From the UHGV virus genome UHGV-0140522: a stretch of 64,000 nt of DNA; one strand, given 5' to 3'. The notes under the pieces were generated by a model. It did not search any database. It was not told the origin of the DNA and worked only from the letters and a program-made list of their open reading frames with translations. This stretch comes from a virus. Each line of letters starts with the position of its first letter. Within the stretch, counting starts at the first letter, position 1. This document shows, piece after piece, positions 1 through 64,000 of this stretch. Position numbers and translations under genes: made by a program.

Positions 1-3000
1 CTTGTGCTGGTCTTCATCCTGACGCAGAGCGAGGTCAATATTGGTTTTGGCCAGAGCCTCGATATTGGTCGATACTTCCGCGCTGGCGCGTTCGACTTCG
101 GCAACGGTCTTTTTCATCTCTTCGACGGCGGCAACGCTGTCATCGACGGAGGATTTCATTGCCTCAATCTGTTTGGCATTTGCCTTATCGCCTTCGACAC
201 GGGCTTCACGCTCTTCAGCAATCAGCGCGGAGGCATTGTCGAGCGCAGCGTGTGCCGCTTCCACAGCACCTGCAACGGCTTTGCCCTGCTCGGAAACGGT
301 CTCCTGCAACTCAACCAGAGCCGCATTAGAGTCCTCAACCTGTTGCAGCGCGTCGTTGACCTTGTCCAGCGTGCCAGAGACTTCATTTTTGAGGTCGTTC
401 TGGGCCTGTTCAAGCCGACCGCTGGTGTCTTCCAGTTTGCTGTCCAGATCGGCAACGGACTGATCAAGCTCTTTCAGGCTTTCTTCCATCTGTTTGTTGA
501 TGGCGTCGACCGCATCCTGAGAGGCTTTAGAGTCGATTTCCTCCAGCAGCTCCTGTCCCAGCTCGGAAGAGGTGATCTTCCCGGTAAGGAATGAGAGGAC
601 GTCTCGCGTCATCGCTTCCGTACCCAGATTGGAGTTCGGCGGGCTTAACATGCCACGCTTGTTCACCGCGCGAACCCAATAGTACCAGGTCTCGCTATCC
701 CCAAGACCGGCATGGGTGAACGTGGTGCTGGCAGCCTCTGCAATCAACTTTGCCGTTTCCAGATCGTTGGTCTGGGAGGCGTACACGTTGATGTGATCGA
801 GGTCGATTGAGTCCGGGTTGACCCAATTCAGAATCACGTTGCGGTAGTCACCAACGGCCGTCAGAGAGGTAGGAGAGCCTGGCGGCGTCATCGTACCTTT
901 CACCTGGTAAACGGTACTGATGATGTCCGTCTTCTTGCCGCTGAACGAAACCGCATAGAGCTGAATGTCGTATTGGCCATTCTCGGCAATATTGAGGATC
1001 TCGAACTGCTCTTCGGTAACGCGTGCGGACTGCCAGTTAGAGACGTTGTTCTCATCGGAACGACGCCAGCTGATCCAATATTCCGCAGACTTACCTTCCC
1101 AGGTGGCAACGAGCTTGATTGAGAGGTTGCCCGGACTGGAGATATACGTCCCTTCCGTCACCTGCAGGTTGGTCGGCTTCGAATAAGTCGGGTCGAGAAC
1201 GGTGTTGTTCTCGGGGATCAGCGTCGCGCCGTTGTCGATGGCTTCGTACTTCGATGCGTTATTCTGGACAACGGTAACGTCAAACGTCCCCTGAGCCTCG
1301 CCCTGGGCAACGTTGATAACACGCACGCGCATTGGTTCCAGATCTGGCTCGGTAATCGTCCAGACGCCATTCATAACCGGCATATCACCAGAATTGAGCG
1401 CTTTGGAGAAGGTTACTTTGGTAATGTCTTCCCCGGTCTCAAGAATATCGCGCTCAACGATTTCTCCTTCCTGATTCAAGATCCGGATGTAGCTACCAGC
1501 CTTATTCAGCGTAACCGGTGCGTCGAGAGTGATGCTGTTCTTTGTGAACGCCACAATGCGGCCAGAGTTGCGTTTACCAGCACGGTATTTGTTCTGAATC
1601 AGCACCGTTTCGCCCGGCATCAGGAAGGAAGCATCCAGCCCTGCCGTAAAGCTGATAACGTCGGACTCCATGCGTGCGGTATACAGCAGCCACAGACCGA
1701 CACGATGCGCCTGGCCACGGCTTGTACAGCCGAACGCAACCACTTCGGTTTTGCGCTCGCCATAACGACGCATCGCCTCCTGGTCTTCGACGTACTCGAT
1801 GTTCTGCTTGTAGCCGTCTTCCTTGTTGTTGTAGGTCACAAGAGCCACTGACGGACGGTCTTTACGCGCAGATCCCTTGTAACTGAACATGCCATCTTTG
1901 ACGTTCGCGTTGGTGAACATCATGACCGGATCTGACGGACTATCCTGCATGACGTTAACCATGCCGCCAGCCCAGAAGACCATTCCGCGGAAGGCGCCAG
2001 CGATATCCTGAATCAGTCGGTACGCATCCTGACGGCTGGTGATCTGGGTGTTGATAGCGAAGCGCTTCTCTTTGCCACCGAAACCATCGTCAATCTCTTC
2101 GTCGCAGTAGCGCCCAATCTGGTAGATCTGCCCGAGGTCAATCATGGACTCAGAAACGTACTGCCCCAGGCCATAACGGGCGTTGGTAAGCAGGTCGAAG
2201 AGAATCCAGGCAGGGTTGGAAGATGACAACAGCTTGAATGTGCCATCCCATACGCCGATATAGGTGTTTGTGTGCTCGTCGTAGTTGGACGGGACTCGGA
2301 TCTTAAGGCCACGCACCAGATACGAACGAGACGGCATCGAGCTGCCGAACTGCTCTGAGTTGACCTTGAGACCAACCAGCGCGGAGTTCGGGTAGTTCAT
2401 CGGCGTATCAACAATCTCACCGATAGAGTCCACCCACGTATCGTTAAAGATGTACTGAGTGTTGCTGTCATCGGTCAGACGAAGCACGCGAACCTTGTAG
2501 GCACGACCTGGCTTGGGCAGTTTTAGCTCATAGCTGCGGTAGTAGACGCCCGTCTTTTTTGCCGTCAGCGTAATTTCGGAAGTGCTCTCCCCTTCTGCGA
2601 TGGCGTCCTTGAAGGCATTATCGCCATTGGCAATCTGGAATTTGTAATTCACGGTCGTACCGTTGGTATCACCGGTCTTTTTGTCGATGCTACGCAGAGA
2701 CGGGAACTTAAGAATGACGCGGACACGGTCTGCCTCATCGTTATCGATGGCAATCGTAACGTCGTGCATTCTTTTCAACTGGATGTTGACTGACTTCGGC
2801 GTTTCAACGAAATCGAACCCGGACATCGGCGTCTGGTCTTGTGAACCATCGCGGAAGTCCCACGTGATACCGCTAAAGTTTGGAGACCCGTCTTCGTTAA
2901 GGATTGGCAGATCATCAACGAAGATCGACTTTGCGCCATCCACCAGCCCGCCAATGACACCCTCCCCGAGCAGGTCGAGGATGGACGCCATAGCACGCGA

Positions 3001-3108
3001 GTTTACGGTATCGTCGGCTTCAACCGGCGTGCGGCTGGAGCCACTGCTTTTCTTACCGCCAGCACCTGCAATCAGGAGAGGCAGTCTCTTCTTCTTGAAC
3101 TGTTCCAT
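1..3108 (-). CDS. central tail fibre / host-specificity protein, lambda J-like (5' portion; ORF runs off the window start)
   Basis: Minus-strand ATG at 3108 (MEQFKKKRLPLLIAGAGGKKSSGSS...) opens a frame with no stop down to coordinate 1; the translation has lambda J-like blocks including a C-terminal coiled-coil region. It follows the I-like gene in lambda order. It is absent from the ORF track because no stop lies inside the window. Confidence 0.75.
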   Translation of the reverse strand, partial: MEQFKKKRLPLLIAGAGGKKSSGSSRTPVEADDTVNSRAMASILDLLGEGVIGGLVDGAKSIFVDDLPILNEDGSPNFSGITWDFRDGSQDQTPMSGFDFVETPKSVNIQLKRMHDVTIAIDNDEADRVRVILKFPSLRSIDKKTGDTNGTTVNYKFQIANGDNAFKDAIAEGESTSEITLTAKKTGVYYRSYELKLPKPGRAYKVRVLRLTDDSNTQYIFNDTWVDSIGEIVDTPMNYPNSALVGLKVNSEQFGSSMPSRSYLVRGLKIRVPSNYDEHTNTYIGVWDGTFKLLSSSNPAWILFDLLTNARYGLGQYVSESMIDLGQIYQIGRYCDEEIDDGFGGKEKRFAINTQITSRQDAYRLIQDIAGAFRGMVFWAGGMVNVMQDSPSDPVMMFTNANVKDGMFSYKGSARKDRPSVALVTYNNKEDGYKQNIEYVEDQEAMRRYGERKTEVVAFGCTSRGQAHRVGLWLLYTARMESDVISFTAGLDASFLMPGETVLIQNKYRAGKRNSGRIVAFTKNSITLDAPVTLNKAGSYIRILNQEGEIVERDILETGEDITKVTFSKALNSGDMPVMNGVWTITEPDLEPMRVRVINVAQGEAQGTFDVTVVQNNASKYEAIDNGATLIPENNTVLDPTYSKPTNLQVTEGTYISSPGNLSIKLVATWEGKSAEYWISWRRSDENNVSNWQSARVTEEQFEILNIAENGQYDIQLYAVSFSGKKTDIISTVYQVKGTMTPPGSPTSLTAVGDYRNVILNWVNPDSIDLDHINVYASQTNDLETAKLIAEAASTTFTHAGLGDSETWYYWVRAVNKRGMLSPPNSNLGTEAMTRDVLSFLTGKITSSELGQELLEEIDSKASQDAVDAINKQMEESLKELDQSVADLDSKLEDTSGRLEQAQNDLKNEVSGTLDKVNDALQQVEDSNAALVELQETVSEQGKAVAGAVEAAHAALDNASALIAEEREARVEGDKANAKQIEAMKSSVDDSVAAVEEMKKTVAEVERASAEVSTNIEALAKTNIDLALRQDEDQHK

Positions 3109-3129
3109 GTTCAAAAATTTCCCTTCTTA

Positions 3130-3717
3130 CTAAAGCTGGTCGATGGTGATCGAAGAACTCACAACCTGTGAGCCGACCAGAATTTCCTCGCCATAAATGA
3201 GCTGAACCGGGTTGCCCTGGTTAGTGGTGTTTTGTGGCCCGTCGAAATAAAACGAGTTCGAGTTATCTGCCTGCCTTACGCTGTCATTGGTCGCCTGGGG
3301 CGAAATTAACTGCGAAATACCTCCCATCATTAGCGACAAGCCGAGCGGGGCCAGCGCTGGGAACCAGAATGAGGCAACCATGACGAGTGCCCCTACGACT
3401 GTCTGGAACCAACCAAAAGCCTTACCGCCACTACCGCGAGGAACCGGCGTGATGCGGATCTTCGCGATGTTGTCGGACTGCCCCATCATTTGAAACTCGC
3501 TCTCATCAACCGACCACTTATGCCCCTGCTTATTGGTGATCTGGATGTGGTAACTGTCGTAGGTCTTCATGTTGCGTTTCATCCAGGCTTTTAAGCCCGG
3601 ACGGTTGGCTTCGACCAAATCCAACGCCTGTTTGGTGTTGCGCACTTTTAAATGCCAGTGGCGGCCGAAATGTCTGGCCATCGGGCCACCAAGTTGCACA
3701 TGAACTAACTCAGACAC
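3130..3717 (-). CDS. tail assembly protein, lambda I-like
   Basis: 195-aa ORF with a Gly-rich GSGGKAFG motif and hydrophobic C-terminal half; lies between the K-like and J-like genes. Confidence 0.65.
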   Translation of the reverse strand: MSELVHVQLGGPMARHFGRHWHLKVRNTKQALDLVEANRPGLKAWMKRNMKTYDSYHIQITNKQGHKWSVDESEFQMMGQSDNIAKIRITPVPRGSGGKAFGWFQTVVGALVMVASFWFPALAPLGLSLMMGGISQLISPQATNDSVRQADNSNSFYFDGPQNTTNQGNPVQLIYGEEILVGSQVVSSSITIDQL

Positions 3718-4529
3718 GTTTCATCTCCCTTGAGTAAGTCTCTGTGACGCAGGTGGTGCGTCGTGTGTTTCTGGTACATGCCACCGTAATAAGCGCGACA
3801 GCTCAGACGGTCGATCTGGTGGTGCAGGATCATTCCGTCTCCGATGTACACCGCGCAGTGGTCAGGCATCTTTCCGTACTGAATGAAGAAGACGTCACCA
3901 CGCTGGGGTTCCGTCCCCGGCGCCAGACGAACAAGCCCTTCATTGCGGTAGTTCTGATCGAGAATGTCGGTATCGCCCGTGTACCACGATGGAATATGCA
4001 GGTGCGGGTTTGGATTCAACTCGACGTTGAACTCACGCTTCAGGTAGTCGCGGCACAGCATCCAGCAGTCGAAGACACCAAACACATAGGGCCGCCCCAG
4101 ATAAGGCATCTCAAAGCCGTCTGGGGTGATCACATTCATCTCACTGAAGTGAAATGGCGCATCGCCCTCGACGTTCTTCCGAACAGCCAGAATCAGCCAC
4201 GGAACTTCCGTTGCCTCGCATCCGGCGCGGTCGGCGTCTGACGCTTCAGCTGATTCGTCAGTGTGGGAGTGCCAGATGGCAACCACGTCTCCCGCATCTT
4301 CCGCTGCGATAATGTCGTCAGCGTGCATAACAAACGTGTTTTCCGGGTTTTCCGACACGTTCCGGGCTTCCATGAAGCGATATTTCTCGCCAGTGGTACG
4401 TACCAGAAAGCCACACGCTTCGTTCGGGTAGCGTTTGATGGCTGTCAGATAGATTTCCTGCATAACGTCCGAACCAAGCTCAGGGAAAGCTCTATTACCC
4501 ATAACGCGTTGCTCCAATGAACCCGCCAA
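3705..4529 (-). CDS. tail tip assembly protein, lambda K-like (JAMM/MPN plus NlpC/P60 domains); alternative start at 4460
   Basis: HSHTDESAEASDAD JAMM-like metal motif near the N-terminus and a CAVYIGDG NlpC/P60-type Cys region; internal Met at 4460 (MQEIYLTAIKRYPNEACGFLV) matches K-family N-termini. Confidence 0.7.
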   Translation of the reverse strand: MAGSLEQRVMGNRAFPELGSDVMQEIYLTAIKRYPNEACGFLVRTTGEKYRFMEARNVSENPENTFVMHADDIIAAEDAGDVVAIWHSHTDESAEASDADRAGCEATEVPWLILAVRKNVEGDAPFHFSEMNVITPDGFEMPYLGRPYVFGVFDCWMLCRDYLKREFNVELNPNPHLHIPSWYTGDTDILDQNYRNEGLVRLAPGTEPQRGDVFFIQYGKMPDHCAVYIGDGMILHHQIDRLSCRAYYGGMYQKHTTHHLRHRDLLKGDETCLS

Positions 4530-5226
4530 AGTGGATTACGCCATTGGCAAAGTAGTTACGGCGTGCGTTGCATGAGTCGTAGCGTTTCGTGCAGTAATCC
4601 GCGCCTGACATGGTGGTTTGCTGGTTGTTTTTGTCGAAATAGGGGCCGGTGTAGCCGCACTCTGGACCGCGGTATTTCCACGGGCAGGTGTTTTTGATGA
4701 TCTGGCGGTACGGCAGCTGCACGCCCATCAGATCGAACACACTCGACAGCTCAAACTCGACAACCTCATGGGTTTCGAGAGTCTTCTGTTCGATGAACCA
4801 CATCTCATCCGGGAAGTGCTGATTTGGATCTGCGGTTGGATTCCCGTCTTTGAAGTTGGCCGCGTCGAGAAAACGCGCCAGCGTCATCTTGCGGATGATG
4901 CGACAGCCAACCAGATCGTCGTTTGCCTGAACTTCAGCGGAGACAGTTCCGGCAAAGTTGGAGACCTGGATTTTTGGACGCGGCAAAGTACCCTGACCAG
5001 TCTTATCAAAGCCTGACGCCTTGATTGGCCACGGTTCGTAGGACACGCCTTGCCAAACGACTGGCTCCATCAGTTCGTTTGTACCAGCGTGGAAAAACAG
5101 CTTGCCCCCAGAGGTGGTGTTCGACATATCAAGTTCGAACAGCTCAATGAGCGCGGAGGGCGACAAGCTCTGAATATCAGCTTTAATACCCATCGTTTCT
5201 TCCTTGAAATAAAGAGGCGCCAACAT
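4495..5226 (-). CDS. minor tail protein, lambda L-like
   Basis: 243-aa ORF between the M-like and K-like genes; C-terminal Cys cluster (CPWKYRGPECGYTG...CTKRYDSC) as in the gpL Fe-S domain. Confidence 0.7.
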   Translation of the reverse strand: MLAPLYFKEETMGIKADIQSLSPSALIELFELDMSNTTSGGKLFFHAGTNELMEPVVWQGVSYEPWPIKASGFDKTGQGTLPRPKIQVSNFAGTVSAEVQANDDLVGCRIIRKMTLARFLDAANFKDGNPTADPNQHFPDEMWFIEQKTLETHEVVEFELSSVFDLMGVQLPYRQIIKNTCPWKYRGPECGYTGPYFDKNNQQTTMSGADYCTKRYDSCNARRNYFANGVIHFGGFIGATRYG

Positions 5227-5239
5227 CCTGTCAGCGCCT

Positions 5240-5271
5240 ATAGATAATAGTAAATAAGTGCTTACTTATCT
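5240..5271. promoter_or_regulatory. AT-rich palindrome family member
   Basis: TAGATAATAGTAAATAAGTGCTTACTTATCTA between the M-like stop and L-like start. Confidence 0.4.
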
Positions 5272-5282
5272 AGTGGGTTGAA

Positions 5283-5618
5283 TTATCCTTCATAAATTTG
5301 TCGGAAGGTCGCAGTGAGAACGAGATAGCCCTGGTAACGCTTCACAGTATGGCTGTCGCACACCACAACCATCTTTTTGCCACGAGGGTTCGTCCAGTAG
5401 AACGACTCAACGGCCGCGCGTGCCGTCAAAAAGTCATCGACGGCATTAATAACGTCGTAAGAGCGCGTAAATGTCAGGCTCCACTCTTCTTTAATGCGAT
5501 TGAGACCTTTGGCCTGGCGCTGTTCGTAATCGTCACCGAAATTCAGCACCGTCACGTTAGGCTTCACGGTCTTTTCCGACTCGTAGTCGGGATACCAGTT
5601 AAAAGTCAGTCTTTCCAT
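5283..5618 (-). CDS. minor tail protein, lambda M-like
   Basis: 111-aa ORF immediately after the tape measure gene; size and position match gpM. Confidence 0.6.
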   Translation of the reverse strand: MERLTFNWYPDYESEKTVKPNVTVLNFGDDYEQRQAKGLNRIKEEWSLTFTRSYDVINAVDDFLTARAAVESFYWTNPRGKKMVVVCDSHTVKRYQGYLVLTATFRQIYEG

Positions 5619-5659
5619 CTCACATCCTTGTGAGGCTGCCCCTTCCGGGGCAGCCGTGG

Positions 5660-8600
5660 TTAGTTACGTTGAGAGTTAGGGTTGAGCGAACCGCCTGGCC
5701 GCTTCTCCTGAGCGATGGTTTCAAGCGCGATCGCCTTCATGCGCTGCGCTGCCTGACTCCATGCGCCTTCGGAATTGCTGTTCTCCGAAACACTGCCGTC
5801 GCTGTTGACGTTGATCTCAATGCTGACAGGTGAGAAAACGCCGCCACCGCCGCCTTTAACACCCTCTGCGTTGAGCGTAACCGGGATGGAACGCCCATCC
5901 GGAAGCGGAACGTAGGCTTCGTTCATATCCCCTTCACCAAACAGCGCCAGCTGTGGAGAGTCAGCGATGCCACCTTTCTGGTACGCACGCAGCGGAACCA
6001 CGCCGTCTTTCCCGAAAATGCCGCCTTTGGCGAACTTCGGAATTGCCGGGATGCCGCCAGTACCATCAGATGCCGATCCGGTGAGATTGTTGAACCCGGA
6101 GTTAGAGCCGGAGGAACCCGATCCGATGTTGTCGAAGCCACCACCAGCCCAGGCAGACACCAGCCCAGAGGCAATGGTAGCGCCGAAGCTCAACCACTTA
6201 TTGCCAGAGCCGGACATGTTTGCTCCCAGCATGGCAAACGCGGCAGAAAGCGCCCCCGTGACAGAGCTAAGGTTCTGCATGGAGAAGATGGATGTCTTCA
6301 CCGCTTTGGTTTCCGCGTCTTTGGCTTCAGTACTGGTGAACAGTCCATTCACCCAGCTGCCGATCGCGTTGGTTGCAGAGCCAATCGCGCTGGTCGTCTG
6401 CTGAGTGGTCTGCCCCAGACCGGAGACCGAGCTGGAGGTCTCTTTCGTCGCCTCACCCACGCTCTTATCGCCGTTGACCGCATTCATCCGGACGCCCTGG
6501 TTGGCAACCGCTGATGCGACACCAGAAAGCAGATTGCCGCTCTGAGAGCTGCCCGCTGCCGTCGTTCCCATCCCCAGCATGTTCATGAGAGGCAGGGTGA
6601 TCTGCGTCTTCACAACCATGTTGGTGATGTCGCGGAGGATGGATTCTGCCAGGCTGGAGAAGTCCATTTTCCCCTTCATGACGAAGTCGGTCAGCGTATC
6701 CGTCATGTTGCTGAACAGGTTGCTCCAGCTGTTTTCCAGCTGATCGGCCAGATTCTCGTACTCAAGCGCCAGCTTCTGTGTCGCCGTACCCGTCTCTTTG
6801 ATGAGAGCGGTGTTGCCTGCCGCCACCAGCTGGTTAATCTGCTTGGTGTAAAGCGCCACGATTTTCGGATCAGAAGCCTGGTCACGCAGATCCATCAACG
6901 CTTTCAGGTTACGGTTGTAGGTGTCGTTGAAATCGGCCACCTTCTCTTCACGAGACGGCTTGTAACCCGCGCTGATGATGGAATCGGATTCCGGCGCCCA
7001 GGTGGAGATCATCTGCTCGACGTTGCGGCGGTTGAACATCTCGCGATAGTCGTCGCTCGCGTTAGCCAGGTCAGCCAGGCGTGACTTGGCTTTGTCGATC
7101 ATCTCCTGAGTGATGAACTCATTCGGTACGGCGTTGGCCAGTTCGGTCAGCGATTTGGTGGTATCGCGTAGAGACTGGTCAAACGACACGGTCGCTTTAG
7201 AGCTTTCACCCATCTGCCCCATAAGCTGATCGGCTTTATCCAGCGCTTTCTGGTAGCCGGCCGCCAGCTTACGCTGCGCATTTTCTTCCTTCCGTGCGGC
7301 ACGCTGAGAAGCATTGGCAGTACGCTGCCCGGCTTTTTCCGCAGCTGCGGCGTCCTGCTCACGCGCTTTGGTTAGTGCGGCGATCGCTGCTGCACGTTCC
7401 TCGTCGCTCATTTTCTCCAGAGAGCTGGCGCTGGAGGCTTTCTGCAGGTTCAGTTGGGTTTTGAGCTGCTTCGGCCCAATGATCGGCTTACCTTCGAAGT
7501 CCAGCATCGCCGTACCGTCTGGCAACGTGCGCTGATAGGTTGCGGAGTCCATCTGGTTGCGCATGTACTGCGCCAGAGCTTTCTGGGCCGCCTTGTCGCT
7601 CGTACCAAGCCCCAAAACGGTTCCCTGGTTGGACATGACACCCTTACCAGTTTTGGCAGCGTTATCACGCTCAAACTCGGCCTGAGTCAACTCCTGAGCG
7701 ACAGCTTCCAGATGCTCCTGATAGCCTCGAATACTGCCTTGTAGCTTCTGAATCTGCTCGGTATTGCCCTCTTTCTTCGCTTTTTCGAGCAGATCGTTGT
7801 AGTGGGCAATCTGCTTCTCGGTCGCGTTTTTACGGGAGGACAGTGAATCGACCAGTTTTTGCGCCGGTTCCAGGTATGACTTGTTCACCGTTTCACGGAG
7901 CGGTGCGAGAAGTTTGTTCTTCTCATCGTCAGACAGTGATTTGTCGTCATTGATTTTCTGGATCTTGTCCAGAGCCTCCTGACGTGCTTTCACAAATGTC
8001 GCAGAGAAGACCTGATTGTCGGCCCGGATTTTCTCAATCTGGGATTCTGCTGCCTCTTTAGCCAGACGTTTGGCTACAGCCCCGTCACCCAGCGCAATGG
8101 TGCCGGTAATCTTCTGGTACTCTTCCTGATTCTTCTTCAGGCGAGCCTCGATATCGGCTTTTGACTCTTTGTGAGTGACAGCGCCAACAGAGTTGGACAC
8201 ATAGCTCACGCTTTCGCCTGTTTTGAGCGCTCGCTGGTCTGCGATGATCTCTTTTTCGAGCTTTTCCGCACGCTCTGCCATCTGCGCACGTTTGGCCGCC
8301 GTCATCGCTTCCGGGATTTTGCGGATCTCGTCAACGACTTTTGACGTTTCGCTGCGGAGCATGGTCATATACGTGATAAGACCGGCTACAGCCACGGTAG
8401 CGACGGTGAACGCTGCACCAATGGGGTTTGCTGCGATGAACGCAGTTAGCCCAGCGAATGCCCCCTGTAACCCCGTGATCGCGCCACGGATAGCGAAGAT
8501 CAGCGATGGGATTGGAGCCAGACCCATACGAGCCGCACGATTAAAGCGGGTGACAGCTGTCGCGCCCAGATTGAACGGCGCCTGGATGACAGTCGACATC

Positions 8601-10264
8601 GTCGCAAACGTGTTAACCATCTGCCCGGCAGTGCCAATCACGCCCATGATGCCCGCGCGCATCAGTTTGAACGCCACCATAGCGGCCACTACTTTGCCCA
8701 GGTTGACAATCAACTCCTGGTTTTTCGCCAGCCACTGCGCCAGCTCACGTAAGCTGTCGATTGCGGTGGTAAGTCCGGAACCCAGCGAGTTAGCGAACGA
8801 AATGCCCTCTGCGCTATTCATGATGGAGGCCAGCTCTTTCATCCCCTTTGAGAGAGAATCCAGATAGCCCGCCTGACCGACACGATCGGCAAACAGCGTA
8901 AAGGAGGTTTGCAATTGCGCCAGCGCACCAGTGTAGGTTTGCATCATGTCTTTGGCGGCGTTTTCGTTCTCCGCACGCAGACCAACGAACATCAGCGATA
9001 GCGCCTGTTTCGCTTCCACAGTACCGGTGGAGACTGCTTTGGTCAGTTCCCCCATAGTGATACCGGCAGCGTCTGCCATCGCCTTCATCGCGTTAGGAAC
9101 GGCTTCACCTAATTGCTGACGCAGTTCTTCCATCGACACGACGCCCTTACCGGACATCTGCTGGACAGCCACGGCAGCACGTTTAAGCAGCTCGCTATCG
9201 CCGCCGAAGCGTGCAACGGAGTCCACCAGTGCTTTCAGCGATCCGTCAGTAGGATCGAGACCTGCCGAGCGGAATTTAACGAAGGAATCGGTCAGCGCCT
9301 GCATCGCAAACGGGGCGTTTTGCGCCATATCCACGATGTACTGCATATCCTCTGCGGCTGCTTTACCAGGGTTGGCCTTGTCCTTGTTCAGCCCGCGCAA
9401 CATGACGCGCATACGCTCCATTTCGGAGGCGGCTTCGACGATTGGCTTCTGCCAGCCAAACAGGATGTCAGTTACCGTTCTTGCCGCATCACCAATCTCG
9501 CCCAGCAGGAAAATATTGCCGCGCAGACCAGAGAACATGCCATTTTCAGCACCGCGCCCGCCGTGGCCATTTGTACCGCCACGTCGACCACCGCCACCAT
9601 TACCACCGCCCTCACCGTAGCCGCTGGTGCGCACACGTACCGGCTTGCTGATCAGTTGCTGGCGGCCAATCACGGCATCCATCTGATCGCGGACTTTCTT
9701 CAGCCCCTCGGCAGCCTGGCTCGTTGTGACGCCCCAATTACTGAGACGCTTCGTCGTGGTGTTAAGGCGCGTATTCATGCCACTCACGGATGAAGAGGCT
9801 TCTTTTACTTCCGTACCGAAGCGGCTGGCGCTCTTGCCAGCGAACGTTGCCCAATCGGAAAACTCGTTGAGTTCAGACTGAACCTTGCGCAGCGATGTGG
9901 TGAGTTTATTAACGGATGAGGTGGTTGTGTCGACGCGCTCAATCAGGGTTTTGAGACCTGAGTTGAGGCTGGTAATGTTGCCTCGCGTCTTGCGCGAAAC
10001 ATCAGACACAAGCTCGAAGCCGGCAGCTACATCCTGTAGTTTGTCTGCCGTGGCATCGAGCTTGGACTCCAGAACGCCGATGATGCGGGAGACCGAACCC
10101 AACGAGCGTTCCAGATTGTTAATTTTCTGAGCGGGCTTTGTGGCCTGCTCCCCGAATCTGGTAAGTAGCTTACCCGCCCGGTCGATTGACGCTGTAAACT
10201 GCTTGTCTTCCAGCGACAGGATAAACTCTACGTTTTGTGACATTCCCTTGTCATCCTCTGCCAA
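5660..10264 (-). CDS. tail tape measure protein, lambda H-like
   Basis: 1534-aa ORF, mostly alpha-helical/coiled, with Gly-rich segments (GYGEGGGNGGGGRRGG) and a Gly-rich C-terminal tail-tip region; sits between G/T and M. Confidence 0.85.
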   Translation of the reverse strand: MAEDDKGMSQNVEFILSLEDKQFTASIDRAGKLLTRFGEQATKPAQKINNLERSLGSVSRIIGVLESKLDATADKLQDVAAGFELVSDVSRKTRGNITSLNSGLKTLIERVDTTTSSVNKLTTSLRKVQSELNEFSDWATFAGKSASRFGTEVKEASSSVSGMNTRLNTTTKRLSNWGVTTSQAAEGLKKVRDQMDAVIGRQQLISKPVRVRTSGYGEGGGNGGGGRRGGTNGHGGRGAENGMFSGLRGNIFLLGEIGDAARTVTDILFGWQKPIVEAASEMERMRVMLRGLNKDKANPGKAAAEDMQYIVDMAQNAPFAMQALTDSFVKFRSAGLDPTDGSLKALVDSVARFGGDSELLKRAAVAVQQMSGKGVVSMEELRQQLGEAVPNAMKAMADAAGITMGELTKAVSTGTVEAKQALSLMFVGLRAENENAAKDMMQTYTGALAQLQTSFTLFADRVGQAGYLDSLSKGMKELASIMNSAEGISFANSLGSGLTTAIDSLRELAQWLAKNQELIVNLGKVVAAMVAFKLMRAGIMGVIGTAGQMVNTFATMSTVIQAPFNLGATAVTRFNRAARMGLAPIPSLIFAIRGAITGLQGAFAGLTAFIAANPIGAAFTVATVAVAGLITYMTMLRSETSKVVDEIRKIPEAMTAAKRAQMAERAEKLEKEIIADQRALKTGESVSYVSNSVGAVTHKESKADIEARLKKNQEEYQKITGTIALGDGAVAKRLAKEAAESQIEKIRADNQVFSATFVKARQEALDKIQKINDDKSLSDDEKNKLLAPLRETVNKSYLEPAQKLVDSLSSRKNATEKQIAHYNDLLEKAKKEGNTEQIQKLQGSIRGYQEHLEAVAQELTQAEFERDNAAKTGKGVMSNQGTVLGLGTSDKAAQKALAQYMRNQMDSATYQRTLPDGTAMLDFEGKPIIGPKQLKTQLNLQKASSASSLEKMSDEERAAAIAALTKAREQDAAAAEKAGQRTANASQRAARKEENAQRKLAAGYQKALDKADQLMGQMGESSKATVSFDQSLRDTTKSLTELANAVPNEFITQEMIDKAKSRLADLANASDDYREMFNRRNVEQMISTWAPESDSIISAGYKPSREEKVADFNDTYNRNLKALMDLRDQASDPKIVALYTKQINQLVAAGNTALIKETGTATQKLALEYENLADQLENSWSNLFSNMTDTLTDFVMKGKMDFSSLAESILRDITNMVVKTQITLPLMNMLGMGTTAAGSSQSGNLLSGVASAVANQGVRMNAVNGDKSVGEATKETSSSVSGLGQTTQQTTSAIGSATNAIGSWVNGLFTSTEAKDAETKAVKTSIFSMQNLSSVTGALSAAFAMLGANMSGSGNKWLSFGATIASGLVSAWAGGGFDNIGSGSSGSNSGFNNLTGSASDGTGGIPAIPKFAKGGIFGKDGVVPLRAYQKGGIADSPQLALFGEGDMNEAYVPLPDGRSIPVTLNAEGVKGGGGGVFSPVSIEINVNSDGSVSENSNSEGAWSQAAQRMKAIALETIAQEKRPGGSLNPNSQRN

Positions 10265-10520
10265 AAATTTGCATCAGTTGCTCTTTGGCGTCAGGGTCTG
10301 CCTTATCCTTGCGTGGATCGTAGACTTTATCGGTTACGACTGGTCTTCCAATCCTGAGTTGCAAACCCTCCATGAACGCCTTCACGCCCTCGCCATCTGC
10401 CTGGGCAGCGCGAGCGACTTGCAGGTTGCGGACATCCTCTTCCGCGCGCAGACGGTCGATGTTGCGACTGAGCATCCAGAACATCGTTAGAGGGACGCCC
10501 AGCAGCTCTAATGGCGACAC
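10251..10520 (-). CDS. tail assembly chaperone T-segment, expressed as a G-T fusion by putative -1 frameshift
   Basis: The frame is open from just after the G stop region (about 10588) down to 10251, with no convincing independent RBS. It overlaps the first codons of the tape measure gene. It is in the -1 frame relative to G. Confidence 0.5.
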   Translation of the reverse strand: MSPLELLGVPLTMFWMLSRNIDRLRAEEDVRNLQVARAAQADGEGVKAFMEGLQLRIGRPVVTDKVYDPRKDKADPDAKEQLMQIFGRG

Positions 10521-10600
10521 GGCGTAGTGAGCAACTACACGACTGAAATAGAATCCGAGATCTATCGATACGGTCTTTACCCCGGATTCATCGCGGGAAA

Positions 10601-10918
10601 TTACTTTGCCCCTTCACCAGCCGCTTTTTCGTTCTCTTCATCAATCACTTCCATAGCGAAGGTGAAGATCTGCTGGAGCTGCGGAACAGTCAGTTTTTCC
10701 AGTACAGCGTCCGGCACGGATGGGATGACCTTGCGAACCAGGTCGGCGTAAGCAGTTACCTGCTCAACAGGCGACATGTTCTGAAGGTCTTTGCCTTCCA
10801 TCTGCTTGATGGAGACGAACAGGCCAACAGTCATTTCAACGATGGGGTATTCCTGACCGCCGAACTTGATGCTTTTCTTCGGAGGCAGAATGGAGTCGAG
10901 ATCGAGTAATTTGGTCAT
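10601..10918 (-). CDS. tail assembly chaperone, lambda G-like
   Basis: 105-aa acidic protein between the major tail gene and the tape measure gene; ends ...AAGEGAK in the sequence GGGGCAAAGTAA where a -1 slip enters the T frame. Confidence 0.6.
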   Translation of the reverse strand: MTKLLDLDSILPPKKSIKFGGQEYPIVEMTVGLFVSIKQMEGKDLQNMSPVEQVTAYADLVRKVIPSVPDAVLEKLTVPQLQQIFTFAMEVIDEENEKAAGEGAK

Positions 10919-10977
10919 TGGTTAAAGTCCTTTTAAAAGAGAGGCTCTTCCTGAGCCTCTGCTTAGTTACGTCGCGA

Positions 10978-11724
10978 TTATTCGGCAGAATTAACCGTTA
11001 CTGCTTTGGTCGCTTTCTTGCCGCCGCTATTGCTGGTAAAGGAGATATTTGCCGAACCTTCAGCTACTCCGCGAACCAGACCAGTCTGGTCAACGGTTGC
11101 TTTCTCCTGATTGTCGGATTCCCACACACCGGTTTTATCGCCGGCATCTGCAGGGGTGATCTGGGCAGTCAGCTGCACGGTCTCACCGGCTTTAACTTCC
11201 GGAGATTCCGGAGAGATAGAGACGGTTTTAACCGGCTTTGGGCCGCTCATTTTCCCCAGCACGCCGTCGTCATCCGGGTAAGCGGTGAACTGAACGGAGA
11301 ACACGCGAACATCATCAGACTGGTAGGTCATGGTGAAGTTACCTGCGGTCGCAGCTTTCGGGATGGTCAGAACGTAGTCGGTGGTATCCTGCGGGGTCAG
11401 AACCAGCTCTTTGGCTACGTCGATCAGGTTGATGCCCTGTGCGGAAGTGATGGTCACAGCGTTATCTTCTTCGCTCAGGGTAGATCCCGGCATCAGATCG
11501 ACCATATTCTGCAACACAGACTCGGCCAGCGGCGCAGTGATAGTGATGTTACGACCCTGCACCAGCTCGGAGATGGTGGTCTGCCCCAGCTGGTCTACGG
11601 TGACTTTCAGAGTTTCGGTCGCAACCTCAACCTGAACACCGCCTTTGGTGTAACCCAGATCAACGCCACCAAACGACACTTTGCAGGCGCCAAGTTTGAT
11701 GTTTTTTACATGGGTATTGGACAT
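10978..11724 (-). CDS. major tail tube protein, lambda V-like, with C-terminal Ig-like (Big_2) domain
   Basis: 248-aa ORF; C-terminal 90 residues have a Big_2-like pattern (VSISPESPEVKAGETVQLTAQITPADA...TVNSAE). Confidence 0.7.
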   Translation of the reverse strand: MSNTHVKNIKLGACKVSFGGVDLGYTKGGVQVEVATETLKVTVDQLGQTTISELVQGRNITITAPLAESVLQNMVDLMPGSTLSEEDNAVTITSAQGINLIDVAKELVLTPQDTTDYVLTIPKAATAGNFTMTYQSDDVRVFSVQFTAYPDDDGVLGKMSGPKPVKTVSISPESPEVKAGETVQLTAQITPADAGDKTGVWESDNQEKATVDQTGLVRGVAEGSANISFTSNSGGKKATKAVTVNSAE

Positions 11725-11769
11725 TGTTGGAAAACTCCTTTTTCCGTTAAATCAGCACCTTCATGGCGC

Positions 11770-11795
11770 TAATGGTAAGTATATACTTACTTATT
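11770..11795. promoter_or_regulatory. AT-rich palindrome family member (perfect 16-bp GTAAGTATATACTTAC)
   Basis: 9 nt after the U-like stop, 55 nt before the V-like start. Confidence 0.45.
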
Positions 11796-11798
11796 TTA

Positions 11799-12182
11799 TT
11801 AATTCAACAAATAGCCCGCAAATTCAATCGGGATACCCGCTTCAATTAATGAGCCTTCGTTTTTGGGATAAGTGATCGGCATAGACATTGGCCGAACCAA
11901 CCGGAAGTAAACGCCCTCTGACACGGTTTCTTCGACCGGGAACATATCCATGATCTTATTGGCTTTCGCCACCGCCTTTGTGATCGTCGCATTACGCACG
12001 ATGACGGTGAAAGAGTCGTGATAAAAGCCTTTCAACTCATGGTCAATAGCGATCCCCGTATTGGGATTAACCAACAGAACACCGGACTTCACATTGGCTG
12101 GCATGTAGTGACAGAAAATGTCAGCGCCGACTGTACCGATCTTCGCCTTCTGCATCAGGCTCGCAAATGCTTCAATAAACAC
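11799..12182 (-). CDS. tail terminator, lambda U-like
   Basis: 127-aa ORF directly upstream of the V-like gene. Confidence 0.5.
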   Translation of the reverse strand: MFIEAFASLMQKAKIGTVGADIFCHYMPANVKSGVLLVNPNTGIAIDHELKGFYHDSFTVIVRNATITKAVAKANKIMDMFPVEETVSEGVYFRLVRPMSMPITYPKNEGSLIEAGIPIEFAGYLLN

Positions 12183-12183
12183 A

Positions 12184-12690
12184 TCAACCTCTCGTAAAAC
12201 CTGCTTTCCTTGCCGCTTCTGCTATCGTCTGAGTGAACTGTTTTTCACTGATCTGTACGGCTCTCTCAAGGAACAAAGGCCCAACTCGTGGCTTCACACC
12301 AGCGACTGGCGGGTTGGTGACGCTCTTCATGCGAGAGAGATAGCCGAGACGATACTTGCCCAACTCCATGTACTCCGCATAATCGCCAACCTCAACGCCC
12401 GGATGCCCTTCGCGTGGTTTGGCTCCAAATACCGATAACTCAATACGAAGCCCGGTATAACCTTCTTTGACCACTCTCGCGAAGATCGCGCTTTCGAGTG
12501 AGCCAGTCTCCAGCGGGGCCATTGCCCGCGCAAGACGCTCAACCAGACGCGCCAGCTTCTCCATGTCACGGATGAGATAACGCTTAAAGGCTTTCTGGCT
12601 GTTATTGAGCCTGTCGCCAGCACGCTTAAACTGATGCGCGTCGTACTTCAGACCCATATGTTTGCCCCTACTTCCAGATGCCCTGGGCAC
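12184..12690 (-). CDS. tail completion protein (lambda Z / HK97 gp10-like)
   Basis: 168-aa basic protein at the Z position of the lambda order; translationally coupled to U. Confidence 0.4.
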   Translation of the reverse strand: MPRASGSRGKHMGLKYDAHQFKRAGDRLNNSQKAFKRYLIRDMEKLARLVERLARAMAPLETGSLESAIFARVVKEGYTGLRIELSVFGAKPREGHPGVEVGDYAEYMELGKYRLGYLSRMKSVTNPPVAGVKPRVGPLFLERAVQISEKQFTQTIAEAARKAGFTRG

Positions 12691-12992
12691 CCACGCAGTC
12701 CCCAGCGACGATGCACGCTGGATACCTTCAGCTTTTGCCCCTCCAGAATGAGAACGTCATCAAGCTGTACTGCGGCCTCAAGTGGGATCACCAGAACAGC
12801 ATCGAACAATTCCAGATCCGCTTTACCGCGACTGCCGGAGCTGTCCGCACGTACCGATGATTTCTCGTTACTTTGCTCAAACTTAACGACGCCGACGTTC
12901 GTCTTCCTGACGAACTGCAATTGCGCTTCACCGTAGACGTTCTTCGAACCCAGACGGTAAATCGCTATCTCTGCTTGCCATGAAATGTTCAT
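12648..12992 (-). CDS. head-tail joining protein (lambda FII-like); track ORF 12648..13106 trimmed to the Met with an RBS
   Basis: The internal start (MNISWQAEIAIYRLG) has an AGGGAGAG Shine-Dalgarno; it gives 114 aa, the size of FII, at the FII position. Confidence 0.4.
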   Translation of the reverse strand: MNISWQAEIAIYRLGSKNVYGEAQLQFVRKTNVGVVKFEQSNEKSSVRADSSGSRGKADLELFDAVLVIPLEAAVQLDDVLILEGQKLKVSSVHRRWGLRGCPGHLEVGANIWV

Positions 12993-13089
12993 GCACTCTC
13001 CCTGTGGTTGGCAGCCGCACTCATTACCAGGCGAAGGCGCGATTGCTCGTCTTGAGCCTTTCGACCAGAAGTAAATAATGCGACTGGCG

Positions 13090-13923
13090 TTACGCACGGC
13101 GAACAATCATGCGGTTATTGATGTAACTGACCAGCAGTCGCCAGGTACTGCGAGCCACATGCACATTTGCCGCTTTGCCGGTGCGGTACATATTGGTCGT
13201 TTCACCAATGGACTCAGACAGAATGCCGTCCTCGCGGGCTGCCGCTACGTCATTACCGTTAGCGATTTCGCAGGCTTCATTAACCACGGCCAGCATTAAT
13301 GCCTGTTTGAAGTAGTCCGGGAACTCGTCGAATTTCTCAGGCGTCATCTGCTCCCAATCGATCAGATCGTGACGATATGCCCCGTCAGCGCCCCACGGAA
13401 TGTCATAGACGTTCAGCATGTTTTGCGGGCGATCGTACCGGTCGAAGTCGATACGCAGGACTTTGCGGATTGAGAACGGCAGCGTTTTGACGCGTCTGGT
13501 GGCCTCAATGAGACGTTTGCGCATCAGCCCTTCGCCATCAGCTAACAGAGTGTCGCCGTTCAGCATATCGATAGCTTGCATCTGGGCGTCTGCGACCGTT
13601 GCGAATGACTGGCCTGGAATTGACAGCTCGAAGCTATTCAGCAGAACGTACATCTTGCGCTCTTCATGCGTCAGCCCGGATGCCACCGCTTTGACAATGA
13701 CGTGTCGCAGATCGCGCTCTTTATCTGAAAGAAGGTTGTGTTCGGCCGACACGACAACCGGAATGGACATCTGCCCCTCAGTAATATCGAGAGGTTCGTT
13801 ATCGACGATGATCGCACCTGCGCCATCTCTGACGGTATACGTGGCCGACTCAATATCCAGAACGTTAAATGCAAACGACAGGGAAACTGCTTCCCCGCTA
13901 CGGTACGTGTCGATCTGCGCCAT
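13090..13923 (-). CDS. hypothetical virion/head-completion protein
   Basis: 277-aa ORF inside the head-tail junction part of the late operon; no recognisable motif. Confidence 0.35.
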   Translation of the reverse strand: MAQIDTYRSGEAVSLSFAFNVLDIESATYTVRDGAGAIIVDNEPLDITEGQMSIPVVVSAEHNLLSDKERDLRHVIVKAVASGLTHEERKMYVLLNSFELSIPGQSFATVADAQMQAIDMLNGDTLLADGEGLMRKRLIEATRRVKTLPFSIRKVLRIDFDRYDRPQNMLNVYDIPWGADGAYRHDLIDWEQMTPEKFDEFPDYFKQALMLAVVNEACEIANGNDVAAAREDGILSESIGETTNMYRTGKAANVHVARSTWRLLVSYINNRMIVRRA

Positions 13924-14369
13924 TACTCACCGCCCTGTGCTTTCAGGATGCCTTCGATCATTTCAACGATACCTTTGGCTTTCACGCCAATCTGGTTGCC
14001 GATCTGACGCAGACCAGCAATACCTTCACAGTCCGCAATCGACTCCAGCTCTTCACGAGTAAAGCGCTGTACCGGTTTGGCTTCCACTTCAGCCGTACCA
14101 CGTTTCATTGGCACAATATCCGGGGCCGCCGTCTCGACAATGTCGTCCGCAGTTAAATCATTGCGGCTGCTGTACGCGGCAGAAGGAGATACATTTTTGC
14201 CTTCAACGGTAGTGGCACGCATGGAGGCACAAATCCGCTGCTGATCGATGAATGGCAGTTCGGCAACCGAGATGCCGTCGACAAACTGGATACCGCAGAG
14301 AATGCCCGTGTACCCCAAAAATTGAGGCTCCAATAAACGAATTTTTGCTGGTTTCATTCTTCTTCTCAC
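13923..14369 (-). CDS. hypothetical head-associated protein (FI position)
   Basis: 148-aa ORF, stop/start overlap with the next gene, late operon context. Confidence 0.35.
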   Translation of the reverse strand: MRRRMKPAKIRLLEPQFLGYTGILCGIQFVDGISVAELPFIDQQRICASMRATTVEGKNVSPSAAYSSRNDLTADDIVETAAPDIVPMKRGTAEVEAKPVQRFTREELESIADCEGIAGLRQIGNQIGVKAKGIVEMIEGILKAQGGE

Positions 14370-14400
14370 TTAATGGGCGGCATCGCCGCCCATGTGTTGG

Positions 14401-15324
14401 TTACGCAGCCGGTGCTGCGGTCACTTCAACGGTCGCAGTGGCTTTGTGGCTACCGTCTTCCGTGGTGACTTCGATAGTGGCAGTACCTGCAGCCACACCG
14501 GTCACAAGTCCAGTTGCGCTATCAACCGTCGCGAACTCGGCATTTTTTGACGCCCAGGTTACGCGCTTATTGGTTGCGCCAGCCGGTTCGATGTTCGCGG
14601 TCAGCTGTACCGTTTTGTTGGCTTCAACGCTGGTGGTGCTCGGATCGACAGAGACGCCAGTAACAGCAACGACAGGCTCAGTGACTTCAACCGTAGCAGT
14701 AGCTTTATGGCTGCCATCCTGCGAAACCACTTCAATGGTTGCCGTACCAACGGCTACGCCAGCTACGTTACCGTTCTGGTCAACGGTCGCTTTGTCGCTA
14801 TTTTTGGAAGTCCAGGTGACTCTTTTATTGGTTGCGTTTGACGGTTGTACATCAACGCGCAACTTGACCGATTTCCCCTTCTCAACAGAGGTAGAGTCTG
14901 GCGTTACCGTAACGGACTCCACGCTGACAGGCTTAACGGTCACTTCGACTGACGCAGAAAGCTGAGTCTGCTTATCGGTGGCGGTGATCTTCACTTTTCC
15001 CGGAGTCACGCCAGTAACCAGACCCGTACCGCTGACTGTGGCGACCTGGTCATTGGCCGACGTCCAGGTGAATGAATCTGCGCTTTTGCTCATGGTGATA
15101 CCTGCACTAAGTTGAACGGTTTTACCCACCAATACGGACGGCGCAGCCGGTGTAATGGTGACAGACTGAGTGAACGGAATTGCCCGGAAGCAAGCCGCAA
15201 GATGATTCTGCTGGCGCTCGCTCAGAGGCTCGTTGGAGATGGAATTGGTGAATTCGGCCCGGCACATATGCCCCGTGAAATCCGCAAACGCCTCTTCCGT
15301 GATCTTCATCTTTTGTTCTGGCAT
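14401..15324 (-). CDS. Ig-like (Big_2 x3) virion surface / head decoration protein
   Basis: Three tandem ~85-aa repeats with a Big_2 pattern (TVQLTANIEPAGATNKRVTWASKN...ATVD...GTATIEV); immediately downstream of the capsid gene. Confidence 0.65.
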   Translation of the reverse strand: MPEQKMKITEEAFADFTGHMCRAEFTNSISNEPLSERQQNHLAACFRAIPFTQSVTITPAAPSVLVGKTVQLSAGITMSKSADSFTWTSANDQVATVSGTGLVTGVTPGKVKITATDKQTQLSASVEVTVKPVSVESVTVTPDSTSVEKGKSVKLRVDVQPSNATNKRVTWTSKNSDKATVDQNGNVAGVAVGTATIEVVSQDGSHKATATVEVTEPVVAVTGVSVDPSTTSVEANKTVQLTANIEPAGATNKRVTWASKNAEFATVDSATGLVTGVAAGTATIEVTTEDGSHKATATVEVTAAPAA

Positions 15325-15336
15325 TTCTCGCTCCTA

Positions 15337-15364
15337 CAAAAAGGGTGGGCGTATAGCCCACCCC
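15337..15364 (-). terminator. rho-independent terminator after the capsid gene
   Basis: Minus-strand GGGGTGGGCTATACGCCCACCC plus TTTTTG; preceded by the palindrome at 15368-15392. Confidence 0.65.
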
Positions 15365-15367
15365 TAA

Positions 15368-15392
15368 ACAGTAGATAATTACTTACCTACTA
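15368..15392. promoter_or_regulatory. AT-rich palindrome family member
   Basis: GTAGATAATTACTTACCTAC, 10 nt after the capsid stop. Confidence 0.4.
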
Positions 15393-15398
15393 TACTGA

Positions 15399-16274
15399 TC
15401 AAATTTTTACGTTGGTCAGCGCGGCGATAGCCTTGTCGTGCTTGTTCGCCAGAGAGCAGTACCACTTAACGCGGGTACGGGTTGCGTCTTTGTTCTGAAC
15501 AGTACCGATGTTCTCAACAACGATACCGGCGTTTTCACCGCCATACAGACCAGTCACACCGTTCTCTTCGGACAGGTGCAGGCAGTAGATGCTTGCTTTG
15601 CCAGAATCAGTCGGGATGAAGTCGTTCACGATGAACGGTACACCGTTGTGGCACAGCATCGGACGACCGAAGTTTTCCATCATGATTTCGGACGGGCCGA
15701 GGCTAACGGTACGCAGCAGAGCGCGATAAGCACGCAGGTGCTCGGAACGCATCATGATGCAGTCTGCGCCCAGATCTTTCACCGCGTCGACCAGCTCGTC
15801 GAACATGGAGAAGGTCATGGAAGCGCCTTCGATGTCGATCTTCTGATCGTCGTGCATCAGCTTCGGAATACCGTCGAACGCTTTGTTGTTGGTGCTGGAG
15901 TCGCCCAGAATCAGGTTGCGGCGGAATGCGCGAGCCAGACCTTTCACCTTCTGACGAACCTGGATTGCCAGCTGGTTGTTGGTGTCGGACATAGTGGTCG
16001 CCAGGAATTTGTCGACGTCTACGTCGCCTGCCAGGATACGCAGCTTCGCAACGTGTTCGGTGAAGGTTGCAGCGCCTTCGGTGATGGTGTCGTTCACATC
16101 AATGAAGGTTGCTTCGCTCAGGGTAGCTTCGCGGTTGTAGAGGTATGCCTTAGAATTAATCTTCATGAAAGGCAGAACAGCGAACAGGTCATCGCGATCG
16201 ATGATGGTCTCGATCACACCCTGCTCAAGTTCGTTGTTAGACAGCTTTTCAGCTTCATCACGCAGTAATGGCAT
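15399..16274 (-). CDS. major capsid protein
   Basis: 291-aa ORF directly after the scaffold-like gene and before a strong terminator. Confidence 0.6.
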   Translation of the reverse strand: MPLLRDEAEKLSNNELEQGVIETIIDRDDLFAVLPFMKINSKAYLYNREATLSEATFIDVNDTITEGAATFTEHVAKLRILAGDVDVDKFLATTMSDTNNQLAIQVRQKVKGLARAFRRNLILGDSSTNNKAFDGIPKLMHDDQKIDIEGASMTFSMFDELVDAVKDLGADCIMMRSEHLRAYRALLRTVSLGPSEIMMENFGRPMLCHNGVPFIVNDFIPTDSGKASIYCLHLSEENGVTGLYGGENAGIVVENIGTVQNKDATRTRVKWYCSLANKHDKAIAALTNVKI

Positions 16275-16300
16275 CTTTCATTTCCCTATGATTTAAGATG

Positions 16301-17197
16301 TTACTTGAGTCCGATTTTCCCCAGACCGGAGGTCAACTTATCCATAGTCGACTTGCTCTTCGGCTGGTTTACTTTGTGGGTCGGTTTGCTATTGGAACCA
16401 GCACCCTGCTTGGCTTCGCTGCGCAACAGTGCGTCAGCTTCCGGATCTGCACGCAGAATGCGCTCAATCGCGGATTCGAACGGTAACGGTTTGCCTTCAC
16501 CGTCAACCAGAACTGCACGTTCTTTCTGACCGGCTGGCTTATCAAAGCCCACAACACTACCGTCTTCACCCACTTCGAAATGAGAGCCGTAGATAACGCG
16601 AGCCTTAGCCGGAGTCATCAGAACTTTGTCACGCAGGAAGGCAGAGCCGCTGAAGGAAGCGCCAACAGTCATTTCGACCAGTTGGGCCTTCAGTGCGGCG
16701 TTCTCGCTCTCCAGAGCGGAGTAGCGTTCGTCGCGCTGTGCCAGTTCAGCCTGGTGCGCTTCGATCATCTGCTTTTTCACAGCATCGAACTCACCACGGC
16801 GTTCCAGTTCAGCCTGCTCCGCCTCCCGACGTGCGGTTTCTGCGGCTTGTTCAGCTTCGAGAAGCTGGCGAGCACGCGCCGGGTCAATATCACCGTACTG
16901 AGCCAGCTGATCGGCCAATGTGCGCTCTTTCTCCTTGCGCTTCATGTTCTCTTTCAGCAGGTCAGCACCGGCTTTCTTGGACTTACGCAGTTCTGCCAGC
17001 AACTCTTCCTGAGTCATACCGGCATACTCGTCGTCGTCACCCTTCGGTTGCTCTTTTTGCTCGCCCTGTTTGCCTGGGTCTTGATTGCCCTGCTCATTGT
17101 CTCCAGCAGGAGCACCGCCACCAGCGCCTCCGCGCTCATGCGCTTCAGCTACATCCATCAGGCCACGACGGGCCATAAGCATTTGCCACAGATTCAT
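16301..17197 (-). CDS. scaffolding protein
   Basis: 298-aa highly charged, Ala/Glu/Gln-rich coiled-coil protein (EAEQAAETARREAEQAELERR) between the portal and capsid genes. Confidence 0.6.
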   Translation of the reverse strand: MNLWQMLMARRGLMDVAEAHERGGAGGGAPAGDNEQGNQDPGKQGEQKEQPKGDDDEYAGMTQEELLAELRKSKKAGADLLKENMKRKEKERTLADQLAQYGDIDPARARQLLEAEQAAETARREAEQAELERRGEFDAVKKQMIEAHQAELAQRDERYSALESENAALKAQLVEMTVGASFSGSAFLRDKVLMTPAKARVIYGSHFEVGEDGSVVGFDKPAGQKERAVLVDGEGKPLPFESAIERILRADPEADALLRSEAKQGAGSNSKPTHKVNQPKSKSTMDKLTSGLGKIGLK

Positions 17198-17219
17198 AGA
17201 AATTCCTTTTCGTTACTTA

Positions 17220-18794
17220 TCACTCGGTCTCTTGAGTAGATGAGTCCCCATTCCCTCGGGGTTGATCATGCCCGCTTTCTTGGGCTGTATCTTGATCATA
17301 AGTAAGTACTGACTTATTTTCAAGGGTGTTAAGATCATTTTTTGGAGGAAATTTCAAGAGATCTTTTTGAAATTCCTTCTGCATCGCATCGGAAATGTTC
17401 GGGAAGACCTTCTCGATGAGCATTTCCATCTGATGACGACGAACAGAATCAGGCGCCTGAAGCAGCGACAGTTTCTCGGCAACGGCAAACTCGTCAGTCA
17501 GACCGCGAATGTCGAAACTTTCCGGGTATGCGATCAGAGAGTGGTCTTCATCCAGTTCGACACCCATCCATTTCGCTGCCAGTTGCATCATCTGGCGCTC
17601 TGCCCTTTCGAGACGTTCTGCTTTCGTCACCAGCAGACTGTTAACGCGCTGGAAGTCGTACATCTTCGCTGCGCCCGAAGAGTTATCGATGCCCTGTGCG
17701 TTATCCTGCTTGGTTCGCTCACCTGCCACGCCAACGGAATGGTAGATCTCGTTAATCACCGTCTTAATCGTGGTGATAATCATCTGGGCCTGTTTCGGGT
17801 CCGGAGACAGGTAGAATGGCTGATTACCGCTCTCAGAGTCGAAGGTGAAGACGCGTTTTGTCCCCATTTCGAGCACTTTGGTGTGGTTTTCATCGCCCGG
17901 CAGCAATGACTGAACCGGGATCGCCAGCTGGCTGAATGTCTGATCCTGAATAATCGCGTCAAGGTTCGACAGGTAGTTGGCCACGGCGCGATCAAGATAG
18001 GCGATATCGTCAATCAACGACGGGCTGAAATACGGAGACTCGCTTTCACCAATGCAATCCACCGGGAACACCGGCACCACGCCCAGATTATGCTGGCCGC
18101 TATCCTCCAGAACGACTTTGGCCTGACGGCGACCGCTATTTCCGGAACCTTTCTTCACTTCTTCACGGAACAGATACCACTCGTTTTGCGTCCACAGACG
18201 GTAACGCTGGTATTCCTGTCCGGTTGAAGTGAACGGATCTTCGTCGTCGCGCGCGATTTCAACAATTAGCGCCCACAACATATTGCCGTCTTCATCCCAG
18301 GCAACATCAAGCAGCTGCTGCGGCGAAATCCAGTATGCGTAGGCACGCGCATCATTTTTCTTCTCGTCTGCAACAGACTCAACATCGACGTTCATCGTGC
18401 TGTCCACGACAACCCAGATACGGCCATAAATGGATGATTGCAGATCGATAGCCGCCATAAACGCATCGATGGAGGCGTTCTGGCGCGTGGCTCGCTTCCA
18501 GAAATTGCGGATCTGCTCCGGTGCTTCATCAGTGTTGCGGTGAATGACCTCTTTGAAGAGGTATTTGTTGATGAGGTTTACCACTTCGCGCGTATGGTTG
18601 AAGCGATAAGCGCGTTCCAGGCGCTCTTTGAACTCCTGATCGCCCTCTTTGAAGTAACGGAAGATATTGTCGTTGAACCAGGCACGCCCGCCAGCGTAGG
18701 TGCTGGCGAGGAAGTCCCAATGTTCTTTTTTCTTCTCATATTCAGGGTGGCGTCGTGCCACAAGGTCTTTGATTTGCTTGTCAGTCAATTCCAT
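17220..18794 (-). CDS. portal protein
   Basis: 524-aa ORF immediately downstream of the large terminase; acidic C-terminus. Confidence 0.7.
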   Translation of the reverse strand: MELTDKQIKDLVARRHPEYEKKKEHWDFLASTYAGGRAWFNDNIFRYFKEGDQEFKERLERAYRFNHTREVVNLINKYLFKEVIHRNTDEAPEQIRNFWKRATRQNASIDAFMAAIDLQSSIYGRIWVVVDSTMNVDVESVADEKKNDARAYAYWISPQQLLDVAWDEDGNMLWALIVEIARDDEDPFTSTGQEYQRYRLWTQNEWYLFREEVKKGSGNSGRRQAKVVLEDSGQHNLGVVPVFPVDCIGESESPYFSPSLIDDIAYLDRAVANYLSNLDAIIQDQTFSQLAIPVQSLLPGDENHTKVLEMGTKRVFTFDSESGNQPFYLSPDPKQAQMIITTIKTVINEIYHSVGVAGERTKQDNAQGIDNSSGAAKMYDFQRVNSLLVTKAERLERAERQMMQLAAKWMGVELDEDHSLIAYPESFDIRGLTDEFAVAEKLSLLQAPDSVRRHQMEMLIEKVFPNISDAMQKEFQKDLLKFPPKNDLNTLENKSVLTYDQDTAQESGHDQPRGNGDSSTQETE

Positions 18795-18810
18795 TTGCTT
18801 TTCCTTTCCG

Positions 18811-18837
18811 TTTAGGTAAGTACTTACCTATCTAGAT
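18811..18837. promoter_or_regulatory. perfect 18-bp palindrome TAGGTAAGTACTTACCTA between terL stop and portal start
   Basis: Contains the terL stop codon; 25 nt upstream of the portal ATG. Confidence 0.5.
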
Positions 18838-20084
18838 CCGCCAAGAATAACACGATTTTTCACCGGATACCTACGATGAACCGGATAACCCAACGCATCC
18901 GCACTGTGTTCGATGCCGCCAGTCTTATCCATATCGCGTGAGCCTGGCTTGTAGATCACCTTCTCCAGCGAGTCGATGAGGTGTTTGCACTTCGGATCGA
19001 TGTACAACCGGGTTTCGCCCGAGGCACTCATCAACATGCGGTTCACTGCGTTAACACGGTCTGCGATCGGCGGGTGCTTCTTCGGATAATCGACTCGAAG
19101 GAAACCTTTTTCCTTGAAGATATCGACGTCCGATTCACCGCGTGCGTGCTGGCGATACGCACCTGCCGGGTCAGGGAAGATAGTGACCTGAGACTTCCAG
19201 CGCCAGAAACGACGCTCCAGCTCATCACACACTTCAGCCGTGTTGGAAGAGAACAGCACAACCTCGTCCACGGCCCACAGCTCACCATTTGGCTGCGGCT
19301 GCAGGATGACCGATGACATAGGGTCGATGTTGAAGTCCTGACCAACCCAGATCGGCAGTTTCGGATTGAACTGGAGTGGCTTCACATGCACATTGCGGTC
19401 GAACGGGTAGTAAACGCGTCCGGACATGTTTTCGAAGCTGGCCAGGTATTCCTGCGCGAACGATTTAGGGTCCATATCGTTCTTCGCCGCTTCGATTTCC
19501 GCGCTCGGTACGAACGGAGAATCGGCCGTAACGAACTGCCAGCTCTTCCACTGCCCTTTGCGTTGCAAATCTATGTTCTGACCGATAGTCCACAGCTTGT
19601 GGAACTCGGAGAAGCCTTTTGGCGTACCGATGATCAGCGCACCGCCACGGGTAGAGGACAGTGTCGGACGCAGTACCTTGTACCAGGTGTCAGGCTTCAT
19701 ATCCTGAAATTCATCGAGCACCACGAAGTGCAGTGCCACACCACGAAGCGTATCGGGCTTATCCGCACCTTTCAGCGCGATTTCAGAGCCGTTCTTCAGC
19801 ACAATGGTCATCGTGGTGTCGTTTTTCTTACGAACCCATTTACGAGGCAGAACTTCCTGCAGGTCATCCCACAAGATCTGGCGAGCCATCTGGTAAGTCG
19901 GTGCGACGTACCAGACACGTTGCTTTTTCTCTTTGGCTGCCGCGCGGATGATGGTGGAGATCGACAACCGGGATTTACCCCAGCGTCGACCCGCACACAC
20001 CACTTTGAAACGATGTGGTGACTGGAAGACTTGCATCTGCCCAGAATGCAGCTGTACGAGACTCAGAGACGACGGGATGGCCAT
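18828..20084 (-). CDS. terL: terminase large subunit
   Basis: Walker A VVCAGRRWGKSRLS, Walker B VVLDEFQD, C-terminal acidic nuclease-like motifs; 418 aa. Confidence 0.8.
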   Translation of the reverse strand: MAIPSSLSLVQLHSGQMQVFQSPHRFKVVCAGRRWGKSRLSISTIIRAAAKEKKQRVWYVAPTYQMARQILWDDLQEVLPRKWVRKKNDTTMTIVLKNGSEIALKGADKPDTLRGVALHFVVLDEFQDMKPDTWYKVLRPTLSSTRGGALIIGTPKGFSEFHKLWTIGQNIDLQRKGQWKSWQFVTADSPFVPSAEIEAAKNDMDPKSFAQEYLASFENMSGRVYYPFDRNVHVKPLQFNPKLPIWVGQDFNIDPMSSVILQPQPNGELWAVDEVVLFSSNTAEVCDELERRFWRWKSQVTIFPDPAGAYRQHARGESDVDIFKEKGFLRVDYPKKHPPIADRVNAVNRMLMSASGETRLYIDPKCKHLIDSLEKVIYKPGSRDMDKTGGIEHSADALGYPVHRRYPVKNRVILGGSR

Positions 20085-20086
20085 AG

Positions 20087-20728
20087 TTAGACGCTCCCAT
20101 CACTTTCATCACCAGACGCGTCAGAATCGCCCTCTGCTTCGCTCAGTGCTTCCTCTTCGAGCGACTCAAGCAGATCGTCATCAATCAGATCCGGCTCATC
20201 ATCTTCCTTACGCAGCTGCGCCACCTGGGAAGGCGTAAGTTCGCCAAATACCAGGTTCGGGATTTCGTCGTCTTCGTTCTCTGCGCGATCCATACCGAGC
20301 GCTTTCGAGGATATTTCGAAGCACTTAGCGAGTGTGCCGCTGGCACGCTGGAGACTCTTCAGGTCATCTTCGATGGTTGCCAGTGGCTTGCCGTCCTTCT
20401 TGGCTGTGGCCACCTCATGCATCACCATTCGACCGAGTGCGAACGCCCAATCGTCGTAACGAGTCCGGCGCTCTTCGATTTTCTCTGCACGCGCCTTTGC
20501 ACGCAGCTCTGCGTCGGATTTGAGCGACTCGCGCACCATCTTCCCAACGGAGTCCGCGCCTTTCTCTAATCCACGCTTTTTGAAATGTCTGGAGAGCGTT
20601 TCACGACGAATGCCGTACTCTTCCTCCAGCTTGGAGAGTGTGTATTCACCGGAAGTCCACTTTGCTTCGGCTTCTGCCCACTCAGCTGGCGTCAGGCGAG
20701 TTTTGCTCTCGTCTTTTTCTACAGTCAT
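20087..20728 (-). CDS. terS: terminase small subunit (putative)
   Basis: 213-aa protein with an N-terminal HTH-like segment and acidic C-terminal tail, translationally coupled to terL. Confidence 0.5.
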   Translation of the reverse strand: MTVEKDESKTRLTPAEWAEAEAKWTSGEYTLSKLEEEYGIRRETLSRHFKKRGLEKGADSVGKMVRESLKSDAELRAKARAEKIEERRTRYDDWAFALGRMVMHEVATAKKDGKPLATIEDDLKSLQRASGTLAKCFEISSKALGMDRAENEDDEIPNLVFGELTPSQVAQLRKEDDEPDLIDDDLLESLEEEALSEAEGDSDASGDESDGSV

Positions 20729-20767
20729 AGATCCCTCTAAAACACTCAGAGCGCATCCTTGCGCTCC

Positions 20768-20820
20768 TAAACAACTTGTTTAATTCTGTGCCTAACCAAT
20801 TTGTTTTCTGGGTGTTTAAA
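20768..20820 (-). promoter_or_regulatory. split early-motif-like element upstream of terS
   Basis: TAAACAACTTGTTTA...CCAATTTGTTTTCTGGGTGTTTA. Confidence 0.4.
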
Positions 20821-20921
20821 ACCGGGCTGGGGAGTATTCAGAGCCTGCTTCCGTATATATTTAATAAGTCACTTAGTATTTATATATACGGAAGCAGGCT
20901 CTCAAACTGGCTCCCAGACCG
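20805..20921. repeat. large palindrome block, copy 1
   Basis: Perfect 20-bp arms GAGCCTGCTTCCGTATATAT / ATATATACGGAAGCAGGCTC (20841-20860 / 20882-20901) around a 21-nt spacer TTAATAAGTCACTTAGTATTT, then TCAAACTGGCTCCCAGACCG; 113 nt upstream of the terS start. Confidence 0.65.
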
Positions 20922-20923
20922 AC

Positions 20924-21190
20924 TTACATCACCAGTAATTTGGCTCTGGCACGACCTAACGTGGTCAGTCCCAGCGTGCGACGGTGGTAGCCGGAATCAC
21001 CGCGCTGGCGGCACATTCCTTTCTCCACCAGCCCCTTTTTCACCAGTGCGCGGATAGAGAACTGCATACTCTGTTTGGTCGTTTTGTACGGCAGCACTTC
21101 AAGCAGCTCGTCCAGATCGAGCAGATGCCCACGCTCATGGCCTAAATTGATGGTTTTGATGATGTCTTTTTGTTTGTCGGTCAACGTCAT
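20924..21190 (-). CDS. winged-helix transcriptional regulator (MarR/PadR-like)
   Basis: 88-aa protein with a predicted HTH (LEVLPYKTTKQSMQFSIRALVKKGLV). It lies directly upstream of the large palindrome block and terS, so it may act as a late regulator. Confidence 0.4.
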   Translation of the reverse strand: MTLTDKQKDIIKTINLGHERGHLLDLDELLEVLPYKTTKQSMQFSIRALVKKGLVEKGMCRQRGDSGYHRRTLGLTTLGRARAKLLVM

Positions 21191-21199
21191 GGCAAATCC

Positions 21200-22099
21200 T
21201 TATGCCGGTAATGCAATTTCAAGAGGTTTATTCAAAGGCTGTTTGTCGAATGCCAGCAGTGGCAACGTGTCCGGCAGCTGACGACCAAAGTCCGGGTTTC
21301 GGTACACGCCATACAGCGGAGAGGTGAAGCTCAGGTTGTGAATGTCCTTGAGCAGCTTCACGATGCTGGCCTCGTCCACCAGGCTGTCGGCAATGTCCTG
21401 AATCGTCGTGCCACGATTACGCCCGGCTTTGGCCAGGGAACTGTTCTTGTGGTAGTCAGCGACCAAATCACGCAGCGCACGACGACGGCGAGACTCACTC
21501 ATGGCGAACAGCTCTTTGACGATCGCTTCGTTGTCACCAGGGTCGGAACGGAAATGACGCTGGAAGACGCGCAACGCACTCTCGTAGCTCTTCGGACGCT
21601 CCGGACGGATGAACTGGAACCCTGCTTTCATGGCGAACGGGTTGTATTTGCTCATCGACGACTGGATCTCGATGATTGGCCGGTCGTGCATCCTGCTAAC
21701 CAGGTTAATCATTCGATAGGAGACGCCGACGCCGCGGTACTGAGTGTCCACAACGGAACGGCTGATCACTGCAAAGTTGTTGTTCACGTACCGGCCCCAA
21801 TACTGGTTGGCCACGGTGGTATTGGTGGTTGGCTTCAGCTTAGGAAACATGCGATGGCGAGGCGCCAGCAGCAGTTTCGGGTAAGCCATAACCACGACGC
21901 CCACCAGCCGGTCGTCCAGTTCGCAGCGATAATACGTTGGCGCGAACGGCTTACCATCCGTCTTGTAGTGCAGCGACTTCAGCGCGTGCCAGTCTTCAAC
22001 CGTGCCTTTGGTAACGGTCATACGCTCCAGAAAGTCCAGATGACGCGGGAACTCTTCCGGGCGGTAGCGTTTGATGATGATGTCTGTCATGTCGATCAC
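21200..22099 (-). CDS. GNAT-fold-like protein (acyl-CoA N-acyltransferase motif), last gene of the ParB-ABC operon
   Basis: Motif VVDTQYRGVGVSYRMINLV resembles the GNAT CoA-binding Q/RxxGxG/A block; 4-nt start overlap with the upstream ORF. Confidence 0.3.
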   Translation of the reverse strand: MIDMTDIIIKRYRPEEFPRHLDFLERMTVTKGTVEDWHALKSLHYKTDGKPFAPTYYRCELDDRLVGVVVMAYPKLLLAPRHRMFPKLKPTTNTTVANQYWGRYVNNNFAVISRSVVDTQYRGVGVSYRMINLVSRMHDRPIIEIQSSMSKYNPFAMKAGFQFIRPERPKSYESALRVFQRHFRSDPGDNEAIVKELFAMSESRRRRALRDLVADYHKNSSLAKAGRNRGTTIQDIADSLVDEASIVKLLKDIHNLSFTSPLYGVYRNPDFGRQLPDTLPLLAFDKQPLNKPLEIALPA

Positions 22100-22350
22100 C
22101 TGCGCTCGATATTGGCATTGATGAAGTCCAGGCGAAGCGATTCCATCGCCCCAACCATGACGTATGGACGCCCACCGTTATGCCAGCAATCCAGAACACT
22201 GCCGTCGTTGTTAATCATCAGCAGCGCCAGGCTCTGGCTTTTGCCTTCTCTGGCGTACTGGAGTGCTTCTTCCAGCAGGCGGATGACTTCAAGGTTGTTG
22301 TTATCTGCCTCTTTCGATGGTTTCAGCTCTACGATCTTCAAATCAGGCAT
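22096..22350 (-). CDS. hypothetical small protein (84 aa) in the ParB-ABC operon
   Basis: Overlapping stop/start on both sides indicates translational coupling. Confidence 0.4.
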   Translation of the reverse strand: MPDLKIVELKPSKEADNNNLEVIRLLEEALQYAREGKSQSLALLMINNDGSVLDCWHNGGRPYVMVGAMESLRLDFINANIERR

Positions 22351-22981
22351 ATTCCACCTTCACGCGTTCTTTGTAGTGCTTGGTAATCTGCATATCCGGG
22401 CGCAGCGCGTTCTTCAGGTCTTCGTGGGTCGTCGCCACCATTACCGTCGCACCAACCTTTCGAGCGGCACGCTGGAGGTTCGACGCCACAACCTGAGCGG
22501 TTACACGGTCGAGAACAGCGCCAAATTCGTCGGCTGCCCAGACTTTGGCGCCTGACTCGATCAGCTTGGCAATCTTGAGGCGGTATTTCTGGCCGTCAGA
22601 CATCTCGGATGGCTTGCGCACAAAGAGATAGGCGTCATTCAATCCGGCCATAGACAGCAGCCCCAGCGCTTCGCTGGTGGTTTTGCCCAGCTGGTCGATG
22701 ACGTTAACCTCATTGTCGAAGGTAAAGTCATCGATGGAGGCTACAGAAAGCCCTTCATCCTTCATCTGGCGTTGCAGTTCGCGCAGCACAACGGATTTGC
22801 CGGAACCGGATTGGCCGGTGATGTACACCACATCGCCCTGCTTCACTTCCAGCTCCAGATTGTCGTAAAGCGTCCACTCTTTTTCGTCCAGGCCAAGACC
22901 GAACGATTCGGCAATCTCCAGCGTGCGCGTGGTTTTGTTCACGCGGGTCTGAAACGATACATTGATGGTGTATTTGCTCAC
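22343..22981 (-). CDS. compact ABC-type ATPase (212 aa)
   Basis: Walker A YITGQSGSGKS, ABC signature-like MSDGQKYRLKIA, Walker B KVWAADEFGAVLD, H-loop VATTHEDL; no transmembrane or coiled-coil partner domain. Confidence 0.65.
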   Translation of the reverse strand: MSKYTINVSFQTRVNKTTRTLEIAESFGLGLDEKEWTLYDNLELEVKQGDVVYITGQSGSGKSVVLRELQRQMKDEGLSVASIDDFTFDNEVNVIDQLGKTTSEALGLLSMAGLNDAYLFVRKPSEMSDGQKYRLKIAKLIESGAKVWAADEFGAVLDRVTAQVVASNLQRAARKVGATVMVATTHEDLKNALRPDMQITKHYKERVKVEYA

Positions 22982-23679
22982 GCAGCCAGCTCCCCTGAAG
23001 AAACTTTCTCCGCATATGCCACGAAAGCGTCTACCCCGCTCTCTCCCGTGATTTCTTCCATGTGGGCAAGCAAATCCCCAACCACAATGGCAGAGCCAGC
23101 AGGGAGCGTTTTAAAGCCCAATACGTCGATGACGCGGACTTCTTCAGAGGCTACTTCGCGACTGATCTCGGTGTGCTCTTCTTTCTGGCGTTCCGTCTCT
23201 TCGCCCAGATCGAGCACCAGAGAGCCGGTTTCCATCTCTTCGGTCATGCTGCCGACAAGCACGTTCAGCTCGCGCTCTTCAAAACCGAAGACCTCGACGT
23301 CGCCCAGCACCAGGGATTCCAGTTCCTGCTGCAATTTGATGGCGTCGTAGTCAATACTGGCCAGGCGGTTGTCTTCCAGACGCTTCGCCTTCACTTCTTC
23401 TTCGCTCAGATCGTCGCGAACGATGACCGGCACACGCTCCAGACCAGCCAGAAGTGCCGCCTCGCGACGACCGTGGCCAGTAATGATGACGTCGTGCTTG
23501 TCGACCGTGATCGGCTGGTCAAAACCGCGCTTTTTGATGGCGGCCGCCAGGTCGCGGATCTGCTGTTCGTCATGTTTTTTGGCGTTCATCTCATACGGGA
23601 TGAGTTCTGCCGGGTTTCGATAGACGATTTCAAAGTTTTTGGTCATTACATACGCTCCTTGTAGTAGTCGACCAGCCAC
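22978..23679 (-). CDS. ParB/Srx-fold N-terminal domain protein with acidic C-terminal half (ParB-like 1)
   Basis: ParB box motifs (IVYRNPAELIPYEMNAKKH; ITGHGRREAA) followed by a Glu/Asp-rich region. Confidence 0.6.
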   Translation of the reverse strand: MAGRLLQGAYVMTKNFEIVYRNPAELIPYEMNAKKHDEQQIRDLAAAIKKRGFDQPITVDKHDVIITGHGRREAALLAGLERVPVIVRDDLSEEEVKAKRLEDNRLASIDYDAIKLQQELESLVLGDVEVFGFEERELNVLVGSMTEEMETGSLVLDLGEETERQKEEHTEISREVASEEVRVIDVLGFKTLPAGSAIVVGDLLAHMEEITGESGVDAFVAYAEKVSSGELAA

Positions 23680-24344
23680 ACCAGGGCTTCCCCGGCGTTC
23701 TCCATTTCGTTACCGGTATTGATTCCCTGCTCTTTGATGATGGTTTTGATGGTGTCGGCGACGCGATCTGACGCATCAAACGTCACTTTGAAGCGCATCG
23801 TCTGGTGTTCAGCGCCGACTCGCTCGGTTTTCTCGCGTTTGTCCTCATCGACCGGCTCGTCATCGCCACGGGAGAGCGCTTCCAGCGCTTCAAGATCGAT
23901 AACGGACGCTTTGGCGAGTGTTGCCGCCATTTCGTCGTCATACGGGGCGATATCGGACAACCGGTAGTCGATTTCAGACTGGATTTCTTCGATTAAGCGC
24001 TGCAAAGCGACCTGATCGTCTTCGCCGTAGCGTTCGTTATCGACGAGAGACATCTGTTTGGCCACCAGGTCGTTAATTTTGCCCACGGAGATGACGGGAA
24101 CCGTTGAAATGCCCTGCTCCATCGCGGCACGCCAGCGGTGTTCGCCACCGAGGATCTCAAAAATGCCCCCGTCCAGCTCCCGCGCCAGAATTGGCTTAAA
24201 AAAGCCCAATTTTTCGATCGAGCCTTTCAGTTTTTCGAAGTTTTGCGCCCCAACGGAGTTGGTATTCCAGGGATTCGGACGCAGGTTCGCGACTTCCACC
24301 TGCAGAATCGTAATTTTCACATCCATAATTCTGATACAATCCAT
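23646..24344 (-). CDS. ParB/Srx-fold N-terminal domain protein (ParB-like 2), first gene of operon; probable start 24326
   Basis: EVANLRPNPWNTN and EILGGEHRWRAA ParB-type motifs; acidic central region. Confidence 0.6.
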   Translation of the reverse strand: MDCIRIMDVKITILQVEVANLRPNPWNTNSVGAQNFEKLKGSIEKLGFFKPILARELDGGIFEILGGEHRWRAAMEQGISTVPVISVGKINDLVAKQMSLVDNERYGEDDQVALQRLIEEIQSEIDYRLSDIAPYDDEMAATLAKASVIDLEALEALSRGDDEPVDEDKREKTERVGAEHQTMRFKVTFDASDRVADTIKTIIKEQGINTGNEMENAGEALVWLVDYYKERM

Positions 24345-24408
24345 TGTATAAGTACTTACTTACTATAATAGCCAATTACCATACAAAAGGCACGAAGGAA
24401 AGAGGTTT
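24345..24408. promoter_or_regulatory. 64-bp divergent control region (ParB operon / helicase) containing palindrome TAAGTACTTA
   Basis: cattGTATAAGTACTTACTTACtataatagcc; TATAAT-like hexamers on both strands. Confidence 0.45.
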
Positions 24409-25968
24409 ATGACAGTTCGGATTGTATCGAATGCAGTCAATGCGCTGATTTCTGGCGCTGATGACAACGTGAAACGGCTCGTTCAGGAGATGTTGAGCTA
24501 TGAAGTGGAGGCTGGTGACTGGAAAGGAACCAGCACGATGTTCAACTGGAGCAAAAACGCGTTCCCGGCTGGGTTTGCGAAGCCAGTTGCAGCCAACCTT
24601 CTGAAAGCTGGCATCAAATGCGTGCATGTGCGCAAGGAAAAAGCCCCCGCGCTTGGCAAGCCGAACCCGGTAGTTAACCCATTCCCGTATAACCCGGACT
24701 ATGCGTATCAGGATCAGACTGTGGAAACACTGGTGCGAGAAGGGATGATGATTGCCCAGATTGCGACGGGTGGCGGTAAATCGAACGTAGCGTGTAAGGC
24801 AGCTGCTCGCATTGGTCGTATGACGCTGTTTTTAACCACGCGCTCGGTTCTGATGTTCCAGATGGCAGAGAACTTCCAGAAATCCATCGACTACCGCGCG
24901 GAGAATGGCGAGCCGTGGCTGAAAGGTCAGAAAGTTGGGGTGATTGGATCTGGTGAGTTCCAGGTCTCGCGCCATATCAACGTTGCCACGGTGCAGACCC
25001 TGGCCAGTTTTCTCGAAGAGCCACCGCGCGACGCATCACCGGAGAAAAAACAGTACCACCTGAAGCGCCGGGAACTGGTTAAGCGCTTTCTGTCCAGCGT
25101 TTCTCTGCTGATTCTGGAAGAGGCACACGAATCATCTGGTTCAAACTTCTACGATATCGCCCGGTTGTGCATCAATGCCGATTACCGTCTGGCGCTGACA
25201 GCTACGCCGTTCATGAAGGACTCGACCGAAGCAAATATGCGTCTCATGGCCGTTGCCGGTCGCATTGAGATAAAGGTAACGGAGAAATATTTGATCGATC
25301 GAGGTATTTTAGCGAAACCATACTTTCTATATCATAAAATCGCGTACACTCCAGACGAGGTGCGGATTAGGGCCGAACTTGCTTCGAAACACCTGAACTT
25401 TCGGGTTGGAATGAGTACGGCTTACCAGAAAGCCTATCAGTTAGGCATCGTTTACAATCTGGGCCGCAACGAGGCTATTGTGCGCGAAGCGTTAATGTAC
25501 AAAAGTCACGGTCTGAACTGTATGACGCTGGTTCGTTTGAAGCGTCATGGTCAGATTTTGATGGAAATGATGAAGGAAAGCGGCCTGAAGGTCGATTTCA
25601 TCTACGGAGAATCAAACCAGACTACCCGACAAGCAAAGCTCAACAGTCTGGCGGCAGGCAAGATAGATGTTCTGATTGGTTCAACCATTCTGGATGTTGG
25701 TGTCGACGTTCCAAGCGTAGGGGCGGTGATTCTGGGTGGTGGCGGCAAAGCCGAAGTTGAGATGCGCCAACGTGTTGGTCGCGGTCTTCGAGCCAAAAAG
25801 AATCAGGCTAACGTGTGCTTTATTACCGACTTTATCGACGTGAGCAACAAATATCTCATGTCGCATTCATATGAGCGGAAGCACATTATCGATACGACGC
25901 CTGGGTTTGCCGAGGGCGTTTTGCCGGTGGGTAGCACATTCGATTTCACTGTTTTGAATAGAGAGTAA
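24409..25968 (+). CDS. SF2 helicase (DEAH-like)
   Basis: Motif I AQIATGGGKSNVA, motif II LILEEAHE, motif VI QRVGRGLRA; 519 aa; divergent from the ParB operon across a 64-bp gap. Confidence 0.8.
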   Translation: MTVRIVSNAVNALISGADDNVKRLVQEMLSYEVEAGDWKGTSTMFNWSKNAFPAGFAKPVAANLLKAGIKCVHVRKEKAPALGKPNPVVNPFPYNPDYAYQDQTVETLVREGMMIAQIATGGGKSNVACKAAARIGRMTLFLTTRSVLMFQMAENFQKSIDYRAENGEPWLKGQKVGVIGSGEFQVSRHINVATVQTLASFLEEPPRDASPEKKQYHLKRRELVKRFLSSVSLLILEEAHESSGSNFYDIARLCINADYRLALTATPFMKDSTEANMRLMAVAGRIEIKVTEKYLIDRGILAKPYFLYHKIAYTPDEVRIRAELASKHLNFRVGMSTAYQKAYQLGIVYNLGRNEAIVREALMYKSHGLNCMTLVRLKRHGQILMEMMKESGLKVDFIYGESNQTTRQAKLNSLAAGKIDVLIGSTILDVGVDVPSVGAVILGGGGKAEVEMRQRVGRGLRAKKNQANVCFITDFIDVSNKYLMSHSYERKHIIDTTPGFAEGVLPVGSTFDFTVLNRE

Positions 25969-25970
25969 GC

Positions 25971-26249
25971 ATGAGCGAGAAACGCGCTATACACTGCCAG
26001 GTTCAGTTAACCGAAAAAGCAAACGACAAGCTGGAAACCTTTCAGAATCGACTGCGTGAACGCAATATTAAGCTGTCAAAGGCAGACATCATCAATCTGG
26101 TGCTGTCCAACATGACGATGGCTGATTTTGATAAGGCAGCTACGTCATTAGAGGCTTCTGCAAAGGCCCGTGAAAAGGTCATGAAGATTTACGAATCCTC
26201 TGGCATGACCAAAGAAGATCTGGCCGATATTCTCAAACGTCTCGATTAA
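25971..26249 (+). CDS. small DNA-binding protein, ribbon-helix-helix-like (putative)
   Basis: 92 aa; N-terminal KRAIHCQVQLTEKANDKLETF fits an RHH beta-strand plus helix; start overlaps the helicase stop. Confidence 0.3.
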   Translation: MSEKRAIHCQVQLTEKANDKLETFQNRLRERNIKLSKADIINLVLSNMTMADFDKAATSLEASAKAREKVMKIYESSGMTKEDLADILKRLD

Positions 26250-26307
26250 GCATTAAGGGCGTCGCAAGACGCCTTGTTCGTTGAGTGATAAGGATTTAGT
26301 TCAAGCC

Positions 26308-26730
26308 ATGAAACACGTTCTACTTCCACTGATTACCATCCCCGTTTTACTCCTGAGTGCATGTTCATCCCGCCCTGTGTCTGTAGCTGATGCAAAACCG
26401 GCTCCGCAGGCCAGAGTTTTCAAATACCAGACGTCTGCACCAACCACGCTGGTGGTTATGAGGGACAAAGGTATGATAGGTGCGGGCTGTGACGCATCCA
26501 TCTTCATCAATGGTGAGACGGTTGCGAAACTTGAGACCGGTGAAAAAGCGACGTTCCATCTTGATGCCGGGCAATGGATTGTTGGCGCTTCACTGGAAGG
26601 CGCCGGGCTGTGCGCACTGAACCCTGCTCGTCAGGAACGCGAGACCTTCACCAAAGCTGGCGAGACGAAAGTCTTCCGGGTGTTCACCAGCAACGCAGGT
26701 GACATCGATATCCTACCAACGACACTGTGA
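26308..26730 (+). CDS. lipoprotein (candidate exclusion/envelope protein)
   Basis: MKHVLLPLITIPVLLLSAC signal peptide with an LSAC lipobox; the track ORF begins at an upstream TTG at 26281. Confidence 0.55.
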   Translation: MKHVLLPLITIPVLLLSACSSRPVSVADAKPAPQARVFKYQTSAPTTLVVMRDKGMIGAGCDASIFINGETVAKLETGEKATFHLDAGQWIVGASLEGAGLCALNPARQERETFTKAGETKVFRVFTSNAGDIDILPTTL

Positions 26731-26734
26731 CGAT

Positions 26735-27262
26735 ATGACGAATATTACTGACATCACCTACGGGATTCCTGCAGAAGTCTGGCCGCGCGATTACACCAAC
26801 GTGGAGAAGGCGCTGATGTTCTGGCGTAAGTCTCTCATTCCTGTAAGGGTCACGATGGAAGATGGTCAGGTGTTCTGCATGTACGTTCAGGGTCTCATGT
26901 CGTCGCGCAACAAAGTCGATCTTTGCCCTGCCCCGTTCGACAAAGAAAATCGTATAAGGCTCCCACTTGAGCGAATCAGTACGATTGAATCAGGTGTGAC
27001 AGAAAGCATTGCGCACGATTTCACGGGTCGGACAACGGTACACCCAGACTATGTGGACAATCGGCCATCTCGCCGTGATTTCTTCAAAATTTGTCGCCAG
27101 GCTCATGAGATGCAGAAGTCTATAAGGGTCTACATGGCGGATGGCCGTGAAATTGAGGGTGTGTCTTCAGGCGTTGACGCTTGCCAGGTCACGCTCAACA
27201 TGGGGGACGGTCGGAAGACAGTCGTCATGTTCGATTGGGTCGAACGGATTTTACCGTTTTAA
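26735..27262 (+). CDS. hypothetical protein with internal ~80-aa duplication
   Basis: Halves align (KSLIPVRVTMEDGQVF.. vs KSIRVYMADGREI..); DNA repeat TCTATAAGGGT appears in both halves; followed by a rho-independent terminator. Confidence 0.4.
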   Translation: MTNITDITYGIPAEVWPRDYTNVEKALMFWRKSLIPVRVTMEDGQVFCMYVQGLMSSRNKVDLCPAPFDKENRIRLPLERISTIESGVTESIAHDFTGRTTVHPDYVDNRPSRRDFFKICRQAHEMQKSIRVYMADGREIEGVSSGVDACQVTLNMGDGRKTVVMFDWVERILPF

Positions 27263-27274
27263 ATCTATAAGGGT

Positions 27275-27305
27275 AATAACCGGCTAAGTCCGGTTATTAT
27301 TTTAT
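27275..27305 (+). terminator. rho-independent terminator
   Basis: Hairpin AACCGGCTAAGTCCGGTT followed by ATTATTTTA. Confidence 0.6.
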
Positions 27306-27585
27306 GTGTCACTTCCCGTTATATTTATTTCCCCTAATCCCTATTCCACTTTAAATATATAAGGGTGAATGACCGAATAGGGAATTTATTTAGGCAACAC
27401 CTTCGAGAAAACGCGATTTATTTCTAAGACTTTGATTTTTGTTGAAGAAAATTTTTTTTCGTTCCCGTGTAAAAAACTCTTGATTTTAATTTCTGTATAT
27501 CGATAATTAGTCACATCGAAAGCGAACACGCTAACGATAAACAAATAACAAATTAAGTTATCAATATTACATAAGGATTAATATC

Positions 27586-28236
27586 ATGTCTAACGTTGCT
27601 ATCTCTAAAAAATCCATCATCGACGCTGCTGTAGTTATCGCTAATGAATTACAAGTTGCAGCCAATAATGCTACTCAGACTTATAACAATCATTATCAGA
27701 ATGGTACGCACACAAAAGCAGATAAAGCTAACATGCTTGCAGCGACTACCAAACTTGCATACTTCACCAACAACGTTTTAAACGCTGTTAATGATGAGAA
27801 ATTAGCTGGTGTCTTTTACTACGCGATTAAAGCAAGCAAACAAGCGCCAGAAGTGTTTTTCCGCGAAGCTATGACCAATAGCTATTCACTCGAAAAATTG
27901 GTTTATCTGGTTAAATCTATCAAGTCTGGTAAATGCGTTTATTCCGTCGCTGATATGTCCGGATCTCGCGTATTCGCATTAATCGAAATGATTAATGATG
28001 AATTAGAAACATTCACAAATGGCGCTGTTTTCGATTTGATGAATGAAGCGAAAAAAGCCAACGAAATTAAATTGGACGCTGGCTACACTCAAGCCAACCA
28101 GCTGATCAATCTTTGCGAGCGTCTCGGACTGGTCGAGAAGATCAAAGGAATGGGCGCAGCGAAAAACGGATCGCAACAATATCGCTTTATCAAGAATGAT
28201 TTTTATAACTATCTGGCTGATGCTTTCAAAGCGTAA
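27586..28236 (+). CDS. hypothetical protein (216 aa) in an AT-rich, strongly punctuated module
   Basis: Codon choice biased to GCT/GTT/CGT/AAA unlike neighbours; 280-bp AT-rich leader; terminator immediately downstream. Confidence 0.5.
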   Translation: MSNVAISKKSIIDAAVVIANELQVAANNATQTYNNHYQNGTHTKADKANMLAATTKLAYFTNNVLNAVNDEKLAGVFYYAIKASKQAPEVFFREAMTNSYSLEKLVYLVKSIKSGKCVYSVADMSGSRVFALIEMINDELETFTNGAVFDLMNEAKKANEIKLDAGYTQANQLINLCERLGLVEKIKGMGAAKNGSQQYRFIKNDFYNYLADAFKA

Positions 28237-28246
28237 TTAGATGGAT

Positions 28247-28274
28247 ATAGCGCCCACTATGGGCGCTAGTTTTA
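28247..28274 (+). terminator. rho-independent terminator
   Basis: GCGCCCACTATGGGCGC hairpin plus TAGTTTT. Confidence 0.6.
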
Positions 28275-28286
28275 AGGATAAAAATC

Positions 28287-28490
28287 ATGATTAGTTATGA
28301 CCAGATCCGCGCGGAGTATCGCGCAAAATATCGCGCTTATAAACTTGAATTAATCGACGACTTAAAAGCGCAACGTGACAAATTAAATTTTACGTTTTCT
28401 GATTTGCTTAACAGCAAAAGAGACTGTAAACGCAAACGTGAATATTTGCGCTTGTCTGAAATGATCGGAAAACTACAAAACAGCATTTAA
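28287..28490 (+). CDS. hypothetical small coiled-coil protein (67 aa)
   Basis: Charged heptad-like sequence; bracketed by the same hairpin in opposite orientations. Confidence 0.4.
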   Translation: MISYDQIRAEYRAKYRAYKLELIDDLKAQRDKLNFTFSDLLNSKRDCKRKREYLRLSEMIGKLQNSI

Positions 28491-28492
28491 GC

Positions 28493-28518
28493 AATAGCGC
28501 CCATAGTGGGCGCTTTTT
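28493..28518 (+). terminator. rho-independent terminator
   Basis: GCGCCCATAGTGGGCGC plus TTTTTT. Confidence 0.65.
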
Positions 28519-28540
28519 TCGTTTCAAGATCCGCACACCA

Positions 28541-28568
28541 TAACGCGCCATTGTTGGCGCGTTTTTTA
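28541..28568 (+). terminator. second tandem terminator
   Basis: AACGCGCCATTGTTGGCGCGTT plus TTTTTT. Confidence 0.55.
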
Positions 28569-28989
28569 TTGTCTGAAGTCAGCCAAAACAGACCCAAAAT
28601 AAGCGCCATAAACGCGCCAATTTAACGCGTTTTTATGTGTGGTGGTACATGCCCATTACCCACAATAAAAAACACGTTATAGCGCGTTTTACAGCGTTTT
28701 AGCGCGTGGCTTATTTTTTCGTGTCGTGGGCGTGATCGTCTGGCGATATCTGGCGACGTGATCCGCGCTATCCTTCGGGACGTGTCGGCAATATTGGCAT
28801 GATCCGTGGGCGCTCGCGTATCATTGGCACGTTGGCGTGACGTGTACGCGCTTGCAGTGGTTTACCCACGGATTCACATAATCACATAGCGAAAGCTATC
28901 TGGATGGCTCAGGGGCTGAAACCCCACCAGCGCTACCCCAGCGCCCCTGCGATATTTTCTGGCAGGATTCTGGGCTTCTCCCGCTCTGT

Positions 28990-29100
28990 TTTCTACATAA
29001 AGGCAAACCCAGCCGTTTCCCGAAAATTCCCTGGCCGTTTCCCTTCGGTTCCCCGGACAGCCCTCTGGCCGTTTCTGAATATCCCTGCGGCAGCTGGTGG
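28990..29100. repeat. three direct copies of GCCGTTTCC(C) in a non-coding stretch; related triplet at 32225-32300
   Basis: agCCGTTTCCCg / gGCCGTTTCCCt / gGCCGTTTCtg spaced 22-32 bp; no ORF. Confidence 0.5.
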
Positions 29101-29130
29101 ACGAAAAGAAAGGGGCGTTTCCAGCCCCTC
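29100..29130 (-). terminator. rho-independent terminator for the 29136..29618 gene
   Basis: Minus-strand hairpin AGGGGCTGGAAACGCCCCT followed by TTCTTTTCG. Confidence 0.55.
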
Positions 29131-29135
29131 CCCTC

Positions 29136-29618
29136 TTACTTGCCAGCCAGGATGTGAATGCGGTTCTTTCCGTACACCTCTTTCACGTAGTCCCCGCACG
29201 AGATACTCCACGAGTCGATTCCTGCTTCATAGATGACGTTTTTGCACTTGATGGCGTTGTTGGCGATGCGCATTCCCTCCCCCACTGCTTCCTGTTCGCT
29301 GAAGTCGAACCCGGATTCTGTTTTAACCCATAGCGCGATCTGCGTGGCGAACTCGATGAGTTTTGACTGGCAGAAGCGACCGCTGCGTACCGGGAAGATG
29401 AATACGCCAAATCCCGAGGTGGAGACATACGCTTTCTCAAATACGCGCTTATGGCGACGGTTGCAGATAATGTCATTGGTGATCTGCTGTTTCTCTTTCC
29501 CGGACAGCTCGATGGCTACATTGTCACGCCAGGCGCCCAGCACGCTTTTCTCGTTATCAGAGAACGTCACAGAAATATGGCCATGCGCAGGGGTGTTAAC
29601 AGTAGCGATAAAATTCAT
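29136..29618 (-). CDS. hypothetical early protein (160 aa)
   Basis: Early operator motif then AAAGGA 8 nt before the ATG. Confidence 0.5.
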   Translation of the reverse strand: MNFIATVNTPAHGHISVTFSDNEKSVLGAWRDNVAIELSGKEKQQITNDIICNRRHKRVFEKAYVSTSGFGVFIFPVRSGRFCQSKLIEFATQIALWVKTESGFDFSEQEAVGEGMRIANNAIKCKNVIYEAGIDSWSISCGDYVKEVYGKNRIHILAGK

Positions 29619-29631
29619 ATCATCAATCCTT

Positions 29632-29666
29632 TAAACAACTTGTTTTCTTGTTGGTTTAATTATCGC
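29632..29666 (-). promoter_or_regulatory. early promoter/operator motif copy
   Basis: TAAACAACTTGTTTTCTTGTTGGTTTAATTATCGC; 14 nt upstream of the start codon on the gene strand. Confidence 0.6.
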
Positions 29667-29734
29667 TACGCGCATAAGGTGTCCAAGCGTTCTGTTCCGG
29701 CAGCTGGTGGCCGGCAGGGAGTCGGAGAGTTGTT

Positions 29735-29770
29735 CGGTAGCCTGGCGGCAAGAGGTGGGTGTTTTTAGCC
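29735..29770. repeat. TAGCCTG-N-AAGAGGTGGGTGTTT element, also present 3 times at 32905-32995
   Basis: cggTAGCCTGgcggcAAGAGGTGGGTGTTTTtagcctg. Confidence 0.45.
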
Positions 29771-29823
29771 TGCGGGAAACAGGATGGTCATTTAAGGCCA
29801 CCAGCGTGGGTGGCCTCGTTCTC

Positions 29824-30105
29824 TTAGTGGAGCAAACCGACGTCGATGGTATCGCCGGAGCCATCCACGCGGATCATCAGCATGGCGAAGGCATTTAGTG
29901 GGTAGCCTGCGTGCCAGTCCGGGAAGCGGTCATCGCGCATGAAGTCGGCAATGTCATAAACGCTGTCCTCAAAGCGGAAGAAACGGGCATCACATTGTTC
30001 GTCCTGTTCAACGTGATCCATTTCCTGCTGCTCTTCCGGCGACAGGTCGAGCCAGGATTCCAGCCATACGTTTTCAGCTTTAGGGGAGATGGTGAAATCG
30101 GTCAT
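29824..30105 (-). CDS. small acidic protein (93 aa from Met at 30105), DNA-mimic/anti-restriction-like composition
   Basis: About 27 percent Asp+Glu; GGAGGA 7 nt before the ATG at 30105. Confidence 0.45.
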   Translation of the reverse strand: MTDFTISPKAENVWLESWLDLSPEEQQEMDHVEQDEQCDARFFRFEDSVYDIADFMRDDRFPDWHAGYPLNAFAMLMIRVDGSGDTIDVGLLH

Positions 30106-30123
30106 GTGCATATCCTCCATGCG

Positions 30124-30158
30124 TAAACATCTTGTTTTCTTGTTGGTGTAATTATCGC
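30124..30158 (-). promoter_or_regulatory. early promoter/operator motif copy
   Basis: TAAACATCTTGTTTTCTTGTTGGTGTAATTATCGC. Confidence 0.6.
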
Positions 30159-30231
30159 AATGTGGATAAGGCAAAAAACATTTTGTTATCGGGAATAAGA
30201 AAATGGCGCGGGGTACGCGCCATTGGAGGGA

Positions 30232-30627
30232 TTAAGCGAATACGCTTTCCGGGATGTAGTTTTCAACCGGTTCGTTGGACACGATGCGCAGACCGTATTG
30301 TCCAAGCCAGGTGTTGCTCGGGTTCAAGTAGGAGGTGTACAGCTCGTCTGCTTTCACCATCATCTTCTCAAACATCTCTTTGTTTACGCCGCGGAAATAC
30401 GTTTCCAGTTTCAGCAGCATTGGTTCGGATGCGTTGCTGATGCTCTGGAAGCCTACGGTGTACACCCCATCCTCTTCTGTCCCGGTGCGGATCAGGGTGG
30501 TGGTGAGCACTTCAGTCCCGTTCGTGCTGTCACGCAGAATAGCGGTCAGTTTTGCAACTTTTCCGCCTGAGGTTGTTTCTGACGCATAGTACAAATCAAG
30601 AACCAGGTTTTCACGAATTACAGTCAT
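30232..30627 (-). CDS. hypothetical protein (131 aa from internal Met with GGGAGA RBS)
   Basis: Track ORF 30232..30678 trimmed to MTVIRENLV. Confidence 0.45.
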   Translation of the reverse strand: MTVIRENLVLDLYYASETTSGGKVAKLTAILRDSTNGTEVLTTTLIRTGTEEDGVYTVGFQSISNASEPMLLKLETYFRGVNKEMFEKMMVKADELYTSYLNPSNTWLGQYGLRIVSNEPVENYIPESVFA

Positions 30628-30665
30628 TTTTGGTCTCCCTGTTGTTGACCTGATTATATTATTGT

Positions 30666-30695
30666 CGTAGGTAAGCACTTACAATACAGGTAAGC
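30666..30695. promoter_or_regulatory. AT-rich palindrome family member (GGTAAGCACTTAC)
   Basis: cgTAGGTAAGCACTTACaatacaGGTAAGC, about 40 nt upstream of the 30627 start. Confidence 0.4.
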
Positions 30696-30755
30696 AAAAA
30701 AGCCCCGAAGGATGGACGGGGCTGTCGTAGGGACGACTAATCGCTTTTGCACATG

Positions 30756-31067
30756 TCAGGCTGTCGCCAGGAGAGAGGCACGCTGGATTTCTTGCTGGGC
30801 TACTTTGTTCGCTTCCAGTAGCGCCTGTTCCAGCTCTCCTTCCGGCCAGATGATCTGTTTTGCCATCCACCCTCTTCCACTCTGGCGACGCACACTCATT
30901 ACGTAACGCGTGCGGGAACCATTGTCGAACGAGACCAGCGTCTCTTTGAACAGGCGAATAGCAGTGCCGTTGGCGATGATATCGAGCAGGGTCAGCTGGC
31001 TCATTACGGTTGGTTTTTCTTTACGTGGCTGGCCCGCGCTCAGTTTGGTGATCATCGCGTTTTTCAT
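30756..31067 (-). CDS. hypothetical early protein (103 aa)
   Basis: GGAGTG RBS; motif copy upstream. Confidence 0.5.
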   Translation of the reverse strand: MKNAMITKLSAGQPRKEKPTVMSQLTLLDIIANGTAIRLFKETLVSFDNGSRTRYVMSVRRQSGRGWMAKQIIWPEGELEQALLEANKVAQQEIQRASLLATA

Positions 31068-31078
31068 AATTCACTCCG

Positions 31079-31114
31079 TAAACAACTTGTTTTCTTATTG
31101 GTGTAAATAATACC
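31079..31114 (-). promoter_or_regulatory. early promoter/operator motif copy
   Basis: TAAACAACTTGTTTTCTTATTGGTGTAAATAATACC. Confidence 0.6.
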
Positions 31115-31207
31115 AGCGAGAAAACGGCTACAAAGCATAGCGTTACGGTGCTGCGCTGCCCCGGAGGTTGCAAACAGCAAAAAGCCACCGTGCTGGTGGT
31201 CTCACTC

Positions 31208-31426
31208 TTAATCTTCGTCGTCCGGGAACTCGATGTGTACCGCGTCCACCAGCTCCCGCTGTTCATCTTCACTGAGCAGATGCCAGATATCCTTCCCTTT
31301 GGGTGATTCCCCTTCAGCCGGGACGAACGACCACAACTTGCGGTACAACTCCGGCCCCACAGCATCCAGGCACTCAGCCAAGGAATCCTCGCTCCACACC
31401 TCAACCATCACAGGCATCTTAATCAT
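31208..31426 (-). CDS. small acidic protein (72 aa, MIKMPVMVEVW...)
   Basis: Track ORF 31208..31618 trimmed to the Met 11 nt after the upstream stop; Asp/Glu-rich. Confidence 0.4.
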   Translation of the reverse strand: MIKMPVMVEVWSEDSLAECLDAVGPELYRKLWSFVPAEGESPKGKDIWHLLSEDEQRELVDAVHIEFPDDED

Positions 31427-31436
31427 CTCTTCACCC

Positions 31437-31652
31437 TCACTTCGTTTCTGACGTCGTGCAGTTCCACGCGACGGACATTGGGTTGTCCTCGATATGGAAA
31501 TCAAACGTCCCTTCTCTATATCCTTCAGAGATGAGCGTCGCCACGCGACCAGCAACATCCTGGGAACGGATAACGTCATCGAGGGAGATCTCACACTCGG
31601 AGGACTCTTCCTCGCCACAGAGGGTGATGCTGATATTCAGATGCTTGTACAT
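31437..31652 (-). CDS. small acidic protein (71 aa)
   Basis: AAGGAG RBS; motif copy upstream. Confidence 0.5.
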   Translation of the reverse strand: MYKHLNISITLCGEEESSECEISLDDVIRSQDVAGRVATLISEGYREGTFDFHIEDNPMSVAWNCTTSETK

Positions 31653-31668
31653 GTGTTTCTCCTTTGTC

Positions 31669-31703
31669 TAAACACGTTGTTTTCTTGTTGGTGTTATTAT
31701 CGC
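31669..31703 (-). promoter_or_regulatory. early promoter/operator motif copy (between divergent genes)
   Basis: TAAACACGTTGTTTTCTTGTTGGTGTTATTATCGC. Confidence 0.6.
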
Positions 31704-31794
31704 AATAAGAAAACGGGGAAAAAGAATTCCTTAAAGGCTGATGTGCTTGTGCCGATTTATTGCTATGTATGTATCTGGCTAACTCAGAGGGAAT

Positions 31795-32040
31795 GTGATG
31801 AGCACTAAAGACTACACAGACGGGTACTTCAGCATCGACGCCGAGAGAGGCGAGTTGCTACATGGCGGCATCACTGTCGGACGCGTCATTTTGGTTAACG
31901 GTCAGATTTACACAGAGCTGGACGATACCAGTTCAAGCGCACCTGTCGTCTCCGGCCCCTTCGGGACAAGAGAAGAGGCGCTCGATGATTTGTGGGACAA
32001 CAGGGACGATGCGAATCAGGGCAGTGAGATTTTCGAATAA
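31795..32040 (+). CDS. small acidic protein (81 aa), plus strand
   Basis: GAGGGAA RBS; divergent from the 31652 gene. Confidence 0.45.
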   Translation: MMSTKDYTDGYFSIDAERGELLHGGITVGRVILVNGQIYTELDDTSSSAPVVSGPFGTREEALDDLWDNRDDANQGSEIFE

Positions 32041-32049
32041 ACGTCCTCG

Positions 32050-33030
32050 GCGATTTCACCACCAAAACCCGTAACCCTTTACACTAGATCTGGCTTCCCG
32101 ATATGAGCGTGCGAAGCTGATCTGGTCTCAATGCTCAACTGCGGGATTCACCAATTCCCGCACTATTCAGGTGAATGAGGAAAAGGCATACTCCCGCAGC
32201 CGTCCCTCGCTCTGAACTGGGATGTACCCGTTTCCCGACCGGCAGCCAGCCTTTTCCCTGCGGCGATGCCCCCGTTCCTGAAAAGGAACATGGCCTTTTC
32301 CCTAGATGGCCCGAAGGCTGACCGAAGGGGTGGATAGGGACGTTACGGGGGATGAAAACTATGGCTTGAATTTCTACGGAGAAAGTAGCGATACCCCTCT
32401 TCCCCTTCCCACTTATACCTCCAGTTAAATCTCTACGGATTTTCTCTCCTGTGGACGTGTAAACCTTCCCCCTGATAACGCTCTATACGGCGAGTATTCC
32501 TTTGGGTGAAATGGGTGGTTTGTTCTCTCTACCGGCGTATGTGGTTTCGTTGTTCTTGAGGTGGTTCTTCTCTGTGTTTTCGTCTGGGTTGTTCTCGTCG
32601 TTTTGGTGAGTGTTCTTCTCCGTGTATAGAGTAATGGCATGTGCGCTTCTCTCTTCGTTTACGTGAAGAGATGGAAGTGTGGGTAATGGCAGTAGGGCGC
32701 TTTTGTTGTTCTCCGCATATGAAGTAATGGCGTTCCCTGCTATTCAGGAATTTGCGCTCCCTTTCGGGGTAATGGTGGGTAAACGAGATTGCGACGGTTC
32801 CTGTTCTGGTCTGGGTTTGTCCGGGGTTTCGTTCTGGCTGTTCTTCTCCGTGTATTGGGTAATGGCGTGTAGGGGTTTGCGTGCGCGAGCTGCGTTCTCG
32901 GTTGCCTGGGGAGATTAGGTGGGTGGTCTGTAGCCTGGGGCAAAGAGGTGGGTCTTTTCGGTAGCCTGACAGGAAGAGGTGGGTGTTTCCGGGATTGTGG
33001 GTAATGGCGTCTCTGGTTTTCCTGTGGGTG
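32050..33030 (-). ncRNA. candidate ~1 kb non-coding RNA / repeat-rich regulatory region
   Basis: No credible ORF; strong strand skew; six or more GTAATGGC repeats, a 226-bp internal duplication, three CCCACCTCTT...CAGGCTA repeats; an early motif copy at 33033-33070 is positioned to drive minus-strand transcription with no start codon or RBS after it. Confidence 0.4.
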
Positions 33031-33032
33031 TG

Positions 33033-33070
33033 GTTAACTTGTTTTCTTGTGCCTGAAAACAACTTGTTTA
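33033..33070 (-). promoter_or_regulatory. early promoter/operator motif (double partial copy) at upstream end of the non-coding region
   Basis: GTTAACTTGTTTTCTTGTGCCTGAAAACAACTTGTTTA. Confidence 0.5.
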
Positions 33071-33262
33071 GATGTCCAATATAACGCAACGGGAGCGCTT
33101 CTGAGCGTGTCTGTTTTTGGGTGGTATCACGAGTCGTTTTTGACGTTTTGGTCGCAGGGAGATGGATTCTGGTGCGTAGGATTTTGGGTATAAGAGATGG
33201 CTTGCGAAAACGTCAACTTTTTAGACCAAATCAAGGGAAAGCGTTGACTTTTCGTTGATGTG

Positions 33263-33295
33263 TTATTTATTTGTTTTCTTATGGGTGTAATTGGC
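33263..33295 (-). promoter_or_regulatory. degenerate early motif copy
   Basis: TTATTTATTTGTTTTCTTATGGGTGTAATTGG. Confidence 0.35.
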
Positions 33296-33412
33296 TTAAA
33301 TGCCTTGTCACGCCTGGGCTGGGGCAGGTTGGAGGGGTGGGGAAAGTGGCGATCAACGGACTCTTATAGAAATCCTCAATTTGTGACCGCCAATGTCAAC
33401 GAGTTGCAGCCG

Positions 33413-33982
33413 CTAGTTGTTCAGATAGGCATCAGGAACGCGGACATAAAAGTTTCTGTCGCCGGTCAGTTCCAGAGTAACGTTAATGTCATTGCCGTTA
33501 TCCAGCGTAGCCGTCGCTTTATAGAACTTGTCCGTCACCTTGTCCTGAATTGTCACCTTCATACATTTCGGCGCTGTGGTTCCGTTATTCTCTTTCAGAA
33601 TGGTCGTTACGAGAGGACAAGCCGCTTCTTCAAGAGCAACCTCTTCCTGGTGCGGGATGCCGATAAAGATGATGCAAGCCAGCGAAGCGACAATGACGAT
33701 AAACGGAATCCGACTCCCTTTTGTGATGGTCGCACGCTTCCAGAGATAGACCGGCAGGAAGAGTACGCCCCACAAAATGGCCGGTGGTTCATAGCCTGCT
33801 TCTGAGAGTGCCATTCTGTCGGCCACCAGCAAACCGATGACGGCAACACCGCCAATGACCATTGCGTAATTGAAGTACTCGTCTGGCGGTACGCCAAAGA
33901 AGAGAGGCAGGAACGCTAATATCCACGCATAAATATTTTTCAGAGGTTTTGTTTGTTGGTTCTGGGTTTCCATCACATCCAT
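33413..33982 (-). CDS. integral membrane protein (4 predicted transmembrane helices)
   Basis: Hydrophobic segments IYAWILAFLPLFF, VIGGVAVIGLLV, ILWGVLFLPVYLW, IVIVASLACIIFIGI. Confidence 0.55.
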   Translation of the reverse strand: MDVMETQNQQTKPLKNIYAWILAFLPLFFGVPPDEYFNYAMVIGGVAVIGLLVADRMALSEAGYEPPAILWGVLFLPVYLWKRATITKGSRIPFIVIVASLACIIFIGIPHQEEVALEEAACPLVTTILKENNGTTAPKCMKVTIQDKVTDKFYKATATLDNGNDINVTLELTGDRNFYVRVPDAYLNN

Positions 33983-34059
33983 TCCATCAGATTAAAACAG
34001 TGGTCATATGTTACCAATTTTCCTCGCTTATATAACCTGATTACTCAACGGGTGGGCGA

Positions 34060-34380
34060 TCACCAATCCCATGCAGGCAGCCCATCCACCATCTCGGCGT
34101 CGCAATCGAAGTGAACCGCGTCATAGCCGGCATCCAGTACCTTCTGAATGTTCTCGATGGTTTGCCATGTGACGCCGTAATCACGTAGCTCTTCTTTCCA
34201 GTCGTTGCCACGCATACCTGCGCGGACAATCCATCCGTACTCCGTGCCGTGTACCCAATTCAGTCCACGATCTGTTAGTGGGTCGAAACAGATATTAGGC
34301 AGACACTCAGAGTCATGCTGTGTAACGTGGGCGGTGCTGATCACCGCCGTCTTATACGATTCGGTGATTTTCAGCATCAT
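34060..34380 (-). CDS. hypothetical early protein (106 aa)
   Basis: Coupled to the upstream gene (ATGA overlap). Confidence 0.45.
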   Translation of the reverse strand: MMLKITESYKTAVISTAHVTQHDSECLPNICFDPLTDRGLNWVHGTEYGWIVRAGMRGNDWKEELRDYGVTWQTIENIQKVLDAGYDAVHFDCDAEMVDGLPAWDW

Positions 34381-34631
34381 GCCTTCTCCTTTGGAAACAG
34401 AATGTCGGCCGTGTCAGAAATGACATCCCAATTCACACCGACGCTGGCGTCATGGCACTCTTTGATTTTTCGCAAAACCTGAACGCACTGTTTGTCAGTC
34501 AGATCTGGTCGCACTTCACCTACATCTTCCTTGTGCCACATTACCATCAGCAGCGGCTCGTCTTCTGGGTAGTTCTCCAGCTTTTCGATGATGTCTTTTG
34601 CGGTTCCGAACATGATTAACTCCTTAAACAA
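34377..34631 (-). CDS. hypothetical early protein (84 aa)
   Basis: AAGGAG RBS; motif copy upstream. Confidence 0.5.
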   Translation of the reverse strand: MFKELIMFGTAKDIIEKLENYPEDEPLLMVMWHKEDVGEVRPDLTDKQCVQVLRKIKECHDASVGVNWDVISDTADILFPKEKA

Positions 34632-34657
34632 CTTGTTTTCTTGTTGGCGTTATTATC
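34624..34657 (-). promoter_or_regulatory. early promoter/operator motif copy
   Basis: TTAAACAACTTGTTTTCTTGTTGGCGTTATTATC. Confidence 0.6.
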
Positions 34658-34698
34658 TAAAATAACAAAAGGCAGAAAACAAGATGTTTAAGGGATGA

Positions 34699-34965
34699 TT
34701 AGGTGAGTTTGAAGTCGTCCGCATCGTCGACGAACTCCATAAATCTGGCCTCCACGCTTGAGTGCGTTATCAGAAACTCAAGACCCCTTCCAAGCGAGGT
34801 TGGTTCTTCCAGCAAAAACTCGAACCCATCTTCATGAGTCCTGCCTAACCAGTATCCGCCGCCATACTCCTTCAATCGTTGAAAGAAAACGTACTGCCCC
34901 GGTTTGAAATTTTGAAGAGTCTCGCCCCTATAAACGATCTGATAGTTTGAGTCTTTGAGTCCCAT
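34699..34965 (-). CDS. hypothetical protein (88 aa from MGLKDSNYQ...)
   Basis: Trimmed from 34699..35022 to the Met with RBS. Confidence 0.4.
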   Translation of the reverse strand: MGLKDSNYQIVYRGETLQNFKPGQYVFFQRLKEYGGGYWLGRTHEDGFEFLLEEPTSLGRGLEFLITHSSVEARFMEFVDDADDFKLT

Positions 34966-35152
34966 TTTTTCGCCCTCAATACTGTATATACAAACAGTAG
35001 TATTTATTACTATACCGGTCAACTTTGCGGGTTAAGGGAATAACAAGGTGGTGAAAACAATTTGTTTCGGCACTTGAGATTTTGCAAACCGCACATACAT
35101 GAAAAGCGGCAATTTTTGAAACCTGATTTGACCCAAGTGAAAGGAGGAAACG

Positions 35153-35356
35153 ATGAAGACCTATGATCGCAACCGTAACGCTATCACTACCGGCAGCCGA
35201 GTGATGGTGGCAACGAATGGTGCAACGGGAGTCATCAAGGAAATCTGCGGAGAAGGCAAATCAGAAGAACAATTACGCCGTTCTGACTGCGTGTCTATCG
35301 AAGGTGTGGAGGGTCTGTTCTGCCCAATGGATTTAGTTCGCCTGGGATTCCATTAA
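35153..35356 (+). CDS. hypothetical small protein (67 aa)
   Basis: AAGGAGGAAACG RBS; plus strand. Confidence 0.5.
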   Translation: MKTYDRNRNAITTGSRVMVATNGATGVIKEICGEGKSEEQLRRSDCVSIEGVEGLFCPMDLVRLGFH

Positions 35357-35384
35357 TTTAATAATCTAGAAAACAAATTGTTTA

Positions 35385-35404
35385 AGGCCACTACTGTGGC
35401 CTTC
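35385..35404. terminator. hairpin between convergent genes (possible bidirectional terminator)
   Basis: AAGGCCACTACTGTGGCCTT; stem resembles the hairpin upstream of nrdA. Confidence 0.35.
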
Positions 35405-35406
35405 AT

Positions 35407-35778
35407 TTACTCTGCGATAAGCGATCCAATCATCGCCTGTAGCTCTCGTTCTTTTTCTTTGGCTACACGGAGTAATTCGGCATTTACATGACGTTGCAGC
35501 TTATCCATTACGCGGAACGACGGACGGCGCATGACGCTCTCGTCGATGGCTTTGGTATTCAAGCTAATAAGATGCCCGAAGTGGTTGAAGCCAGCCCCGA
35601 CGAACACTTCATATAGCTGGGCATCGCGCTCAAACAGAGCGATCCCATTTCGCACCTCAAGCAGCGTTCCTTCCTCAATAAGCGTATCCAGCGCCTTATC
35701 CCAGACCGGACAAAAGCGATAATTGAAACCTTCCAGTAATGCTGTAAAAAACAGCGAAACGGCATTACCCAACTTCAT
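35407..35778 (-). CDS. hypothetical protein (123 aa)
   Basis: Three-gene minus-strand cassette with 35781..36071 and 36059..36748. Confidence 0.45.
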   Translation of the reverse strand: MKLGNAVSLFFTALLEGFNYRFCPVWDKALDTLIEEGTLLEVRNGIALFERDAQLYEVFVGAGFNHFGHLISLNTKAIDESVMRRPSFRVMDKLQRHVNAELLRVAKEKERELQAMIGSLIAE

Positions 35779-35780
35779 AG

Positions 35781-36071
35781 TTACTCTTCCTTACTCCTTG
35801 CTCTGTTAGCCTGCACTTCCTTAGCCAGCTCGTAGGTAATTTTGCACGGCACAATCATCGCCCAGCCTTTTTCGTGGCTGTTAATCACCTGCTGAACATG
35901 GCCGTCTGTAATGGGCAGATCCGGCAACTGTTTAAAAACTTCCATCTGCTCATGGATATGCAGAAACCACCTTGCCAGCTCCATCTGCTCACCGCGGGTG
36001 AGGGGATTATCCAGCGGGGACTTAACAAAAGCGGAGACGCGCTCGACAGGCAGATCATTCATGCCGCGCAC
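35781..36071 (-). CDS. hypothetical protein (96 aa)
   Basis: Start overlaps the upstream gene. Confidence 0.45.
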   Translation of the reverse strand: MRGMNDLPVERVSAFVKSPLDNPLTRGEQMELARWFLHIHEQMEVFKQLPDLPITDGHVQQVINSHEKGWAMIVPCKITYELAKEVQANRARSKEE

Positions 36072-36748
36072 CTCTCTGCTTTATCCTGCAATTCGCGGAC
36101 ATACTCGACCAAAGAGCCGCCTGGTGGGACCTGGCATTCCTCAACTAACTGGAAGTAGATGTCTGCGGCCGCGCGTGTGTTCGAGCCTTTGTTTAGCTGC
36201 TCTTCGCGCAGCGCATCACGTTCGTTGATCAAACGAACACACTCGCCGTTACGCTGATCAACAACGGCCTCAAGTTCAGCGATACGTTCGCCTGGCGTCT
36301 TGCCTTCTTTGCGCTGGATGGTGACGGTAAACTCGCCCATTTCAGGAACGTTGTATCCCAGCTCCAGGTAATTTCTGGCGCCGCTGCGGACGAACTCACC
36401 TGCGAACATGGTGGCGAACATCGCAGAGGCCATCTCTCCTTTGAAAAGCGACTCCAGAGCTAACGGAGTGCCGGCAGACAGAGCCTCTTTTGCTGTGTCC
36501 ATTGCGTCCATGAACCGGTCGAACTCATTGGCGCGTTTCTCAAGGTCTCTCCACTGCTGGCTCCAACGGCGTGCCAGATGTTCGATAAAAACCTGCGCCG
36601 ATTCATCAAAGTTACCTTCGAACGTCACAAGCTCCTTGTCGATTTTGATGGTTCCGGCAGGCGTTCCTTCGTTCCCCTGTAGCACTAAATTAAATGGCAG
36701 CTTCGCCTGATTAACGCTGGCGAATGTAATTCTCGATTTTTCGCTCAT
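36059..36748 (-). CDS. hypothetical protein (229 aa)
   Basis: First gene after the methyltransferase. Confidence 0.45.
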   Translation of the reverse strand: MSEKSRITFASVNQAKLPFNLVLQGNEGTPAGTIKIDKELVTFEGNFDESAQVFIEHLARRWSQQWRDLEKRANEFDRFMDAMDTAKEALSAGTPLALESLFKGEMASAMFATMFAGEFVRSGARNYLELGYNVPEMGEFTVTIQRKEGKTPGERIAELEAVVDQRNGECVRLINERDALREEQLNKGSNTRAAADIYFQLVEECQVPPGGSLVEYVRELQDKAERCAA

Positions 36749-36784
36749 GTGTTCACCTCTGATAAAGTGGCTCTATTCTTACAT

Positions 36785-36814
36785 AAATTAGGTAAGTATT
36801 TACCTATCATTTTA
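36785..36814. promoter_or_regulatory. AT-rich palindrome family member
   Basis: aaatTAGGTAAGTATTTACCTAtcatttta overlapping the methyltransferase stop. Confidence 0.45.
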
Positions 36815-38510
36815 CGCGTTTGAAAACGTATACGCTTACAGTGATTCCGGTGTCTTCAAACTCGTCAGTAAACGACTTCCCTTTGGCATAAACGTAATTA
36901 TCCAGCGTCATCCAGTTCAGAGCTGGCGCATCACCCGGCAGTACTGCCACCAGTCGCCCGCCGACTTTAAGATGCTCCAGCGCGGTCAGCGTATGCTCTC
37001 TGTGACGGCCAAGAGAGTAGGGCGGGTTCATGACGATTTTGTCGAACTGATAGCCTGCGTTGTCCTCAGACCACTTCATGAAGTCGCAGCAGACCGTATT
37101 TGTGTACCCCTTGCCAATCAGGATATCAGCGAAGAGAGGTGCGACTTCTATGCAGGTAACGTCTTCCGGATTGGCGTCGATGCAGGCCAACAGATCTCCG
37201 CGCCCGGCTTCAGGCTCCAGCAGCTTCTCACCTGACTTCAGCTCGATGGCTCTGGCAACGTACTCCGCTATCAAACGCGGGGTAGGGTAGAACTGGTGTG
37301 ATTTTGTATCCGGTATTAAGCCAGTGGCCACAATCGTATTTAGCGTATGACCGATCTCATACGGGAACTGCCAGTGCTTTTTCTCCTGCACACCGCCAAT
37401 GAAGTTCAGTGTGCGCTCAAGCTCTTCCACCTGTGACTTCTGTAGGTTGGAATCAGAGAAGTACCAGACGCCTTTGTCTTTGCTGAATCGCCCGTCGCGC
37501 AGCGCGGTACGAACCGGCTCGGAGATCGTCTTCTGGATTAACCCGAACTCTTTTGGTGCCGGTGTTTTGGGTGCAGTACGGCATGGCGCCGGGATTGCTG
37601 CAGGCATACTGTAAGCCAGCACCTCATTCAGCTTCCAGGCCACGTCAGGATGTATTTCAAAGTGAACGTTGCCGTTCTTGAACATCTTCACGCGCATCAG
37701 GTTTCCGTCGACATTCATCCAGTCACCGGTCTGGCAGTCGTTTGCCCGGTACGCAGCTGATAGCATCTCAGTTGTGCGGTTGATGGTGATGAACTCTTTG
37801 TGCGCGAAGAAATGAAGCATGACGCGCAGATCGTCGATGTAGTCCTCTTTCCGGTAGTTCACGCTCACGCTGTCCCGCCAGAACTCGGAAATGAAGTTGG
37901 CGATGATCAGACGCTCGCTAAAGCCGTTCGTCTTATTGGTCTTGTGGGCAGGACTCAGCGCCTTAAACAAGCCATACACGCGCTCAGAGAGATATTTGTG
38001 CCTGTCATTCAGCAGATTGAGCATCGTGGGGATGACCGTTTCTGCTTTGAACTCCGGCACGCCAACGAACTCCTTAACCTTCATCTGGTAGCCGGTTCTG
38101 TCAGTCCTGATGGTTTCCTGTTTGCCTTCGATGAACTGCTCACGCCACTCGTCGCGGCGGGAAGCTGGCATGATCAGCAGAACGTTTGTCATATCCGTGA
38201 CCTTCTTCCAGTACTCGGCCCAGATATTCTGTTTCACCCATTCAAGGTCGACCTTGTCCAGCCAGGCTCTGTTAAAGCGTGTGCGCTCGTCATCCGGCCG
38301 GTGGTTGAGTCGCAGTAGGCGGTTAATCATGTTGTGGCGTTCGTCGCCATAAATGAAGTCGTGAACCTGATGCATGAATGCGATCTCTTTCTCGCACTCG
38401 GCCACAATTTCGTGGATGACGTTCATTTCCTGCCGGTAGTCGATATCAGTGTTTGGGGTGATAGCGTCAATGATAGAAAGAGCTGTATTCATGATTGCAC
38501 CATTAAACAA
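36807..38510 (-). CDS. orphan N6-adenine DNA methyltransferase fused to a ~400-aa N-terminal domain of unknown function
   Basis: C-terminal motifs QFYPTP, EPEAGRGDLL, NPPYS (NPPY catalytic motif IV); N-terminal 400 aa without recognisable motif; no adjacent restriction endonuclease. Confidence 0.6.
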   Translation of the reverse strand: MFNGAIMNTALSIIDAITPNTDIDYRQEMNVIHEIVAECEKEIAFMHQVHDFIYGDERHNMINRLLRLNHRPDDERTRFNRAWLDKVDLEWVKQNIWAEYWKKVTDMTNVLLIMPASRRDEWREQFIEGKQETIRTDRTGYQMKVKEFVGVPEFKAETVIPTMLNLLNDRHKYLSERVYGLFKALSPAHKTNKTNGFSERLIIANFISEFWRDSVSVNYRKEDYIDDLRVMLHFFAHKEFITINRTTEMLSAAYRANDCQTGDWMNVDGNLMRVKMFKNGNVHFEIHPDVAWKLNEVLAYSMPAAIPAPCRTAPKTPAPKEFGLIQKTISEPVRTALRDGRFSKDKGVWYFSDSNLQKSQVEELERTLNFIGGVQEKKHWQFPYEIGHTLNTIVATGLIPDTKSHQFYPTPRLIAEYVARAIELKSGEKLLEPEAGRGDLLACIDANPEDVTCIEVAPLFADILIGKGYTNTVCCDFMKWSEDNAGYQFDKIVMNPPYSLGRHREHTLTALEHLKVGGRLVAVLPGDAPALNWMTLDNYVYAKGKSFTDEFEDTGITVSVYVFKRVK

Positions 38511-38538
38511 ATTGTTTTCTTGTTGGTGTTATTTTCCC
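38503..38538 (-). promoter_or_regulatory. early promoter/operator motif copy upstream of methyltransferase
   Basis: TTAAACAAATTGTTTTCTTGTTGGTGTTATTTTCCC. Confidence 0.6.
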
Positions 38539-38633
38539 AAACTAGAAAAGGCGTAAAAGCAGCATTCACAGGCGTTGCAGCTGATTTAAGGCGTAAAAAT
38601 GGGGGCTTTCGCCCCCTGTCGGCAGGTGAGAAA

Positions 38634-39233
38634 TTAGTGGTGTACGTGCTGCGTTTTGTGCGGCTGTTTGTTCAGGTCGTGGCGATGCGTAAGCTCGCGC
38701 ATCATGTCTTCAAGACGACTCTTGGTGTCGTCAAGCTGGTCGGCCATTGCCCCCAGCAGCTGGCGAACGGCCATCGGATCGTCGCTGTTCAGCTCAGGCA
38801 TTTTGAACCCAGACTGTGAAGACATCAGTTTGAAAGCGGCCAGCAACATCGCCAGAGAAGACTTCAACCCGGCGATTTCACGATCTTTGCTGGCGTTGGT
38901 TTCATCTGCCTTGACTGAATCCGGTGAGCACTTCGGCTTGCTTACCATTTCCAGAGTTGCCTGAAGTTTGTCGGCGCGTTCTTTCTCTTCCAGATACGCT
39001 TCGCCGAAATGACGCGCCAGCATCACAATTTCAATAGGATCATCAATCATGCTAGAGAACTTGAGAGCGCTGAAAAGGCGGTCGATAGGGGAGGCGTAGT
39101 CTTCGTGACCAACCACAAGACCCATGATCTCAACCAGTTCGGCCGCACCAACTTTTTTAATCACGCTTTCAACTTTGGCATTAGTTTTTTTGCATTTTTC
39201 GCACATGTGTTTTTTCCTTATGTTTTTAAACAA
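38634..39233 (-). CDS. hypothetical protein (199 aa) with N-terminal CxxC
   Basis: MCEKCKK near the N-terminus; His-rich C-terminus. Confidence 0.45.
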   Translation of the reverse strand: MFKNIRKKHMCEKCKKTNAKVESVIKKVGAAELVEIMGLVVGHEDYASPIDRLFSALKFSSMIDDPIEIVMLARHFGEAYLEEKERADKLQATLEMVSKPKCSPDSVKADETNASKDREIAGLKSSLAMLLAAFKLMSSQSGFKMPELNSDDPMAVRQLLGAMADQLDDTKSRLEDMMRELTHRHDLNKQPHKTQHVHH

Positions 39234-39262
39234 GTTGTTTTCTAGATGGCGTTATTATGGCG
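39226..39262 (-). promoter_or_regulatory. early promoter/operator motif copy
   Basis: TTAAACAAGTTGTTTTCTAGATGGCGTTATTATGGCG. Confidence 0.55.
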
Positions 39263-39323
39263 TGACTGAAAAGGTGGGCAAACGCTACGTAAAGGCGGAC
39301 GCCCACGCTGAAGGTCTTCATTG

Positions 39324-39512
39324 TTAAAAAAATCCGAGAATGCTACCCACCGGAACAACGAAAATTCCCACGACACGCGCAAGTGTCATTCCGGCATCAA
39401 ACTGAAGATCGCCACCGTTCACGAGTTTCACCAGATTCATGATCCAGCCATCAAGCAGAAAAATGGCGAAGCCAACAATCATCTCGATGACTTTCTGGAA
39501 GCTCCATTTCAT
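39324..39512 (-). CDS. small two-helix membrane protein (62 aa; holin-like topology)
   Basis: Two hydrophobic helices (VIEMIVGFAIFLLDGWIM; ARVVGIFVVPVGSILGFF). Confidence 0.4.
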   Translation of the reverse strand: MKWSFQKVIEMIVGFAIFLLDGWIMNLVKLVNGGDLQFDAGMTLARVVGIFVVPVGSILGFF

Positions 39513-39521
39513 GCAATAGCC

Positions 39522-40016
39522 TCAGTCACAGCAGAAGGAAGATCCGGAGTTGCAGGTCGAGCTGGAATCGTGTCCAGCAGCATCCCATCCAGAGAGACAG
39601 GGGGTCGTTCTGGCAGTGGTGTCGTCTGCAGGGTTGTAGTGGAAGTAGTTGTGTCCGGTATCAACAGACTCTGACCGGCTGGTACGGCTACCGCTGCCAG
39701 GGTTGCTAAAATTACTCCGTAGGCCATTGGCTTCAGTCGATTTCGTTGAAAATTTTCCATGAGAACTGTCCTTGTGTGCCTGGGATTCACGCAACACACG
39801 AGAGGCGACGGAATCACGCACCTTCTCCATGCCTACTGTCGCGCCCAGATTTGCTATGGCGGTAGCTTGCGCATCAATGCGCTTCTCCAGCTCAAACACT
39901 CGTTCTTCCAGTTCCGCAAGGCGTGCAGAAACACAACCGCTAAACAGCTCGGCCAGAACCAGGCGAATTGAACGGGGACGTTTATTGAAAGAAGTGAAAG
40001 GCGTTTGACGTGCCAT
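39522..40016 (-). CDS. hypothetical protein (164 aa) with N-terminal coiled coil; second overlapping frame 39509..39817 encodes a signal-peptide/Pro-Thr-rich product
   Basis: LAELEERVFELEKRIDAQATAIANL heptads; the overlapped frame reads MAYGVILATLAAVAVPAG...TTTSTTTLQTTPLPERPP. Confidence 0.35.
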   Translation of the reverse strand: MARQTPFTSFNKRPRSIRLVLAELFSGCVSARLAELEERVFELEKRIDAQATAIANLGATVGMEKVRDSVASRVLRESQAHKDSSHGKFSTKSTEANGLRSNFSNPGSGSRTSRSESVDTGHNYFHYNPADDTTARTTPCLSGWDAAGHDSSSTCNSGSSFCCD

Positions 40017-40140
40017 TTGGATTCCATTCAGTGTCAGAAAGAGTTGCGGCTGGCCAAGCCAGCCGCCTTTTGGCGTTCCATCCTAGAACAGTACCTAACC
40101 GGTACTTCGTCATCCTGACGAACGGTAAGATACCTGATTT

Positions 40141-40172
40141 AAAATGATAGGTAAATACTTACCTATCATTTT
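40141..40172. promoter_or_regulatory. 32-bp near-perfect palindrome of the GGTAAGTACTTACC family at the left edge of the cargo island
   Basis: AAAATGATAGGTAAATACTTACCTATCATTTT. Confidence 0.5.
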
Positions 40173-40410
40173 GTGACAAAAATCCAATGTCACGCTTGTG
40201 AGGCATATCGGCTGCGGAGTAGGCGGCGATCAGAGCAGGCCGTTCAATAGATCTGCTTTGAGAGAGGATTGGACCAAGCCCTAGATAACGAGAGAGCACG
40301 GTGCTAATACCCAAGACGACAACAGACGAGTTCATGGCAACATTTTGGAAGGTATCTTCGTATCATGATGTGGTTAAATAGACACAATTTAACCCAATGG
40401 AATTTTAGCC

Positions 40411-41013
40411 ATGCTAACCTTCTGGCACGAATATTCAGATCTCATCTCCGCATTTTTAGCGGCTCTTTTAGGTGGCTGTTTCACGATGAAAGGAGTGACA
40501 GCTCAGGTGAAACAGCAGGCAAAACAGCAGGCAACAGCGGCCAGAGAGAAGCGTATAACAACGCTATTGGGTGTCAGAGAGGAAATAGACTCACTGATTA
40601 AGTTGTATAAGGCCAGAATTGAAGAGGAAATCAAACAATACGACCGGAACTCACCGTTCGATAACATTTTCCCCATTACTCAAAACTACTTCACTTTCTA
40701 TGAAGCTAACTCGGCATCTCTACCTGAAGTTCATAGAGAAACACTATCAAAAATTGTGGCTTTTTATACAAGCGCAAGAAGCCTAATTGATTCCTATCGC
40801 GGTAATAATGCCCTTATCGAAAGGCTGGACTCCACGCAGGTTGCCAGTGACATTACTGGCAACAAAGAGCATCTTGCACACCTGAAAAGATACACAATCC
40901 TAGCCACAGAGTACGGCCGCGGATTAATGATGATTCATGAAGAGGTCATGCTGCGCTATAAACAGGTTATAGAAGCCATCGATGGTGAAATCTCGCAGCT
41001 ACAATGCAGTTAG
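40411..41013 (+). CDS. membrane-anchored hypothetical protein (200 aa)
   Basis: N-terminal transmembrane helix LISAFLAALLGGCF followed by a helical cytoplasmic domain; own promoter region; opposite strand to the phage genes. Confidence 0.5.
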   Translation: MLTFWHEYSDLISAFLAALLGGCFTMKGVTAQVKQQAKQQATAAREKRITTLLGVREEIDSLIKLYKARIEEEIKQYDRNSPFDNIFPITQNYFTFYEANSASLPEVHRETLSKIVAFYTSARSLIDSYRGNNALIERLDSTQVASDITGNKEHLAHLKRYTILATEYGRGLMMIHEEVMLRYKQVIEAIDGEISQLQCS

Positions 41014-41147
41014 TACTACAGCCTGTCCGCTTATGGCGCGTAGCGGACTAGCTCATTGGGCAGAAGGTCCGCTCTGAGCGAGGAGCGGACATTCGCCCCT
41101 CTGTCGTATGTCCTTAAAGAGCGCACACCAGATATAAAAGAATTGCG

Positions 41148-42350
41148 TTAGTGTACCTTCCTATTTTGACGGGATGTTGCATATGTCATCACTACCGCCC
41201 CCAGTAGTAACAAACCACTTAAACCAAATGCACTTCTCCATCCCAGACTGTCGAATGCCAGACCTCCAGCCGTTGAACCAAGCGCAATCGATAGCTGGAT
41301 CACCGCAACCATGAGGCCACCACCCCTCTCTGCATCTTCGGGTAACGCTCGTGCTATCCATGTCCACCATCCTGTTGGCGCAGCCGTCGCAAGTAGCCCC
41401 CACAGGCTTAATAATACGGCAACGGCCCAGATGTGGTGTCCGACCAGCAGTAACGCACCAGTAATCGCGGCCATAAGCAACGGGATCATGATTAAGGTCT
41501 TGTAAAATTTGGCGTTCAGGAATGTTGAGACGATCATTGTGCCGACAAAACCTGCTATGCCTATTGCAAGCAAAATCAGAGAAAGGTTAGAAGGTCCCAC
41601 TCTGGTGACGCTCTCCAGAAAGGGGCGCACGTAGGTAAACAAAGCAAACTGTCCCATAAAGAAGAGCCCGCAGGCAAGCATTCCCGTTGGTACGATGGCA
41701 ACGCTGAACAGACGAAGCACAGACCCCTGTGGTTTTTGTGTTTTATCGCTTTCCATCGAAGGCAGGCTGAACCATTGCCAGATGAACGCAGCTATCGCAA
41801 GAGGGACGAGACATAAAAAGGCCCCACGCCAACCGACCGTTGTCCCCAGATAACTACCAAGCGGCGCAGCCACAACGGTGGCCAGCGCGTTACCGCCGTT
41901 AAAAATTGCCAGTGCGCGGGGAACCTGGTGCTGTGGCACGAGCCGAATGGCGGTTGCAGCCGACATTGACCAGAACCCTCCGATGACGACGCCAATCAGA
42001 GCCCTCCCCAGCATATAAATCGGATAGTCAGGCGCCATGGTGATAACTAACCCTGATATGGCCATTAAGACCGTTAGCCCAAGCAGAAGATATTTACGAT
42101 TCAGGTCTCCGGCAATATGGGAGATAGTCAGACTGGTCAGCACTGCCAGTGCGCCAGAGACGGCAATTCCTTGCCCTGCCAACCCTTCGGTAACGTGCAA
42201 ATCGCGGGCAATGAGCGTAAGCAGGCTGACTGGCATAAACTCAGAAGCGATCAGCACAAACACGCAAAGCGTCATGGCAAATACGCCGCTCCAGTATGCA
42301 TGCTTTTTTTCGTATGATGGTTTTAGACTTACAGTGGACATTATTAGCAT
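41148..42350 (-). CDS. MFS efflux transporter, NepI (purine ribonucleoside efflux) family-like
   Basis: 12-transmembrane DHA1 MFS; N-terminal region closely resembles E. coli NepI as I recall it ([38 protein letters not shown]). Confidence 0.8.
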   Translation of the reverse strand: MLIMSTVSLKPSYEKKHAYWSGVFAMTLCVFVLIASEFMPVSLLTLIARDLHVTEGLAGQGIAVSGALAVLTSLTISHIAGDLNRKYLLLGLTVLMAISGLVITMAPDYPIYMLGRALIGVVIGGFWSMSAATAIRLVPQHQVPRALAIFNGGNALATVVAAPLGSYLGTTVGWRGAFLCLVPLAIAAFIWQWFSLPSMESDKTQKPQGSVLRLFSVAIVPTGMLACGLFFMGQFALFTYVRPFLESVTRVGPSNLSLILLAIGIAGFVGTMIVSTFLNAKFYKTLIMIPLLMAAITGALLLVGHHIWAVAVLLSLWGLLATAAPTGWWTWIARALPEDAERGGGLMVAVIQLSIALGSTAGGLAFDSLGWRSAFGLSGLLLLGAVVMTYATSRQNRKVH

Positions 42351-42518
42351 CCCTTAATATCGAACCAGCCAGATTCAGGCGCAGTCGGGTCAGAAGTTAT
42401 TCAGGGAATAACGACATAATAGGTGGGTGAGAATATGGGGCGATGTGACATATTCGGCGTCACACCAGGCAGGTAAAAGCCACCCGTTTATGACAGGTGG
42501 CCTGGTAAACTTTTCGGG

Positions 42519-43667
42519 TTACCTTAAGTTTGCTTTGAAAAATTGCTCAAATTTGGCAAATGGGATCTTACCCGCAACGTTGTCGTACAGATCAACATGG
42601 TTTGCCCCAGGGACAATCACTAACTCTTTCTCTTTGCTGCCGATTGCCTTAAAGGCATCTTCAGCAAAATAGCGTGAATGGGCTTTTTCGCCGGTCACGA
42701 TGAGTGTAGGGATAGTAACTTCATTGGCGTAACTCAGCAGCGGCATATTCATAAATGACAGCGGCATGGTTGCGTTCCAGGCACCGGTTGAGTTGACCGA
42801 ACGCTCATGGAAACCACGCGGCATGCGGTAATAATCAAAGAACTCTTTCAATACTGGGTTAGGATTCGCGGGCAGAGTTTCCGGCAGAATACGATCGGAA
42901 GCGGTGACGTTGCCCTTCTCATCAACATAAATGTCATGCCCGCCTGGCGCGAAAGCGCCATTTTCCGCATCCTTCCAGCGCTGCGTGTTCAGATACTGCA
43001 ATACGGCACGACGATCGGCAGTGGTATAGCGGTCTTTGCCATCGCCCACGCCATGCCCCATCGCACGGCTCATGTCATACATCACGCTGGTCGCCACCGC
43101 CTTGACACGCGTGTCCATCGCGGCGTCGTTTAAGGCCATGCCGCCCCATCCGCAGATACCGAGCAGCCCGATACGGTTGCGATCCACCTCTTTTTGCAGG
43201 CCTAAGAAATCAACCGCCGCGCTGAAATCCTCGGTGTTGATATCCGGAGATGCGACGTTGCGCGGGTAGCCGCCGCTTTCGCCCGTGTATGAAGGGTCGA
43301 AAGCCAGAGTGACAAATCCCTGTTCAGCCAGCGTCTGCGCATACAGGCCGCTGGATTGCTCTTTCACCGCCCCGAAGGGGCCGCTAACAGCAATAGCTGC
43401 CAGCTTGCGATCACCACGATCCTTCGGGATGTAGAGATCCCCGACTAAGGTGATCCCGTATCGGTTCGGAAAGGTCACCTTACGGTGATCAACTTTCGTG
43501 CTCTCAGCAAAAGTTTTATCCCATTTTTCGACCAGCGAAACGGGCGCGTTCGGATTGGCTGTATCAGCGTAACTCATATTTGTGACTCCACTTAATGATG
43601 CGCATAACAACAGGGCGGGTATCGCAGTTGTCAATTTTTGGGTGAAAGCAGTCATCAAAATCCCCTT
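42519..43667 (-). CDS. secreted alpha/beta hydrolase (dienelactone hydrolase/YcjY-like)
   Basis: Signal peptide MKGILMTAFTQKLTTAIPALLLCASLSGV; nucleophile elbow GICGWGG; track ORF 42519..43733 has an upstream extension. Confidence 0.65.
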   Translation of the reverse strand, partial: KGILMTAFTQKLTTAIPALLLCASLSGVTNMSYADTANPNAPVSLVEKWDKTFAESTKVDHRKVTFPNRYGITLVGDLYIPKDRGDRKLAAIAVSGPFGAVKEQSSGLYAQTLAEQGFVTLAFDPSYTGESGGYPRNVASPDINTEDFSAAVDFLGLQKEVDRNRIGLLGICGWGGMALNDAAMDTRVKAVATSVMYDMSRAMGHGVGDGKDRYTTADRRAVLQYLNTQRWKDAENGAFAPGGHDIYVDEKGNVTASDRILPETLPANPNPVLKEFFDYYRMPRGFHERSVNSTGAWNATMPLSFMNMPLLSYANEVTIPTLIVTGEKAHSRYFAEDAFKAIGSKEKELVIVPGANHVDLYDNVAGKIPFAKFEQFFKANLR

Positions 43668-43825
43668 CATAAAACGTGCCAGAAACAGGTTTCCTACGGA
43701 CAACGCTGCTGTGCTTTGTTGCAATGCGCACATTATAGTTAGCAGAAATAGTACTGATTAGAGGGTGAAAAATGCTAAGATTGATAACATATTGTTCTGA
43801 ATTGTGATGCGGCAGCAGGGGAAGG

Positions 43826-44713
43826 ATGATGGCGAAACGGGAAAACTATAACGATCTCTATCTGTTTATGCAGGTCGTGCGAGAAGGGAGTTTTACTGCC
43901 GCCGCGCAGAGGCTTGGCCTGGCGCAGTCAGGAATTAGTCGTGCAGTGCGCGAGCTGGAAGAACGACTGGGCGTGCAGCTTCTGGTGCGTACCACGCGCA
44001 AGTTATCGCTCACCCATGCCGGCGAGTTGCTCTATCGAACCGTCGAATCTGGATTTGACGCTTTAGATATGGGGCTTGCCACGCTGGCCCATTATCGCCA
44101 TACCCCATCGGGTACGGTCCGTATTAATGCCAGTCAGCACGCCATTGATAAAGTGCTGCTGCCGAAGCTGGCGGTGTTTAAACAACGCTACCCAGATATT
44201 CGGCTGGAGCTCATCAGCGAAAGCCGGTTTGTCGATATTATTGCTGAGCGCTTCGATGCCGGTATACGTCTGGGCTCGGAAGTAGGTAGCGGTATGGTCG
44301 CTGTGCGCATTTCGCCCGATATGGAGATGGCCATTGTCGGCACGCCCGAGCACTTTCGTCGCTACGGATTTCCGCAAACTCCCTCCGATTTAGTTATTCA
44401 TCCCTGCATCGCTTACCAGTTTGGAGACGGCAGCCTGTATGCATGGGAACTCAATCAAGACGGTAAAAAGATAACCCATCAACCTCAGGGACAATGGGCC
44501 TTTGCTGACAGCTATATGGAAGCCAAAGCCGCCCGGCTAGGCCTGGGACTGGCTTATGTTCCGGAGGAATTAGTTTCTGATGATATAGAACAGGGGGCGC
44601 TGATCAGAGTTTTGCAATGCTACAGTCAGCGCCTGGAAGGTTCATATCTCTATTATCCGCACCGCAATGTGTCACCCGCTCTAAGAGCGGTTATCGATAC
44701 ATTGAGAATTTAA
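43826..44713 (+). CDS. LysR-family transcriptional regulator
   Basis: N-terminal HTH LYLFMQVVREGSFTAAAQRLGLAQSGISRAVRELEERLG, LysR substrate-binding fold length; divergent from the hydrolase. Confidence 0.85.
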   Translation: MMAKRENYNDLYLFMQVVREGSFTAAAQRLGLAQSGISRAVRELEERLGVQLLVRTTRKLSLTHAGELLYRTVESGFDALDMGLATLAHYRHTPSGTVRINASQHAIDKVLLPKLAVFKQRYPDIRLELISESRFVDIIAERFDAGIRLGSEVGSGMVAVRISPDMEMAIVGTPEHFRRYGFPQTPSDLVIHPCIAYQFGDGSLYAWELNQDGKKITHQPQGQWAFADSYMEAKAARLGLGLAYVPEELVSDDIEQGALIRVLQCYSQRLEGSYLYYPHRNVSPALRAVIDTLRI

Positions 44714-45335
44714 GGGATAAAGATGAGGTGGTTCGCAGGCCTGGGTAATAGTTGGAAAACAACGTCCGCTCCTGGCACATTGAAGACATTACGATGGGCG
44801 ATTTTTCCCCTCACGCGTGTGCGTAAATATTAAAATTTTTTCTAGAAAAGAAAAACTTACTTCCCAGAACAGGTTTTAATAAAACCTGAACTGAACGAAC
44901 GAAGTGAGTGAAGTTCACCTCGAACGAAGTGAGAGGTTGTCTTTTCAGGTAATACTCTCCCAGGGAGGTGAGTACAAAATTCCCTCACCAACCTGGTCGT
45001 TACATAACCTGAAAAGTTATGACCTAAGTCTACTGCCAGCTTAGGCTTGGGAAGTTATGGATGACAGCACCCCAGAACCGAGATCTTCCCACACTTTATG
45101 AAGGGGAGTACTGGATTCAACCTCTCGAAACACTCCAGACTCGACAATCATAAAGTGACCTTTCTCTCTGCCCACTTTGGTTCCCCCTTCCCCAACCCCT
45201 AAACGGTGCTGGTTCTACGCTGGTAGTGAGCTTTTTTAAACCTGACGCCAGTGACGCTATCCCCCACCCATCAGGTCGAGCTGCCGGAATCAATCCGGAA
45301 AGCGGGTAGATTTTATCACTGGCGATCTGCGTTTT

Positions 45336-45360
45336 AAATGGTAAGTACTTACCGATTATT
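45336..45360. promoter_or_regulatory. AT-rich palindrome family member at right edge of cargo island
   Basis: aaatGGTAAGTACTTACCgattatt. Confidence 0.45.
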
Positions 45361-45586
45361 TCGATTGATTATTTTCTCGACCATGAAGCTGGACGTTCAG
45401 GGCAAACACCTCATTGATGAGTTCCCCTAACAGCTGCTCGACCAGCTCTTTGTGCTCACCTGAGTGAAGGCACTTGAGCGACCATTCGTAGAGACTGAAA
45501 GCCTTATCGCGATCTTTCATCATGTCGCGTACTTTGGTCAGAAAATCGCTCTCAACGAGCGCTACGACGTTCGTCGGGTATACCAT
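45356..45586 (-). CDS. hypothetical small protein (76 aa)
   Basis: Lies about 116 nt downstream of the second copy of the large palindrome block, the same spacing as terS from the first copy. Confidence 0.4.
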   Translation of the reverse strand: MVYPTNVVALVESDFLTKVRDMMKDRDKAFSLYEWSLKCLHSGEHKELVEQLLGELINEVFALNVQLHGRENNQSK

Positions 45587-45654
45587 GATAGTTTTCCTTA
45601 CTGTGGTTCATAAAATCGATTCTAGAGCGTCTGGAGAGGGGTTCCAGTGGGTTC

Positions 45655-45785
45655 TGGAGGTGTAAAACGGTCTGGGAGTTGTTTGGAAATCACGTCTTAA
45701 AAAGCCTGCGTCTGTATATATTAATAATTAGTACTTAGTTATTTATATATACGGAAGCAGGTTCTCAAACTAACTCCCAGACTGG
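45655..45785. repeat. large palindrome block, copy 2 (degenerate)
   Basis: Arms AAGCCTGCGTCTGTATATAT and ATATATACGGAAGCAGGTTC around a 23-nt spacer containing AGTACTTAG, then TCAAACTAACTCCCAGAC; flanks also similar to copy 1. Confidence 0.6.
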
Positions 45786-45788
45786 TGT

Positions 45789-46406
45789 TTACGCTGCCTT
45801 TTTACGTGGTCTCTTCTTCCTGACAACATTGGCAGGATCATAACCACCCAGCTTTTTCATCACCGCCAGCGGTATCTTGCTGATGGTGTGCCCAGCTTCC
45901 TGACAGTAGCCACGGAAGATAAGCAACATGCTACCACCAGGGTTGATGTTCACCTCCACCAGCCCAAGTTCAACATCCGGCTCAACGAACGCCACGCGGC
46001 CGCCAGACAAGATGACGGTTTCGTTGGCGCATTCAGCCGCACGCTCGTACCACTGCGTATCGAGGGATTGTGGTATCAACATGACTGTCGTCACTCCACG
46101 CGCCTGCTCGCGAATGGCTGCGTCTATCCAGGGGGTGATTTTGGAGTAGGGCGGGTTAAGGAACGCCACAGTGCCAGGTTCTCCCCAGCTGCACTTGAGC
46201 GCATCACGCTCAACACCGATAAAGTTCGGCAGGAGGGCATTATCTTTGTTGCAGGCGACGTCCACATCGAACTTTACGCCTATGTAACGTTGGATGGCGA
46301 CAAACAACCACTGCGGTGTGCGCCAAAGGTCGCGAAGAGAGGCATCACGCTCTCGCTTTTTGATTTTTTCGGCTGCGATCATTACTTTGTTCTGATAGGT
46401 AAACAC
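45789..46406 (-). CDS. dam: DNA N6-adenine methyltransferase (phage Dam family)
   Basis: LWRTPQWLF and FLNPPYS motifs; alternative ATG at 46382 because the listed start is a GTG inside a palindrome. Confidence 0.6.
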   Translation of the reverse strand: MFTYQNKVMIAAEKIKKRERDASLRDLWRTPQWLFVAIQRYIGVKFDVDVACNKDNALLPNFIGVERDALKCSWGEPGTVAFLNPPYSKITPWIDAAIREQARGVTTVMLIPQSLDTQWYERAAECANETVILSGGRVAFVEPDVELGLVEVNINPGGSMLLIFRGYCQEAGHTISKIPLAVMKKLGGYDPANVVRKKRPRKKAA

Positions 46407-46419
46407 TTACCTATTTTTT
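46393..46419. promoter_or_regulatory. AT-rich palindrome family member
   Basis: TGATAGGTAAACACTTACCTATTTTTT. Confidence 0.45.
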
Positions 46420-46567
46420 CATTTAATCCAACGGATAGCAAACAAAGAAGAACGCGCCAGATCCGCAAACGGGAAGCTCTCTGGCGCGTTTTATCGATGC
46501 TGGGTATGCGATTAGCTTACCCAGCGTCCTAAAGCTCTCAGGGGGCTTTAGATCGGGTAGGGGAACA

Positions 46568-47413
46568 TCATCCAATGGAATACTCCGCTATGAATTTTTT
46601 GACGATCGGCGACTCTTTATTAAGGGTTAGATTTCCACCTTCCCTGGTGGCAATGCCAGTAGCTGGAAACACAGCCATCATCTGGCCAGCCTGAGTCGAA
46701 GCGGTGTTGAGCGGATATGGTTTTTCCGGGTTGCTCATTAGCGCCAGTTTAATGCTATTGCTGGTCGCCGTGTTCGCGTCAAGGATATGGCGCATTGCGA
46801 TTACCGTGTAGACGCTGATTTCCGGCCCACCACTAAACCAGTTCAAAAGGTTTAAGATCTTGTCTTTCGCTTTGACTGGCGCCCCTTCGAATGCGGCAGT
46901 AAAGCTCTCACTTTCCAGACCGGCTGTCGCATAGAACGATTCGTCCTTACCTTCCAGCGTGAAGCGAGGTTTGGCCGGTGTACGCTCTGATTTTGCCTTC
47001 TGGCGTTTTGGCTGCTCTTCTTCAGGTTTAGGCTCTGACGCCACTGAAGGTAAAGGGGTTGGATCTGTACCGGTAGTCTCAGTACTTCGAGCGTCAAGTT
47101 CAGGCGCTGTCTCGTTCACTATCTCCGCAACAAGGTCACGCTCTGGTTCCTCGACCTTCACCGATTCGTGCTCAATCTCAAGTTCTTCCAGAACGCTACT
47201 CAGATCGCCGGTAGAGCTGGCATTCATGACTTCATCCGCCACCGCCTCGACTGGTTTTGCGATTGCATCATCCAGACCAGAGAGAAGATCGTCTATCTCG
47301 TCGACCCCGCTCATTTTCGCAGCTTTCTGAACTGGTTCGTCGAGAGATTGCAGCATTGCAGTCAGTTCGTCCAGGTCATCGTTTTTAACAGTGTTTGTAA
47401 CTGCGCTCATTTT
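46568..47413 (-). CDS. hypothetical acidic protein (281 aa from Met with AAGGAG RBS)
   Basis: Track ORF 46568..47494 trimmed; Asp/Glu-rich N-terminal half. Confidence 0.45.
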   Translation of the reverse strand, partial: KMSAVTNTVKNDDLDELTAMLQSLDEPVQKAAKMSGVDEIDDLLSGLDDAIAKPVEAVADEVMNASSTGDLSSVLEELEIEHESVKVEEPERDLVAEIVNETAPELDARSTETTGTDPTPLPSVASEPKPEEEQPKRQKAKSERTPAKPRFTLEGKDESFYATAGLESESFTAAFEGAPVKAKDKILNLLNWFSGGPEISVYTVIAMRHILDANTATSNSIKLALMSNPEKPYPLNTASTQAGQMMAVFPATGIATREGGNLTLNKESPIVKKFIAEYSIG

Positions 47414-47538
47414 TAACTCCTTATGTTTTCGTTGGTGCGTTTCCGCGTTTTGGTTGAGCGTATTTTGGCAAAACCTATCAGGCGGAAAAGTCATAATTAC
47501 AGGCAGTTAGAAGAACTGAAGGCAAAGAAAAAGCGCCA

Positions 47539-48096
47539 TCAGGCGCTTTCGAATGGGAGTTTGAAGAAGCCGTATTTCTCTCGGGCTTTGAAGAAACACT
47601 GCATCATCAGGTCAGTATCGTAGAGAGCGCTGTGGGCCTTCTCACGGTCGTAAGTGAACCCAAGTGAGAACGCCAGCTCTTCCAGGCGTGGGCGCTTCCC
47701 ATCCTCGGTAGCCCACAAGCCATCCAGCATGGAGTCAACCAGAGGGATATCTGGCAATTTCACCCCATAGCTACCGAACTCGTGGCGAATGAACGGAAGG
47801 TCAAAAGCCTCTCCGTTATGGGCGACTAACGCGCTACATGCGCCCATGTACGCAGCAATCTTGCCTGCGTGGTCAGCCAGTAGCGGTTCCGTCGCCAGAT
47901 CTTCCAGTGAAATGCCATGCACTGCCTGCGCCTTCGGATCTATGCTTCGACGCGGGTTGAAGCGCATCTCAAGGCTGTCGATGTGCTTCTGGGTTTCCAG
48001 TTCATAACGGGTTATCGCGATTTCGATAATTTTGTGGCCGGATGTGAAGTCCAGCCCTGTGGACTCAATATCGACGCCACCGACAATCGTGGTCAT
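47539..48096 (-). CDS. DnaQ-like 3'-5' exonuclease (DEDDh)
   Basis: Exo I VDIESTGLD, Exo II HNGEAFDLPF, Exo III HSALYDTD. Confidence 0.7.
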   Translation of the reverse strand: MTTIVGGVDIESTGLDFTSGHKIIEIAITRYELETQKHIDSLEMRFNPRRSIDPKAQAVHGISLEDLATEPLLADHAGKIAAYMGACSALVAHNGEAFDLPFIRHEFGSYGVKLPDIPLVDSMLDGLWATEDGKRPRLEELAFSLGFTYDREKAHSALYDTDLMMQCFFKAREKYGFFKLPFESA

Positions 48097-48105
48097 TCGT
48101 ACTCC

Positions 48106-48525
48106 TTACAGCTTCTTCGCGCCTTTCAGCAGTGCGCCACGCACAAACTGAGCAGCCTTTTTCAGTGCGTCCTCGCCACTTTCACAGACGACCGGCTCGC
48201 GCCATTCGCCCGTTGATGTGTTGAGGATCTGGATTTGGTTGGTCTCCAGGCAAACGGACACGTACAGAACCGTACCGCCTGAGAGTTTGAGGTGCATAGG
48301 AAACAGAGGGCGCTTGGTGCCGCCATTGAACTGCGACATCGCCACATTGATGGCTTCGCCAACCTCTTCCCCAACAAGCCCTTGAACGGACTCAAACACT
48401 GCGCGGATAGCCAGACGTGCTTCACGTTCACTCATCAAAGAGCGGGATTGTTCGTCAGCAATGCGGATCAGTGCTTCAATCGCTTTACGATCTAATTCAT
48501 CCGAGAGGGGAAGTTCGTCTATCAT
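48106..48525 (-). CDS. hypothetical protein (139 aa)
   Basis: Within the minus-strand DNA-metabolism operon. Confidence 0.4.
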   Translation of the reverse strand: MIDELPLSDELDRKAIEALIRIADEQSRSLMSEREARLAIRAVFESVQGLVGEEVGEAINVAMSQFNGGTKRPLFPMHLKLSGGTVLYVSVCLETNQIQILNTSTGEWREPVVCESGEDALKKAAQFVRGALLKGAKKL

Positions 48526-48588
48526 TCTGTTTTTCCTCGATTCATTTCGCGTGTCTTATTGTCACACTGCCCAACAGGGGAGCAACAT

Positions 48589-49233
48589 TCAGTGGAAGGT
48601 CACTCGTCCTGTTATACGGCGCTCGATGTTTTCAGCGGCTCTGTCCAGCACTCGCAATACCGATCTGGCTCGCGCTTCAACCGTGCGGCACTTTTCAGAA
48701 ATAACGAACACCTGCAGATCGCCGGTTTGGGGAAGCGTGTTGATTTTCGTCAGCTCACCGCACATAAGTGCATCGATGCGAGCAACATAGAGACGGTCAA
48801 GCGATCCTCGCTGGGGACGCGCGAGATCTTTGCTGGAAAGCTCAACGCCCGGGCGAAGACCCGCGATAGCATTGAAGTTGGAAATGGCCGCTTTGTGGCA
48901 AAACTGCTCAATGTCGAGAGCCAGCTCGATGCAGCGGTCTTCGTTGGTCTGGCCGACCAGGTCAAGCGTATAAGCCATGACATCGGCTGGCGTGCGGTCG
49001 ATAACAAAACCTTCAACGCCGCGGGTGATCATCTCGATGTGTCTGGCAATCTCCATCTGAACCTGAAGACGTTCGTAAAGGGGCAAACGCTCGCCAACCT
49101 TCACCCCCAGACTGCTCATCAGCTTGCCAACGCCGGCATCCACATACGGAATGCCATAATGCGCATCGATGTACCTTGCCAGGGTTGTTTTTCCACTGCC
49201 CTGTGCGCCAGTGATTCCAATCCGGTAATCCAT
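48589..49233 (-). CDS. P-loop nucleoside/nucleotide kinase (putative dNMP kinase)
   Basis: GITGAQGSGKTTLA Walker A at N-terminus, DRTPAD lid-like motif; adjacent to dhfr/thyA. Confidence 0.45.
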   Translation of the reverse strand: MDYRIGITGAQGSGKTTLARYIDAHYGIPYVDAGVGKLMSSLGVKVGERLPLYERLQVQMEIARHIEMITRGVEGFVIDRTPADVMAYTLDLVGQTNEDRCIELALDIEQFCHKAAISNFNAIAGLRPGVELSSKDLARPQRGSLDRLYVARIDALMCGELTKINTLPQTGDLQVFVISEKCRTVEARARSVLRVLDRAAENIERRITGRVTFH

Positions 49234-49709
49234 TACGACCTTCTGTATACGATCTGCAAAAAGCCAGACTCATCCTCATTTGCACGTTGGGTATAAGCCG
49301 TTTCGACTGGTACGAACCCTAAAGAACGCATCATTGGCGCCGGGAAGAACGCATCCGCGCCCGGCACATCCACGCCAATATGCGACAGCCAGATCTCTTC
49401 TACGTGTGGCATAAAGAGCGAGTAAATCTGCCCGCCACCAATCACCCAGACCGGATCTGGTAGTCTCAAAACGTCATCGATGCCAGCGGGGTAGAACCCA
49501 TTGGGGATATAGCCACGAGAGCGCGTCAAAACGAGGTTATGGCGCTCTGGCAGCGGGCGTTTAAGACTTTCCATCGTCTTACGTCCCATCACGACAGTGG
49601 CGTTTTTGGTGAGTTGTTTGAACAGTTTCAGATCGGTCGGGCAACGCCAGGGAAGTTCGTTGCCAATGCCGATTTCATAGTTGCGGCCGACAGCTGCAAT
49701 CATCTTCAT
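49233..49709 (-). CDS. folA: dihydrofolate reductase
   Basis: MKMIAAVGRNYEIGIGNELPWRCPTDLKLFKQLT...VVMGRKT matches the DHFR N-terminal pattern; 158 aa. Confidence 0.75.
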   Translation of the reverse strand: MKMIAAVGRNYEIGIGNELPWRCPTDLKLFKQLTKNATVVMGRKTMESLKRPLPERHNLVLTRSRGYIPNGFYPAGIDDVLRLPDPVWVIGGGQIYSLFMPHVEEIWLSHIGVDVPGADAFFPAPMMRSLGFVPVETAYTQRANEDESGFLQIVYRRS

Positions 49710-50118
49710 TGGCTTACCTCATAGATGGTTGGTCGCTGGTGAGAATCTGCCAGCGCAGAACGCAGACGCGGATCGTGAACCAGTGCGGCGATAAGTAAGT
49801 CGCCTTTGTGCTCTGCCAGCGTGCGCTTGATATGGGTTTCAAAACTGACACCGCGCGGAACCAGGTGGAGCCAGTCATAATCAATGCCGAAGTCCTTCAG
49901 CCAGCGTTTGGTTGGGCCTTCGAGCGCTTCCGGACGACTACTGATAAGCACCACTTCAGCACCGGAGCGAGCAAAACCACGCAACATGCGGCTGGTGGGA
50001 AAGATGAGTTCATCACCGGCAATGAGAGCGCCTGCATCCGCATCAGGCACTGCTTTGCGATGGCTGGCTCTCGCCAGCACACCTTCAATTTCACACAACA
50101 CATACATCCCTCTGGCCA
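49706..50118 (-). CDS. hypothetical protein (137 aa), degenerate HAD-like N-terminal motif
   Basis: Start 2 nt after the thyA stop; VLCEIEGVL resembles the HAD motif I with Glu in place of Asp. Confidence 0.35.
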
Positions 50119-50120
50119 TA

Positions 50121-51236
50121 TCACACCGCCACTGGAACCTTGATCCACGGAAGAGGGCTGTAGCCGCACACCTGCACACCTTCCCATTTGAAGTCGTCCA
50201 GTTCGGCCCATTCATGCGGGAAGATGACAACCGGGTCGGACTCTTTGGGCGGCTCGCGCTTCATCAGTTCCTCAACGCCTTCCATGTGGTTGTCGTAGAG
50301 ATGAACGTCAAAGCCAAAATGCACGAATGCGCCAGCCATGTGGCCGGTGATCTTCGCGAGGAAGTGGGTGAGAATGCCGTAACCGGCGATGTTGAACGGC
50401 ATACCAACAAAGGTATCGACGCTGCGCTGCACCAGGCATGAGTTCAGAATGCGTTTCGGGATGCCCAGCTCGTCCAGCATGTTCTCAGTAATGCCGCCAT
50501 CTCTTTCCAGAAGACACAGCATCTGGGTGTAAATGGACTCGTGGCCGTGGCGGTTGTGCTGAATGCCAATATCGGTGGCCATCGTCAGTCGGGTCTCAAA
50601 GTCCAGCTCGCGACTCCACAGTGAAAACACGAAATGGCATGGCGGCAGCTTCATATCTTCCAGTTCGCCAACATTCCAGGCATTCAGCAGGATGCGACGA
50701 TCTGTCGGGTTGGTGCGAAGCGTGTGAACGATACGCTGTAGCTGGTCGATTTCACGGGACAACACAACGCGATCTTCGCTTACGCCCAGATACCCCTCGA
50801 CCTTGTACCCGCGCTCACGGAACGTGTCGATTTTGCTCAAATACTCGCTATGGCTCACGATGCGGGTGTCTTCCCACCGACGCCATTGCTTGCCATAGAC
50901 CGGGCCTAAATCGCCATTTTCATCAGCCCAGGCATCCCAGATTTTGACGCCATTGTCTTTCAGGAACTGGATGTTGCCCGTTCCTTTGAGATACCACTCC
51001 AGCTCAACCAGTAACGGCTTCAGATTGACGGCTTTTCCGGAGATAAGTGGAACAGAGCCGCCCGTCAGCATGTAGTAGGAAGGGACATATGAAACGCTTT
51101 TTGTGCCGGTTCCGGTGCGATCACCAGCGTGAACGCCAGTGTTGAGCACCGTTTCAACCACTTTGGCATACGAACCACTGGCAAACTGACCGTTCGTAAA
51201 GTCTCGATTCAGTAGGATAGACAAAATCAACCTCAC
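50121..51236 (-). CDS. thyA: thymidylate synthase (ThyA family) with ~50-aa insertion
   Basis: Catalytic KLPPCHFVFSLW and CLVQRSVD...GMPFNIAGYGILTHF motifs; 371 aa vs ~264 for E. coli ThyA. Confidence 0.75.
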   Translation of the reverse strand: MRLILSILLNRDFTNGQFASGSYAKVVETVLNTGVHAGDRTGTGTKSVSYVPSYYMLTGGSVPLISGKAVNLKPLLVELEWYLKGTGNIQFLKDNGVKIWDAWADENGDLGPVYGKQWRRWEDTRIVSHSEYLSKIDTFRERGYKVEGYLGVSEDRVVLSREIDQLQRIVHTLRTNPTDRRILLNAWNVGELEDMKLPPCHFVFSLWSRELDFETRLTMATDIGIQHNRHGHESIYTQMLCLLERDGGITENMLDELGIPKRILNSCLVQRSVDTFVGMPFNIAGYGILTHFLAKITGHMAGAFVHFGFDVHLYDNHMEGVEELMKREPPKESDPVVIFPHEWAELDDFKWEGVQVCGYSPLPWIKVPVAV

Positions 51237-51390
51237 ACAAGATAAGTAAGTACATACACATTATTTTATACAAGTTTATCTGTCAGAAGTGTGTAAGGCT
51301 AGGAGGGGAGTAAAAAAAATGGTGGCTCTTAGGCCACCATTGCAATGAGCAATTAAGAACTTGGACAATAAAACACGCCAAGGCAATATA

Positions 51391-51420
51391 TAATGATAAG
51401 TAGATACTTACAATTATTTT
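51391..51420. promoter_or_regulatory. degenerate AT-rich palindrome family member
   Basis: taatgATAAGTAGATACTTACaattatttt. Confidence 0.3.
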
Positions 51421-52283
51421 TTTACCATCTCGTAAAGAGATGATGATTTCGCCTTCTCAACAAAGCGAGTCAGATCCACATCGCTGTAGGTCGGGGATTT
51501 GAGGATCTTGCCATCAGAAATTCTGAAGCCAATCATCATGTCAGTCCCTTCAGCATGGCGGAAGCCCAGGTCTTCCTTGTCGTATTTGCAATTCTCTACC
51601 GCCACACGACGCTCTTCGGCGTCAGCCGGCCACAGCTTGGTCATGTTGGAGCGATGGATTTCTGCCACCAGCTCAACAATATCGATACCGAGAAAATCAG
51701 CCAGGCGGTAGGTCATCATGCAGGCAACGTAGATTTTGTTCATCACGCGGCGCAGCTCCTGCACCAATTCGGAATCGCTTATCGGCTTCGCTTCTAGTTT
51801 GTCAGCCAGCGCATTCAGCATTAATGCAGCTTCTTTTGCTTCTTCAAACGGGATGGCCATATCGTCAAAGACCGTGTTGCCCGGAACCATGATGGTGTGG
51901 ATGAAGCGATCAACACTCTGCTCTTGGGTGTAGTAGCTCATGCCCGTAGAGATTCCGCCTTTGATGGCCACCATTGTGCCGACGCCCACGTAAAGGAAGT
52001 CAGCCATCGCGTCCAGCAGTGCCGTCATATCCCCATTTTTGGCTGCCGGGATGCCCTCGGTAACAGCTTCTTCGTGGATCAGCTTGGCACGCAGACGCAG
52101 TAATGCCGGATCTGGAATGGCACGGCGTGGGTGCTGAAACAGTGTGTGGAACTGGTCAACCATCAGGTAGATGCTTTCCGTTGCCTTGCCAAAACCAGGA
52201 TTCAACTCGTAAGGCTCTGGCTTAAATCCCACGAGTTTGTCTGCGGCAAGTTTCAGATGATCGGTCAGTTTCGTAAATTTCAT
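51414..52283 (-). CDS. all-alpha NTP pyrophosphohydrolase-like protein (MazG/dimeric dUTPase-like), putative
   Basis: EExxE...DxxD-like acidic helices (LIHEEAVTEGIP...DAMADFLYV; ELVAEIHRSNMTKLW); start taken at MKFTKLTD. Confidence 0.3.
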   Translation of the reverse strand: MKFTKLTDHLKLAADKLVGFKPEPYELNPGFGKATESIYLMVDQFHTLFQHPRRAIPDPALLRLRAKLIHEEAVTEGIPAAKNGDMTALLDAMADFLYVGVGTMVAIKGGISTGMSYYTQEQSVDRFIHTIMVPGNTVFDDMAIPFEEAKEAALMLNALADKLEAKPISDSELVQELRRVMNKIYVACMMTYRLADFLGIDIVELVAEIHRSNMTKLWPADAEERRVAVENCKYDKEDLGFRHAEGTDMMIGFRISDGKILKSPTYSDVDLTRFVEKAKSSSLYEMVKK

Positions 52284-52365
52284 GTCTTCTTTCTTTCCTT
52301 TGGACTTCATTTGATACGTCAATTGTGACCCAGCAGCGCCAGGCCACAAAGTGGTTAAACTCGGC

Positions 52366-53508
52366 TTAAAGGTCTGCGAACTGGCTCAGGCCGGAGCGAT
52401 CGACAGCGGAGTCAATCTGGCCAACGAGGTAGTTGCTTTGTTCAGCTTCCTGCGGAGCGATCTGCAGGGTGTCTGACAGCAGCCATTTGTTCATCCATAC
52501 CAGTGGATCGTCTTTGATTTCCGGGAACAGCGGTCGCAGCCCAAGACGACGCATTGCCAGGTTGGTGCGGTATTTCACATAGCTTTTGAGGATGTCGGCA
52601 TTCAAGCCAATCATTGCGCCGTCTTTAAACAGATAGTCAGCCCAGCGCATTTCCTGCCCGGCCACGTCCATCATGGTCTGATAGATGAAGCTCTCTTCTT
52701 CTGCGGCAATCATCTTCCACATCAGACCTTCACGACCGGTACGCATAAAGCGGATCATGCGTTCAGTACCTTCGCAATGCAGAGCCTCGTCGCGCGCGAT
52801 GAAGCGCATGATCTTCGTGTTGCCCTCCAGCAGCTTCCGCTCACCAAAGGCGAACGTACATGCAAAGCTCACGTAGAAGCGAATCGCCTCCAGTGCATTC
52901 ACTGACACCAGTGTGCGGAACAGCTGGCGCTGGAGAGGGTAGGGCTTGCCATCAAACTCGCTGACATACAGCCGTTCAAATTCGTCTTCGCCAAGATGCT
53001 GGCGAGCGCAGGTCATTTCGTACAGTCTGTCATATTCGCTTGAGATGCTTACAGCCCGGCTGATGATCTCTTCGTCCGTGACGATGCCGTCGAAAACGAT
53101 GCTCGGGTCATCCACCATACCGCGGATAATGTGGGTATAGCTGCGGCTGTGAATCGTCTCAGAGAACGACCAGGTCTCAACCCATGTCTCCAGCTCAGGA
53201 ATGGAGATCAGCGGCAGTAGTGTTGCGTTTGGACTGCGACCCTGAACGGAATCCAACAGCGTCTGGTAACGCAGGTTGCTCAGAAAAATATGGCGTTCGT
53301 GCTCTTGCAGCTTGGTATTGAAGTCGATGCGGTCAGTGGTAATGTCGACTTCTTCAGGGCGCCAGAAGAACGAGAGTTGTTTCTCAATCAGCTTTTCGAA
53401 GTCACGGTACTTTTGCTGATCGTAGCGTGCTACGTTGACAGACTGGCCGAGGAACATAGGTTCCTTCGTTGCGTCGTTAGCGCCCAAACGGAAAGTAGAA
53501 TAAGTCAT
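52366..53508 (-). CDS. nrdB: ribonucleotide reductase class Ia beta subunit
   Basis: Strong identity to E. coli NrdB blocks including [15 protein letters not shown]. Confidence 0.9.
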
Positions 53509-53537
53509 GTGTTTCCCTCTGAATGTTATCGAGTGGC

Positions 53538-53573
53538 TTTAAACAAATTGTTATCTTATTGGTTTAAATAAGG
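53538..53573 (-). promoter_or_regulatory. early promoter/operator motif copy upstream of nrdB
   Basis: TTTAAACAAATTGTTATCTTATTGGTTTAAATAAGG. Confidence 0.55.
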
Positions 53574-53615
53574 TGCTCAACTCAATGAAAAGGTGGGGAT
53601 TTCTCCCCACGCTCA

Positions 53616-55931
53616 TCAGATTTTGCACGCGCCATCGCACTCATCTTCTGGCTCAACAACCTCCGCAGCGGAAGGTTCTGACACCTGATCGTCGTCATCA
53701 CGCTTACCTGCGCCATCACGCGTGTTGTGGTAATAAAGCGTCTTCACACCTTGCTGATACGCAAACAGCAGATCCTCCAGCAGCTTCATCATTGGAACCT
53801 TGTCGCCAGGGAAGCGAGTCGGGTCGTAGTTGGTGTTCGCAGAGATGGCCTGATCGAAGAACTTCTGAATGATGGCCACCTTAGTCAGATAGCCGCGGTT
53901 ATCAGGCATATCCCACAGGTACTCGTACTGGTCTTTCAGTTGCGCGAAGTCCGGAACGACCATCTTCACGATGCCGTCTTTGGAAGACTTCACGGACACC
54001 GGGCCGCGGGGCGGCTCAATACCATTGGTGGAGTTGGTGATCTGGCTGGACGTCTCACACGGCATTTGAGCGGTCAGAGTGGAGTTACGCAGACCATGCT
54101 CACGGATACGGCCACGCAGTTCTTCCCACGGCATTTTCAGCTCGAAAGAGGTCTCCGGGTTGGTATCCAGCGTTTTGCGATAGTGGTCGACTGGCAGCTG
54201 GCCCTGTGCATATTTGGTGTGGGAGAACCAGTCACATGCACCTTTCGCTTCGGCCAGTCGGCAGCTCGCATCGAGCAGGTAGTACTGAATGGCTTCGAAG
54301 GTCTCATGTACCAACTGGTTGCCCGCAGCGTCAGAGTAGTTAAAGCCGTTCTTCGCCAGATAGTAGGCAAAGTTGGTCACGCCAATACCCAGACTACGAC
54401 GAGCTTTAGCCGGGATTTCTGCAGCAGCCATCGGGTAGTCCTGATAGTCGAGCAGAGAGTCCAGTGCCGCCACAGCGTAAAACGCCACGTCTTTCAGTGA
54501 GTCCAGCGTGCGGATCGCGCCCAGGTTGAACGCAGACAGGGTGCAAAGCGCGATTTCCCCGTTCGGATCGTCAGTGAACGCCAGTGGCTTGGTCGGTAGC
54601 GTGATCTCCATGCAGAGATTGGACTGGTGTACCGGTGCAATTTCCGGAACGAATGCGCCGTGATCGTTCATGTGGTCGACGTTGGCAATGTAAACACGAC
54701 CAGTGGAGGCACGCTCCTGCATCAGCGTAGAGAACAGGTCGACGGCCGGGATAGATTTCTTACGGATGCTCTCGTCGGCCTCGTACTTCAGGTACAGCTC
54801 TTCGAACTTGTCCTGATCAACAAAGAACGCGTCGTACAGTCCCGGCACATCGTGTGGGCTGAACAGCGTAATGTTTTCGTTGCGCACCAGGCGGCGATAC
54901 ATCAGACGGTTAATCATCACGCCATAGTCGAGATGACGAACGCGGTTCTCTTCAATGCCACGGTTGTTTTTCAGCACCAGCAGACTTTCAACTTCCAGAT
55001 GCCAGATCGGATAGAACGCTGTAGCAGCGCCGCCGCGAACACCGCCCTGAGAGCAGGATTTCACCGCCGTCTGGAAGTGCTTTAGGAATGGAATAACACC
55101 TGTGTGGGTGGCCTCGCCATTGCGGATCTCACTTCCCAGCGCACGCAGACGCCCAAAGCCAATACCAATGCCCGCGCGACGTGACACGTAGTCAATGATT
55201 GCGGAAGACGCAGCGCTAATCCCTTTCAGACTATCAGCAGCTTCAATCAGCACGCAGCTGGAGAACTGGCGAGTAGGGGTGCGCACGCCGGCCATAATTG
55301 GCGTTGGCAGAGACAGCTTGAATGTACTGGTCACATCGTAGAAGCCTTTAACCATCTCCAGACGCGTCTTACCGGCGTAGCCATCTTCCCAATTCTGGAA
55401 CAGGCACATGCCGACCAGCATGTAGAGTTGCTGTGGCCCTTCGTAGATAGCGCCAGTTACACGGTTTTGAACGAGATACTTGCTCGCCAGCTGCACGGTT
55501 GCGGCATAGCCGAAGTATTCGTCGCGCTTAGGCTTGATGTACACGCCCAGCTCGGCAATTTCTTCCTGAGAGTAGTACTTGAGAAGGTCTTCATCGTAAA
55601 CGCCACGGCTGACGTTGCTGACGATGTGATTGTAGAAATTCGGGTAGTCATACTGCCCGAAGGCGTCCTTGCGGATCTTGAACAGGCTCAGTCGCGCGGC
55701 AACCTGCGAGTAGTTCGGGGTTTCCGGAGAGATCAGATCGGCAGCGGACTTCACCAGCGCTTCATGCAGCTGGCAGGTGGTCATTCCGTCGAAAATGCTG
55801 GCAGCGGCGCCCATAGCGACAGCAGACGCGCTAACGTTGCGAATGTTTTCGACTCCCCACATCACAACGCGGTTGTATTTTTCCTCTGACAACGGCTCTG
55901 TGGAACCGTTACGTTTTACGATGCTTATCAT
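53616..55931 (-). CDS. nrdA: ribonucleotide reductase class Ia alpha subunit
   Basis: ATP-cone N-terminus (VKRNGSTEPL) and long blocks matching E. coli NrdA through the C-terminal ...GACKI. Confidence 0.9.
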   Translation of the reverse strand: MISIVKRNGSTEPLSEEKYNRVVMWGVENIRNVSASAVAMGAAASIFDGMTTCQLHEALVKSAADLISPETPNYSQVAARLSLFKIRKDAFGQYDYPNFYNHIVSNVSRGVYDEDLLKYYSQEEIAELGVYIKPKRDEYFGYAATVQLASKYLVQNRVTGAIYEGPQQLYMLVGMCLFQNWEDGYAGKTRLEMVKGFYDVTSTFKLSLPTPIMAGVRTPTRQFSSCVLIEAADSLKGISAASSAIIDYVSRRAGIGIGFGRLRALGSEIRNGEATHTGVIPFLKHFQTAVKSCSQGGVRGGAATAFYPIWHLEVESLLVLKNNRGIEENRVRHLDYGVMINRLMYRRLVRNENITLFSPHDVPGLYDAFFVDQDKFEELYLKYEADESIRKKSIPAVDLFSTLMQERASTGRVYIANVDHMNDHGAFVPEIAPVHQSNLCMEITLPTKPLAFTDDPNGEIALCTLSAFNLGAIRTLDSLKDVAFYAVAALDSLLDYQDYPMAAAEIPAKARRSLGIGVTNFAYYLAKNGFNYSDAAGNQLVHETFEAIQYYLLDASCRLAEAKGACDWFSHTKYAQGQLPVDHYRKTLDTNPETSFELKMPWEELRGRIREHGLRNSTLTAQMPCETSSQITNSTNGIEPPRGPVSVKSSKDGIVKMVVPDFAQLKDQYEYLWDMPDNRGYLTKVAIIQKFFDQAISANTNYDPTRFPGDKVPMMKLLEDLLFAYQQGVKTLYYHNTRDGAGKRDDDDQVSEPSAAEVVEPEDECDGACKI

Positions 55932-55939
55932 GTATCACC

Positions 55940-55970
55940 CAATAAAAAAGGCCACTAAATATAGTGGCCT
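55940..55970 (-). terminator. rho-independent terminator 10 nt upstream of the nrdA start
   Basis: Minus-strand GGCCACTATATTTAGTGGCC plus TTTTTTATT. Confidence 0.6.
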
Positions 55971-55976
55971 CATGTT

Positions 55977-56006
55977 AATAGATAAGCACTTACCTATCAA
56001 TTACCG
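55977..56006. promoter_or_regulatory. AT-rich palindrome family member; possible TTGATA-N17-TAACAT promoter on the minus strand
   Basis: taatAGATAAGCACTTACCTATCaattacc. Confidence 0.4.
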
Positions 56007-56008
56007 AC

Positions 56009-56614
56009 TTATAAAATTCCCGCAAGAACATCGCGAACCTGACGGAATTGATCAGTTTGCATACCTGTGTAAATCGACGCGACAGCGTCCGCAAGGTGCT
56101 CGTTTTTATTCACCAGCACTTCCTTACCAGATTGCTTCCGGCGCAACCACGGGGCGTTTGGCTGCTTCTGCGTAGCCCACTGAATGATCTCTTCCTTCGA
56201 CGTGGTCAGCTTATTCCCAACATAGTGCTTAATCTCGTTTGGCGTGACCTGTATCAGTGGCTTATCCACGCACGCCAGTACGCCAATGCAGATGCCGTAT
56301 GAGGTTTGTGCGCGACTGGACTGGCTACCAACCGGCAACTCGCAAAACACCATATGAGCCTGCTCGATTATGGGCTTGGCGGTACGCCAGATTTCGTTAG
56401 CGCGGCGCAGATCGTCGCTGTTTACGCGAACCGTCTTCTTGTTGCCACCAGCTTTGGTTTCCACCAATGTCAGGCCATGAATGTCCAGCTTATCCGTTTC
56501 CAGATCCAGCGTGCCAATCGCCAGGCCAAAGTTGCTCATTGAAGGGTCGACGCCGACCACACGAATGGTTTTACTCATTTTTGGTCTCCTTACCACGTAG
56601 CCCAGGTTGGGCAT
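56009..56614 (-). CDS. RuvC/YqgF-like Holliday junction resolvase (putative)
   Basis: IRVVGVDPSMSNFGLAIG resembles the RuvC-fold motif I. Confidence 0.45.
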   Translation of the reverse strand: MPNLGYVVRRPKMSKTIRVVGVDPSMSNFGLAIGTLDLETDKLDIHGLTLVETKAGGNKKTVRVNSDDLRRANEIWRTAKPIIEQAHMVFCELPVGSQSSRAQTSYGICIGVLACVDKPLIQVTPNEIKHYVGNKLTTSKEEIIQWATQKQPNAPWLRRKQSGKEVLVNKNEHLADAVASIYTGMQTDQFRQVRDVLAGIL

Positions 56615-57336
56615 TCCATTAGTTTCTGTTCAAGTGTCTTCTCCGGCTCGCGAGTTGGCGGCTTCGGAATGTCGCTAACAACATGAATGCTATCGTTGGT
56701 TAGAACGCCTGCCGCAATATCTGCATCAATCATGCTCTGGCCGATGAAATGTCGCATGATGTCGATCAGATGGCGTGCAGCCGTTTCATTCGCGCTGAAT
56801 ACATGGGGGAGAAGAACTTCAATAACCGCTACTTCACATCCCTCCTCGTAAAAGCAAAGTTTCGCCCGCTTTGAGATTGGCGCGTGCCGATCATAGTCAA
56901 CAGAGAAGCTGGCGAAGGCAGCACCCGGCATTGCAACGTGATCTGCGCGTGCGTTAGCGTGTCGAATCAGATTAGTGAATGCGGTGCTGATGTGCGTCTC
57001 CATCGCATTGAAGAGCGCATTTTCTTGGATGTTCAGCGTTCCGGTTTCAGGAATCACAACGAACCCCGGCCCAGAATGTGGGAGATATCCACCTTCCGTA
57101 AATGGATTAATAAGGATCGGCGCAGTGCTTCCTGACGGCAGCATAGACAAACTCGGCATCAACGGAGTCGATGACAACAGACTGGTTAATACCGAGAACT
57201 GGTCGTCATTGATGTTTTCGTTTTTCCACAAAAGTGCAGGCGCAGCTGCTTTTGCCGTATGGTGGTTTATCAGCTTTATAGACTGCATCACGGCAAACAT
57301 CTGCAAAAACTGCGTTCGGCTCAAGTTAAACGACAT
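56590..57336 (-). CDS. hypothetical protein (248 aa)
   Basis: Between the SbcC-like and RuvC-like genes. Confidence 0.4.
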   Translation of the reverse strand: MSFNLSRTQFLQMFAVMQSIKLINHHTAKAAAPALLWKNENINDDQFSVLTSLLSSTPLMPSLSMLPSGSTAPILINPFTEGGYLPHSGPGFVVIPETGTLNIQENALFNAMETHISTAFTNLIRHANARADHVAMPGAAFASFSVDYDRHAPISKRAKLCFYEEGCEVAVIEVLLPHVFSANETAARHLIDIMRHFIGQSMIDADIAAGVLTNDSIHVVSDIPKPPTREPEKTLEQKLMECPTWATW

Positions 57337-59242
57337 AGCTGCGACCCTCTTTGACTTCGACTGTGATGGTTTCCCGGAACCACGATTTCATCTCTTTGTG
57401 GGAAATGATCATCACTGTGCCGCGTTCACGCGCTTTGGCTTCCAGAATCCCCATGAGACGCTCCAGACCGGCAGTGTCGAGCGCGTCGTCAATTTCATCC
57501 CCGATAAACAGCTCGATATTCTTACTGGCGCGACTGGCAACCAGATCCTGCAAAGCAAGAGAGCACGCAATGCGTACCTTACGCTTCTCGCCACCAGACA
57601 ACGTCTGGAAGGATTTGCTGGAGCCTGTTTTGGTTACGCTGATATTGAATTTGTCGCGATACTCGCCTTTCTTTGTTGTCTCCATTGTCGACCATTCGGC
57701 AACGATATTGCCGTCCGACAGCGTGTTGAGATACTCCGCAGTCCTGATGTTCAGGAAAGGCGTAACAGAAGTCAGGATGTGTGAACGCACGCCAGCTGGG
57801 GAGTAAACCTGGCGAGCTTTCTCCAGCAACAGAGCCTGTTCCTGAATGCTTTTTAACTCTTTTTTAAGTACTGCATGATTAGATTTATTGGCAGCCAGGT
57901 TGTCTTCATGGCGCTTAATGACAGCCAGAAATGGGTTTACCTCTGCCATGATGCGATTCACGTCAGTACGCGCCCGCGCCACCATCGCTTCGACGGCCAC
58001 AACTTCACGTTCTCGATGACGCAGCGCACTTAGCTCATTGGTCAGGCGTTCGATTCTGGCGATGATTTCTGAGACGTCGGGTGTGGCTGCGACCAGTGCA
58101 GACTCGATGCCGAGCGCTTTCTCAAGACGAGCTTTGTGTTGAGCCACTGCCGCTGCTGATGCCTGCGCCTGGCCGATCTCATTACGCGCTTGTTCAATGA
58201 AACTCTCCTTCACGGTGGACAAATCTTCTTCGCAGTAGGGCTTTCCGCACGTAACACAAGGCGCCCCGACCTTTGTGCTGACCTCTTCTGCTTTGGTTTT
58301 AAACGAACGAGCACGGTTCATGGACTCGTTCTGTGCCGCTTCTGAAGTGCGGATGCTTGAGCGGATCTCCGTAATCGCACCGCGCACCTTCAGCAGTTTG
58401 GCGTCATGCTCTTCTTTGGAGGCCAGCTTGCTGCGTTCGCCAGCAATCGCGTTTTCCGTATCCCGGATCTGTTCCGGCAGCGAGCGAATTTCCATCACGA
58501 CTTCAGACAGTGTTACCTCCGCGCCAGCCAAATCGAATCGAGCCTTGTCCAGACGTTCGCCGCGATCGCGCTCCCAGCTATCAGAGGACGCTTTGGCCGC
58601 CTCAATCTCTGACTGTGCGGTCTCGATAAGCGTGAGACAGGCGTCCATTTTGGATTTGGTAACATCCATACGTGCGGCAGCTGCGTTGGCTCGCTCGCGA
58701 GCAATTGCATAGGCTCGCGTTAACCGGTCGACGCCAGCGGCTTCTTCAACGATGGTTTTGAGGTTCTTGTCGGACATACCCGGCAGATCTGGCATTGCTT
58801 CCTGACTGGCGTAGATGGACGCCATGAACACCTCTTTCGATGCACCAATCAGGCGTTCAACGAACTCCTGCGTCAGTGTGTCTTTGCCTTTGGTCATATC
58901 ACCGTCTTCGCCACGGACGATCAGCCGGTTCTTGAACTCTTTGTGTTTGCGGTGGCGAATGATGGCGTAACGCTTTCCTTCATCCTCAACAGTCACCATC
59001 ACGCGACAGTTTTTCTCGTGGCCTGTAGACAACACGTCGTCACCTTTAACGCCATGCGCAGTTTCGCCATACAGACACCACATCAGGCTGTTCATCAAAG
59101 TCGATTTGCCCGCGCCATTGCTGGCAGCAGAGGAGTCGCCACTGTTAACACCCTGAATGAGCACCAGACCGCGTTGGTCTAACTCAACTTCGGCGCTGGC
59201 TAACGCCATGAAGTTCTCAACCTGGAGCTTTAGAAATTTCAT
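57326..59242 (-). CDS. sbcC: SbcC/Rad50-like ATPase (T4 gp46-like recombination nuclease subunit)
   Basis: N-terminal Walker A GVNSGDSSAASNGAGKST, long coiled-coil middle with CxxC zinc hook (CVTCGKPYC), C-terminal signature and Walker B. Confidence 0.75.
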   Translation of the reverse strand: MKFLKLQVENFMALASAEVELDQRGLVLIQGVNSGDSSAASNGAGKSTLMNSLMWCLYGETAHGVKGDDVLSTGHEKNCRVMVTVEDEGKRYAIIRHRKHKEFKNRLIVRGEDGDMTKGKDTLTQEFVERLIGASKEVFMASIYASQEAMPDLPGMSDKNLKTIVEEAAGVDRLTRAYAIARERANAAAARMDVTKSKMDACLTLIETAQSEIEAAKASSDSWERDRGERLDKARFDLAGAEVTLSEVVMEIRSLPEQIRDTENAIAGERSKLASKEEHDAKLLKVRGAITEIRSSIRTSEAAQNESMNRARSFKTKAEEVSTKVGAPCVTCGKPYCEEDLSTVKESFIEQARNEIGQAQASAAAVAQHKARLEKALGIESALVAATPDVSEIIARIERLTNELSALRHREREVVAVEAMVARARTDVNRIMAEVNPFLAVIKRHEDNLAANKSNHAVLKKELKSIQEQALLLEKARQVYSPAGVRSHILTSVTPFLNIRTAEYLNTLSDGNIVAEWSTMETTKKGEYRDKFNISVTKTGSSKSFQTLSGGEKRKVRIACSLALQDLVASRASKNIELFIGDEIDDALDTAGLERLMGILEAKARERGTVMIISHKEMKSWFRETITVEVKEGRSYVV

Positions 59243-59471
59243 ACAATGCCTCTAACTTTTTGATTCAAATGCTGGCCTTTTCGCAGTTGAAACTCCGTGT
59301 GGGCTGGGAAAGATCTGCGTTTCAGTACGCCTTGTTTGCTCAGTCTTCCCAGATAAAACGCCACAGGGTTTCCGTCAGGTGGGTAGGGCTTGTGGAACAT
59401 CACCGTCTGGCCTCGTTCAAGTCTTTTCATCGTGGAGATGAAGTCCCGAAAGCTCCCAGAATGGCTCGTAC

Positions 59472-60557
59472 TCACACTGCCTCCGCACTCTCCGCTTCGG
59501 TCAGGATCTCCTGACACAGCATGTCCAGCTTGCTCAGGTCGAAGCCGCCGTCAGTGTCGTGAACGATCTTGCAGTACGCCGCGACGGACTCGCCCAGGCT
59601 GTCTATTTTGCTGGTCTCCGCAGTACTGGCAGTGCCTTCCATCATCGATGCCTTGCGGATGAAGTTGCAGACGACACCCTTAGCGCCCATTGTTTTCAGG
59701 ACGTTCTGGAGTTTGATGCCTTCTTCATCGCTCTCAACAACGGCACGAAAGCGCACGTAGTTACCGCGAATTTGGTCGTCTTCCACATCGTCCTCAAGGT
59801 TGACGAACTTGGGTGCGGAGGTTTCGTGGTGGGTGAATGTGCCGTCAGGGTTGACGATCATGAAGCCAGCCAGAGAGCCAACATCGCCCCAATTCTGGTG
59901 CGTCAGCGCCCCGATGCTAACCACTCCAGGCAGCACTTCTTTGTGGTTGTGGTAGTGTCCGGACAGCAACAAACGGAAGCCGATATCTTTCAGTTCCTGT
60001 GCGTCGATGCCGACATCAGGCATGGTGGGGATCGCTTTGTTGATCGAGGTATGCACAACGACATCGTGGTTGTCGCCATCCAGCCCGGAACGCAGTGTTT
60101 TGAGGTCGCTGATAAGCTCTGCGTGGTTATTGCGCCAGCTAATCAGGTGGACGGTAACGTCGCCCATTTTGATGGAGTGAGAGCGTTTGCCGCAGACGAT
60201 TTCCACACCGATTGAGCGCAGAGAGGCCGCTGCATTGGCGCTGTATACGGAATCGTTGGTTTCGAGGTCGTGGTTGCCGGCCAGCATGACCACTTCGAGG
60301 CCCAACTCTTTGATGATCCACTCGTAAGTTTCGGTCACGAAATGCAGGACGGAAGGCGATATAGCACCACGAACATGGAAAGTATCACCAGCCACCAGCA
60401 TGTGCTTGCAGCCCGCAGCTTTCATGGCTTTGGCAGCTTCTTTCGTGGCGTCCAGTTGGATCTCCAGTCGAGAGTTCAGCCCGTCAGCGTTTGTTGTCGC
60501 AAAAGCATCCCAACGATGATAATGGGGATCTGATATCACCCCGTATGGCAATGTCAT
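59472..60557 (-). CDS. sbcD: SbcD/Mre11-like nuclease (T4 gp47-like)
   Basis: Calcineurin-like phosphoesterase motifs (SDPHYH, AGDTFH, GNHD, SGHYH). Confidence 0.75.
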   Translation of the reverse strand: MTLPYGVISDPHYHRWDAFATTNADGLNSRLEIQLDATKEAAKAMKAAGCKHMLVAGDTFHVRGAISPSVLHFVTETYEWIIKELGLEVVMLAGNHDLETNDSVYSANAAASLRSIGVEIVCGKRSHSIKMGDVTVHLISWRNNHAELISDLKTLRSGLDGDNHDVVVHTSINKAIPTMPDVGIDAQELKDIGFRLLLSGHYHNHKEVLPGVVSIGALTHQNWGDVGSLAGFMIVNPDGTFTHHETSAPKFVNLEDDVEDDQIRGNYVRFRAVVESDEEGIKLQNVLKTMGAKGVVCNFIRKASMMEGTASTAETSKIDSLGESVAAYCKIVHDTDGGFDLSKLDMLCQEILTEAESAEAV

Positions 60558-60669
60558 GTGTCTTTTCCTTTGTGGTTATTTTGATACAGATGTTAAGCGT
60601 GTTTGAGAGGCGAACAACCCAGACAACACGGCACAGAAGAAAATCTACAGGCACATGATTATGACAAGA

Positions 60670-60696
60670 TATATAAGTAAATACCTACTTATTTTT
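60670..60696. promoter_or_regulatory. degenerate AT-rich palindrome family member
   Basis: atatAAGTAAATACCTACTTATTTTTA upstream of the sbcD start. Confidence 0.3.
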
Positions 60697-60732
60697 ATGG
60701 TGGTGACAATATCTCAACCGTATGGGGGCTTA

Positions 60733-61227
60733 TTACTTCGGATCGCGAAACAGCATCTGCGTGCCTTTGGGGGACGTGTCAAAAAGGAGAAAACCTCTGC
60801 GTTTTAGCATGTCGGCCATTTGCGAGGATTTGACATAGCACTTCGCCATCATCGGCTGGATCGGGTTTGAATCGATCATGTCGGACACCAGCATTGACCC
60901 ATAGCCTTTCCCGCGTAGCTCTTTGACGATACTGACGGCACGGAGTTCAAGTCGTGGCGCACCGGTTGGATCGAGTGCGGCACAGAGCCAGATTAGCCCT
61001 GCTTTTTTGTCATCAGAACGGCGCAGCAGGATGTAGATATAATGCCCGGAGTATTGGCCCTGCTCGTTCGTCTTGATGGCTAGCCTGGTCTGCTTCTCAA
61101 AGGTTTTACCCCCCTTTGATGTGAGGATCTCTTCGTAGAAGTGACCCTTGCGTGCGCCGTCTTCGAACTCACCCATGATAAATGGCATGTCTGCCACAGT
61201 TGCTGCCCTTGAATAAAATTCACTCAT
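60733..61227 (-). CDS. GNAT-family N-acetyltransferase
   Basis: ELRGKGYGSMLVSDMI (Q/RxxGxG/A CoA-binding motif); 164 aa. Confidence 0.6.
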   Translation of the reverse strand: MSEFYSRAATVADMPFIMGEFEDGARKGHFYEEILTSKGGKTFEKQTRLAIKTNEQGQYSGHYIYILLRRSDDKKAGLIWLCAALDPTGAPRLELRAVSIVKELRGKGYGSMLVSDMIDSNPIQPMMAKCYVKSSQMADMLKRRGFLLFDTSPKGTQMLFRDPK

Positions 61228-61302
61228 GTATTAATCCCTAAAGCTCTCAGTGTCTTTCTAAGACACCATATTTTATGCCCCGGTAAAACCATGAGTTTAC
61301 GT

Positions 61303-61947
61303 TTAAAACGTCTCAGGGGGCTTCTGACGCGCTACGCTGATGTCGATTACCCCAGCTTTTGGGCGAGGGTCGACAAGATTCAACTCTTCAGCGCTGTGAT
61401 ACTCCGTATCGAACTCCCGATCGACATGGCGAATGTAGATGGCCGTGAGAAGGCTGTCGTCGTTCAGGAAGTGTCCGTAGGATTTGCGGATCACTTCGCC
61501 AACCTTCTCGATCTTCTCCCCACCCATGCAAAGATGGTTAAACCGGCTATGTTTCCGCAGCATCTCATCCACCGGGCCGGAGTAGACCTTATCGACTCTC
61601 CCGAACCGGATGATATTTCCAGTATCAGCCTCAACCAGACAAACGAGCTTGCCAGGTTCGACCCGGTCTCGCCATGTTACACCAGAGCGCAGTGTGTTGA
61701 AGTAGGGAGCGTCTAATCCGATGATCGGTTTACGAAATGCCAGCAGTGGCACGTAACGTATGCAACTGTTCAGGTGGAAGTGCGCACCGGCGTCGTGGAG
61801 TTTGAGCCGGGTTTCGTTAATCGGGCACTTCGACGCAATGCCACACAGGTCGCAGAGCAACTTCTGTTTGTTCAGGCTAGTGTTCGATTCAATGGTGTAG
61901 GAGCCATCTTCAAGACGGCGAACCCAGCGCGTGCGTTTGAGATCCAT
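61303..61947 (-). CDS. hypothetical protein (214 aa) adjacent to replication origin
   Basis: No motif recognised. Confidence 0.4.
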   Translation of the reverse strand: MDLKRTRWVRRLEDGSYTIESNTSLNKQKLLCDLCGIASKCPINETRLKLHDAGAHFHLNSCIRYVPLLAFRKPIIGLDAPYFNTLRSGVTWRDRVEPGKLVCLVEADTGNIIRFGRVDKVYSGPVDEMLRKHSRFNHLCMGGEKIEKVGEVIRKSYGHFLNDDSLLTAIYIRHVDREFDTEYHSAEELNLVDPRPKAGVIDISVARQKPPETF

Positions 61948-62035
61948 AATTCTTATTCAAATAGTTTTGTCCGGGGCAACGATAACTGACAAGGCGCACC
62001 GATGTTTGCAAATGCCTGTTTTACTTATACCCATT

Positions 62036-62112
62036 ATTCACAGGACCGATCCAATAATTAGATCCCCAGAGAGATCCTACAGAAGATCAAAAGAGATCCC
62101 CGATCGTCTCCA
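62036..62112. promoter_or_regulatory. GATC-rich origin block A (6 Dam sites in ~60 bp)
   Basis: GATC at 62048, 62061, 62073, 62085, 62095, 62102; block repeated with 3 GATC at 62413-62490. Confidence 0.55.
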
Positions 62113-62142
62113 GCCGTTGCGGTTACTGGCCTGAGAGGGGGT

Positions 62143-62252
62143 TACTATCCACTATGGGGAGGAAAGTAACCTCTGTAGAGAGCATATTAACCGCTATGAA
62201 GAGCAAAACAACCTCTCTGGAGAGTGGTCGGCATCCACTGTAGTGAGTAGGA
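62143..62252 (+). repeat. iteron array 1 (5 x ~21 bp)
   Basis: ATCCACTATGGGGAGG / ACCTCTGTAGAGAGCA / ACCGCTATGAAGAGCA / ACCTCTCTGGAGAGTG / ATCCACTGTAGTGAGTAGG. Confidence 0.6.
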
Positions 62253-62412
62253 GACATTGTCTTAACTGGATAACTCAGTGCCTGTGTTTCTACGTCAGGT
62301 AGCTGATATTCATAGAGATGTTGGAAGTTTTGCGTTCAGGCGTGTTTGTTTCGACCACACATTATCCCCAGAAGGGGAGTGATGGCTGGTTATGCAATTA
62401 CCTGATTTTTAT

Positions 62413-62490
62413 ACACAGGCCCGATCCAGTAATTCAGATCCCAAAGAGAACCCAAGAGACCCACAAAGACCCAAAAAGATCCCCGCACCC
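62413..62490. promoter_or_regulatory. GATC-containing origin block B (paralogue of block A)
   Basis: ACACAGGCCCGATCCAGTAATTCAGATCCCAAAGAGA...AAAGATCCCC. Confidence 0.5.
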
Positions 62491-62528
62491 CGCAAACCGT
62501 TGTGCCGCATGGTCTTAGAGGTGATCGA

Positions 62529-62655
62529 TATCCACTATAGAGAGAAGATCAGCCACTATGAAGAGCAAACCAACCACTGTAGAGAGTAGAAAAACCACTA
62601 TAGGCGGTAGGATAACCGCTGTGATGAGTGCTACTATCCACTGTAATCAGCAAAG
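62529..62655 (+). repeat. iteron array 2 (6 x 21 bp) immediately upstream of repA
   Basis: Consensus AACCACTGTAGAGAGTAG; e.g. CCAACCACTGTAGAGAGTAGA, AAAACCACTATAGGCGGTAGG. Confidence 0.7.
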
Positions 62656-62691
62656 GCCACCAAAGCGGTCGAATAAAAAGAGACACTTGGA

Positions 62692-63747
62692 ATGAGCGAA
62701 AACGGCAATAAAAACATAGCGATCGTTGAAGCATTCTCAGAAACAGACAAAAAGACAGGCGAAGTTGTTACGTTAGTTCCTAACACCAACAACACAGTTC
62801 AGCCCGTTGCTCTGATGCGTCTTGGTCTCTTCGTTCCAACGCTGAAATCGACCGCCAGGGGCAGAAAGGGGCAAATGGTCTCTATGGACGCCTCTGCTGA
62901 ACTCAAACAGCTGTCTCTGGCCAAAGCTGAAGGGTACGAGGACATAAGGATCTCCGGTGTTCGTCTGGATATGGATAACGACTTCAAAACGTGGGTTGGC
63001 ATCATCCACGCGTTCGCTAAGCACAAGGTTGTTGGCGACACTGTCACGTTACCGTTCGTCGAGTTCGTCAGGCTCTGTGGTATACCAACGGCCAGATCGT
63101 CAGCGAAGTTACGTAAGCGCCTGGACAGTTCTCTAACTCGTATCGCCACAAACACGATCTCATTCCGCAGTAAAGGCTCTGATGAGTATTACGTGACGCA
63201 CCTTGTGCAGACAGCAAAGTACAGCACCAAGAACGACACGGTCTCTCTGCAGGCTGATCCTAAGATTTTCGAACTCTACCAGTTCGACAAAAAGGTTCTT
63301 CTGCAACTCCGGGCAATCAACGAACTCTCCAGAAAAGAATCCGCGCAGGCGCTCTACACCTTCATCGAAAGTTTGCCTCCTGACCCGGCACCAATCTCGT
63401 TGGCTCGCTTACGCGCCAGACTTAACTTAACCAGCCGCACCATCACCCAGAACGCGACAGTCAGGAAGGCGATGGAGCAGCTGCGGGAGATCGGCTATCT
63501 CGATTACACCGAAGTGAAGCGCGGCAGCTCGGTCTACTTCATCATCCACTATAGGCGGCCGAAATTACGCCCAGCACTGCCACCAACTAAAGCTGCGCCT
63601 GAAGAACCAGAAGACATCTTGCCTGGTGATGATCAGGAGGACATTATCGATGTTGTTCCTGAAGAAAAAGAGGGTGAGATGGTCATGTTGAGCAAGGAAG
63701 AACTGGCGATTCTCGAAGAGCTGCGCAAGGCAAAGGCTCGCAAATAG
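62692..63747 (+). CDS. repA: replication initiator RepA (P1 / RepFIB family)
   Basis: N-terminal [27 protein letters not shown] and [25 protein letters not shown] blocks match P1/RepFIB RepA as I recall them; flanked by iterons. Confidence 0.8.
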
Positions 63748-63980
63748 CCCAACCACTGTAGAGAGTAGAAAGGCTCACTATCCGCTGTAGTGAGCCTTTT
63801 GTTTATCTGAAATCCGCTAACCACTGTAGTGAGTAACAACTACCGAATAGTAACCACTGTAGGCAGTAGCGCTCAAATAACGAAATAAATGTTAGTGGTT
63901 ACAAACCTAGATGAAACAAGGGCTGCGAGGTTAGTGGTCACTGGGTGACTTGTTAAATCCACTCTCTATAGTGGTTATCG
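63748..63980. repeat. iteron array 3 downstream of repA (copies in both orientations) including the repA terminator hairpin
   Basis: CCAACCACTGTAGAGAGTAG, TAACCACTGTAGTGAGTAAC, TAACCACTGTAGGCAGTAGC; inverted copies GTTAGTGGTTAC, GGTTAGTGGTCAC, CTATAGTGGTTATCG; hairpin AGGCTCACTATCCGCTGTAGTGAGCCTTTT at 63770-63801. Confidence 0.65.
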
Positions 63981-64000
63981 TTGCTCCCTTCGCTATTGGC

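Follow-up and report, generated by a model that had tools for sequence, protein, structure and literature searches.

An island of small genes with repeated promoter-operator cassettes in an SSU5-like phage-plasmid: a putative host-preparing module and a reasonable place to seek anti-defense genes

Introduction

Phage-plasmid P1 has a C1 repressor with many scattered operators. In coliphage 186, p95/tum are part of an SOS operon under LexA control. Hyperplastic early regions with repeated promoter/stem-loop (PeSL) cassettes were reportedly found in T4-type phages by Arbiol, Comeau and Krisch in 2010. The leading regions of conjugative plasmids are anti-defense islands that contain many orphan methyltransferases (Samuel et al. 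2024, PMC11541004).

The window analyzed here is the whole 64-kb stretch (64,000 nucleotides) of virus genome UHGV-0140522. It shares 99.7% identity with a Citrobacter plasmid and 95% with phage SSU5 and is, judged by its sequence, an SSU5-like (SSU5/pHCM2/pMT1-type) phage-plasmid. Because of the identity to the Citrobacter plasmid, the sequence is already present in databases, in which the genes of the island considered here (positions 29136 to 40016) are annotated as hypothetical. New in the present analysis are a second dispersed palindrome, a conserved perfect LexA box, a 1.1-kb conserved non-coding block, an adjacent FljA-family regulator, and three families in common with plasmid leading regions.

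Results

The island contains 19 annotated genes, 17 of which are on the minus strand. The initial annotation counted about 20 short genes; its open reading frames had the same coordinates as ours and agree with the RefSeq annotation of the 99.7% identical plasmid. A PHROG family was assigned to every annotated open reading frame. The region is a mosaic: the window differs from SSU5 at four indel or replacement sites, copies of the motifs described below flank two of the four junctions, and we infer recombination at the motif repeats of the island. No tRNA genes were found, and Rfam gave no family at gathering score, with only four chance-level matches (E up to 1).

A cassette of ~36 bp, designated motif-1, is repeated in the island. 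It comprises a -10 box (e.g., GATAAT), 3 nt, and then ACCAACAAGAAAACAAGTTGTTTA, for which 7 matches were found (0 expected). Its 24-nt CA-rich element contains the palindrome AAACA-N3-TGTTT, is located downstream of the -10 box and upstream of the Shine-Dalgarno sequence, and would span approximately positions +1 to +24 of the predicted transcript. The core, AAACAnnnTGTTT, accounts for 12 palindromes in the window, versus 0.06 expected. The island holds one degenerate copy, four core-only copies, and seven full cassettes, which have a fixed orientation and lie 8 to 25 nt upstream of start codons. The full cassettes and two of the genes in their vicinity are as follows.

29136..29618, minus strand: 160-aa basic protein, pI 8.7, phrog_1641, conserved across the SSU5 group
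29632..29667, minus strand: motif-1 cassette (GATAAT, 3 nt, ACCAACAAGAAAACAAGTTGTTTA) before 29136-29618
30124..30159, minus strand: motif-1 cassette (TGcGATAAT, extended -10)
30756..31067, minus strand: 103-aa basic protein
31079..31114, minus strand: motif-1 cassette (TGgTATTAT)
31669..31704, minus strand: motif-1 cassette (TGcGATAAT)
34625..34660, minus strand: motif-1 cassette; a core copy in inverted orientation lies at 34673-34690
38504..38539, minus strand: motif-1 cassette before the methyltransferase gene
39227..39262, minus strand: motif-1 cassette, the sole copy with a sigma-70-like -35 box (TTGCCC)

Four motif-1 copies have TGn before the -10 box (extended -10). A simple sigma-70 scan detected just one cassette, because most of them lack a -35 box. 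The cassette is retained in lineages with differing flanking sequence, and core copies occur in both orientations, some at 3' ends. An early operator motif had been attributed to about 20 genes; the motif itself was recovered, but full cassettes stand directly before 7 genes and could drive 9 to 14 through operons. Three units carry, in place of motif-1, a second palindrome, motif-2 (TAGGTAA-N4-TTACCTA).

30202-30224: terminator-like hairpin after the 131-aa gene
30232..30627, minus strand: 131-aa protein
30668..30685: motif-2-like palindrome TAGGTAAGCACTTACAAT, 41 nt upstream of the 30232-30627 start
35407..36748, minus strand: three-gene unit (229, 93, and 123 aa)
36789..36806: motif-2 palindrome TAGGTAAGTATTTACCTA, 41 nt upstream of the 36059-36748 start
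38601-38616: terminator-like hairpin after the 190-aa gene
38634..39206, minus strand: 190-aa protein
39522..40016, minus strand: 164-aa protein with a Ser/Thr-rich tail
40148..40165: motif-2 palindrome TAGGTAAATACTTACCTA, upstream of 39522-40016

As in P1, the plasmid prophage has a short operator scattered in front of numerous units, both lytic and accessory; the operator sequence is different, the SSU5-like element has two motif families, and its repressor is putative. As in the T4-type PeSL regions, small open reading frames each follow a near-identical promoter-plus-palindrome unit, and the content varies between relatives; the phage type differs, and the palindrome of the island follows the promoter, whereas that of the PeSL precedes it. 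Our main reading, to which we give a probability of about 0.55, is that the island is a variable accessory module of repressed cassettes that fire after entry or SOS induction, producing small proteins that prepare the host. The island would be composed of eight or more short transcription units that run leftward; seven would start with a motif-1 cassette, three others would carry motif-2, and one a LexA box. A repressor encoded by the element would hold the cassettes off in the plasmid-prophage state, and DNA entry or SOS induction would trigger a burst of host-preparing proteins. The proposal of the initial annotation that this is an early island was indirectly upheld by three observations: the cassettes overlap the predicted transcript starts, most homologs of island genes are at background level in the lysogen of the related phage-plasmid Cyrano, in which a few are expressed (PMC9928086 S1 table), and the island region shows the four sites of difference from SSU5.

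The operator motif proved not to be particular to the island: in the window, it also precedes the small-terminase gene and nrdB and, in the reference plasmid, additionally the DnaB-helicase gene and three other genes. This distribution is consistent with a heterogeneous "moron" region devoid of common purpose, for which the cassette is the standard early promoter of the element. Such a region, which we regard as possible although rather unlikely, would combine lambdoid ea-type leftovers (Ead/Ea22, Eaa), an SOS-operon gene, YdfZ, modulators of replication or recombination, and possibly, within the non-coding block, a lytic origin. The same sites are occupied in relatives by HD-domain, RNase H, pol III theta, S24 peptidase, GIY-YIG, and Rha/Ant genes, which favors this reading, as do Ead/Eaa-type annotations in SSU5 and in Cyrano, where the homologs of the 35407..36748 unit are annotated Ead/Ea22-like and Eaa-like. 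Conservation of the core island genes across a family of ~800 plasmids argues against it, as do two observations reported below, the clustering of acidic proteins and the families in common with leading regions.

About 1.3 kb of the island (32040-33413), absent from the initial annotation, is conserved non-coding DNA.

32336..33406: conserved non-coding block (~1.1 kb), G+T-rich on the plus strand
33053-33070: core palindrome inside the block
33263-33298: degenerate motif-1 promoter inside the block

The block contains six GTAATGG repeats, GTTGACG/CGTCAAC repeats, and three tandem units of ~30 nt (GGTAGCCTG..AGAGGTGGGT). These repeats are iteron-like, in favor of the moron reading. No conserved open reading frame was found in the block, RNA folding of both strands was no better than that of shuffled sequences (z-scores of -1.5 and -0.9), and none of the four chance-level Rfam matches was located there.

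The strongly acidic proteins of 70 to 95 aa noted previously were confirmed by computed net charges.

29824..30105, minus strand: 93-aa protein, pI 4.05, net charge -16, the most acidic of the window
31208..31426, minus strand: 72-aa acidic protein, pI 4.2, net charge -13
31437..31652, minus strand: 71-aa acidic protein, net charge -9, first of a two-gene unit
31798..32040, plus strand (opposite strand): 80-aa acidic protein, net charge -12, without motif-1

No other protein of the 64-kb window is as acidic as these four, and their clustering in the island counts against a region devoid of common purpose. Similarly to the DNA mimics Ocr and ArdA, they are small and strongly negative (up to -0.17 per residue); the charge density of Ocr is higher, at about -0.24 per residue. 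The island proteins differ from these mimics by the lack of sequence or profile similarity and of a confident predicted structure. Comparison of the 93-aa family with ArdA and KlcA by hhalign gave probabilities of 0.05% and 0.5%, respectively, i.e., no similarity, and none was detected with DUF1380; tblastn of the island proteins against two leading-region loci left ardA and klcA unmatched; and the 93-aa family had no Pfam, PDB, or PADLOC match. Beyond charge, these results lend no support to the DNA-mimic reading put forward initially; high negative charge is by itself non-specific for DNA mimicry. The AlphaFold2 model of the 93-aa family, which is confined to SSU5-like elements, had a pLDDT of 51 and was left out of the fold search.

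The methyltransferase gene and two further genes belong to families found in plasmid leading regions.

34060..34380, minus strand: DUF5983 protein, 106 aa, acidic
34377..34613, minus strand: 78-aa protein, named DUF1380 by PGAP, with a 4-nt overlap with the DUF5983 gene
36807..38492, minus strand: DUF4942 plus gamma-type N6-adenine (NPPY) methyltransferase, 561 aa

The orphan N6-adenine methyltransferase fusion announced by the initial annotation was recovered, with a DUF4942 domain (E = 4e-22) and a C-terminal domain containing EPEAGRG (SAM-binding motif I) and NPPY (motif IV) in gamma-class order. No nuclease was found next to it, the 190-aa and 229-aa neighbors having no Pfam or PADLOC nuclease match. 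The methyltransferase domain had a weak Pfam N6_Mtase match, matched PADLOC MTase_II and PHROG methyltransferase families, and had M.TaqI as its nearest solved relative, with a marginal E value of 0.024. Full-length homologs (~30% identity) occur in large plasmids, and 3,392 of the best-scoring 5,000 records were conjugative. PDB sequence searches with four island proteins (the 93-, 88-, and 160-aa proteins and the whole methyltransferase) revealed nothing significant.

DUF4942, DUF1380, DUF5983, and the methyltransferase domain are common to the island and the leading regions of IncF, IncL, and IncK plasmids. DUF4942 adjoins oriT in IncK and IncL plasmids, together with ArdA or KlcA, ssb, and psiB; DUF1380 genes are present in IncF and IncL leading regions; DUF5983 homologs adjoin ssb in the IncL leading region, and 1,679 of 2,332 DUF5983-bearing plasmids are conjugative; the methyltransferase domain has a match in the methyltransferase encoded by the leading region of an IncF plasmid. 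Co-occurrence of three of these families with anti-restriction genes again weighs against the moron reading. Both types of island contain an orphan adenine methyltransferase among co-oriented small genes, most of them unnamed, and both would be expressed upon entry into a new cell. They differ in that the phage-plasmid island has no oriT, relaxase, ssb, psiB, ArdA, or KlcA and in that its promoters look like double-stranded extended -10 promoters with operators. No ArdA, KlcA, PsiB, anti-CRISPR, or ssb was detected in the island by Pfam, PHROG, and tblastn; the annotation of the reference plasmid contains no relaxase; and the nearest records are typed non-mobilizable. The possibility that the island is itself a conjugative leading region was rejected, no transfer genes being present. 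For this apparently non-conjugative element, the logic of leading regions would hold only insofar as the entry of phage DNA is analogous. DUF1380, DUF5983, and possibly the acidic 93-aa protein, whose gene is in one operon with the 78-aa and DUF5983 genes in a diverged lineage, may act as establishment factors like those of leading regions. The methyltransferase may methylate the incoming genome of the element and thereby evade restriction, which is the best-supported single function in the island.

One gene appears to be connected to the SOS response.

34699..34965, minus strand: 88-aa protein; its family occurs in P2/186-like and lambdoid prophages
34980..34999: perfect LexA box TACTGTATATACAAACAGTA, 15 nt upstream of the start codon of the 88-aa gene

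The LexA box (CTGT-N8-ACAG), which would overlap the promoter, is the sole site in the 64-kb window that fits the 20-nt LexA-box pattern without a mismatch. It is kept in SSU5, AnCo3, and pNH25.3, with spacer changes, and in an operon of a P2/186-like prophage. A protein with 60% identity to the 88-aa protein is the product of the third gene of the LexA-box operon of an Enterobacter P2/186-like prophage, located after replication gene A and beside a DinI-like gene. Like the LexA-controlled operon of coliphage 186, the gene has a LexA box of its own, here a perfect one; it differs by standing alone, without DinI-like or Tum-like partners. We know of no antirepressor activity in this family. The AlphaFold2 model (pLDDT of 71) had no match in the PDB or BFVD at E <= 0.001 by Foldseek. 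Since the gene has a LexA box and belongs to a family of prophage SOS operons, its probable SOS control suggests a part in induction control or in SOS physiology rather than in anti-defense. It would thereby connect the SOS response with part of the island. Genotoxic stress induces Cyrano (PMC9928086).

The remaining features include two membrane proteins.

33413..33973, minus strand: 186-aa protein, four hydrophobic helices followed by a soluble C-terminal domain (80-aa tail)
35153..35356, plus strand: 67-aa protein of the YdfZ family; core palindromes at 35051-35068 and 35367-35384
39324..39512, minus strand: 62-aa peptide with two hydrophobic helices

The two-helix peptide is as first described. 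The four helices of the larger protein were also found, with an annotated start at 33973 instead of 33982; in SSU5, two other genes occupy this position. Roles quite apart from anti-defense are conceivable for the membrane proteins, YdfZ, and the Ead/Eaa-like genes. The four- and two-helix proteins might belong, together with small proteins, to a lysogenic-conversion or superinfection-exclusion module that defends the plasmid-carrying cell against other phages and plasmids and would make the island one of defense instead of anti-defense, an explanation that we consider improbable. In relatives, the right end of the island does contain TerB/DUF3927 (P1 TciA/TciB-like) genes and one annotated for superinfection exclusion, and an SSU5-like Klebsiella plasmid is said to help to defend against invading DNA (PMC8969562). 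Conversion genes should be on in a lysogen, in which most Cyrano homologs are silent, and the presence of operators at the promoters suggests that the carried state is a repressed one. In addition, PADLOC detected no defense component except the methyltransferase domain; more generally, Pfam, PHROGs, and PADLOC revealed no known anti-defense or defense family among the island proteins besides generic methyltransferase matches.

A regulator that is core to the whole plasmid family is encoded 2 kb from the island.

26735..27262, plus strand: FljA-family regulator (Pfam Flag1_repress), outside the island

The regulator matches PF03614 over its full length (residues 6-172, E = 1e-96), is 33 to 37% identical to proteins annotated as phase-1 flagellin repressors, and is among the candidate binders of motif-1. 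The action of FljA on fliC mRNA is post-transcriptional (PMC2652032). The position and fixed orientation of the 24-nt element in the predicted leaders would also suit an element that works in RNA, gating or shutting off translation of the regulon, like T4 RegA. We find this doubtful: the stem would have just 5 A-U-rich pairs, the core copies present in both orientations and at 3' ends better suit a DNA palindrome, and motif-1 bears no resemblance to the E. coli fliC leader. Moreover, no covariation was observed between motif-1 and the regulator in lineages at 56 to 72% regulator identity, and the annotated lysogeny repressor of Cyrano is an HTH repressor encoded beside the integrase.

Discussion

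The preferred reading remains that of a variable accessory module, repressed in the carried state. The gene set, the enriched motifs, the conserved LexA box, the homologies, and the mosaic structure were observed; we infer when the genes are expressed, which repressor acts on them, and what each of the proteins does. An anti-defense role is plausible by association with leading-region families and is best supported for the methyltransferase. A published screen of 1,227 SSU5-group contigs by AntiDefenseFinder revealed almost no known anti-defense systems (bioRxiv 10.1101/2025.09.12.675607), which counts against such a role. Since the island appears to be repressible and contains leading-region families, it is an obvious place to seek the missing functions, and a reasonable one to seek new anti-defense genes.

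It is a long shot that an FljA-family, RegA-like translational repressor acting on the 24-nt leader of ~17 transcripts runs an early regulon that includes several anti-defense proteins of new families. If true, a translational repressor would have been recruited from flagellar phase variation, and new anti-defense families would exist among elements in which hardly any are detected with present tools.

SSU5/pHCM2/pMT1-type phage-plasmids, which carry resistance genes, are frequent in Salmonella Typhi, Shigella, E. coli, Klebsiella, and Yersinia pestis. For these elements, the island offers about ten conserved small proteins as candidates, and the two dispersed palindromes, together with the LexA-box gene, provide a first testable map of the switching between plasmid and phage.

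Identity of the element and its relatives

The island (29136-40016) is matched over its full length, with 99.7% identity, by plasmid pRHBSTW-00524_2 from a Citrobacter isolate, used here as the reference plasmid. Genes SSU5_091-117 of Salmonella phage SSU5 display 95% identity to the island over 94% of its length, and 783 plasmid records from Klebsiella, Escherichia, Enterobacter, Yersinia, Salmonella and Citrobacter match the interval, nearly all of them typed as non-mobilizable. Its left flank carries tail, capsid and terminase genes along with two ParB-like genes, a helicase and a regulator, and it is followed on the right by a cargo insertion, nucleotide-metabolism genes and RepA. Judged by these identities and by the flanking gene content, the window is identified as part of a phage-plasmid of the SSU5/pHCM2/pMT1 type, a known and widespread group (PMC7969092). 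The island sequence is not new, as it is already deposited in databases.

The island differs from that of SSU5 at four sites. SSU5 carries insertions at three of them (a repressor-like gene; LprI plus an HD-domain gene; Ant), and at the fourth the gene for a protein with four transmembrane helices in the window replaces two other genes of SSU5. Copies of the motif (see below) flank two of the four junctions. In other relatives, the region carries superinfection-exclusion, TerB/DUF3927, S24 peptidase, pol III theta, GIY-YIG or metG genes. The cargo at the right edge of the island (41148-44713) comprises an MFS transporter, an alpha/beta hydrolase and a LysR regulator, in place of which the reference plasmid has IS66, a DUF2254 gene and betT.

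Gene content of the island

The RefSeq annotation places 19 genes in the interval, 17 of which are on the minus strand. All 19 are matched, essentially end to end, by PHROG families of unknown function, and Pfam names only DUF5983, YdfZ and DUF4942/N6_Mtase. The genes discussed here are as follows.

29824-30105 (-), acidic 93-aa protein
34060-34380, DUF5983 protein
34377-34613, DUF1380 protein according to PGAP
34699-34965, 88-aa protein, gene preceded by a LexA box
35153-35356, YdfZ protein
36807-38492 (-), 561-aa DUF4942 and N6-adenine methyltransferase fusion

The gene-level description in the initial annotation is right, since the charges, the hydrophobic helices and the methyltransferase motifs check out. 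The four small proteins that it called acidic have net charges of -16, -13, -9 and -12 for 93, 72, 71 and 80 residues, respectively, and are the four most acidic in the 64-kb window by computed charge; in a crude comparison, small proteins were more acidic in the island than elsewhere (p = 0.04). The two predicted membrane proteins contain four (186-aa protein) and two (62-aa peptide) hydrophobic helices. In the 561-aa protein, DUF4942 spans residues 139 to 295 and the C-terminal domain contains the motifs EPEAGRG and NPPY in the order of the gamma class, M.TaqI being the nearest solved relative with a marginal E-value. No nuclease-like neighbor of its gene was found, in agreement with an orphan enzyme.

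A promoter-operator cassette and a second palindrome

Motif-1 is a repeated cassette in which a -10 box is followed by a 24-nt element, ACCAACAAGAAAACAAGTTGTTTA, present 7 times with at most 3 mismatches versus 0 expected; for the palindromic core of this element, AAACA-N3-TGTTT, 12 copies were counted versus 0.06 expected. In the seven full island copies, a GATAAT-like -10 box, preceded in four of them by an extended -10 TGn, is separated from the element by 3 nt. The element is always in the orientation of the gene and ends 8 to 25 nt before the start codon. From its position after the -10 box, it is predicted to cover about +1 to +24 of the transcript. The motif that the initial annotation attributed to about 20 genes is thus real, but directly heads seven units holding nine genes, or up to 14 genes with read-through.

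A weight-matrix scan of the whole reference plasmid detected 17 motif-1 sites, 11 of which fall in the island, which represents 9% of the genome. The others precede small-terminase, nrdB, DnaB-helicase, DUF2591, AAA-ATPase and large "porphyrin biosynthesis" genes. Motif-1 is a genome-wide signal because copies are found outside the island at the small-terminase and nrdB genes. In the window, two neighboring sites lie before the small-terminase gene (20768-20816) and one between nrdA and nrdB (53540-53563). The cassette is kept in relatives despite different flanking sequences; in the most diverged lineages, some copies retain the -10 box and a CA-rich leader without the 3' half of the palindrome. 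A perfect DnaA-box sequence, TTATCCACA, at about 30160-30170 on the minus strand, just upstream of the cassette -10 box of the acidic 93-aa gene, is intact in SSU5 and has one change in the relative AnCo3; it may be there by chance.

The regulator that could act at motif-1 was considered. The last gene of the helicase operon (26735-27262, +) encodes a 175-aa, full-length member of the FljA family (Flag1_repress). The protein shares 33 to 37% identity with annotated phase-1 flagellin repressors, and its gene belongs to the core of the whole group of about 830 SSU5-like plasmids. Since FljA blocks translation of the fliC mRNA (PMC2652032), binding of this regulator to the leader at motif-1 is conceivable by analogy, host fliC being the other candidate target. 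No covariation of motif-1 with the regulator was found in diverged lineages, nor any resemblance of motif-1 to the E. coli fliC leader. Core copies occur in both orientations, which fits a DNA palindrome better than leader binding. In the relative Cyrano, the annotated lysogeny repressor is of the HTH type and is encoded next to the integrase, outside the window.

A second dispersed palindrome, motif-2 (TAGGTAA-N4-TTACCTA), has 14 matches versus 0.85 expected.

Window positions listed for motif-2
5251, 11776, 15372, 17299, 18813, 24345, 30668, 36789, 40148, 45338, 46396, 55979, 60670

In the island, motif-2 precedes the starts of 30232-30627 and 36059-36748, by 41 nt in each case, and a further copy lies upstream of 39522-40016. 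Other copies fall in short gaps between genes of the late operon, before several early genes and at the promoter that serves the helicase and the regulator; in the reference plasmid, one more precedes the gene for the HTH repressor. The most diverged lineages have the form TAGGTA-AC-TACCTA. The palindrome overlaps the start of 45789-46406 (-), the gene for another orphan adenine methyltransferase, which is of the phage Dam type (Pfam Dam, E = 5e-37).

In the LF82 lysogen of Cyrano, an element with 81% identity to SSU5 at 65% coverage as published (PMC9928086), expression of the island homologues CYRAN_83-111 was mostly 5 to 17 versus a prophage median of 9.8, except for an S24 peptidase, one cargo gene and four further genes. 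These readings, from the lysogen of a relative, fit repression in the plasmid state and bear on that state, not on timing after entry.

Noncoding stretches

The 1.1-kb stretch 32336-33406 displays 70 to 91% identity in four relatives, across which no conserved open reading frame was found. It is strongly biased toward G+T and contains six GTAATGG repeats along with other repeat families, including GGTAGCCTG..AGAGGTGGGT and GTTGACG, and its RNA folding was not better than that of shuffled sequences. Our guess is an array of protein-binding sites, for example a lytic origin. Just left of the island, the gene-free stretch 28490-29130 has the following features.

28496-28514 and 28542-28563, back-to-back terminators
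28675-28707, CGTTTTAGCG tandem repeats

It also contains TGGCGA/TGGCA repeats and three GCCGTTTC(C) repeats, which are seen again at 32150-32310.

Possible anti-defense and SOS connections

The initial annotation proposed an anti-defense set, for which the main positive evidence is by association and comes from families common to the leading regions of conjugative plasmids, which are demonstrated anti-defense islands with many orphan methyltransferases (PMC11541004). Full-length homologues of the island methyltransferase were found in large plasmids at about 30% identity; through its methyltransferase domain, it also matches the "class I SAM-dependent methyltransferase" from an IncF leading region, and 3,392 of the 5,000 best-scoring records were conjugative. 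DUF4942-only proteins adjoin oriT in IncK and IncL plasmids. A pOXA-48-like IncL plasmid carries DUF4942 and DUF1380 together with an antirestriction protein, ssb and a DUF5983 homologue (39% identity), none of them more than 6 kb from the relaxase operon. DUF5983 homologues occur in 2,332 plasmids, including 1,679 conjugative ones. The acidic 93-aa gene is loosely linked to this set because, in a diverged lineage, it is directly upstream of a 78-aa gene and a DUF5983 gene.

Sequence searches of the PDB with four island products (the 93-, 88- and 160-aa proteins and the methyltransferase) gave no significant match, and PADLOC returned only generic methyltransferase matches. A published screen of 1,227 SSU5-group contigs detected almost no known anti-defense system (bioRxiv 10.1101/2025.09.12.675607). 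For DNA mimicry, which had been proposed for the acidic proteins, we found nothing in support beyond charge: the 93-aa family, restricted to SSU5-like elements, showed no likeness to ArdA, KlcA or DUF1380, and its AlphaFold2 model was unusable (pLDDT of 51). We regard an anti-defense role as a reasonable reading of the methyltransferase and a plausible one of the families in common with leading regions. At least one gene points elsewhere.

This gene, 34699-34965, is preceded at 15 nt by a perfect LexA box, TACTGTATATACAAACAGTA (34980-34999); no other site in the 64-kb window fits the 20-nt LexA-box pattern without mismatch. The box is retained in SSU5, AnCo3 and pNH25.3, with changes confined to the spacer. 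The 88-aa protein is a member of a family that comprises more than 230 clusters from lambdoid and P2-like prophages, for which a moderate model (pLDDT of 71) gave no fold match in the PDB or BFVD. In an Enterobacter P2/186-like prophage, its homologue (60% identity) is encoded by the third gene of an operon located after a LexA box, past replication gene A, with a DinI-like gene alongside.

L012 5400-6261, LexA-box operon of the Enterobacter prophage: 62-aa protein, DinI-like protein and 86-aa homologue of the island protein

In coliphage 186, this place is taken by the SOS (tum) operon. An AIPR-domain gene, possibly a defense gene, follows the operon. Because of this homologue, and because genotoxic stress induces the SSU5-like element Cyrano (PMC9928086), 34699-34965 is more likely tied to SOS signaling than to anti-defense.

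The interval represents a real accessory island, one that is regulated and belongs to a known phage-plasmid family; its value, which is moderate, lies in a list of candidates and a first regulatory map.

Follow-up and report, generated by a model that had tools for sequence, protein, structure and literature searches.

Which function is served by a palindrome-containing sequence of about 35 bp that recurs next to promoters scattered over a virus genome? The first-pass annotation of the stretch of DNA analysed here (64,000 nucleotides, in the following the window) had listed about 12 copies between 29632 and 53573 and regarded them as repressor operators of early genes and of nrdB. As judged from its sequence, the window is an SSU5-type phage-plasmid. 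The closest match is a Citrobacter plasmid with 99.5% identity to the window, the complete SSU5 genome is 95% identical, and the replicon continues for about 48 kb outside the window. A published description of this motif was not found in the literature.

Distribution of the Motif

The 35-mer quoted in the first-pass annotation matched the window at 29632, 30124, 31669, 34625 and 38504 (up to three mismatches), and zero matches were obtained in 100 shuffles. With at most one mismatch, AAACAAnTTGTTT occurs at 14 sites (20769, 20794, 29633, 30125, 31080, 31670, 33057, 34626, 34677, 35055, 35371, 38505, 39228 and 53541), compared to 0.19 expected. When all gapped palindromes with arms of 6 nt were enumerated without bias, AAACAA-N1-TTGTTT ranked first with nine exact copies. 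The exact core AAACA-N3-TGTTT is present 12 times in the window and 14 times in the SSU5 genome (0.1 after shuffling), and all 12 and all 14 copies, respectively, are intergenic, the non-coding share of the SSU5 genome being 11.6%. The motif is real and promoter-proximal, as had been stated, and the main coordinates were correct to within 1-2 nt. The sites form 13 clusters in the window, so that, as with the 14 cores of SSU5, the operators are dispersed over separate promoters of one replicon. Their range exceeds the one originally given and extends to terS at 20.7 kb; in SSU5, parA, dnaB and the SSU5_049 gene (annotated as "porphyrin biosynthesis protein") are reached as well. The label "early" is unproven for a set that includes nrdB, ydfZ and terS and, in SSU5, parA and dnaB.

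Architecture of the Promoter Modules

Eight copies share one module consisting of a weak -35 hexamer, a GCCTTTTCT box, a -10 hexamer, a spacer of 10-11 nt, AGAAAACAAnTTGTTTA and an RBS, and the previously described order of -10 hexamer, CCAACAAGAAAACAAGTTGTTTA and RBS in gene orientation was borne out. At least ten minus-strand genes had been credited with a copy 10-25 nt upstream of the start codon; we found the full module in front of eight, at 11-31 nt, a different arrangement at terS and one gene on the plus strand. The operator is a 17-bp dyad, (A)GAAAACA-N3-TGTTT(A). Sequence comparison established that its unit with two-fold symmetric half-sites, GAAAACA-N3-TGTTT(TC), is used in either orientation and in a fixed register to the promoter elements. 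The -10 hexamer reads GATAAT, TATTAT, GAAAAT or CATAAT in seven of the eight modules and is preceded by TGn in four of these seven; such near-TATAAT hexamers with a preceding TGn correspond in sequence to the extended -10 element of sigma-70 promoters. A generic sigma-70 scan called just one of the eight modules, because the -35 hexamers are poor. Of 37 distinct copies from nine loci, 34 have a spacing of 10-11 nt between -10 and operator. The distance from operator to start codon varies from 11 to more than 80 nt, and the information content is highest in the dyad, where it exceeds that of the -10 hexamer. If transcription starts 7 nt past GATAAT, the palindrome would be located at about +14, in agreement with its earlier placement just after the start.

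All eight full modules lie on the minus strand. The module at 29632-29700 is composed of the operator unit AGAAAACAAGTTGTTTA (29632-29648), a 10-nt spacer, the -10 hexamer GATAAT (29659-29664) and the weak -35 hexamer TTGGAC, and it precedes an SSU5_117-like gene (29618-29139). The promoter of the SSU5_115-like gene (30105-29827) is formed by the module at 30124-30192 with its downstream operator at 30124-30140, a TGC-GATAAT element and a degenerate upstream operator at 30174-30190, the centres being 51 bp apart; a terminator hairpin (30202-30224) is situated immediately upstream. At 31079-31147 an operator (31079-31095) is separated by 11 nt from TGG-TATTAT and belongs to the SSU5_113-like gene (31067-30759). 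The module at 31669-31737, the promoter of SSU5_111/112-like genes (31652-31211), comprises TGC-GATAAT and the operator AAACAACGTGTTT (31669-31685), in which a half-site change is uncompensated. The best-preserved module (34625-34692) drives the DUF1380 and DUF5983 genes (34613-34063) and contains a downstream operator (34625-34641), GATAAT, a GCCTTTTGT box and a complete inverted upstream operator (34674-34690), again with centres 51 bp apart. An operator at 38504-38520, TGG-GAAAAT and the GCCTTTTCT box make up the module at 38504-38572, the promoter of the DUF4942 methyltransferase operon (38492-35410). The copy at 39227-39295 (operator 39227-39243, CATAAT, -35 TTGCCC), upstream of the SSU5_094-like gene (39206-38637), is the one that the sigma-70 scan also called. 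A diverged module is found in the nrdA-nrdB spacer (53540-53608), its operator AGATAACAATTTGTTTA (53540-53556) lying 31 nt ahead of the nrdB start at 53508.

The remaining sites deviate from this plan. At 33030-33070 (minus strand), the copy reported at 33033 turned out to comprise one half only, AAGAAAACAAGTT, and to lie about 25 bp downstream of an inverted full palindrome at 33054-33070; both come after a conserved CGCTCCCGTTGCGTTATA and read into non-coding DNA rich in repeats. The partial copy reported at 33263 corresponds to a half copy at 33271-33280 (minus strand), which consists of the leader box AAGAAAACAA and is missing the inverted arm. The copy at 35042 exists, but belongs to a plus-strand module (35030-35068) with the operator unit at 35052-35068 behind GGAATAAC; the gene served is ydfZ (35153-35356), whose leader is about 85 nt long. 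At 35367, a leftover upstream-type operator (35368-35384) is joined directly to a terminator hairpin, GGCCAC..GTGGCC, at 35384-35403. The leader of terS, the terminase small-subunit gene, and of the late operon (from 20728, minus strand) carries, about 40 nt upstream, two operator copies 25 bp apart (20768-20784 and 20793-20809); the GATAAT module is absent there and a conserved hairpin comes next.

Some modules thus carry a second, inverted operator copy upstream with centres exactly 51 bp apart, and such pairs were detected in the window, SSU5, Cyrano, PhiR41 and Kp4727. The cassettes often begin with the terminator hairpin of the upstream gene, followed by the optional inverted operator near -38, the GCCTTTTCT box and the promoter; 10-11 nt past the -10 hexamer comes the dyad near +14, and a short, A-rich leader without structure leads via the RBS into the gene. 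Both the inverted operator and this terminator-operator-promoter layout had been overlooked before. The orientation of the modules always follows the direction of transcription. Module positions coincide with the borders of variable gene cassettes.

The Palindrome as a Probable DNA Operator

Neither a search of the whole window with the Rfam covariance models, in which no match reached the gathering score, nor the folding of seven leaders (-1 to -5 kcal/mol; z -1.2 to +1.75, no better than shuffles) revealed a structured cis-regulatory RNA. Half-site changes in AAACAAGATGTTT, AAACAACGTGTTT and AAACAAATTGGTT are not compensated in the other arm. In L132, a relative from Klebsiella quasipneumoniae, all eight promoter-linked copies are located upstream of the -10 hexamer, centred near -38, and therefore are not part of the transcript of that promoter; the full dyad is likewise mostly upstream in the relatives L014 and L044. 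The motif is invariant from Salmonella hosts to the Nissabacter-like metagenomic contig L009. The dyad is absent from a Providencia relative, in which the leader box is kept. Since the palindrome is preserved, is found only near -38 in one lineage, varies in its half-sites without compensation and is followed by unstructured leaders, we read it as a DNA operator. In L014, L132 and the Providencia relative, the left arm with its upstream flank, (A)CCAAnAAGAAAACAA, is retained despite the loss of the right arm, so part of the motif serves a function outside the dyad model.

For the related phage-plasmid Cyrano, RNA-seq values of the lysogen are available (PMC9928086 supplement), to which we mapped the modules. 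The module genes range from 6.7 to 12.8 with one at 25.5, against a median of 9.8, and are thus low although their -10 elements are near consensus. Because of this near-background expression and the +14 position, the operator is most likely repressive; we infer this sign, the transcription start and the identity of the protein alike. The expression of parA, which carries a copy and lies 5-fold above background in the Cyrano lysogen (PMC9928086 supplement), counts against repression.

About a dozen separate genes are preceded by a conserved, palindrome-bearing promoter, and the dispersed set therefore most likely represents the operators of one regulator that switches these genes together, which had been proposed and is the best reading. 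We assign a probability of about 0.6 to the interpretation that the motif represents the operator within a conserved SSU5-type cassette, bound by a dimeric protein of the element, and that the genes are repressed together. The dyads would be recognized by a dimeric, sequence-specific DNA-binding protein that the element encodes, and where the distance between them is 51 bp (about five turns of the helix), a pair of dimers would probably bind together across the -10 hexamer. The bound protein would block RNA polymerase, an occlusion for which the +14 site is suited, so that about a dozen genes for accessory functions, nucleotide metabolism and replication, each transcribed separately, would be held off and then released together.

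Candidate Regulators

No repressor gene had been recognized in the window before, but three genes on the plus strand encode candidate regulators. The one at 27586-28236 encodes an SSU5_120-like protein of 216 aa from an orphan family, with a predicted N-terminal helical hairpin (coiled coil) and a C-terminal winged helix; in the AF2 model (pLDDT 84) the C-terminal order is helix-strand-helix-helix-strand-strand. The top Foldseek matches in the PDB include many winged-helix DNA binders (RTP, TubR, ORC/Cdc6, MarR and PadR types) with probabilities up to 1.0, yet E-values of only 0.03-0.2. In four palindrome-bearing relatives, whose overall identity goes down to 49%, the putative recognition helix, YTQANQLI, is unchanged. 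In a fifth, L132, with operator flanks altered to GTAAAC, the helix is YTQVNQLT, and in the dyad-free Providencia relative it is FTQTNQAI; this covariation comprises three lineage contrasts only. By predicted fold and covariation, this winged-helix protein would be the best candidate for the binder. In lysogens the expression of its homologue CYRAN_113 lies at the detection floor, and it rises together with the module genes in macrophage 6-h samples (PMC9928086 supplement). Due to this silence it cannot be the maintenance repressor unless trace amounts suffice, and it may be a lytic-phase shut-off regulator, the maintenance repressor then being a separate protein.

The gene at 26735-27262 codes for an FljA-family protein of 175 aa with two tandem Sm/Hfq-like domains, a candidate RNA-level regulator. 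It is the last gene of the helicase operon (24409-27262), after the genes for the helicase, a 92-aa protein and a lipoprotein. The match to PF03614 is full-length (residues 6-172 against profile positions 1-170 of 170, E 1e-96), and it is the only window protein from a recognized regulator family. The homologue CYRAN_114 is expressed in lysogens at 18, with the operon reaching 114 (PMC9928086 supplement). The third candidate, the SSU5_123-like 92-aa protein (25971-26249), weakly resembles ribbon-helix-helix proteins, and its Cyrano homologue lies 12-fold above background in lysogens (PMC9928086 supplement). No C1-like protein was matched among 42 window proteins compared with Pfam and smaller subsets compared with PHROGs and NCBIfam; likewise, no KorA or KorB homologue was recognized and no CI/Cro-type HTH-S24 protein is present in the window. 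Two ParB_N proteins in the ABC-ATPase cluster of the window are without a recognized HTH.

Alternative Explanations

It is unlikely that the dyad binds a phage-plasmid activator recruiting RNA polymerase to the -35-less promoters of a middle-gene regulon, or that the block is simply part of the promoter, whose -10, start region and leader would be optimised and would need no dedicated regulator. Such readings draw on the poor -35 hexamers with the single module passing the sigma-70 scan, but the TGn-extended -10 elements in four of seven modules can function without a -35. A layout with the dyad near -38 ahead of a -35-less promoter, as in L132 and L014, is also classic for activator-dependent middle and late phage promoters. 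Mu Mor and C are examples of phage activators that act from about that position. The best-conserved copy of the SSU5 lineage, however, is at about +14, from where an activator cannot work. The silence of the winged-helix candidate in lysogens and its rise together with the module genes in macrophages would suit activation, and the dyad-free leader box of the Providencia relative a promoter-intrinsic element; a plain promoter, on the other hand, would not need a dyad that is better conserved than the -10 hexamer. Quite improbable is control at the RNA level, in which the FljA-family protein would bind the shared leader AACAAGAAAACAAGUUGUUUA as single-stranded RNA and block ribosome access or destabilise the mRNAs, as FljA does on fliC mRNA, a mechanism reportedly described by Yamamoto and Kutsukake in 2006. 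FljA acts post-transcriptionally on fliC mRNA (PMC2652032). The window gene, the only one from a recognized regulator family, is kept in 13 of 13 SSU5-like phage records and about 830 plasmids, and its Cyrano homologue is expressed in lysogens. In addition, the unstructured leader changes from A-rich (AAC AAG AAA) to U-rich, and its box outlives the loss of the dyad's right arm. Dyad symmetry, however, is useless for the recognition of single-stranded RNA, hairpin covariation was not seen, the inverted -38 copies are outside the transcript and are the sole promoter-linked copies in L132, and the 51-bp pairing and fixed -10 spacing are features of DNA geometry. Moreover, the palindrome is unchanged in L014 while the FljA-family protein falls to 34% identity, the fliC 5'UTR of E. 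coli K-12 contains zero copies of the motif, and the protein might merely silence host flagellin.

We consider it very improbable that the motif is a recombination or cassette-boundary repeat, a mobile or mosaic junction with an incidental promoter link, or a site for a host nucleoid protein (IHF, Fis). The coincidence with cassette borders would fit a junction, as would the SSU5 genes 099-101, which are missing from the window and flanked in SSU5 by hairpin plus palindrome in two direct copies, one of which the window retains; recombination between repeated promoters is, however, an expected by-product. The strict -10 register and the orientation with transcription argue against such a repeat, and transposase genes, target duplications and terminal repeats are all absent. 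A host factor would agree with the invariance from Salmonella to L009, and the motif is two mismatches away from the IHF consensus; it nevertheless fits known host-factor consensuses poorly, and its absence from the Providencia relative disfavours a pan-enterobacterial factor.

Comparison with Known Systems

The phase-1 flagellin repressor FljA (PF03614) shares with the window protein the full Pfam model and, as a candidate property, action on 5' leaders; identity to true FljA is only about 35%, and the window gene is neither adjacent to nor co-transcribed with a (phase-2) flagellin gene. A link between this protein and the motif is conjecture. The operators of P1 C1 are asymmetric 17-mers, ATTGCTCTAATAAATTT. 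The first-pass annotation had compared the set to a P1 C1-type regulon, and this holds for the dispersion: in both cases one regulator is inferred for many promoters scattered over a phage-plasmid of about 100 kb, with some sites paired. It does not hold for the operator, since the window site is a dyad of unrelated sequence and the C1 sequence has 0 matches in the window with up to three mismatches, so that the likeness to P1 C1 is a functional analogy only. The SSU5 type and the P1 type form distinct groups of phage-plasmids (PMC7969092).

Similar in operator geometry are lambda OR/OL and lac O1 (+11) with its auxiliary operator, in which 17-bp dyads likewise overlap the -35 or lie at about +11 to +14 and operator pairs on the same helix face imply cooperative binding. 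The lambda type, though, is confined to one immunity region, whereas the window sites extend over some 30 kb before single-gene cassettes. As in the global plasmid regulons of RK2 KorA/KorB, R388 ArdK/StbA/KorA and pSM19035 omega, short palindromic or repeated operators occur at about 10-20 promoters per replicon and would tie maintenance, replication and accessory genes together, including parA; the operator sequence differs from theirs, and the element described here is also a phage.

Structure and conservation of the probable operator module

The first-pass annotation had described a recurrent motif upstream of early genes, and its existence was confirmed: the 35-mer occurs five times with at most three mismatches and was matched in none of 100 shuffles. 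With one mismatch allowed, AAACAAnTTGTTT was found at 14 sites in the window versus 0.19 expected, and an unbiased enumeration of gapped palindromes ranked the motif first with nine exact copies. All 12 exact AAACA-N3-TGTTT cores of the window are intergenic. The same holds for all 14 cores in the whole genome of Salmonella phage SSU5, which is 11.6% non-coding and for which shuffles yielded 0.1 cores. The SSU5 copies beyond the region covered by the window precede a parA-like gene, dnaB and SSU5_049, annotated as 'porphyrin biosynthesis protein'. In the open-access text searched, no paper containing the 13-mer sequence was found. As a regulatory module the motif is real, and it is conserved across the family.

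Eight copies share one module, which reads in gene orientation cTTTT..GCCTTTTCT..(TGn)GATAAT, followed by 10 or 11 nt (aACACCAAC), the 17-nt unit AGAAAACAAnTTGTTTA, 11 to 31 nt and the ATG. The 17-nt unit carries the highest information content, exceeding even that of the -10 hexamer; since its three central bases vary, the dyad is GAAAACA-N3-TGTTT(A/TC). It is slightly asymmetric and its orientation is set by the direction of transcription, the sole plus-strand copy (35052-35068) serving the plus-strand gene ydfZ. A second class comprises inverted 17-nt units centered exactly 51 bp upstream, at 34674-34690 and, in degenerate form, at 30174-30190. Such 51-bp pairs are also present in SSU5, Cyrano, PhiR41 and Kp4727. 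The upstream copy often directly follows the terminator hairpin of the preceding gene, so that each gene forms a terminator-operator-promoter-operator-gene cassette. The sites at terS and at 33.05 kb consist of two copies 25 bp apart and lack the GATAAT module.

Several further elements were observed around these sites. Within the promoter at 30124-30192, the spacer contains a perfect DnaA box, TTATCCACA, at about 30160-30172 on the minus strand, where Cyrano has TTATCTACA. In the terS leader (about 20745-20766, minus strand) a hairpin, GAGCGCAAGGATGCGCTC, and then TGAGTGTTTT immediately follow the two operator copies; PhiR41, Kp4727 and the relative L009 retain the stem with sequence changes, and it may be an attenuator or terminator ahead of the late operon. 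SSU5 genes 099-101 are missing from the window (35368-35403; positions 30602 and 32625 in the comparison genome L001). In SSU5 they are flanked by two direct copies of a terminator hairpin plus palindrome, one of which is retained in the window, and judging from this arrangement their absence looks like loss or gain of a cassette via recombination between repeated modules.

Genomic context and distribution

The window is 95% identical to SSU5 between 29 and 40 kb, in reverse orientation, and 99.5% identical to a 112.6-kb Citrobacter plasmid between 29.0 and 35.5 kb; 769 plasmid records match the latter interval. SSU5 genes were placed on the window by tblastn. The minus strand carries, from 53.5 down to 29.1 kb, nrdAB, nucleotide-metabolism genes, methyltransferases and many small genes of unknown function. 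A plus-strand gene block extends over 24.4-28.5 kb, and the late structural operon with terS as its first gene lies below 20.7 kb. SSU5-type phage-plasmids are common, as about 770-830 PLSDB records match either the region or the three candidate regulators described below, including plasmids of Klebsiella, E. coli, Enterobacter and Salmonella. Also included are 62 Yersinia plasmids, largely of Y. pestis, that match all three candidates; 55 match the DNA region.

A cargo insertion not present in SSU5 occupies 40000-44800. Its genes code for an MFS transporter (41148-42350), an alpha/beta hydrolase (42519-43733) and, in divergent orientation, a LysR regulator (43826-44713). The plus-strand block is separated from the minus-strand regulon by a 500-bp non-coding gap (28600-29130) with GCGCGTTTT-like and GGCG(T/A)GA repeats; Cyrano has a gap at the corresponding position. 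On its downstream side, the operator pair at 33030-33070 closely adjoins a repeat-rich, apparently non-coding stretch (32540-33020, minus strand), whose transcribed strand is C/A-rich and G-poor. It comprises six copies of GCCATTACCC, three of a 32-nt unit (32611, 32704, 32839) and three of a 30-nt tandem unit (32898-32988). Conserved also in SSU5, Cyrano, Kp4727 and L009, the stretch could represent iterons, an origin or centromere, or a non-coding RNA rich in GGA; the plus-strand ORF annotated SSU5_108 may be spurious. A second dispersed palindrome of 18 bp, TAGGTAAnnnnTTACCTA, occurs at 18813, 36789, 40148 and 46396; three of the four copies are situated within or bordering gaps between genes of the minus strand, and the copy at 46396 overlaps an annotated methyltransferase gene start. 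This palindrome may serve as a further operator or form a hairpin.

Recognition as DNA or as RNA

Five lines of evidence point to a site that acts at the DNA level rather than in RNA. Of 37 distinct copies, 34 have a spacing of 10-11 nt between the -10 hexamer and the unit, and the distance from the unit to the start codon ranges from 11 to more than 80 nt. The upstream copies are not part of the transcript from their own promoter. L132, a K. quasipneumoniae relative, has eight promoter-linked copies, GTAAACAAnTTGTTTAC, all located upstream, centered near -38, and none downstream, and in the relatives L014 and L044 the full dyad is mostly upstream as well. Half-site changes are never compensated, the leaders are unstructured with no hairpin supported, and an Rfam search over the whole window gave no match.

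As a caveat, the left arm with its flank, (A)CCAAnAAGAAAACAA, is retained after loss of the right arm in L014, L132 and a Providencia relative without any dyad; the leader box may therefore have a separate role, whether it affects promoter escape or translation or is a target at the RNA level. In this Providencia plasmid (CP096299, 21000-29000), a distant syntenic relative, the -10 hexamer and then the leader box ATCAAnAAGAAA precede several genes, the AAACA-N3-TGTTT dyad is absent and the helix of the winged-helix homolog is altered (FTQTNQAI).

Candidate regulators

The first-pass annotation had found no repressor gene in the window, which proved wrong: three candidates are encoded in the plus-strand block adjoining the regulon. 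The ORF at 26735-27262 encodes a full-length FljA-family protein (PF03614, E 1e-96) with about 35% identity to true FljA, conserved among SSU5-type elements. FljA is known to act after transcription (PMC2652032), which makes direct binding of this protein to the double-stranded dyad unlikely. Its Cyrano homolog is expressed in lysogens with a value of 18, in an operon reaching 114 (PMC9928086 supplement).

The second candidate (27586-28236, 216 aa) belongs to an orphan family: an HMM profile search of 1.84 billion proteins returned just 23 clusters and no link to a known family. In its AF2 model (pLDDT 84), a long helical hairpin is accompanied by a C-terminal domain whose strands are ordered as in a winged helix, and many of the best Foldseek matches are winged-helix DNA binders, at weak E-values of 0.03-0.2. 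The putative recognition helix reads YTQANQLI in four lineages with GAAAAC-type dyads, in which overall identity goes down to 49%, YTQVNQLT where GTAAAC forms the operator flanks, and FTQTNQAI where the dyad is absent; at the level of sequence comparison, this putative helix thus follows the operator. Against this protein as the binder counts that in lysogens its Cyrano homolog does not exceed the detection floor, and that its level increases together with the lytic genes (PMC9928086 supplement). The candidate fits better as a lytic-phase regulator, e.g., for early-gene shut-off, than as a maintenance repressor.

The third candidate is a 92-aa protein (25971-26249), whose Cyrano homolog is 12-fold above background in lysogens (PMC9928086 supplement). 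A ribbon-helix-helix assignment was not upheld, the CopG alignment being in the right register but weak (E 0.031, probability 1.6%), and searches against Arc or PDB profiles found nothing. As the putative DNA-facing strand moreover differs among lineages with a common operator, this candidate is ranked low. Presence/absence profiling cannot separate the three, because they co-occur in about 800 plasmids. The helicase operon encoding the FljA-family and 92-aa proteins has its own TATAAT promoter without a motif copy.

Two annotated genes were rejected as cognate factor: the 'repressor-like' SSU5_116 is missing from the window although the motif is intact, and CYRAN_45, the single named 'putative repressor' of Cyrano, belongs to an integrase insertion not present in SSU5. 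Between 26842 and 27366, T(A/G)TAAGG(G/C)T occurs five times on the same strand, three of these copies being exact and the only exact ones in the window; the sites are spread over the FljA-like gene, in its 3' half, and the region upstream of the 27586 gene. The latter region is strongly conserved even in L014 (49% identity), with blocks ATTTATTTAGGGAACACCTTC and TTATTTCTAAGACTTT, and the whole looks like a separate switch region. Two adjacent genes with ParB_N domains are located at 22981-24344, followed by genes for ABC-type ATPases and for a protein of 88 aa (20927-21190) whose LexA-DNA-binding-like match is faint (E 0.18); the end of this last gene lies immediately upstream of the terS operator pair.

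Mode of regulation and alternative explanations

With transcription inferred to start about 7 nt after GATAAT, the downstream dyad would be centered near +14 and the upstream dyad near -38; the +14 position argues for repression. In published RNA-seq of a lysogen of the related Cyrano in E. coli LF82, CYRAN_110, 106, 105, 101 and 87, which we assigned to modules in this analysis, have values of 6.7-12.8 against a median of 9.8, and CYRAN_111, also behind a module, reaches 25.5 (PMC9928086 supplement). Most lytic genes are equally low and parA, which carries a copy, is expressed (PMC9928086 supplement), so that these data are consistent with repression and do not prove it. Cyrano is inducible by ciprofloxacin. 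Most likely, at a probability of about 0.6, the motif is a dispersed set of DNA operators for an element-encoded regulator, which probably represses. Positive control or an intrinsic promoter function appears unlikely.

Somewhat harder to sustain is recognition of the leader by the FljA-like protein, modeled as Sm-like: the family assignment and the persistent leader box stand beside the evidence for a DNA site, and the fliC leader contains no motif copy. Both activities could be combined on one sequence block, an option we regard as improbable. The orphan coiled-coil and winged-helix protein would bind the DNA dyad, and the phage-plasmid branch of the FljA family, modeled as tandem Sm/Hfq-like, would bind the 5' leader, A-rich at first and U-rich further on, that about 20 mRNAs share, repressing their translation in plasmid-state lysogeny. 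If true, an Hfq-like fold would serve as a dedicated lysogeny regulator, and it would be explained why the leader box outlasts the dyad in distant relatives. A role in recombination or for a host factor is the least probable explanation; the repeated modules flanking genes 099-101 touch on the former, and as regards the latter, to our knowledge none of the IHF, Fis, KdgR and sigma-28 consensus sequences fits the motif.

No description of lysis-lysogeny or gene-control circuitry in the SSU5 group was found in the open-access text searched. The defined operator, the promoter module and three candidate regulators constitute a directly testable circuit, and the operator can be used as a marker to annotate transcription units in SSU5-type plasmids. 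The repeated terminator-operator-promoter modules further suggest a mechanism for the gain and loss of cassettes.

Comparison with known systems

The likeness to the C1 regulon of P1, as initially proposed, holds for a functional analog and does not extend to the site itself, as the C1 operator is asymmetric and its consensus is absent from the window. P1-type and SSU5-type elements also form separate phage-plasmid groups (PMC7969092). Closest in logic are the global regulons of plasmids, such as those of KorA/KorB and omega, together with paired operators like those of lac or lambda.

Follow-up and report, generated by a model that had tools for sequence, protein, structure and literature searches.

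What is a kilobase of repeat-dense DNA without annotated genes doing beside the early genes of a phage-plasmid? The question is raised by a gap at 32041-33412 of the window (the whole 64,000-nucleotide stretch of virus genome UHGV-0140522 that was analysed), in which the identical plasmid record, that of an SSU5/pHCM2-type phage-plasmid, has zero annotated genes. A sequence-only reading had described a repeat-dense non-coding region at 32050-33070, and this observation is partly confirmed: the stretch is real and the gap is gene-free, but the right-hand end does not stand, since the conserved element runs to about 33410, and several details are corrected below. The conserved part measures ~1.1 kb (32300-33410; the size of the gene-free stretch is given as about 1.1-1.4 kb) and shows 61-95% identity in 62 distinct relatives, with matches to the tract in 858 PLSDB plasmids and 12 phage records.

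Table 1. Features of the non-coding tract, in window coordinates.
Feature	Position	Strand	Details
Four 22-bp-phased boxes, CAGCC(G/T)TTTCCC-like	32227..32302	+	32227, 32249, 32271 (degenerate), 32293
Two conserved blocks	32340..32560		32340-32420 (with CTTATACC at 32412) and 32470-32560; column conservation 0.8-0.9
Hairpin, purine-rich/pyrimidine-rich	32379..32405	-	9 pairs, each paired in 31-36 of 37 distinct sequences
Core tract	32500..33300	-	Plus strand 32% G, 36% T, 16% A, 16% C; minus strand A/C-rich
Three tandem 29-31-nt units, (T)TAGCCTG-N6-A(G/T)AGGTGGGT	32895..32989	+	Repeat-family search and alignment
Early-motif fragments	33036..33088	-	CAAGAAAACAAGTT at 33050-33036; palindrome AAACAAGTTGTTT at 33069-33057
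Promoter-like pair	33188..33217	-	TTGACG (33217-33212), 18-nt spacer, TATACC (33193-33188); putative start near 33181
Nearly invariant block	33200..33300		TTGAC/GTCAAC hexamers in both orientations; partial early-motif copy at 33268-33294
Most conserved block	33340..33400		GGCGATCAACG...TCTTATAG...GTGACCGCCAATGTCAACG; invariant 9-bp inverted repeat

The tract lies where a variable cargo slot adjoins a block of small early genes, and among the relatives compared it is retained more steadily than the genes on either side. Every lineage sampled keeps it while flanking genes are exchanged, and it remains 69-97% identical even where a different gene stands upstream and only part of the downstream genes survives. 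Within it, islands of motifs reach a column conservation of 0.9-0.95 in sequences that are 61-67% identical overall. It appears to be among the most consistently retained non-coding parts of the SSU5/pHCM2-type family, and the best explanation of the locus is that it is a conserved non-coding control tract of these phage-plasmids. Our search of the literature found neither a description of the region nor lytic-phase transcriptomes of SSU5-type elements, and the tract is apparently undescribed.

The tract is dispensable for plasmid maintenance. The non-phage plasmid pMT1 of Yersinia pestis lacks it, having lost it along with about 25 kb of the early region, and still keeps the IncFIB replicon and replicates. 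Published values for lysogens of Cyrano (PMC9928086, S1 table) place the ORFs covering the tract at the detection floor: the upstream CYRAN_102 is expressed, with log2 values up to 9.2, and CYRAN_103 and CYRAN_104, which lie in the tract, are at the floor, the values being for lysogens only, given per ORF, taken from a 68%-identical relative and possibly not strand-specific. A terminator scan of Cyrano found no intrinsic terminator between CYRAN_102 and CYRAN_103. Because the tract is silent in the related lysogen and absent from pMT1, we conclude that it is not a plasmid-maintenance element.

The plus strand had been noted as GT-rich and C-poor, and this is borne out over 32500-33300 by a GC skew of +0.2 to +0.4 and an AT skew of -0.3 to -0.5. 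The keto skew is the most extreme in the window at the 78-, 300- and 600-nt scales (z = 5-6). It sets in just past the stop codon that ends the upstream gene on the minus strand (ORF 33413..33982; this codon lies just before the block at 33340..33400), is present in all lineages and survives masking of the motifs, and no substitution is commoner than G<->T. It is well supported that the composition itself is selected, by strand-specific selection for a CA-rich minus strand; such selection over 0.8 kb is an unusual signature, and one that is simple to test. Because it is A/C-rich, RNA of the minus strand would be almost unfoldable: its calculated folding energy over 762 nt is -141.9 kcal/mol, against -236.1 for plus-strand RNA, and is about 3 SD weaker than the background of the whole window (-57.7 +/- 9.9 per 200 nt), with z-scores against shuffles of -1.1 (minus) and +0.7 (plus). 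Over 800 nt the median C/G ratio of minus-strand RNA is 1.87 (window-wide median 0.95, 95th percentile 1.64), and the ratio is at least 1.05 in every 78-nt stretch.

The core has no conserved structure. The sequence-only reading had raised the possibility of a long non-coding RNA, and had proposed an Rfam/Infernal scan and a search for covariation among related phage-plasmids as checks. Rfam 15 covariance models gave nothing at the gathering score in the whole window and nothing at E<=10 within 32000-33450, a null that covers the large structured RNAs GOLLD and ROOL as well as ToxI, and sliding windows of RNAalifold with column shuffles gave a structure conservation index of about 0-0.1 over 32450-33030 on both strands. 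With an index of about 0, no family match and only one short hairpin kept, a structured long RNA finds no support. We also considered the long inverted repeat GAAAAGTCAAC...GTTGACGTTTTC (33200-33252) as a stem and rejected it, given that the changes seen in relatives are not compensatory, and comparison by eye with CRISPR repeats, ToxI-like type III antitoxin repeats, nut-like sequences and G-quadruplexes gave no convincing resemblance. The pairs of the hairpin at 32405-32379 are maintained through G-C/G-U/A-U changes among 37 distinct sequences, and because it is reliant on G.U pairs it forms only in minus-strand RNA. Its tail, assessed by the terminator scan in Cyrano and a tally of tails across lineages, is U-rich and terminator-like in the E. 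coli and Klebsiella lineages and U-poor in the window lineage.

Within the tract, every family of repeats keeps to a single orientation. GTAATGGC occurs seven times in the window, against 1.25 expected, and five of the seven copies lie in the tract (32631, 32683, 32724, 32859 and 33001); at least six had been counted there, but the sixth, near 32768, is GTAATGGT. With that site included, the spacings are 52, 41, 44, 91 and 142, showing no helical phasing. Units of the GTTCTTCTC type repeat in the same orientation in the core. What had been taken for a 226-bp internal duplication reduces to a 32-nt direct repeat, 29/32 identical, with copies 228 nt apart at 32611 and 32839 and a third at 32704; between the copies the sequences are no more alike than shuffles (similarity 0.548 vs 0.521 +/- 0.015). 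The three tandem TAGCCTG elements hold up, and outside the tract there are two copies, at 29738 and 29766, where one had been placed at 29735. TAGCCTG-N6-AGAGGTGGGT has five matches (32902, 32931, 32962, 29738 and 29766) against 0.14 expected. On the minus strand the units read ACCCACCTCTT-N6-CAGGCTA, and in the alignment two to three of them are kept in all lineages, at spacings of 29 and 31 that again show no helical phasing.

At the left end, the spacing of the boxes is exactly 22 bp in 160 cases among the 62 relatives, and their copy number ranges from 0 to 7. A CCGTTTCCC triplet shared with 28990-29100 had been reported here; the sharing is real, but the triplet is in fact four 22-bp-phased boxes. 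GCCKTTTCCC boxes are found also at 29012, 29034 and 29068, and the box, GTAATGGC and TAGCCTG..AGAGGTGGGT motifs all occur again about 3.2 kb off, in another non-coding stretch (28650-29790), which with the tract flanks the small early genes and in which the copy of GCCATTACCCACAAT is inverted. Comparing the boxes with the GCCKTTTY found upstream of early -10 elements, we see a match at three to four of eight promoters, in the opposite orientation and to a low-information pattern, so that a link is no more than suggestive. The blocks at 32340-32420 and 32470-32560 sit between the box array and the skewed core.

The right end had been thought to carry an early motif copy at 33033-33070. Our profile of this motif, built from eight full early motifs, spans 61 nt and consists of an upstream box, TGCGATAAT and then ACCAACAAGAAAACAAGTTGTTTA. 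With it, nhmmer finds eight full copies at E<1e-10, but in the tract only fragments (E = 0.05-3.7), an inverted one at 33055-33071 (E = 0.05) and one at 33050-33036 (E = 3.7), and the TGCGATAAT -10 is missing. The fragments are preceded by TTGCGTTATATT, which is -10-like in the window lineage only. The palindrome, which reads AAACAACTTGTTT on the plus strand (33057-33069), is operator-like and is present at 12 intergenic sites plasmid-wide. That degenerate copies of the early promoter-leader unit are arrayed through the core was also considered and rejected, the profile matching nothing in 32500-33030. The hexamers and spacing of the TTGACG-18-TATACC pair are kept in 61 of 62 relatives with 14 different spacer sequences. 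TATACC is missing the final T of a sigma-70 -10, and a generic promoter scanner reports no site here because that last base is C. The pattern of the most conserved block is common to 67 IMG/VR contigs. The TTGAC/palindrome blocks of the right end, like the 22-bp boxes of the left, are probably protein-binding DNA.

Rho prefers C-rich, G-poor, unstructured, untranslated RNA (rut sites), and the tract has the sequence properties of such sites: it is untranslated, C exceeds G over at least 70-80 nt, and there is little secondary structure. The reading that we favour, tentatively, is that the tract may give rise to a lytic-phase, untranslated A/C-rich transcript that engages Rho; transcription, its direction and the involvement of Rho are all inferred. 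The interpretation of the tract as a whole in the sequence-only reading, that the minus strand is transcribed as a CA-rich RNA from an early motif, is partly supported: the CA-rich strand is as described, but the named early-motif promoter is not. A minus-strand transcription unit is nonetheless plausible, with the promoter-like pair upstream and the minus-only hairpin downstream. Leftward transcription of the minus strand would come from read-through from the upstream gene and from the promoter-like site at 33217-33188, and its product would be an untranslated, A/C-rich, G/U-poor RNA, unable to fold. We propose Rho loading because this predicted RNA fits Rho's preferred substrate. The fall of expression in Cyrano lysogens from CYRAN_102 to the floor at CYRAN_103, where the scan shows no intrinsic terminator, would fit a Rho-dependent end of transcription, if indirectly. 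In the plasmid state, Rho loading would halt cargo-gene transcription before it reached the early lytic genes, while after induction the tract's own transcript would reach the hairpin at 32405-32379. A modulating factor could bind at the motifs repeated in single-stranded form (GCCAUUAC, ACCCACCUCUU-N6-CAGGCUA). A Rho-loading insulator or checkpoint at this position would explain how the plasmid can express its cargo while the phage stays switched off.

There are several points against this reading. A Rho terminator requires neither 800 nt nor conserved sequence motifs, and the 22-bp phasing and the inverted GCCATTACCCACAAT copy suit DNA-binding proteins better than RNA. In the window lineage no U-tail follows the downstream hairpin, the -10-like TATACC does not end in the usual T, and generic promoter scanning finds no site. 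Furthermore, a Rho-sensitive transcript with its own promoter has no obvious purpose.

Nearly as likely as the Rho transcript is that the tract acts in cis as DNA, its arrays of protein-binding motifs forming the assembly site of a nucleoprotein complex and any transcription being incidental. Such an element could be the origin of lytic replication, could bind the regulator of the early promoters as a sink or a looping anchor, or could control injection in a T5-like way. It would account for the CAGCCKTTTCCC boxes, which are phased at exactly 22 bp and shift in copy number by whole units; for the motifs shared with 28650-29790, on the other side of the small early genes, where one is inverted; for the invariant TTGAC/GTCAAC hexamers in both orientations and the palindrome of 12 intergenic sites at the right end; and for the loss of the tract from non-phage pMT1 together with the early region. 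The anatomy of the tract also parallels that of untranslated repeat regions in T5 (doi 10.1101/866236). What double-stranded sites fail to explain is the keto skew between the motifs, kept by G<->T substitutions, and GTAATGGC and the 29-31-nt units are not helically phased. Moreover, the GC content of 0.46-0.58 throughout the tract leaves no AT-rich unwinding stretch, the tract contains no consensus DnaA box (TTATNCACA), and the replication genes are >40 kb distant. Cumulative GC skew shows no origin-like change, although over the whole plasmid this measure is uninformative. Homologues of T5 A1, A2 and dmp are absent, as is any sequence similarity to the T5 iss region.

The proposal of a second origin survives in part. 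For an iteron-type lytic origin, phased direct repeats are present in the four left-end boxes, with a 22-bp period and conserved phasing, but no AT-rich unwinding region, DnaA box or recognised initiator gene adjoins them. The plasmid's RepA (IncFIB) origin is excluded as a candidate, as its ATCCACTGTAGAGAG-type iterons flank repA at about 111.8-112.6 kb and 1.05-1.66 kb (record positions). There is no support for the suggested packaging-related site, the terminase genes (about 18828-20728) being roughly 11 kb or more away; comparison of the terminase, made with the idea in view that the tract might be the first DNA to enter, gave no packaging type. Homology to the T5 injection stop signal was likewise rejected (no paired DnaA boxes or large inverted repeats, no A1/A2 genes, no similarity), and SSU5-type phages are not known to inject in two steps.

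We think it unlikely that a separate long RNA of about 0.8 kb is made from the tract in the lytic phase and acts in trans as a sponge or decoy. The RNA-binding protein that it would sequester, from host or phage, might be Rho, a cold-shock-type protein, ribosomal protein S1 with 30S subunits, or a defence sensor. The sequence does look like a bounded unit (promoter-like pair, structure-free body, and at the 3' end a hairpin resembling a terminator in the E. coli and Klebsiella lineages), and the motifs are repeated three to six times in one orientation and conserved across lineages; we also count in favour of a sponge an apparent resemblance of ACCCACCUCUU to the anti-Shine-Dalgarno end of 16S rRNA. 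However, Rho should cut short an untranslated C-rich RNA before it could accumulate, the skew reaches about 33350, upstream of the putative start, and no partner protein is identified, the neighbouring genes all being of unknown function. More doubtful still is the specific proposal that an abundant, structure-free A/C-rich RNA of ~0.8 kb, made on induction, serves as a trans-acting decoy, its target being Rho or a different host factor that binds single-stranded RNA. Were it true, host termination and polarity would be turned off and the long, gap-rich early operons read through. The Psu protein of P4 is an inhibitor of Rho, and a decoy RNA would be its RNA counterpart.

That the tract is a decaying relic without present function, left for example by a gene since lost or by promoter-leader units that had been duplicated, is improbable: the early-motif fragments, and the indels through which unit number and length vary, would fit decay, but the tract is kept in all sampled lineages while flanking genes come and go, its motif islands are conserved in otherwise diverged sequences, its skew is actively maintained, and the early-motif profile is empty within the core. 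Least credible of all is that it encodes a protein, either the His-rich 186-aa product of ORF 32529..33089 on the minus strand or a small hydrophobic peptide from the plus strand, for although an open frame of 186-189 aa is present in the window and about seven close relatives, and the SSU5 and Cyrano annotators placed short ORFs within the tract, the 186-aa ORF is cut to 96 aa in SSU5 despite 94% identity, the longest open frame switches frame and strand between relatives, among 318 pairwise indels 199 have lengths not divisible by three, and variable sites fall on codon positions 1/2/3 as 34/29/28 (p = 0.71), without codon periodicity. Furthermore, GCCATTAC is translated in two different frames inside the single ORF 32529..33089, which starts at a TTG without a Shine-Dalgarno sequence; the few stop codons follow from composition alone, because the strand is poor in T and G; and Pfam and PHROG searches gave zero matches. 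The earlier statement that there is no credible ORF is thus upheld, and the non-coding status of the tract is well supported.

In clinical Klebsiella, E. coli, Enterobacter and Salmonella, SSU5/pHCM2-type phage-plasmids are found frequently, and they carry resistance genes. Hardly any work exists on how they control lysis and lysogeny or on how they replicate lytically, and the tract sits at the junction of exchangeable cargo and early lytic genes. If it proved to be a lytic origin or to make a decoy RNA, it would offer a handle for controlling induction.

How does the tract compare with known systems? The CsrB/RsmZ and CrcZ sponges are 100-400 nt long and carry their motifs in hairpin loops or A-rich stretches. 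The putative RNA of the tract would resemble them in being non-coding and in presenting multiple short motifs single-stranded, but it has no arrays of GGA or AAnAAnAA motifs and no Rfam match. With iteron arrays (P1 oriR/incA, RepFIB, lambda ori) the left end shares direct repeats with a ~10-bp core and a 22-bp period, in two clusters flanking a gene block. It differs in that the boxes are unrelated to the plasmid's own RepA iterons (ATCCACTGTAGAGAG type), have no adjoining initiator gene, AT-rich unwinding element or DnaA box, and account for only some 80 bp of the tract.

In T5, conserved untranslated repeat regions have been described with inverted elements 1.8-4.3 kb apart and poorly conserved pre-early ORFs (Davison preprint, doi 10.1101/866236). 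Like these, the tract is kilobase-sized, non-coding and filled with repeats, is better conserved than the adjoining small ORFs of unknown function, and is one of two such regions a few kb apart that share elements, partly inverted. It is without their paired consensus DnaA boxes and 131-bp inverted repeats, whereas T5 iss has no long keto skew, only a roughly 400-bp GC-skewed part.

For the Rho reading, the comparison is with rutA/rutB of lambda tR1, downstream of cro. The lambda sites are about 20 nt each around one nut hairpin, while the tract extends over 700-800 nt and has lineage-conserved specific repeats and its own promoter-like site; neither an N-like antiterminator nor a nut-type hairpin is recognised for it. 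Both are untranslated, follow closely on a stop codon within an early transcription unit of a phage, and would yield a C-rich, G-poor, weakly folding RNA. The local flavour of the sequences is also similar, lambda rutB being ATCAAATTAAACCACACCTA and rutA containing CGCTCTTACAC, and the minus strand of the tract carrying GTTAACCACACCCACAGG and the repeated CACCTCTT.

The gene-free tract (32040–33420) matches Citrobacter sp. RHBSTW-00524 plasmid pRHBSTW-00524_2 at 100% identity and Salmonella phage SSU5 at 93.8%, matches which indicate that the window comes from a phage-plasmid of the SSU5/pHCM2 type. Collinearity with the best-matching plasmid record, NZ_CP056422.1, runs at a 1-nt offset, with single-base shifts near 27 and 40 kb, and is broken at ~42000–46000 by a ~3 kb indel in the IS66/betT cargo region; the window is therefore a close relative of that record rather than the record itself. 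The tract is enclosed by a long series of early genes on the minus strand, ~34 kb from the plasmid repA and its iterons, and the record has no annotation between the end of a plus-strand gene at 32040 and that of a minus-strand ORF at 33413.

The sequence-only reading saw no credible ORF here, and the tests of coding agree. The 186-aa ORF shrinks to 96 aa in SSU5 and contains the GCCATTAC repeat read in two frames, the longest open frame in relatives switches both frame and strand, 199 of the 318 indels in pairwise comparisons have a length not divisible by three, variable sites fall 34/29/28 over the three codon positions, and Pfam and PHROG searches of the tract gave no match. On this comparative evidence we regard the tract as non-coding. 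Nor does it appear to be a structured or known RNA: Rfam gave no match to it, even at E≤10, and RNAalifold on 15 non-redundant sequences gave a structure conservation index near zero across the core, on both strands. A 12-bp inverted repeat (33200–33252) was rejected as a stem, its changes in relatives being non-compensatory. A short hairpin at 32405–32379 is kept; it depends on G·U pairs, which only the minus-strand sense can form. Its tail is U-rich in the lineages of E. coli and Klebsiella, where a terminator scan calls the hairpin, and U-poor in the window's lineage.

Sensitive BLAST matched the tract in 858 PLSDB plasmids (hosts Klebsiella, Escherichia, Enterobacter, Salmonella, Citrobacter, Cronobacter and others) and 12 phage records, and among the matches listed nearly all records leave it without annotation. 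From plasmid and phage records and 67 IMG/VR contigs having a common 22-nt pattern we gathered 62 distinct copies, with 61–95% identity to the window and motif islands whose column conservation reaches 0.9–0.95. In ten relatives the mid, core and right parts are found at 68–97% identity and 48–100% coverage (at least 85% in most comparisons), with the upstream gene replaced in nine and the downstream genes retained only in part. Retention amid this exchange of flanking genes, together with the motif islands, argues that the tract is under constraint and is the edge of a cargo slot holding different genes in each lineage. The upstream gene (33413–33982) encodes a 189-aa protein here and a 396-aa protein in pHCM2; other variants are a 172-aa hypothetical protein beside a GIY-YIG nuclease gene, other small ORFs and, in Cyrano (a phage-plasmid of E. 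coli LF82), a coiled-coil protein. Such change from lineage to lineage suggests that this position marks a cargo-exchange hotspot, with the conserved tract as its boundary.

In the core of the tract (32500–33300) the plus strand has a GC skew of +0.2 to +0.4 and an AT skew of −0.3 to −0.5, the extreme of the 64-kb window at three scales (z = 5–6), so that the earlier description of a GT-rich, C-poor strand understated it. The skew begins directly after the stop codon of the upstream gene. It survives masking of the motifs and is kept in all relatives (GC skew 0.24–0.45), among which the commonest substitution is the G↔T transversion; together these observations argue that selection acts on the composition as such, and on one strand. 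The predicted minus-strand RNA is ~36% A, 32% C, 16% G and 16% U, with a median C/G ratio of 1.87 over 800 nt, and its folding (−141.9 kcal/mol over 762 nt) is not better than that of shuffles; for the plus-strand RNA the value is −236.1 kcal/mol, and the window background is −57.7 ± 9.9 per 200 nt. Because A and C do not pair together, the simplest reading would be selection for an unfoldable single strand, and the signature points to a minus-sense RNA or, less likely, to single-stranded DNA.

An early motif (the ~60-nt promoter-leader unit of this phage-plasmid) had been reported at 33033–33070. When the eight full motifs are made into a profile, it finds all eight at E<1e-10; in the tract it finds fragments only, and the TGCGATAAT −10 is missing. 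On the minus strand, 61 of the 62 relatives do carry TTGACG-18 nt-TATA(C/T)(C/T), and the spacer takes 14 different sequences among them; this is the conservation pattern of a promoter and marks a putative promoter-like site. A generic promoter scan did not call this site, in which the final T of the −10 is missing. The hairpin at 32405–32379 lies ~780 nt downstream of the pair.

Cyrano carries the tract at 68% identity. Per-gene data place CYRAN_103 and CYRAN_104, the ORFs in the tract, at the detection floor or close to it in LB, medium and macrophages, while CYRAN_102, directly upstream, is expressed (PMC9928086, S1 table). Thus the tract does not give an abundant RNA in the plasmid state, and cargo-gene transcription appears not to cross it; a terminator scan of Cyrano found no intrinsic terminator between CYRAN_102 and the tract ORFs. 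In LF82 lysogens CYRAN_43 (OV696614.1 40268–40822; homologous position outside the window, NZ_CP056422.1 ~21307–21852), a 'hypothetical protein' adjoining the integrase and a putative repressor, stands 723-fold above prophage background, far above every other Cyrano gene in that table (PMC9928086). An abundant RNA or a function in immunity may lie hidden in CYRAN_43.

The repeat families inside the tract all lie in one orientation. GTAATGGC has seven copies in the window (1.25 expected), five of them in the tract; of the six claimed there, the sixth is GTAATGGT. The three tandem TAGCCTG elements stand, with two more copies elsewhere, and the supposed 226-bp duplication reduces to a 32-nt repeat (29/32 identical, 228 nt apart, third copy at 32704), the DNA between copies being no more similar than in shuffles.

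Coordinates of repeats, early units and neighbouring elements in the window
Feature	Position	Location or strand
TAGCCTG-N6-AGAGGTGGGT units, tandem	32902, 32931, 32962	tract; further copies 29738, 29766
Near-DnaA box inside GCCCATTACCCACAAT	28651-28666	second non-coding region
A/T-rich stretch with CGTTTTAGCG x3.3	28675-28707	second non-coding region
Three TGGCR pairs ~10 bp apart	28741-28840	second non-coding region
GCCGTTTCCC boxes	29012, 29034, 29068	second non-coding region
Early promoter-leader unit, full copies 1-4	29631-29689, 30123-30179, 31078-31134, 31668-31725	minus
Early promoter-leader unit, full copies 5-8	34623-34681, 38503-38561, 39226-39284, 53539-53593	minus
Intrinsic terminator hairpins, back-to-back, gcgcccatagtgggcgctttttt + gcgccattgttggcgcgtttttt	28497-28520, 28545-28567	

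The second conserved non-coding region (28610–29135, and 29700–29790) has an origin-like look; 769 plasmids carry it, Yersinia pestis pMT1 among them. The early unit (~60 nt) consists of an upstream GCCKTTTY-like box, TGCGATAAT (extended −10) and ACCAACAAGAAAACAAGTTGTTTA directly before the ribosome-binding site. The 13-bp palindrome AAACAANTTGTTT has 12 perfect intergenic copies across the plasmid, and since some lie near genes for a parA-like ATPase (record 37483) and a DnaB-like helicase (record 33713), it may serve as an operator or a centromere-like element instead of a purely 'early' signal. The terminator pair closes the plus-strand genes and faces the minus-strand early block. Chi (GCTGGTGG) has 32 copies in the 112.6-kb plasmid (~3.4 expected by chance), with copies adjoining both box arrays (29091–29098, 29701–29708); in relatives, one Chi lies within the tract's left part (GGGCTGGTGGGCAG).

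Rho binds long, untranslated, C-rich, G-poor, unfolded RNA. The best-supported reading, which we hold tentatively, is that the tract yields a Rho-engaging transcript. In the plasmid state it would keep cargo transcription out of the early lytic genes, and after induction it may act as a regulated checkpoint or RNA product. Nearly as likely is a cis-acting DNA element. The boxes at the tract's left end, first taken for a CCGTTTCCC triplet, are actually four at exact 22-bp spacing, a phasing present in all lineages; plasmid-wide, these boxes, GTAATGGC and TAGCCTG..AGAGGTGGGT occur only here and in the second non-coding region 3.2 kb away, where one motif is inverted, and conserved; and the right end has invariant TTGAC hexamers and an operator-like palindrome. 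A simple terminator leaves the size, conserved repeats and promoter-like site unexplained, and for that reason a decoy RNA acting in trans, though improbable, is kept as a separate rival. The tract may well be composite, its two ends made up of DNA sites and its core transcribed.

A natural deletion of ~25 kb bears on function. Yersinia pestis pMT1 keeps the left (second) non-coding region and has lost the tract and ~25 kb of early genes at IS1541, which at NZ_CP045164.1 8497–9364 replaces the tract, methyltransferase and nucleotide-metabolism genes of phage-competent relatives. Despite this loss pMT1 is a stable IncFIB plasmid; therefore the tract is not needed for plasmid replication or partition.

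We found no description of the tract in the searchable literature, and no matching family. Its form, an 'A/C-only' strand maintained over 0.8 kb and carrying conserved repeats, is unusual, while the likeliest mechanisms are of known kinds. In T5 the untranslated repeat regions have a similar two-region layout (doi 10.1101/866236), but the tract cannot be assigned to that class on DnaA boxes, A1/A2/dmp homologues or sequence similarity. The T5 injection-stop region (AY692264.1, 9850–10300) contains a ~400-bp segment with a GC skew of +0.45 to +0.50 and no AT skew, a partial compositional parallel to the tract.
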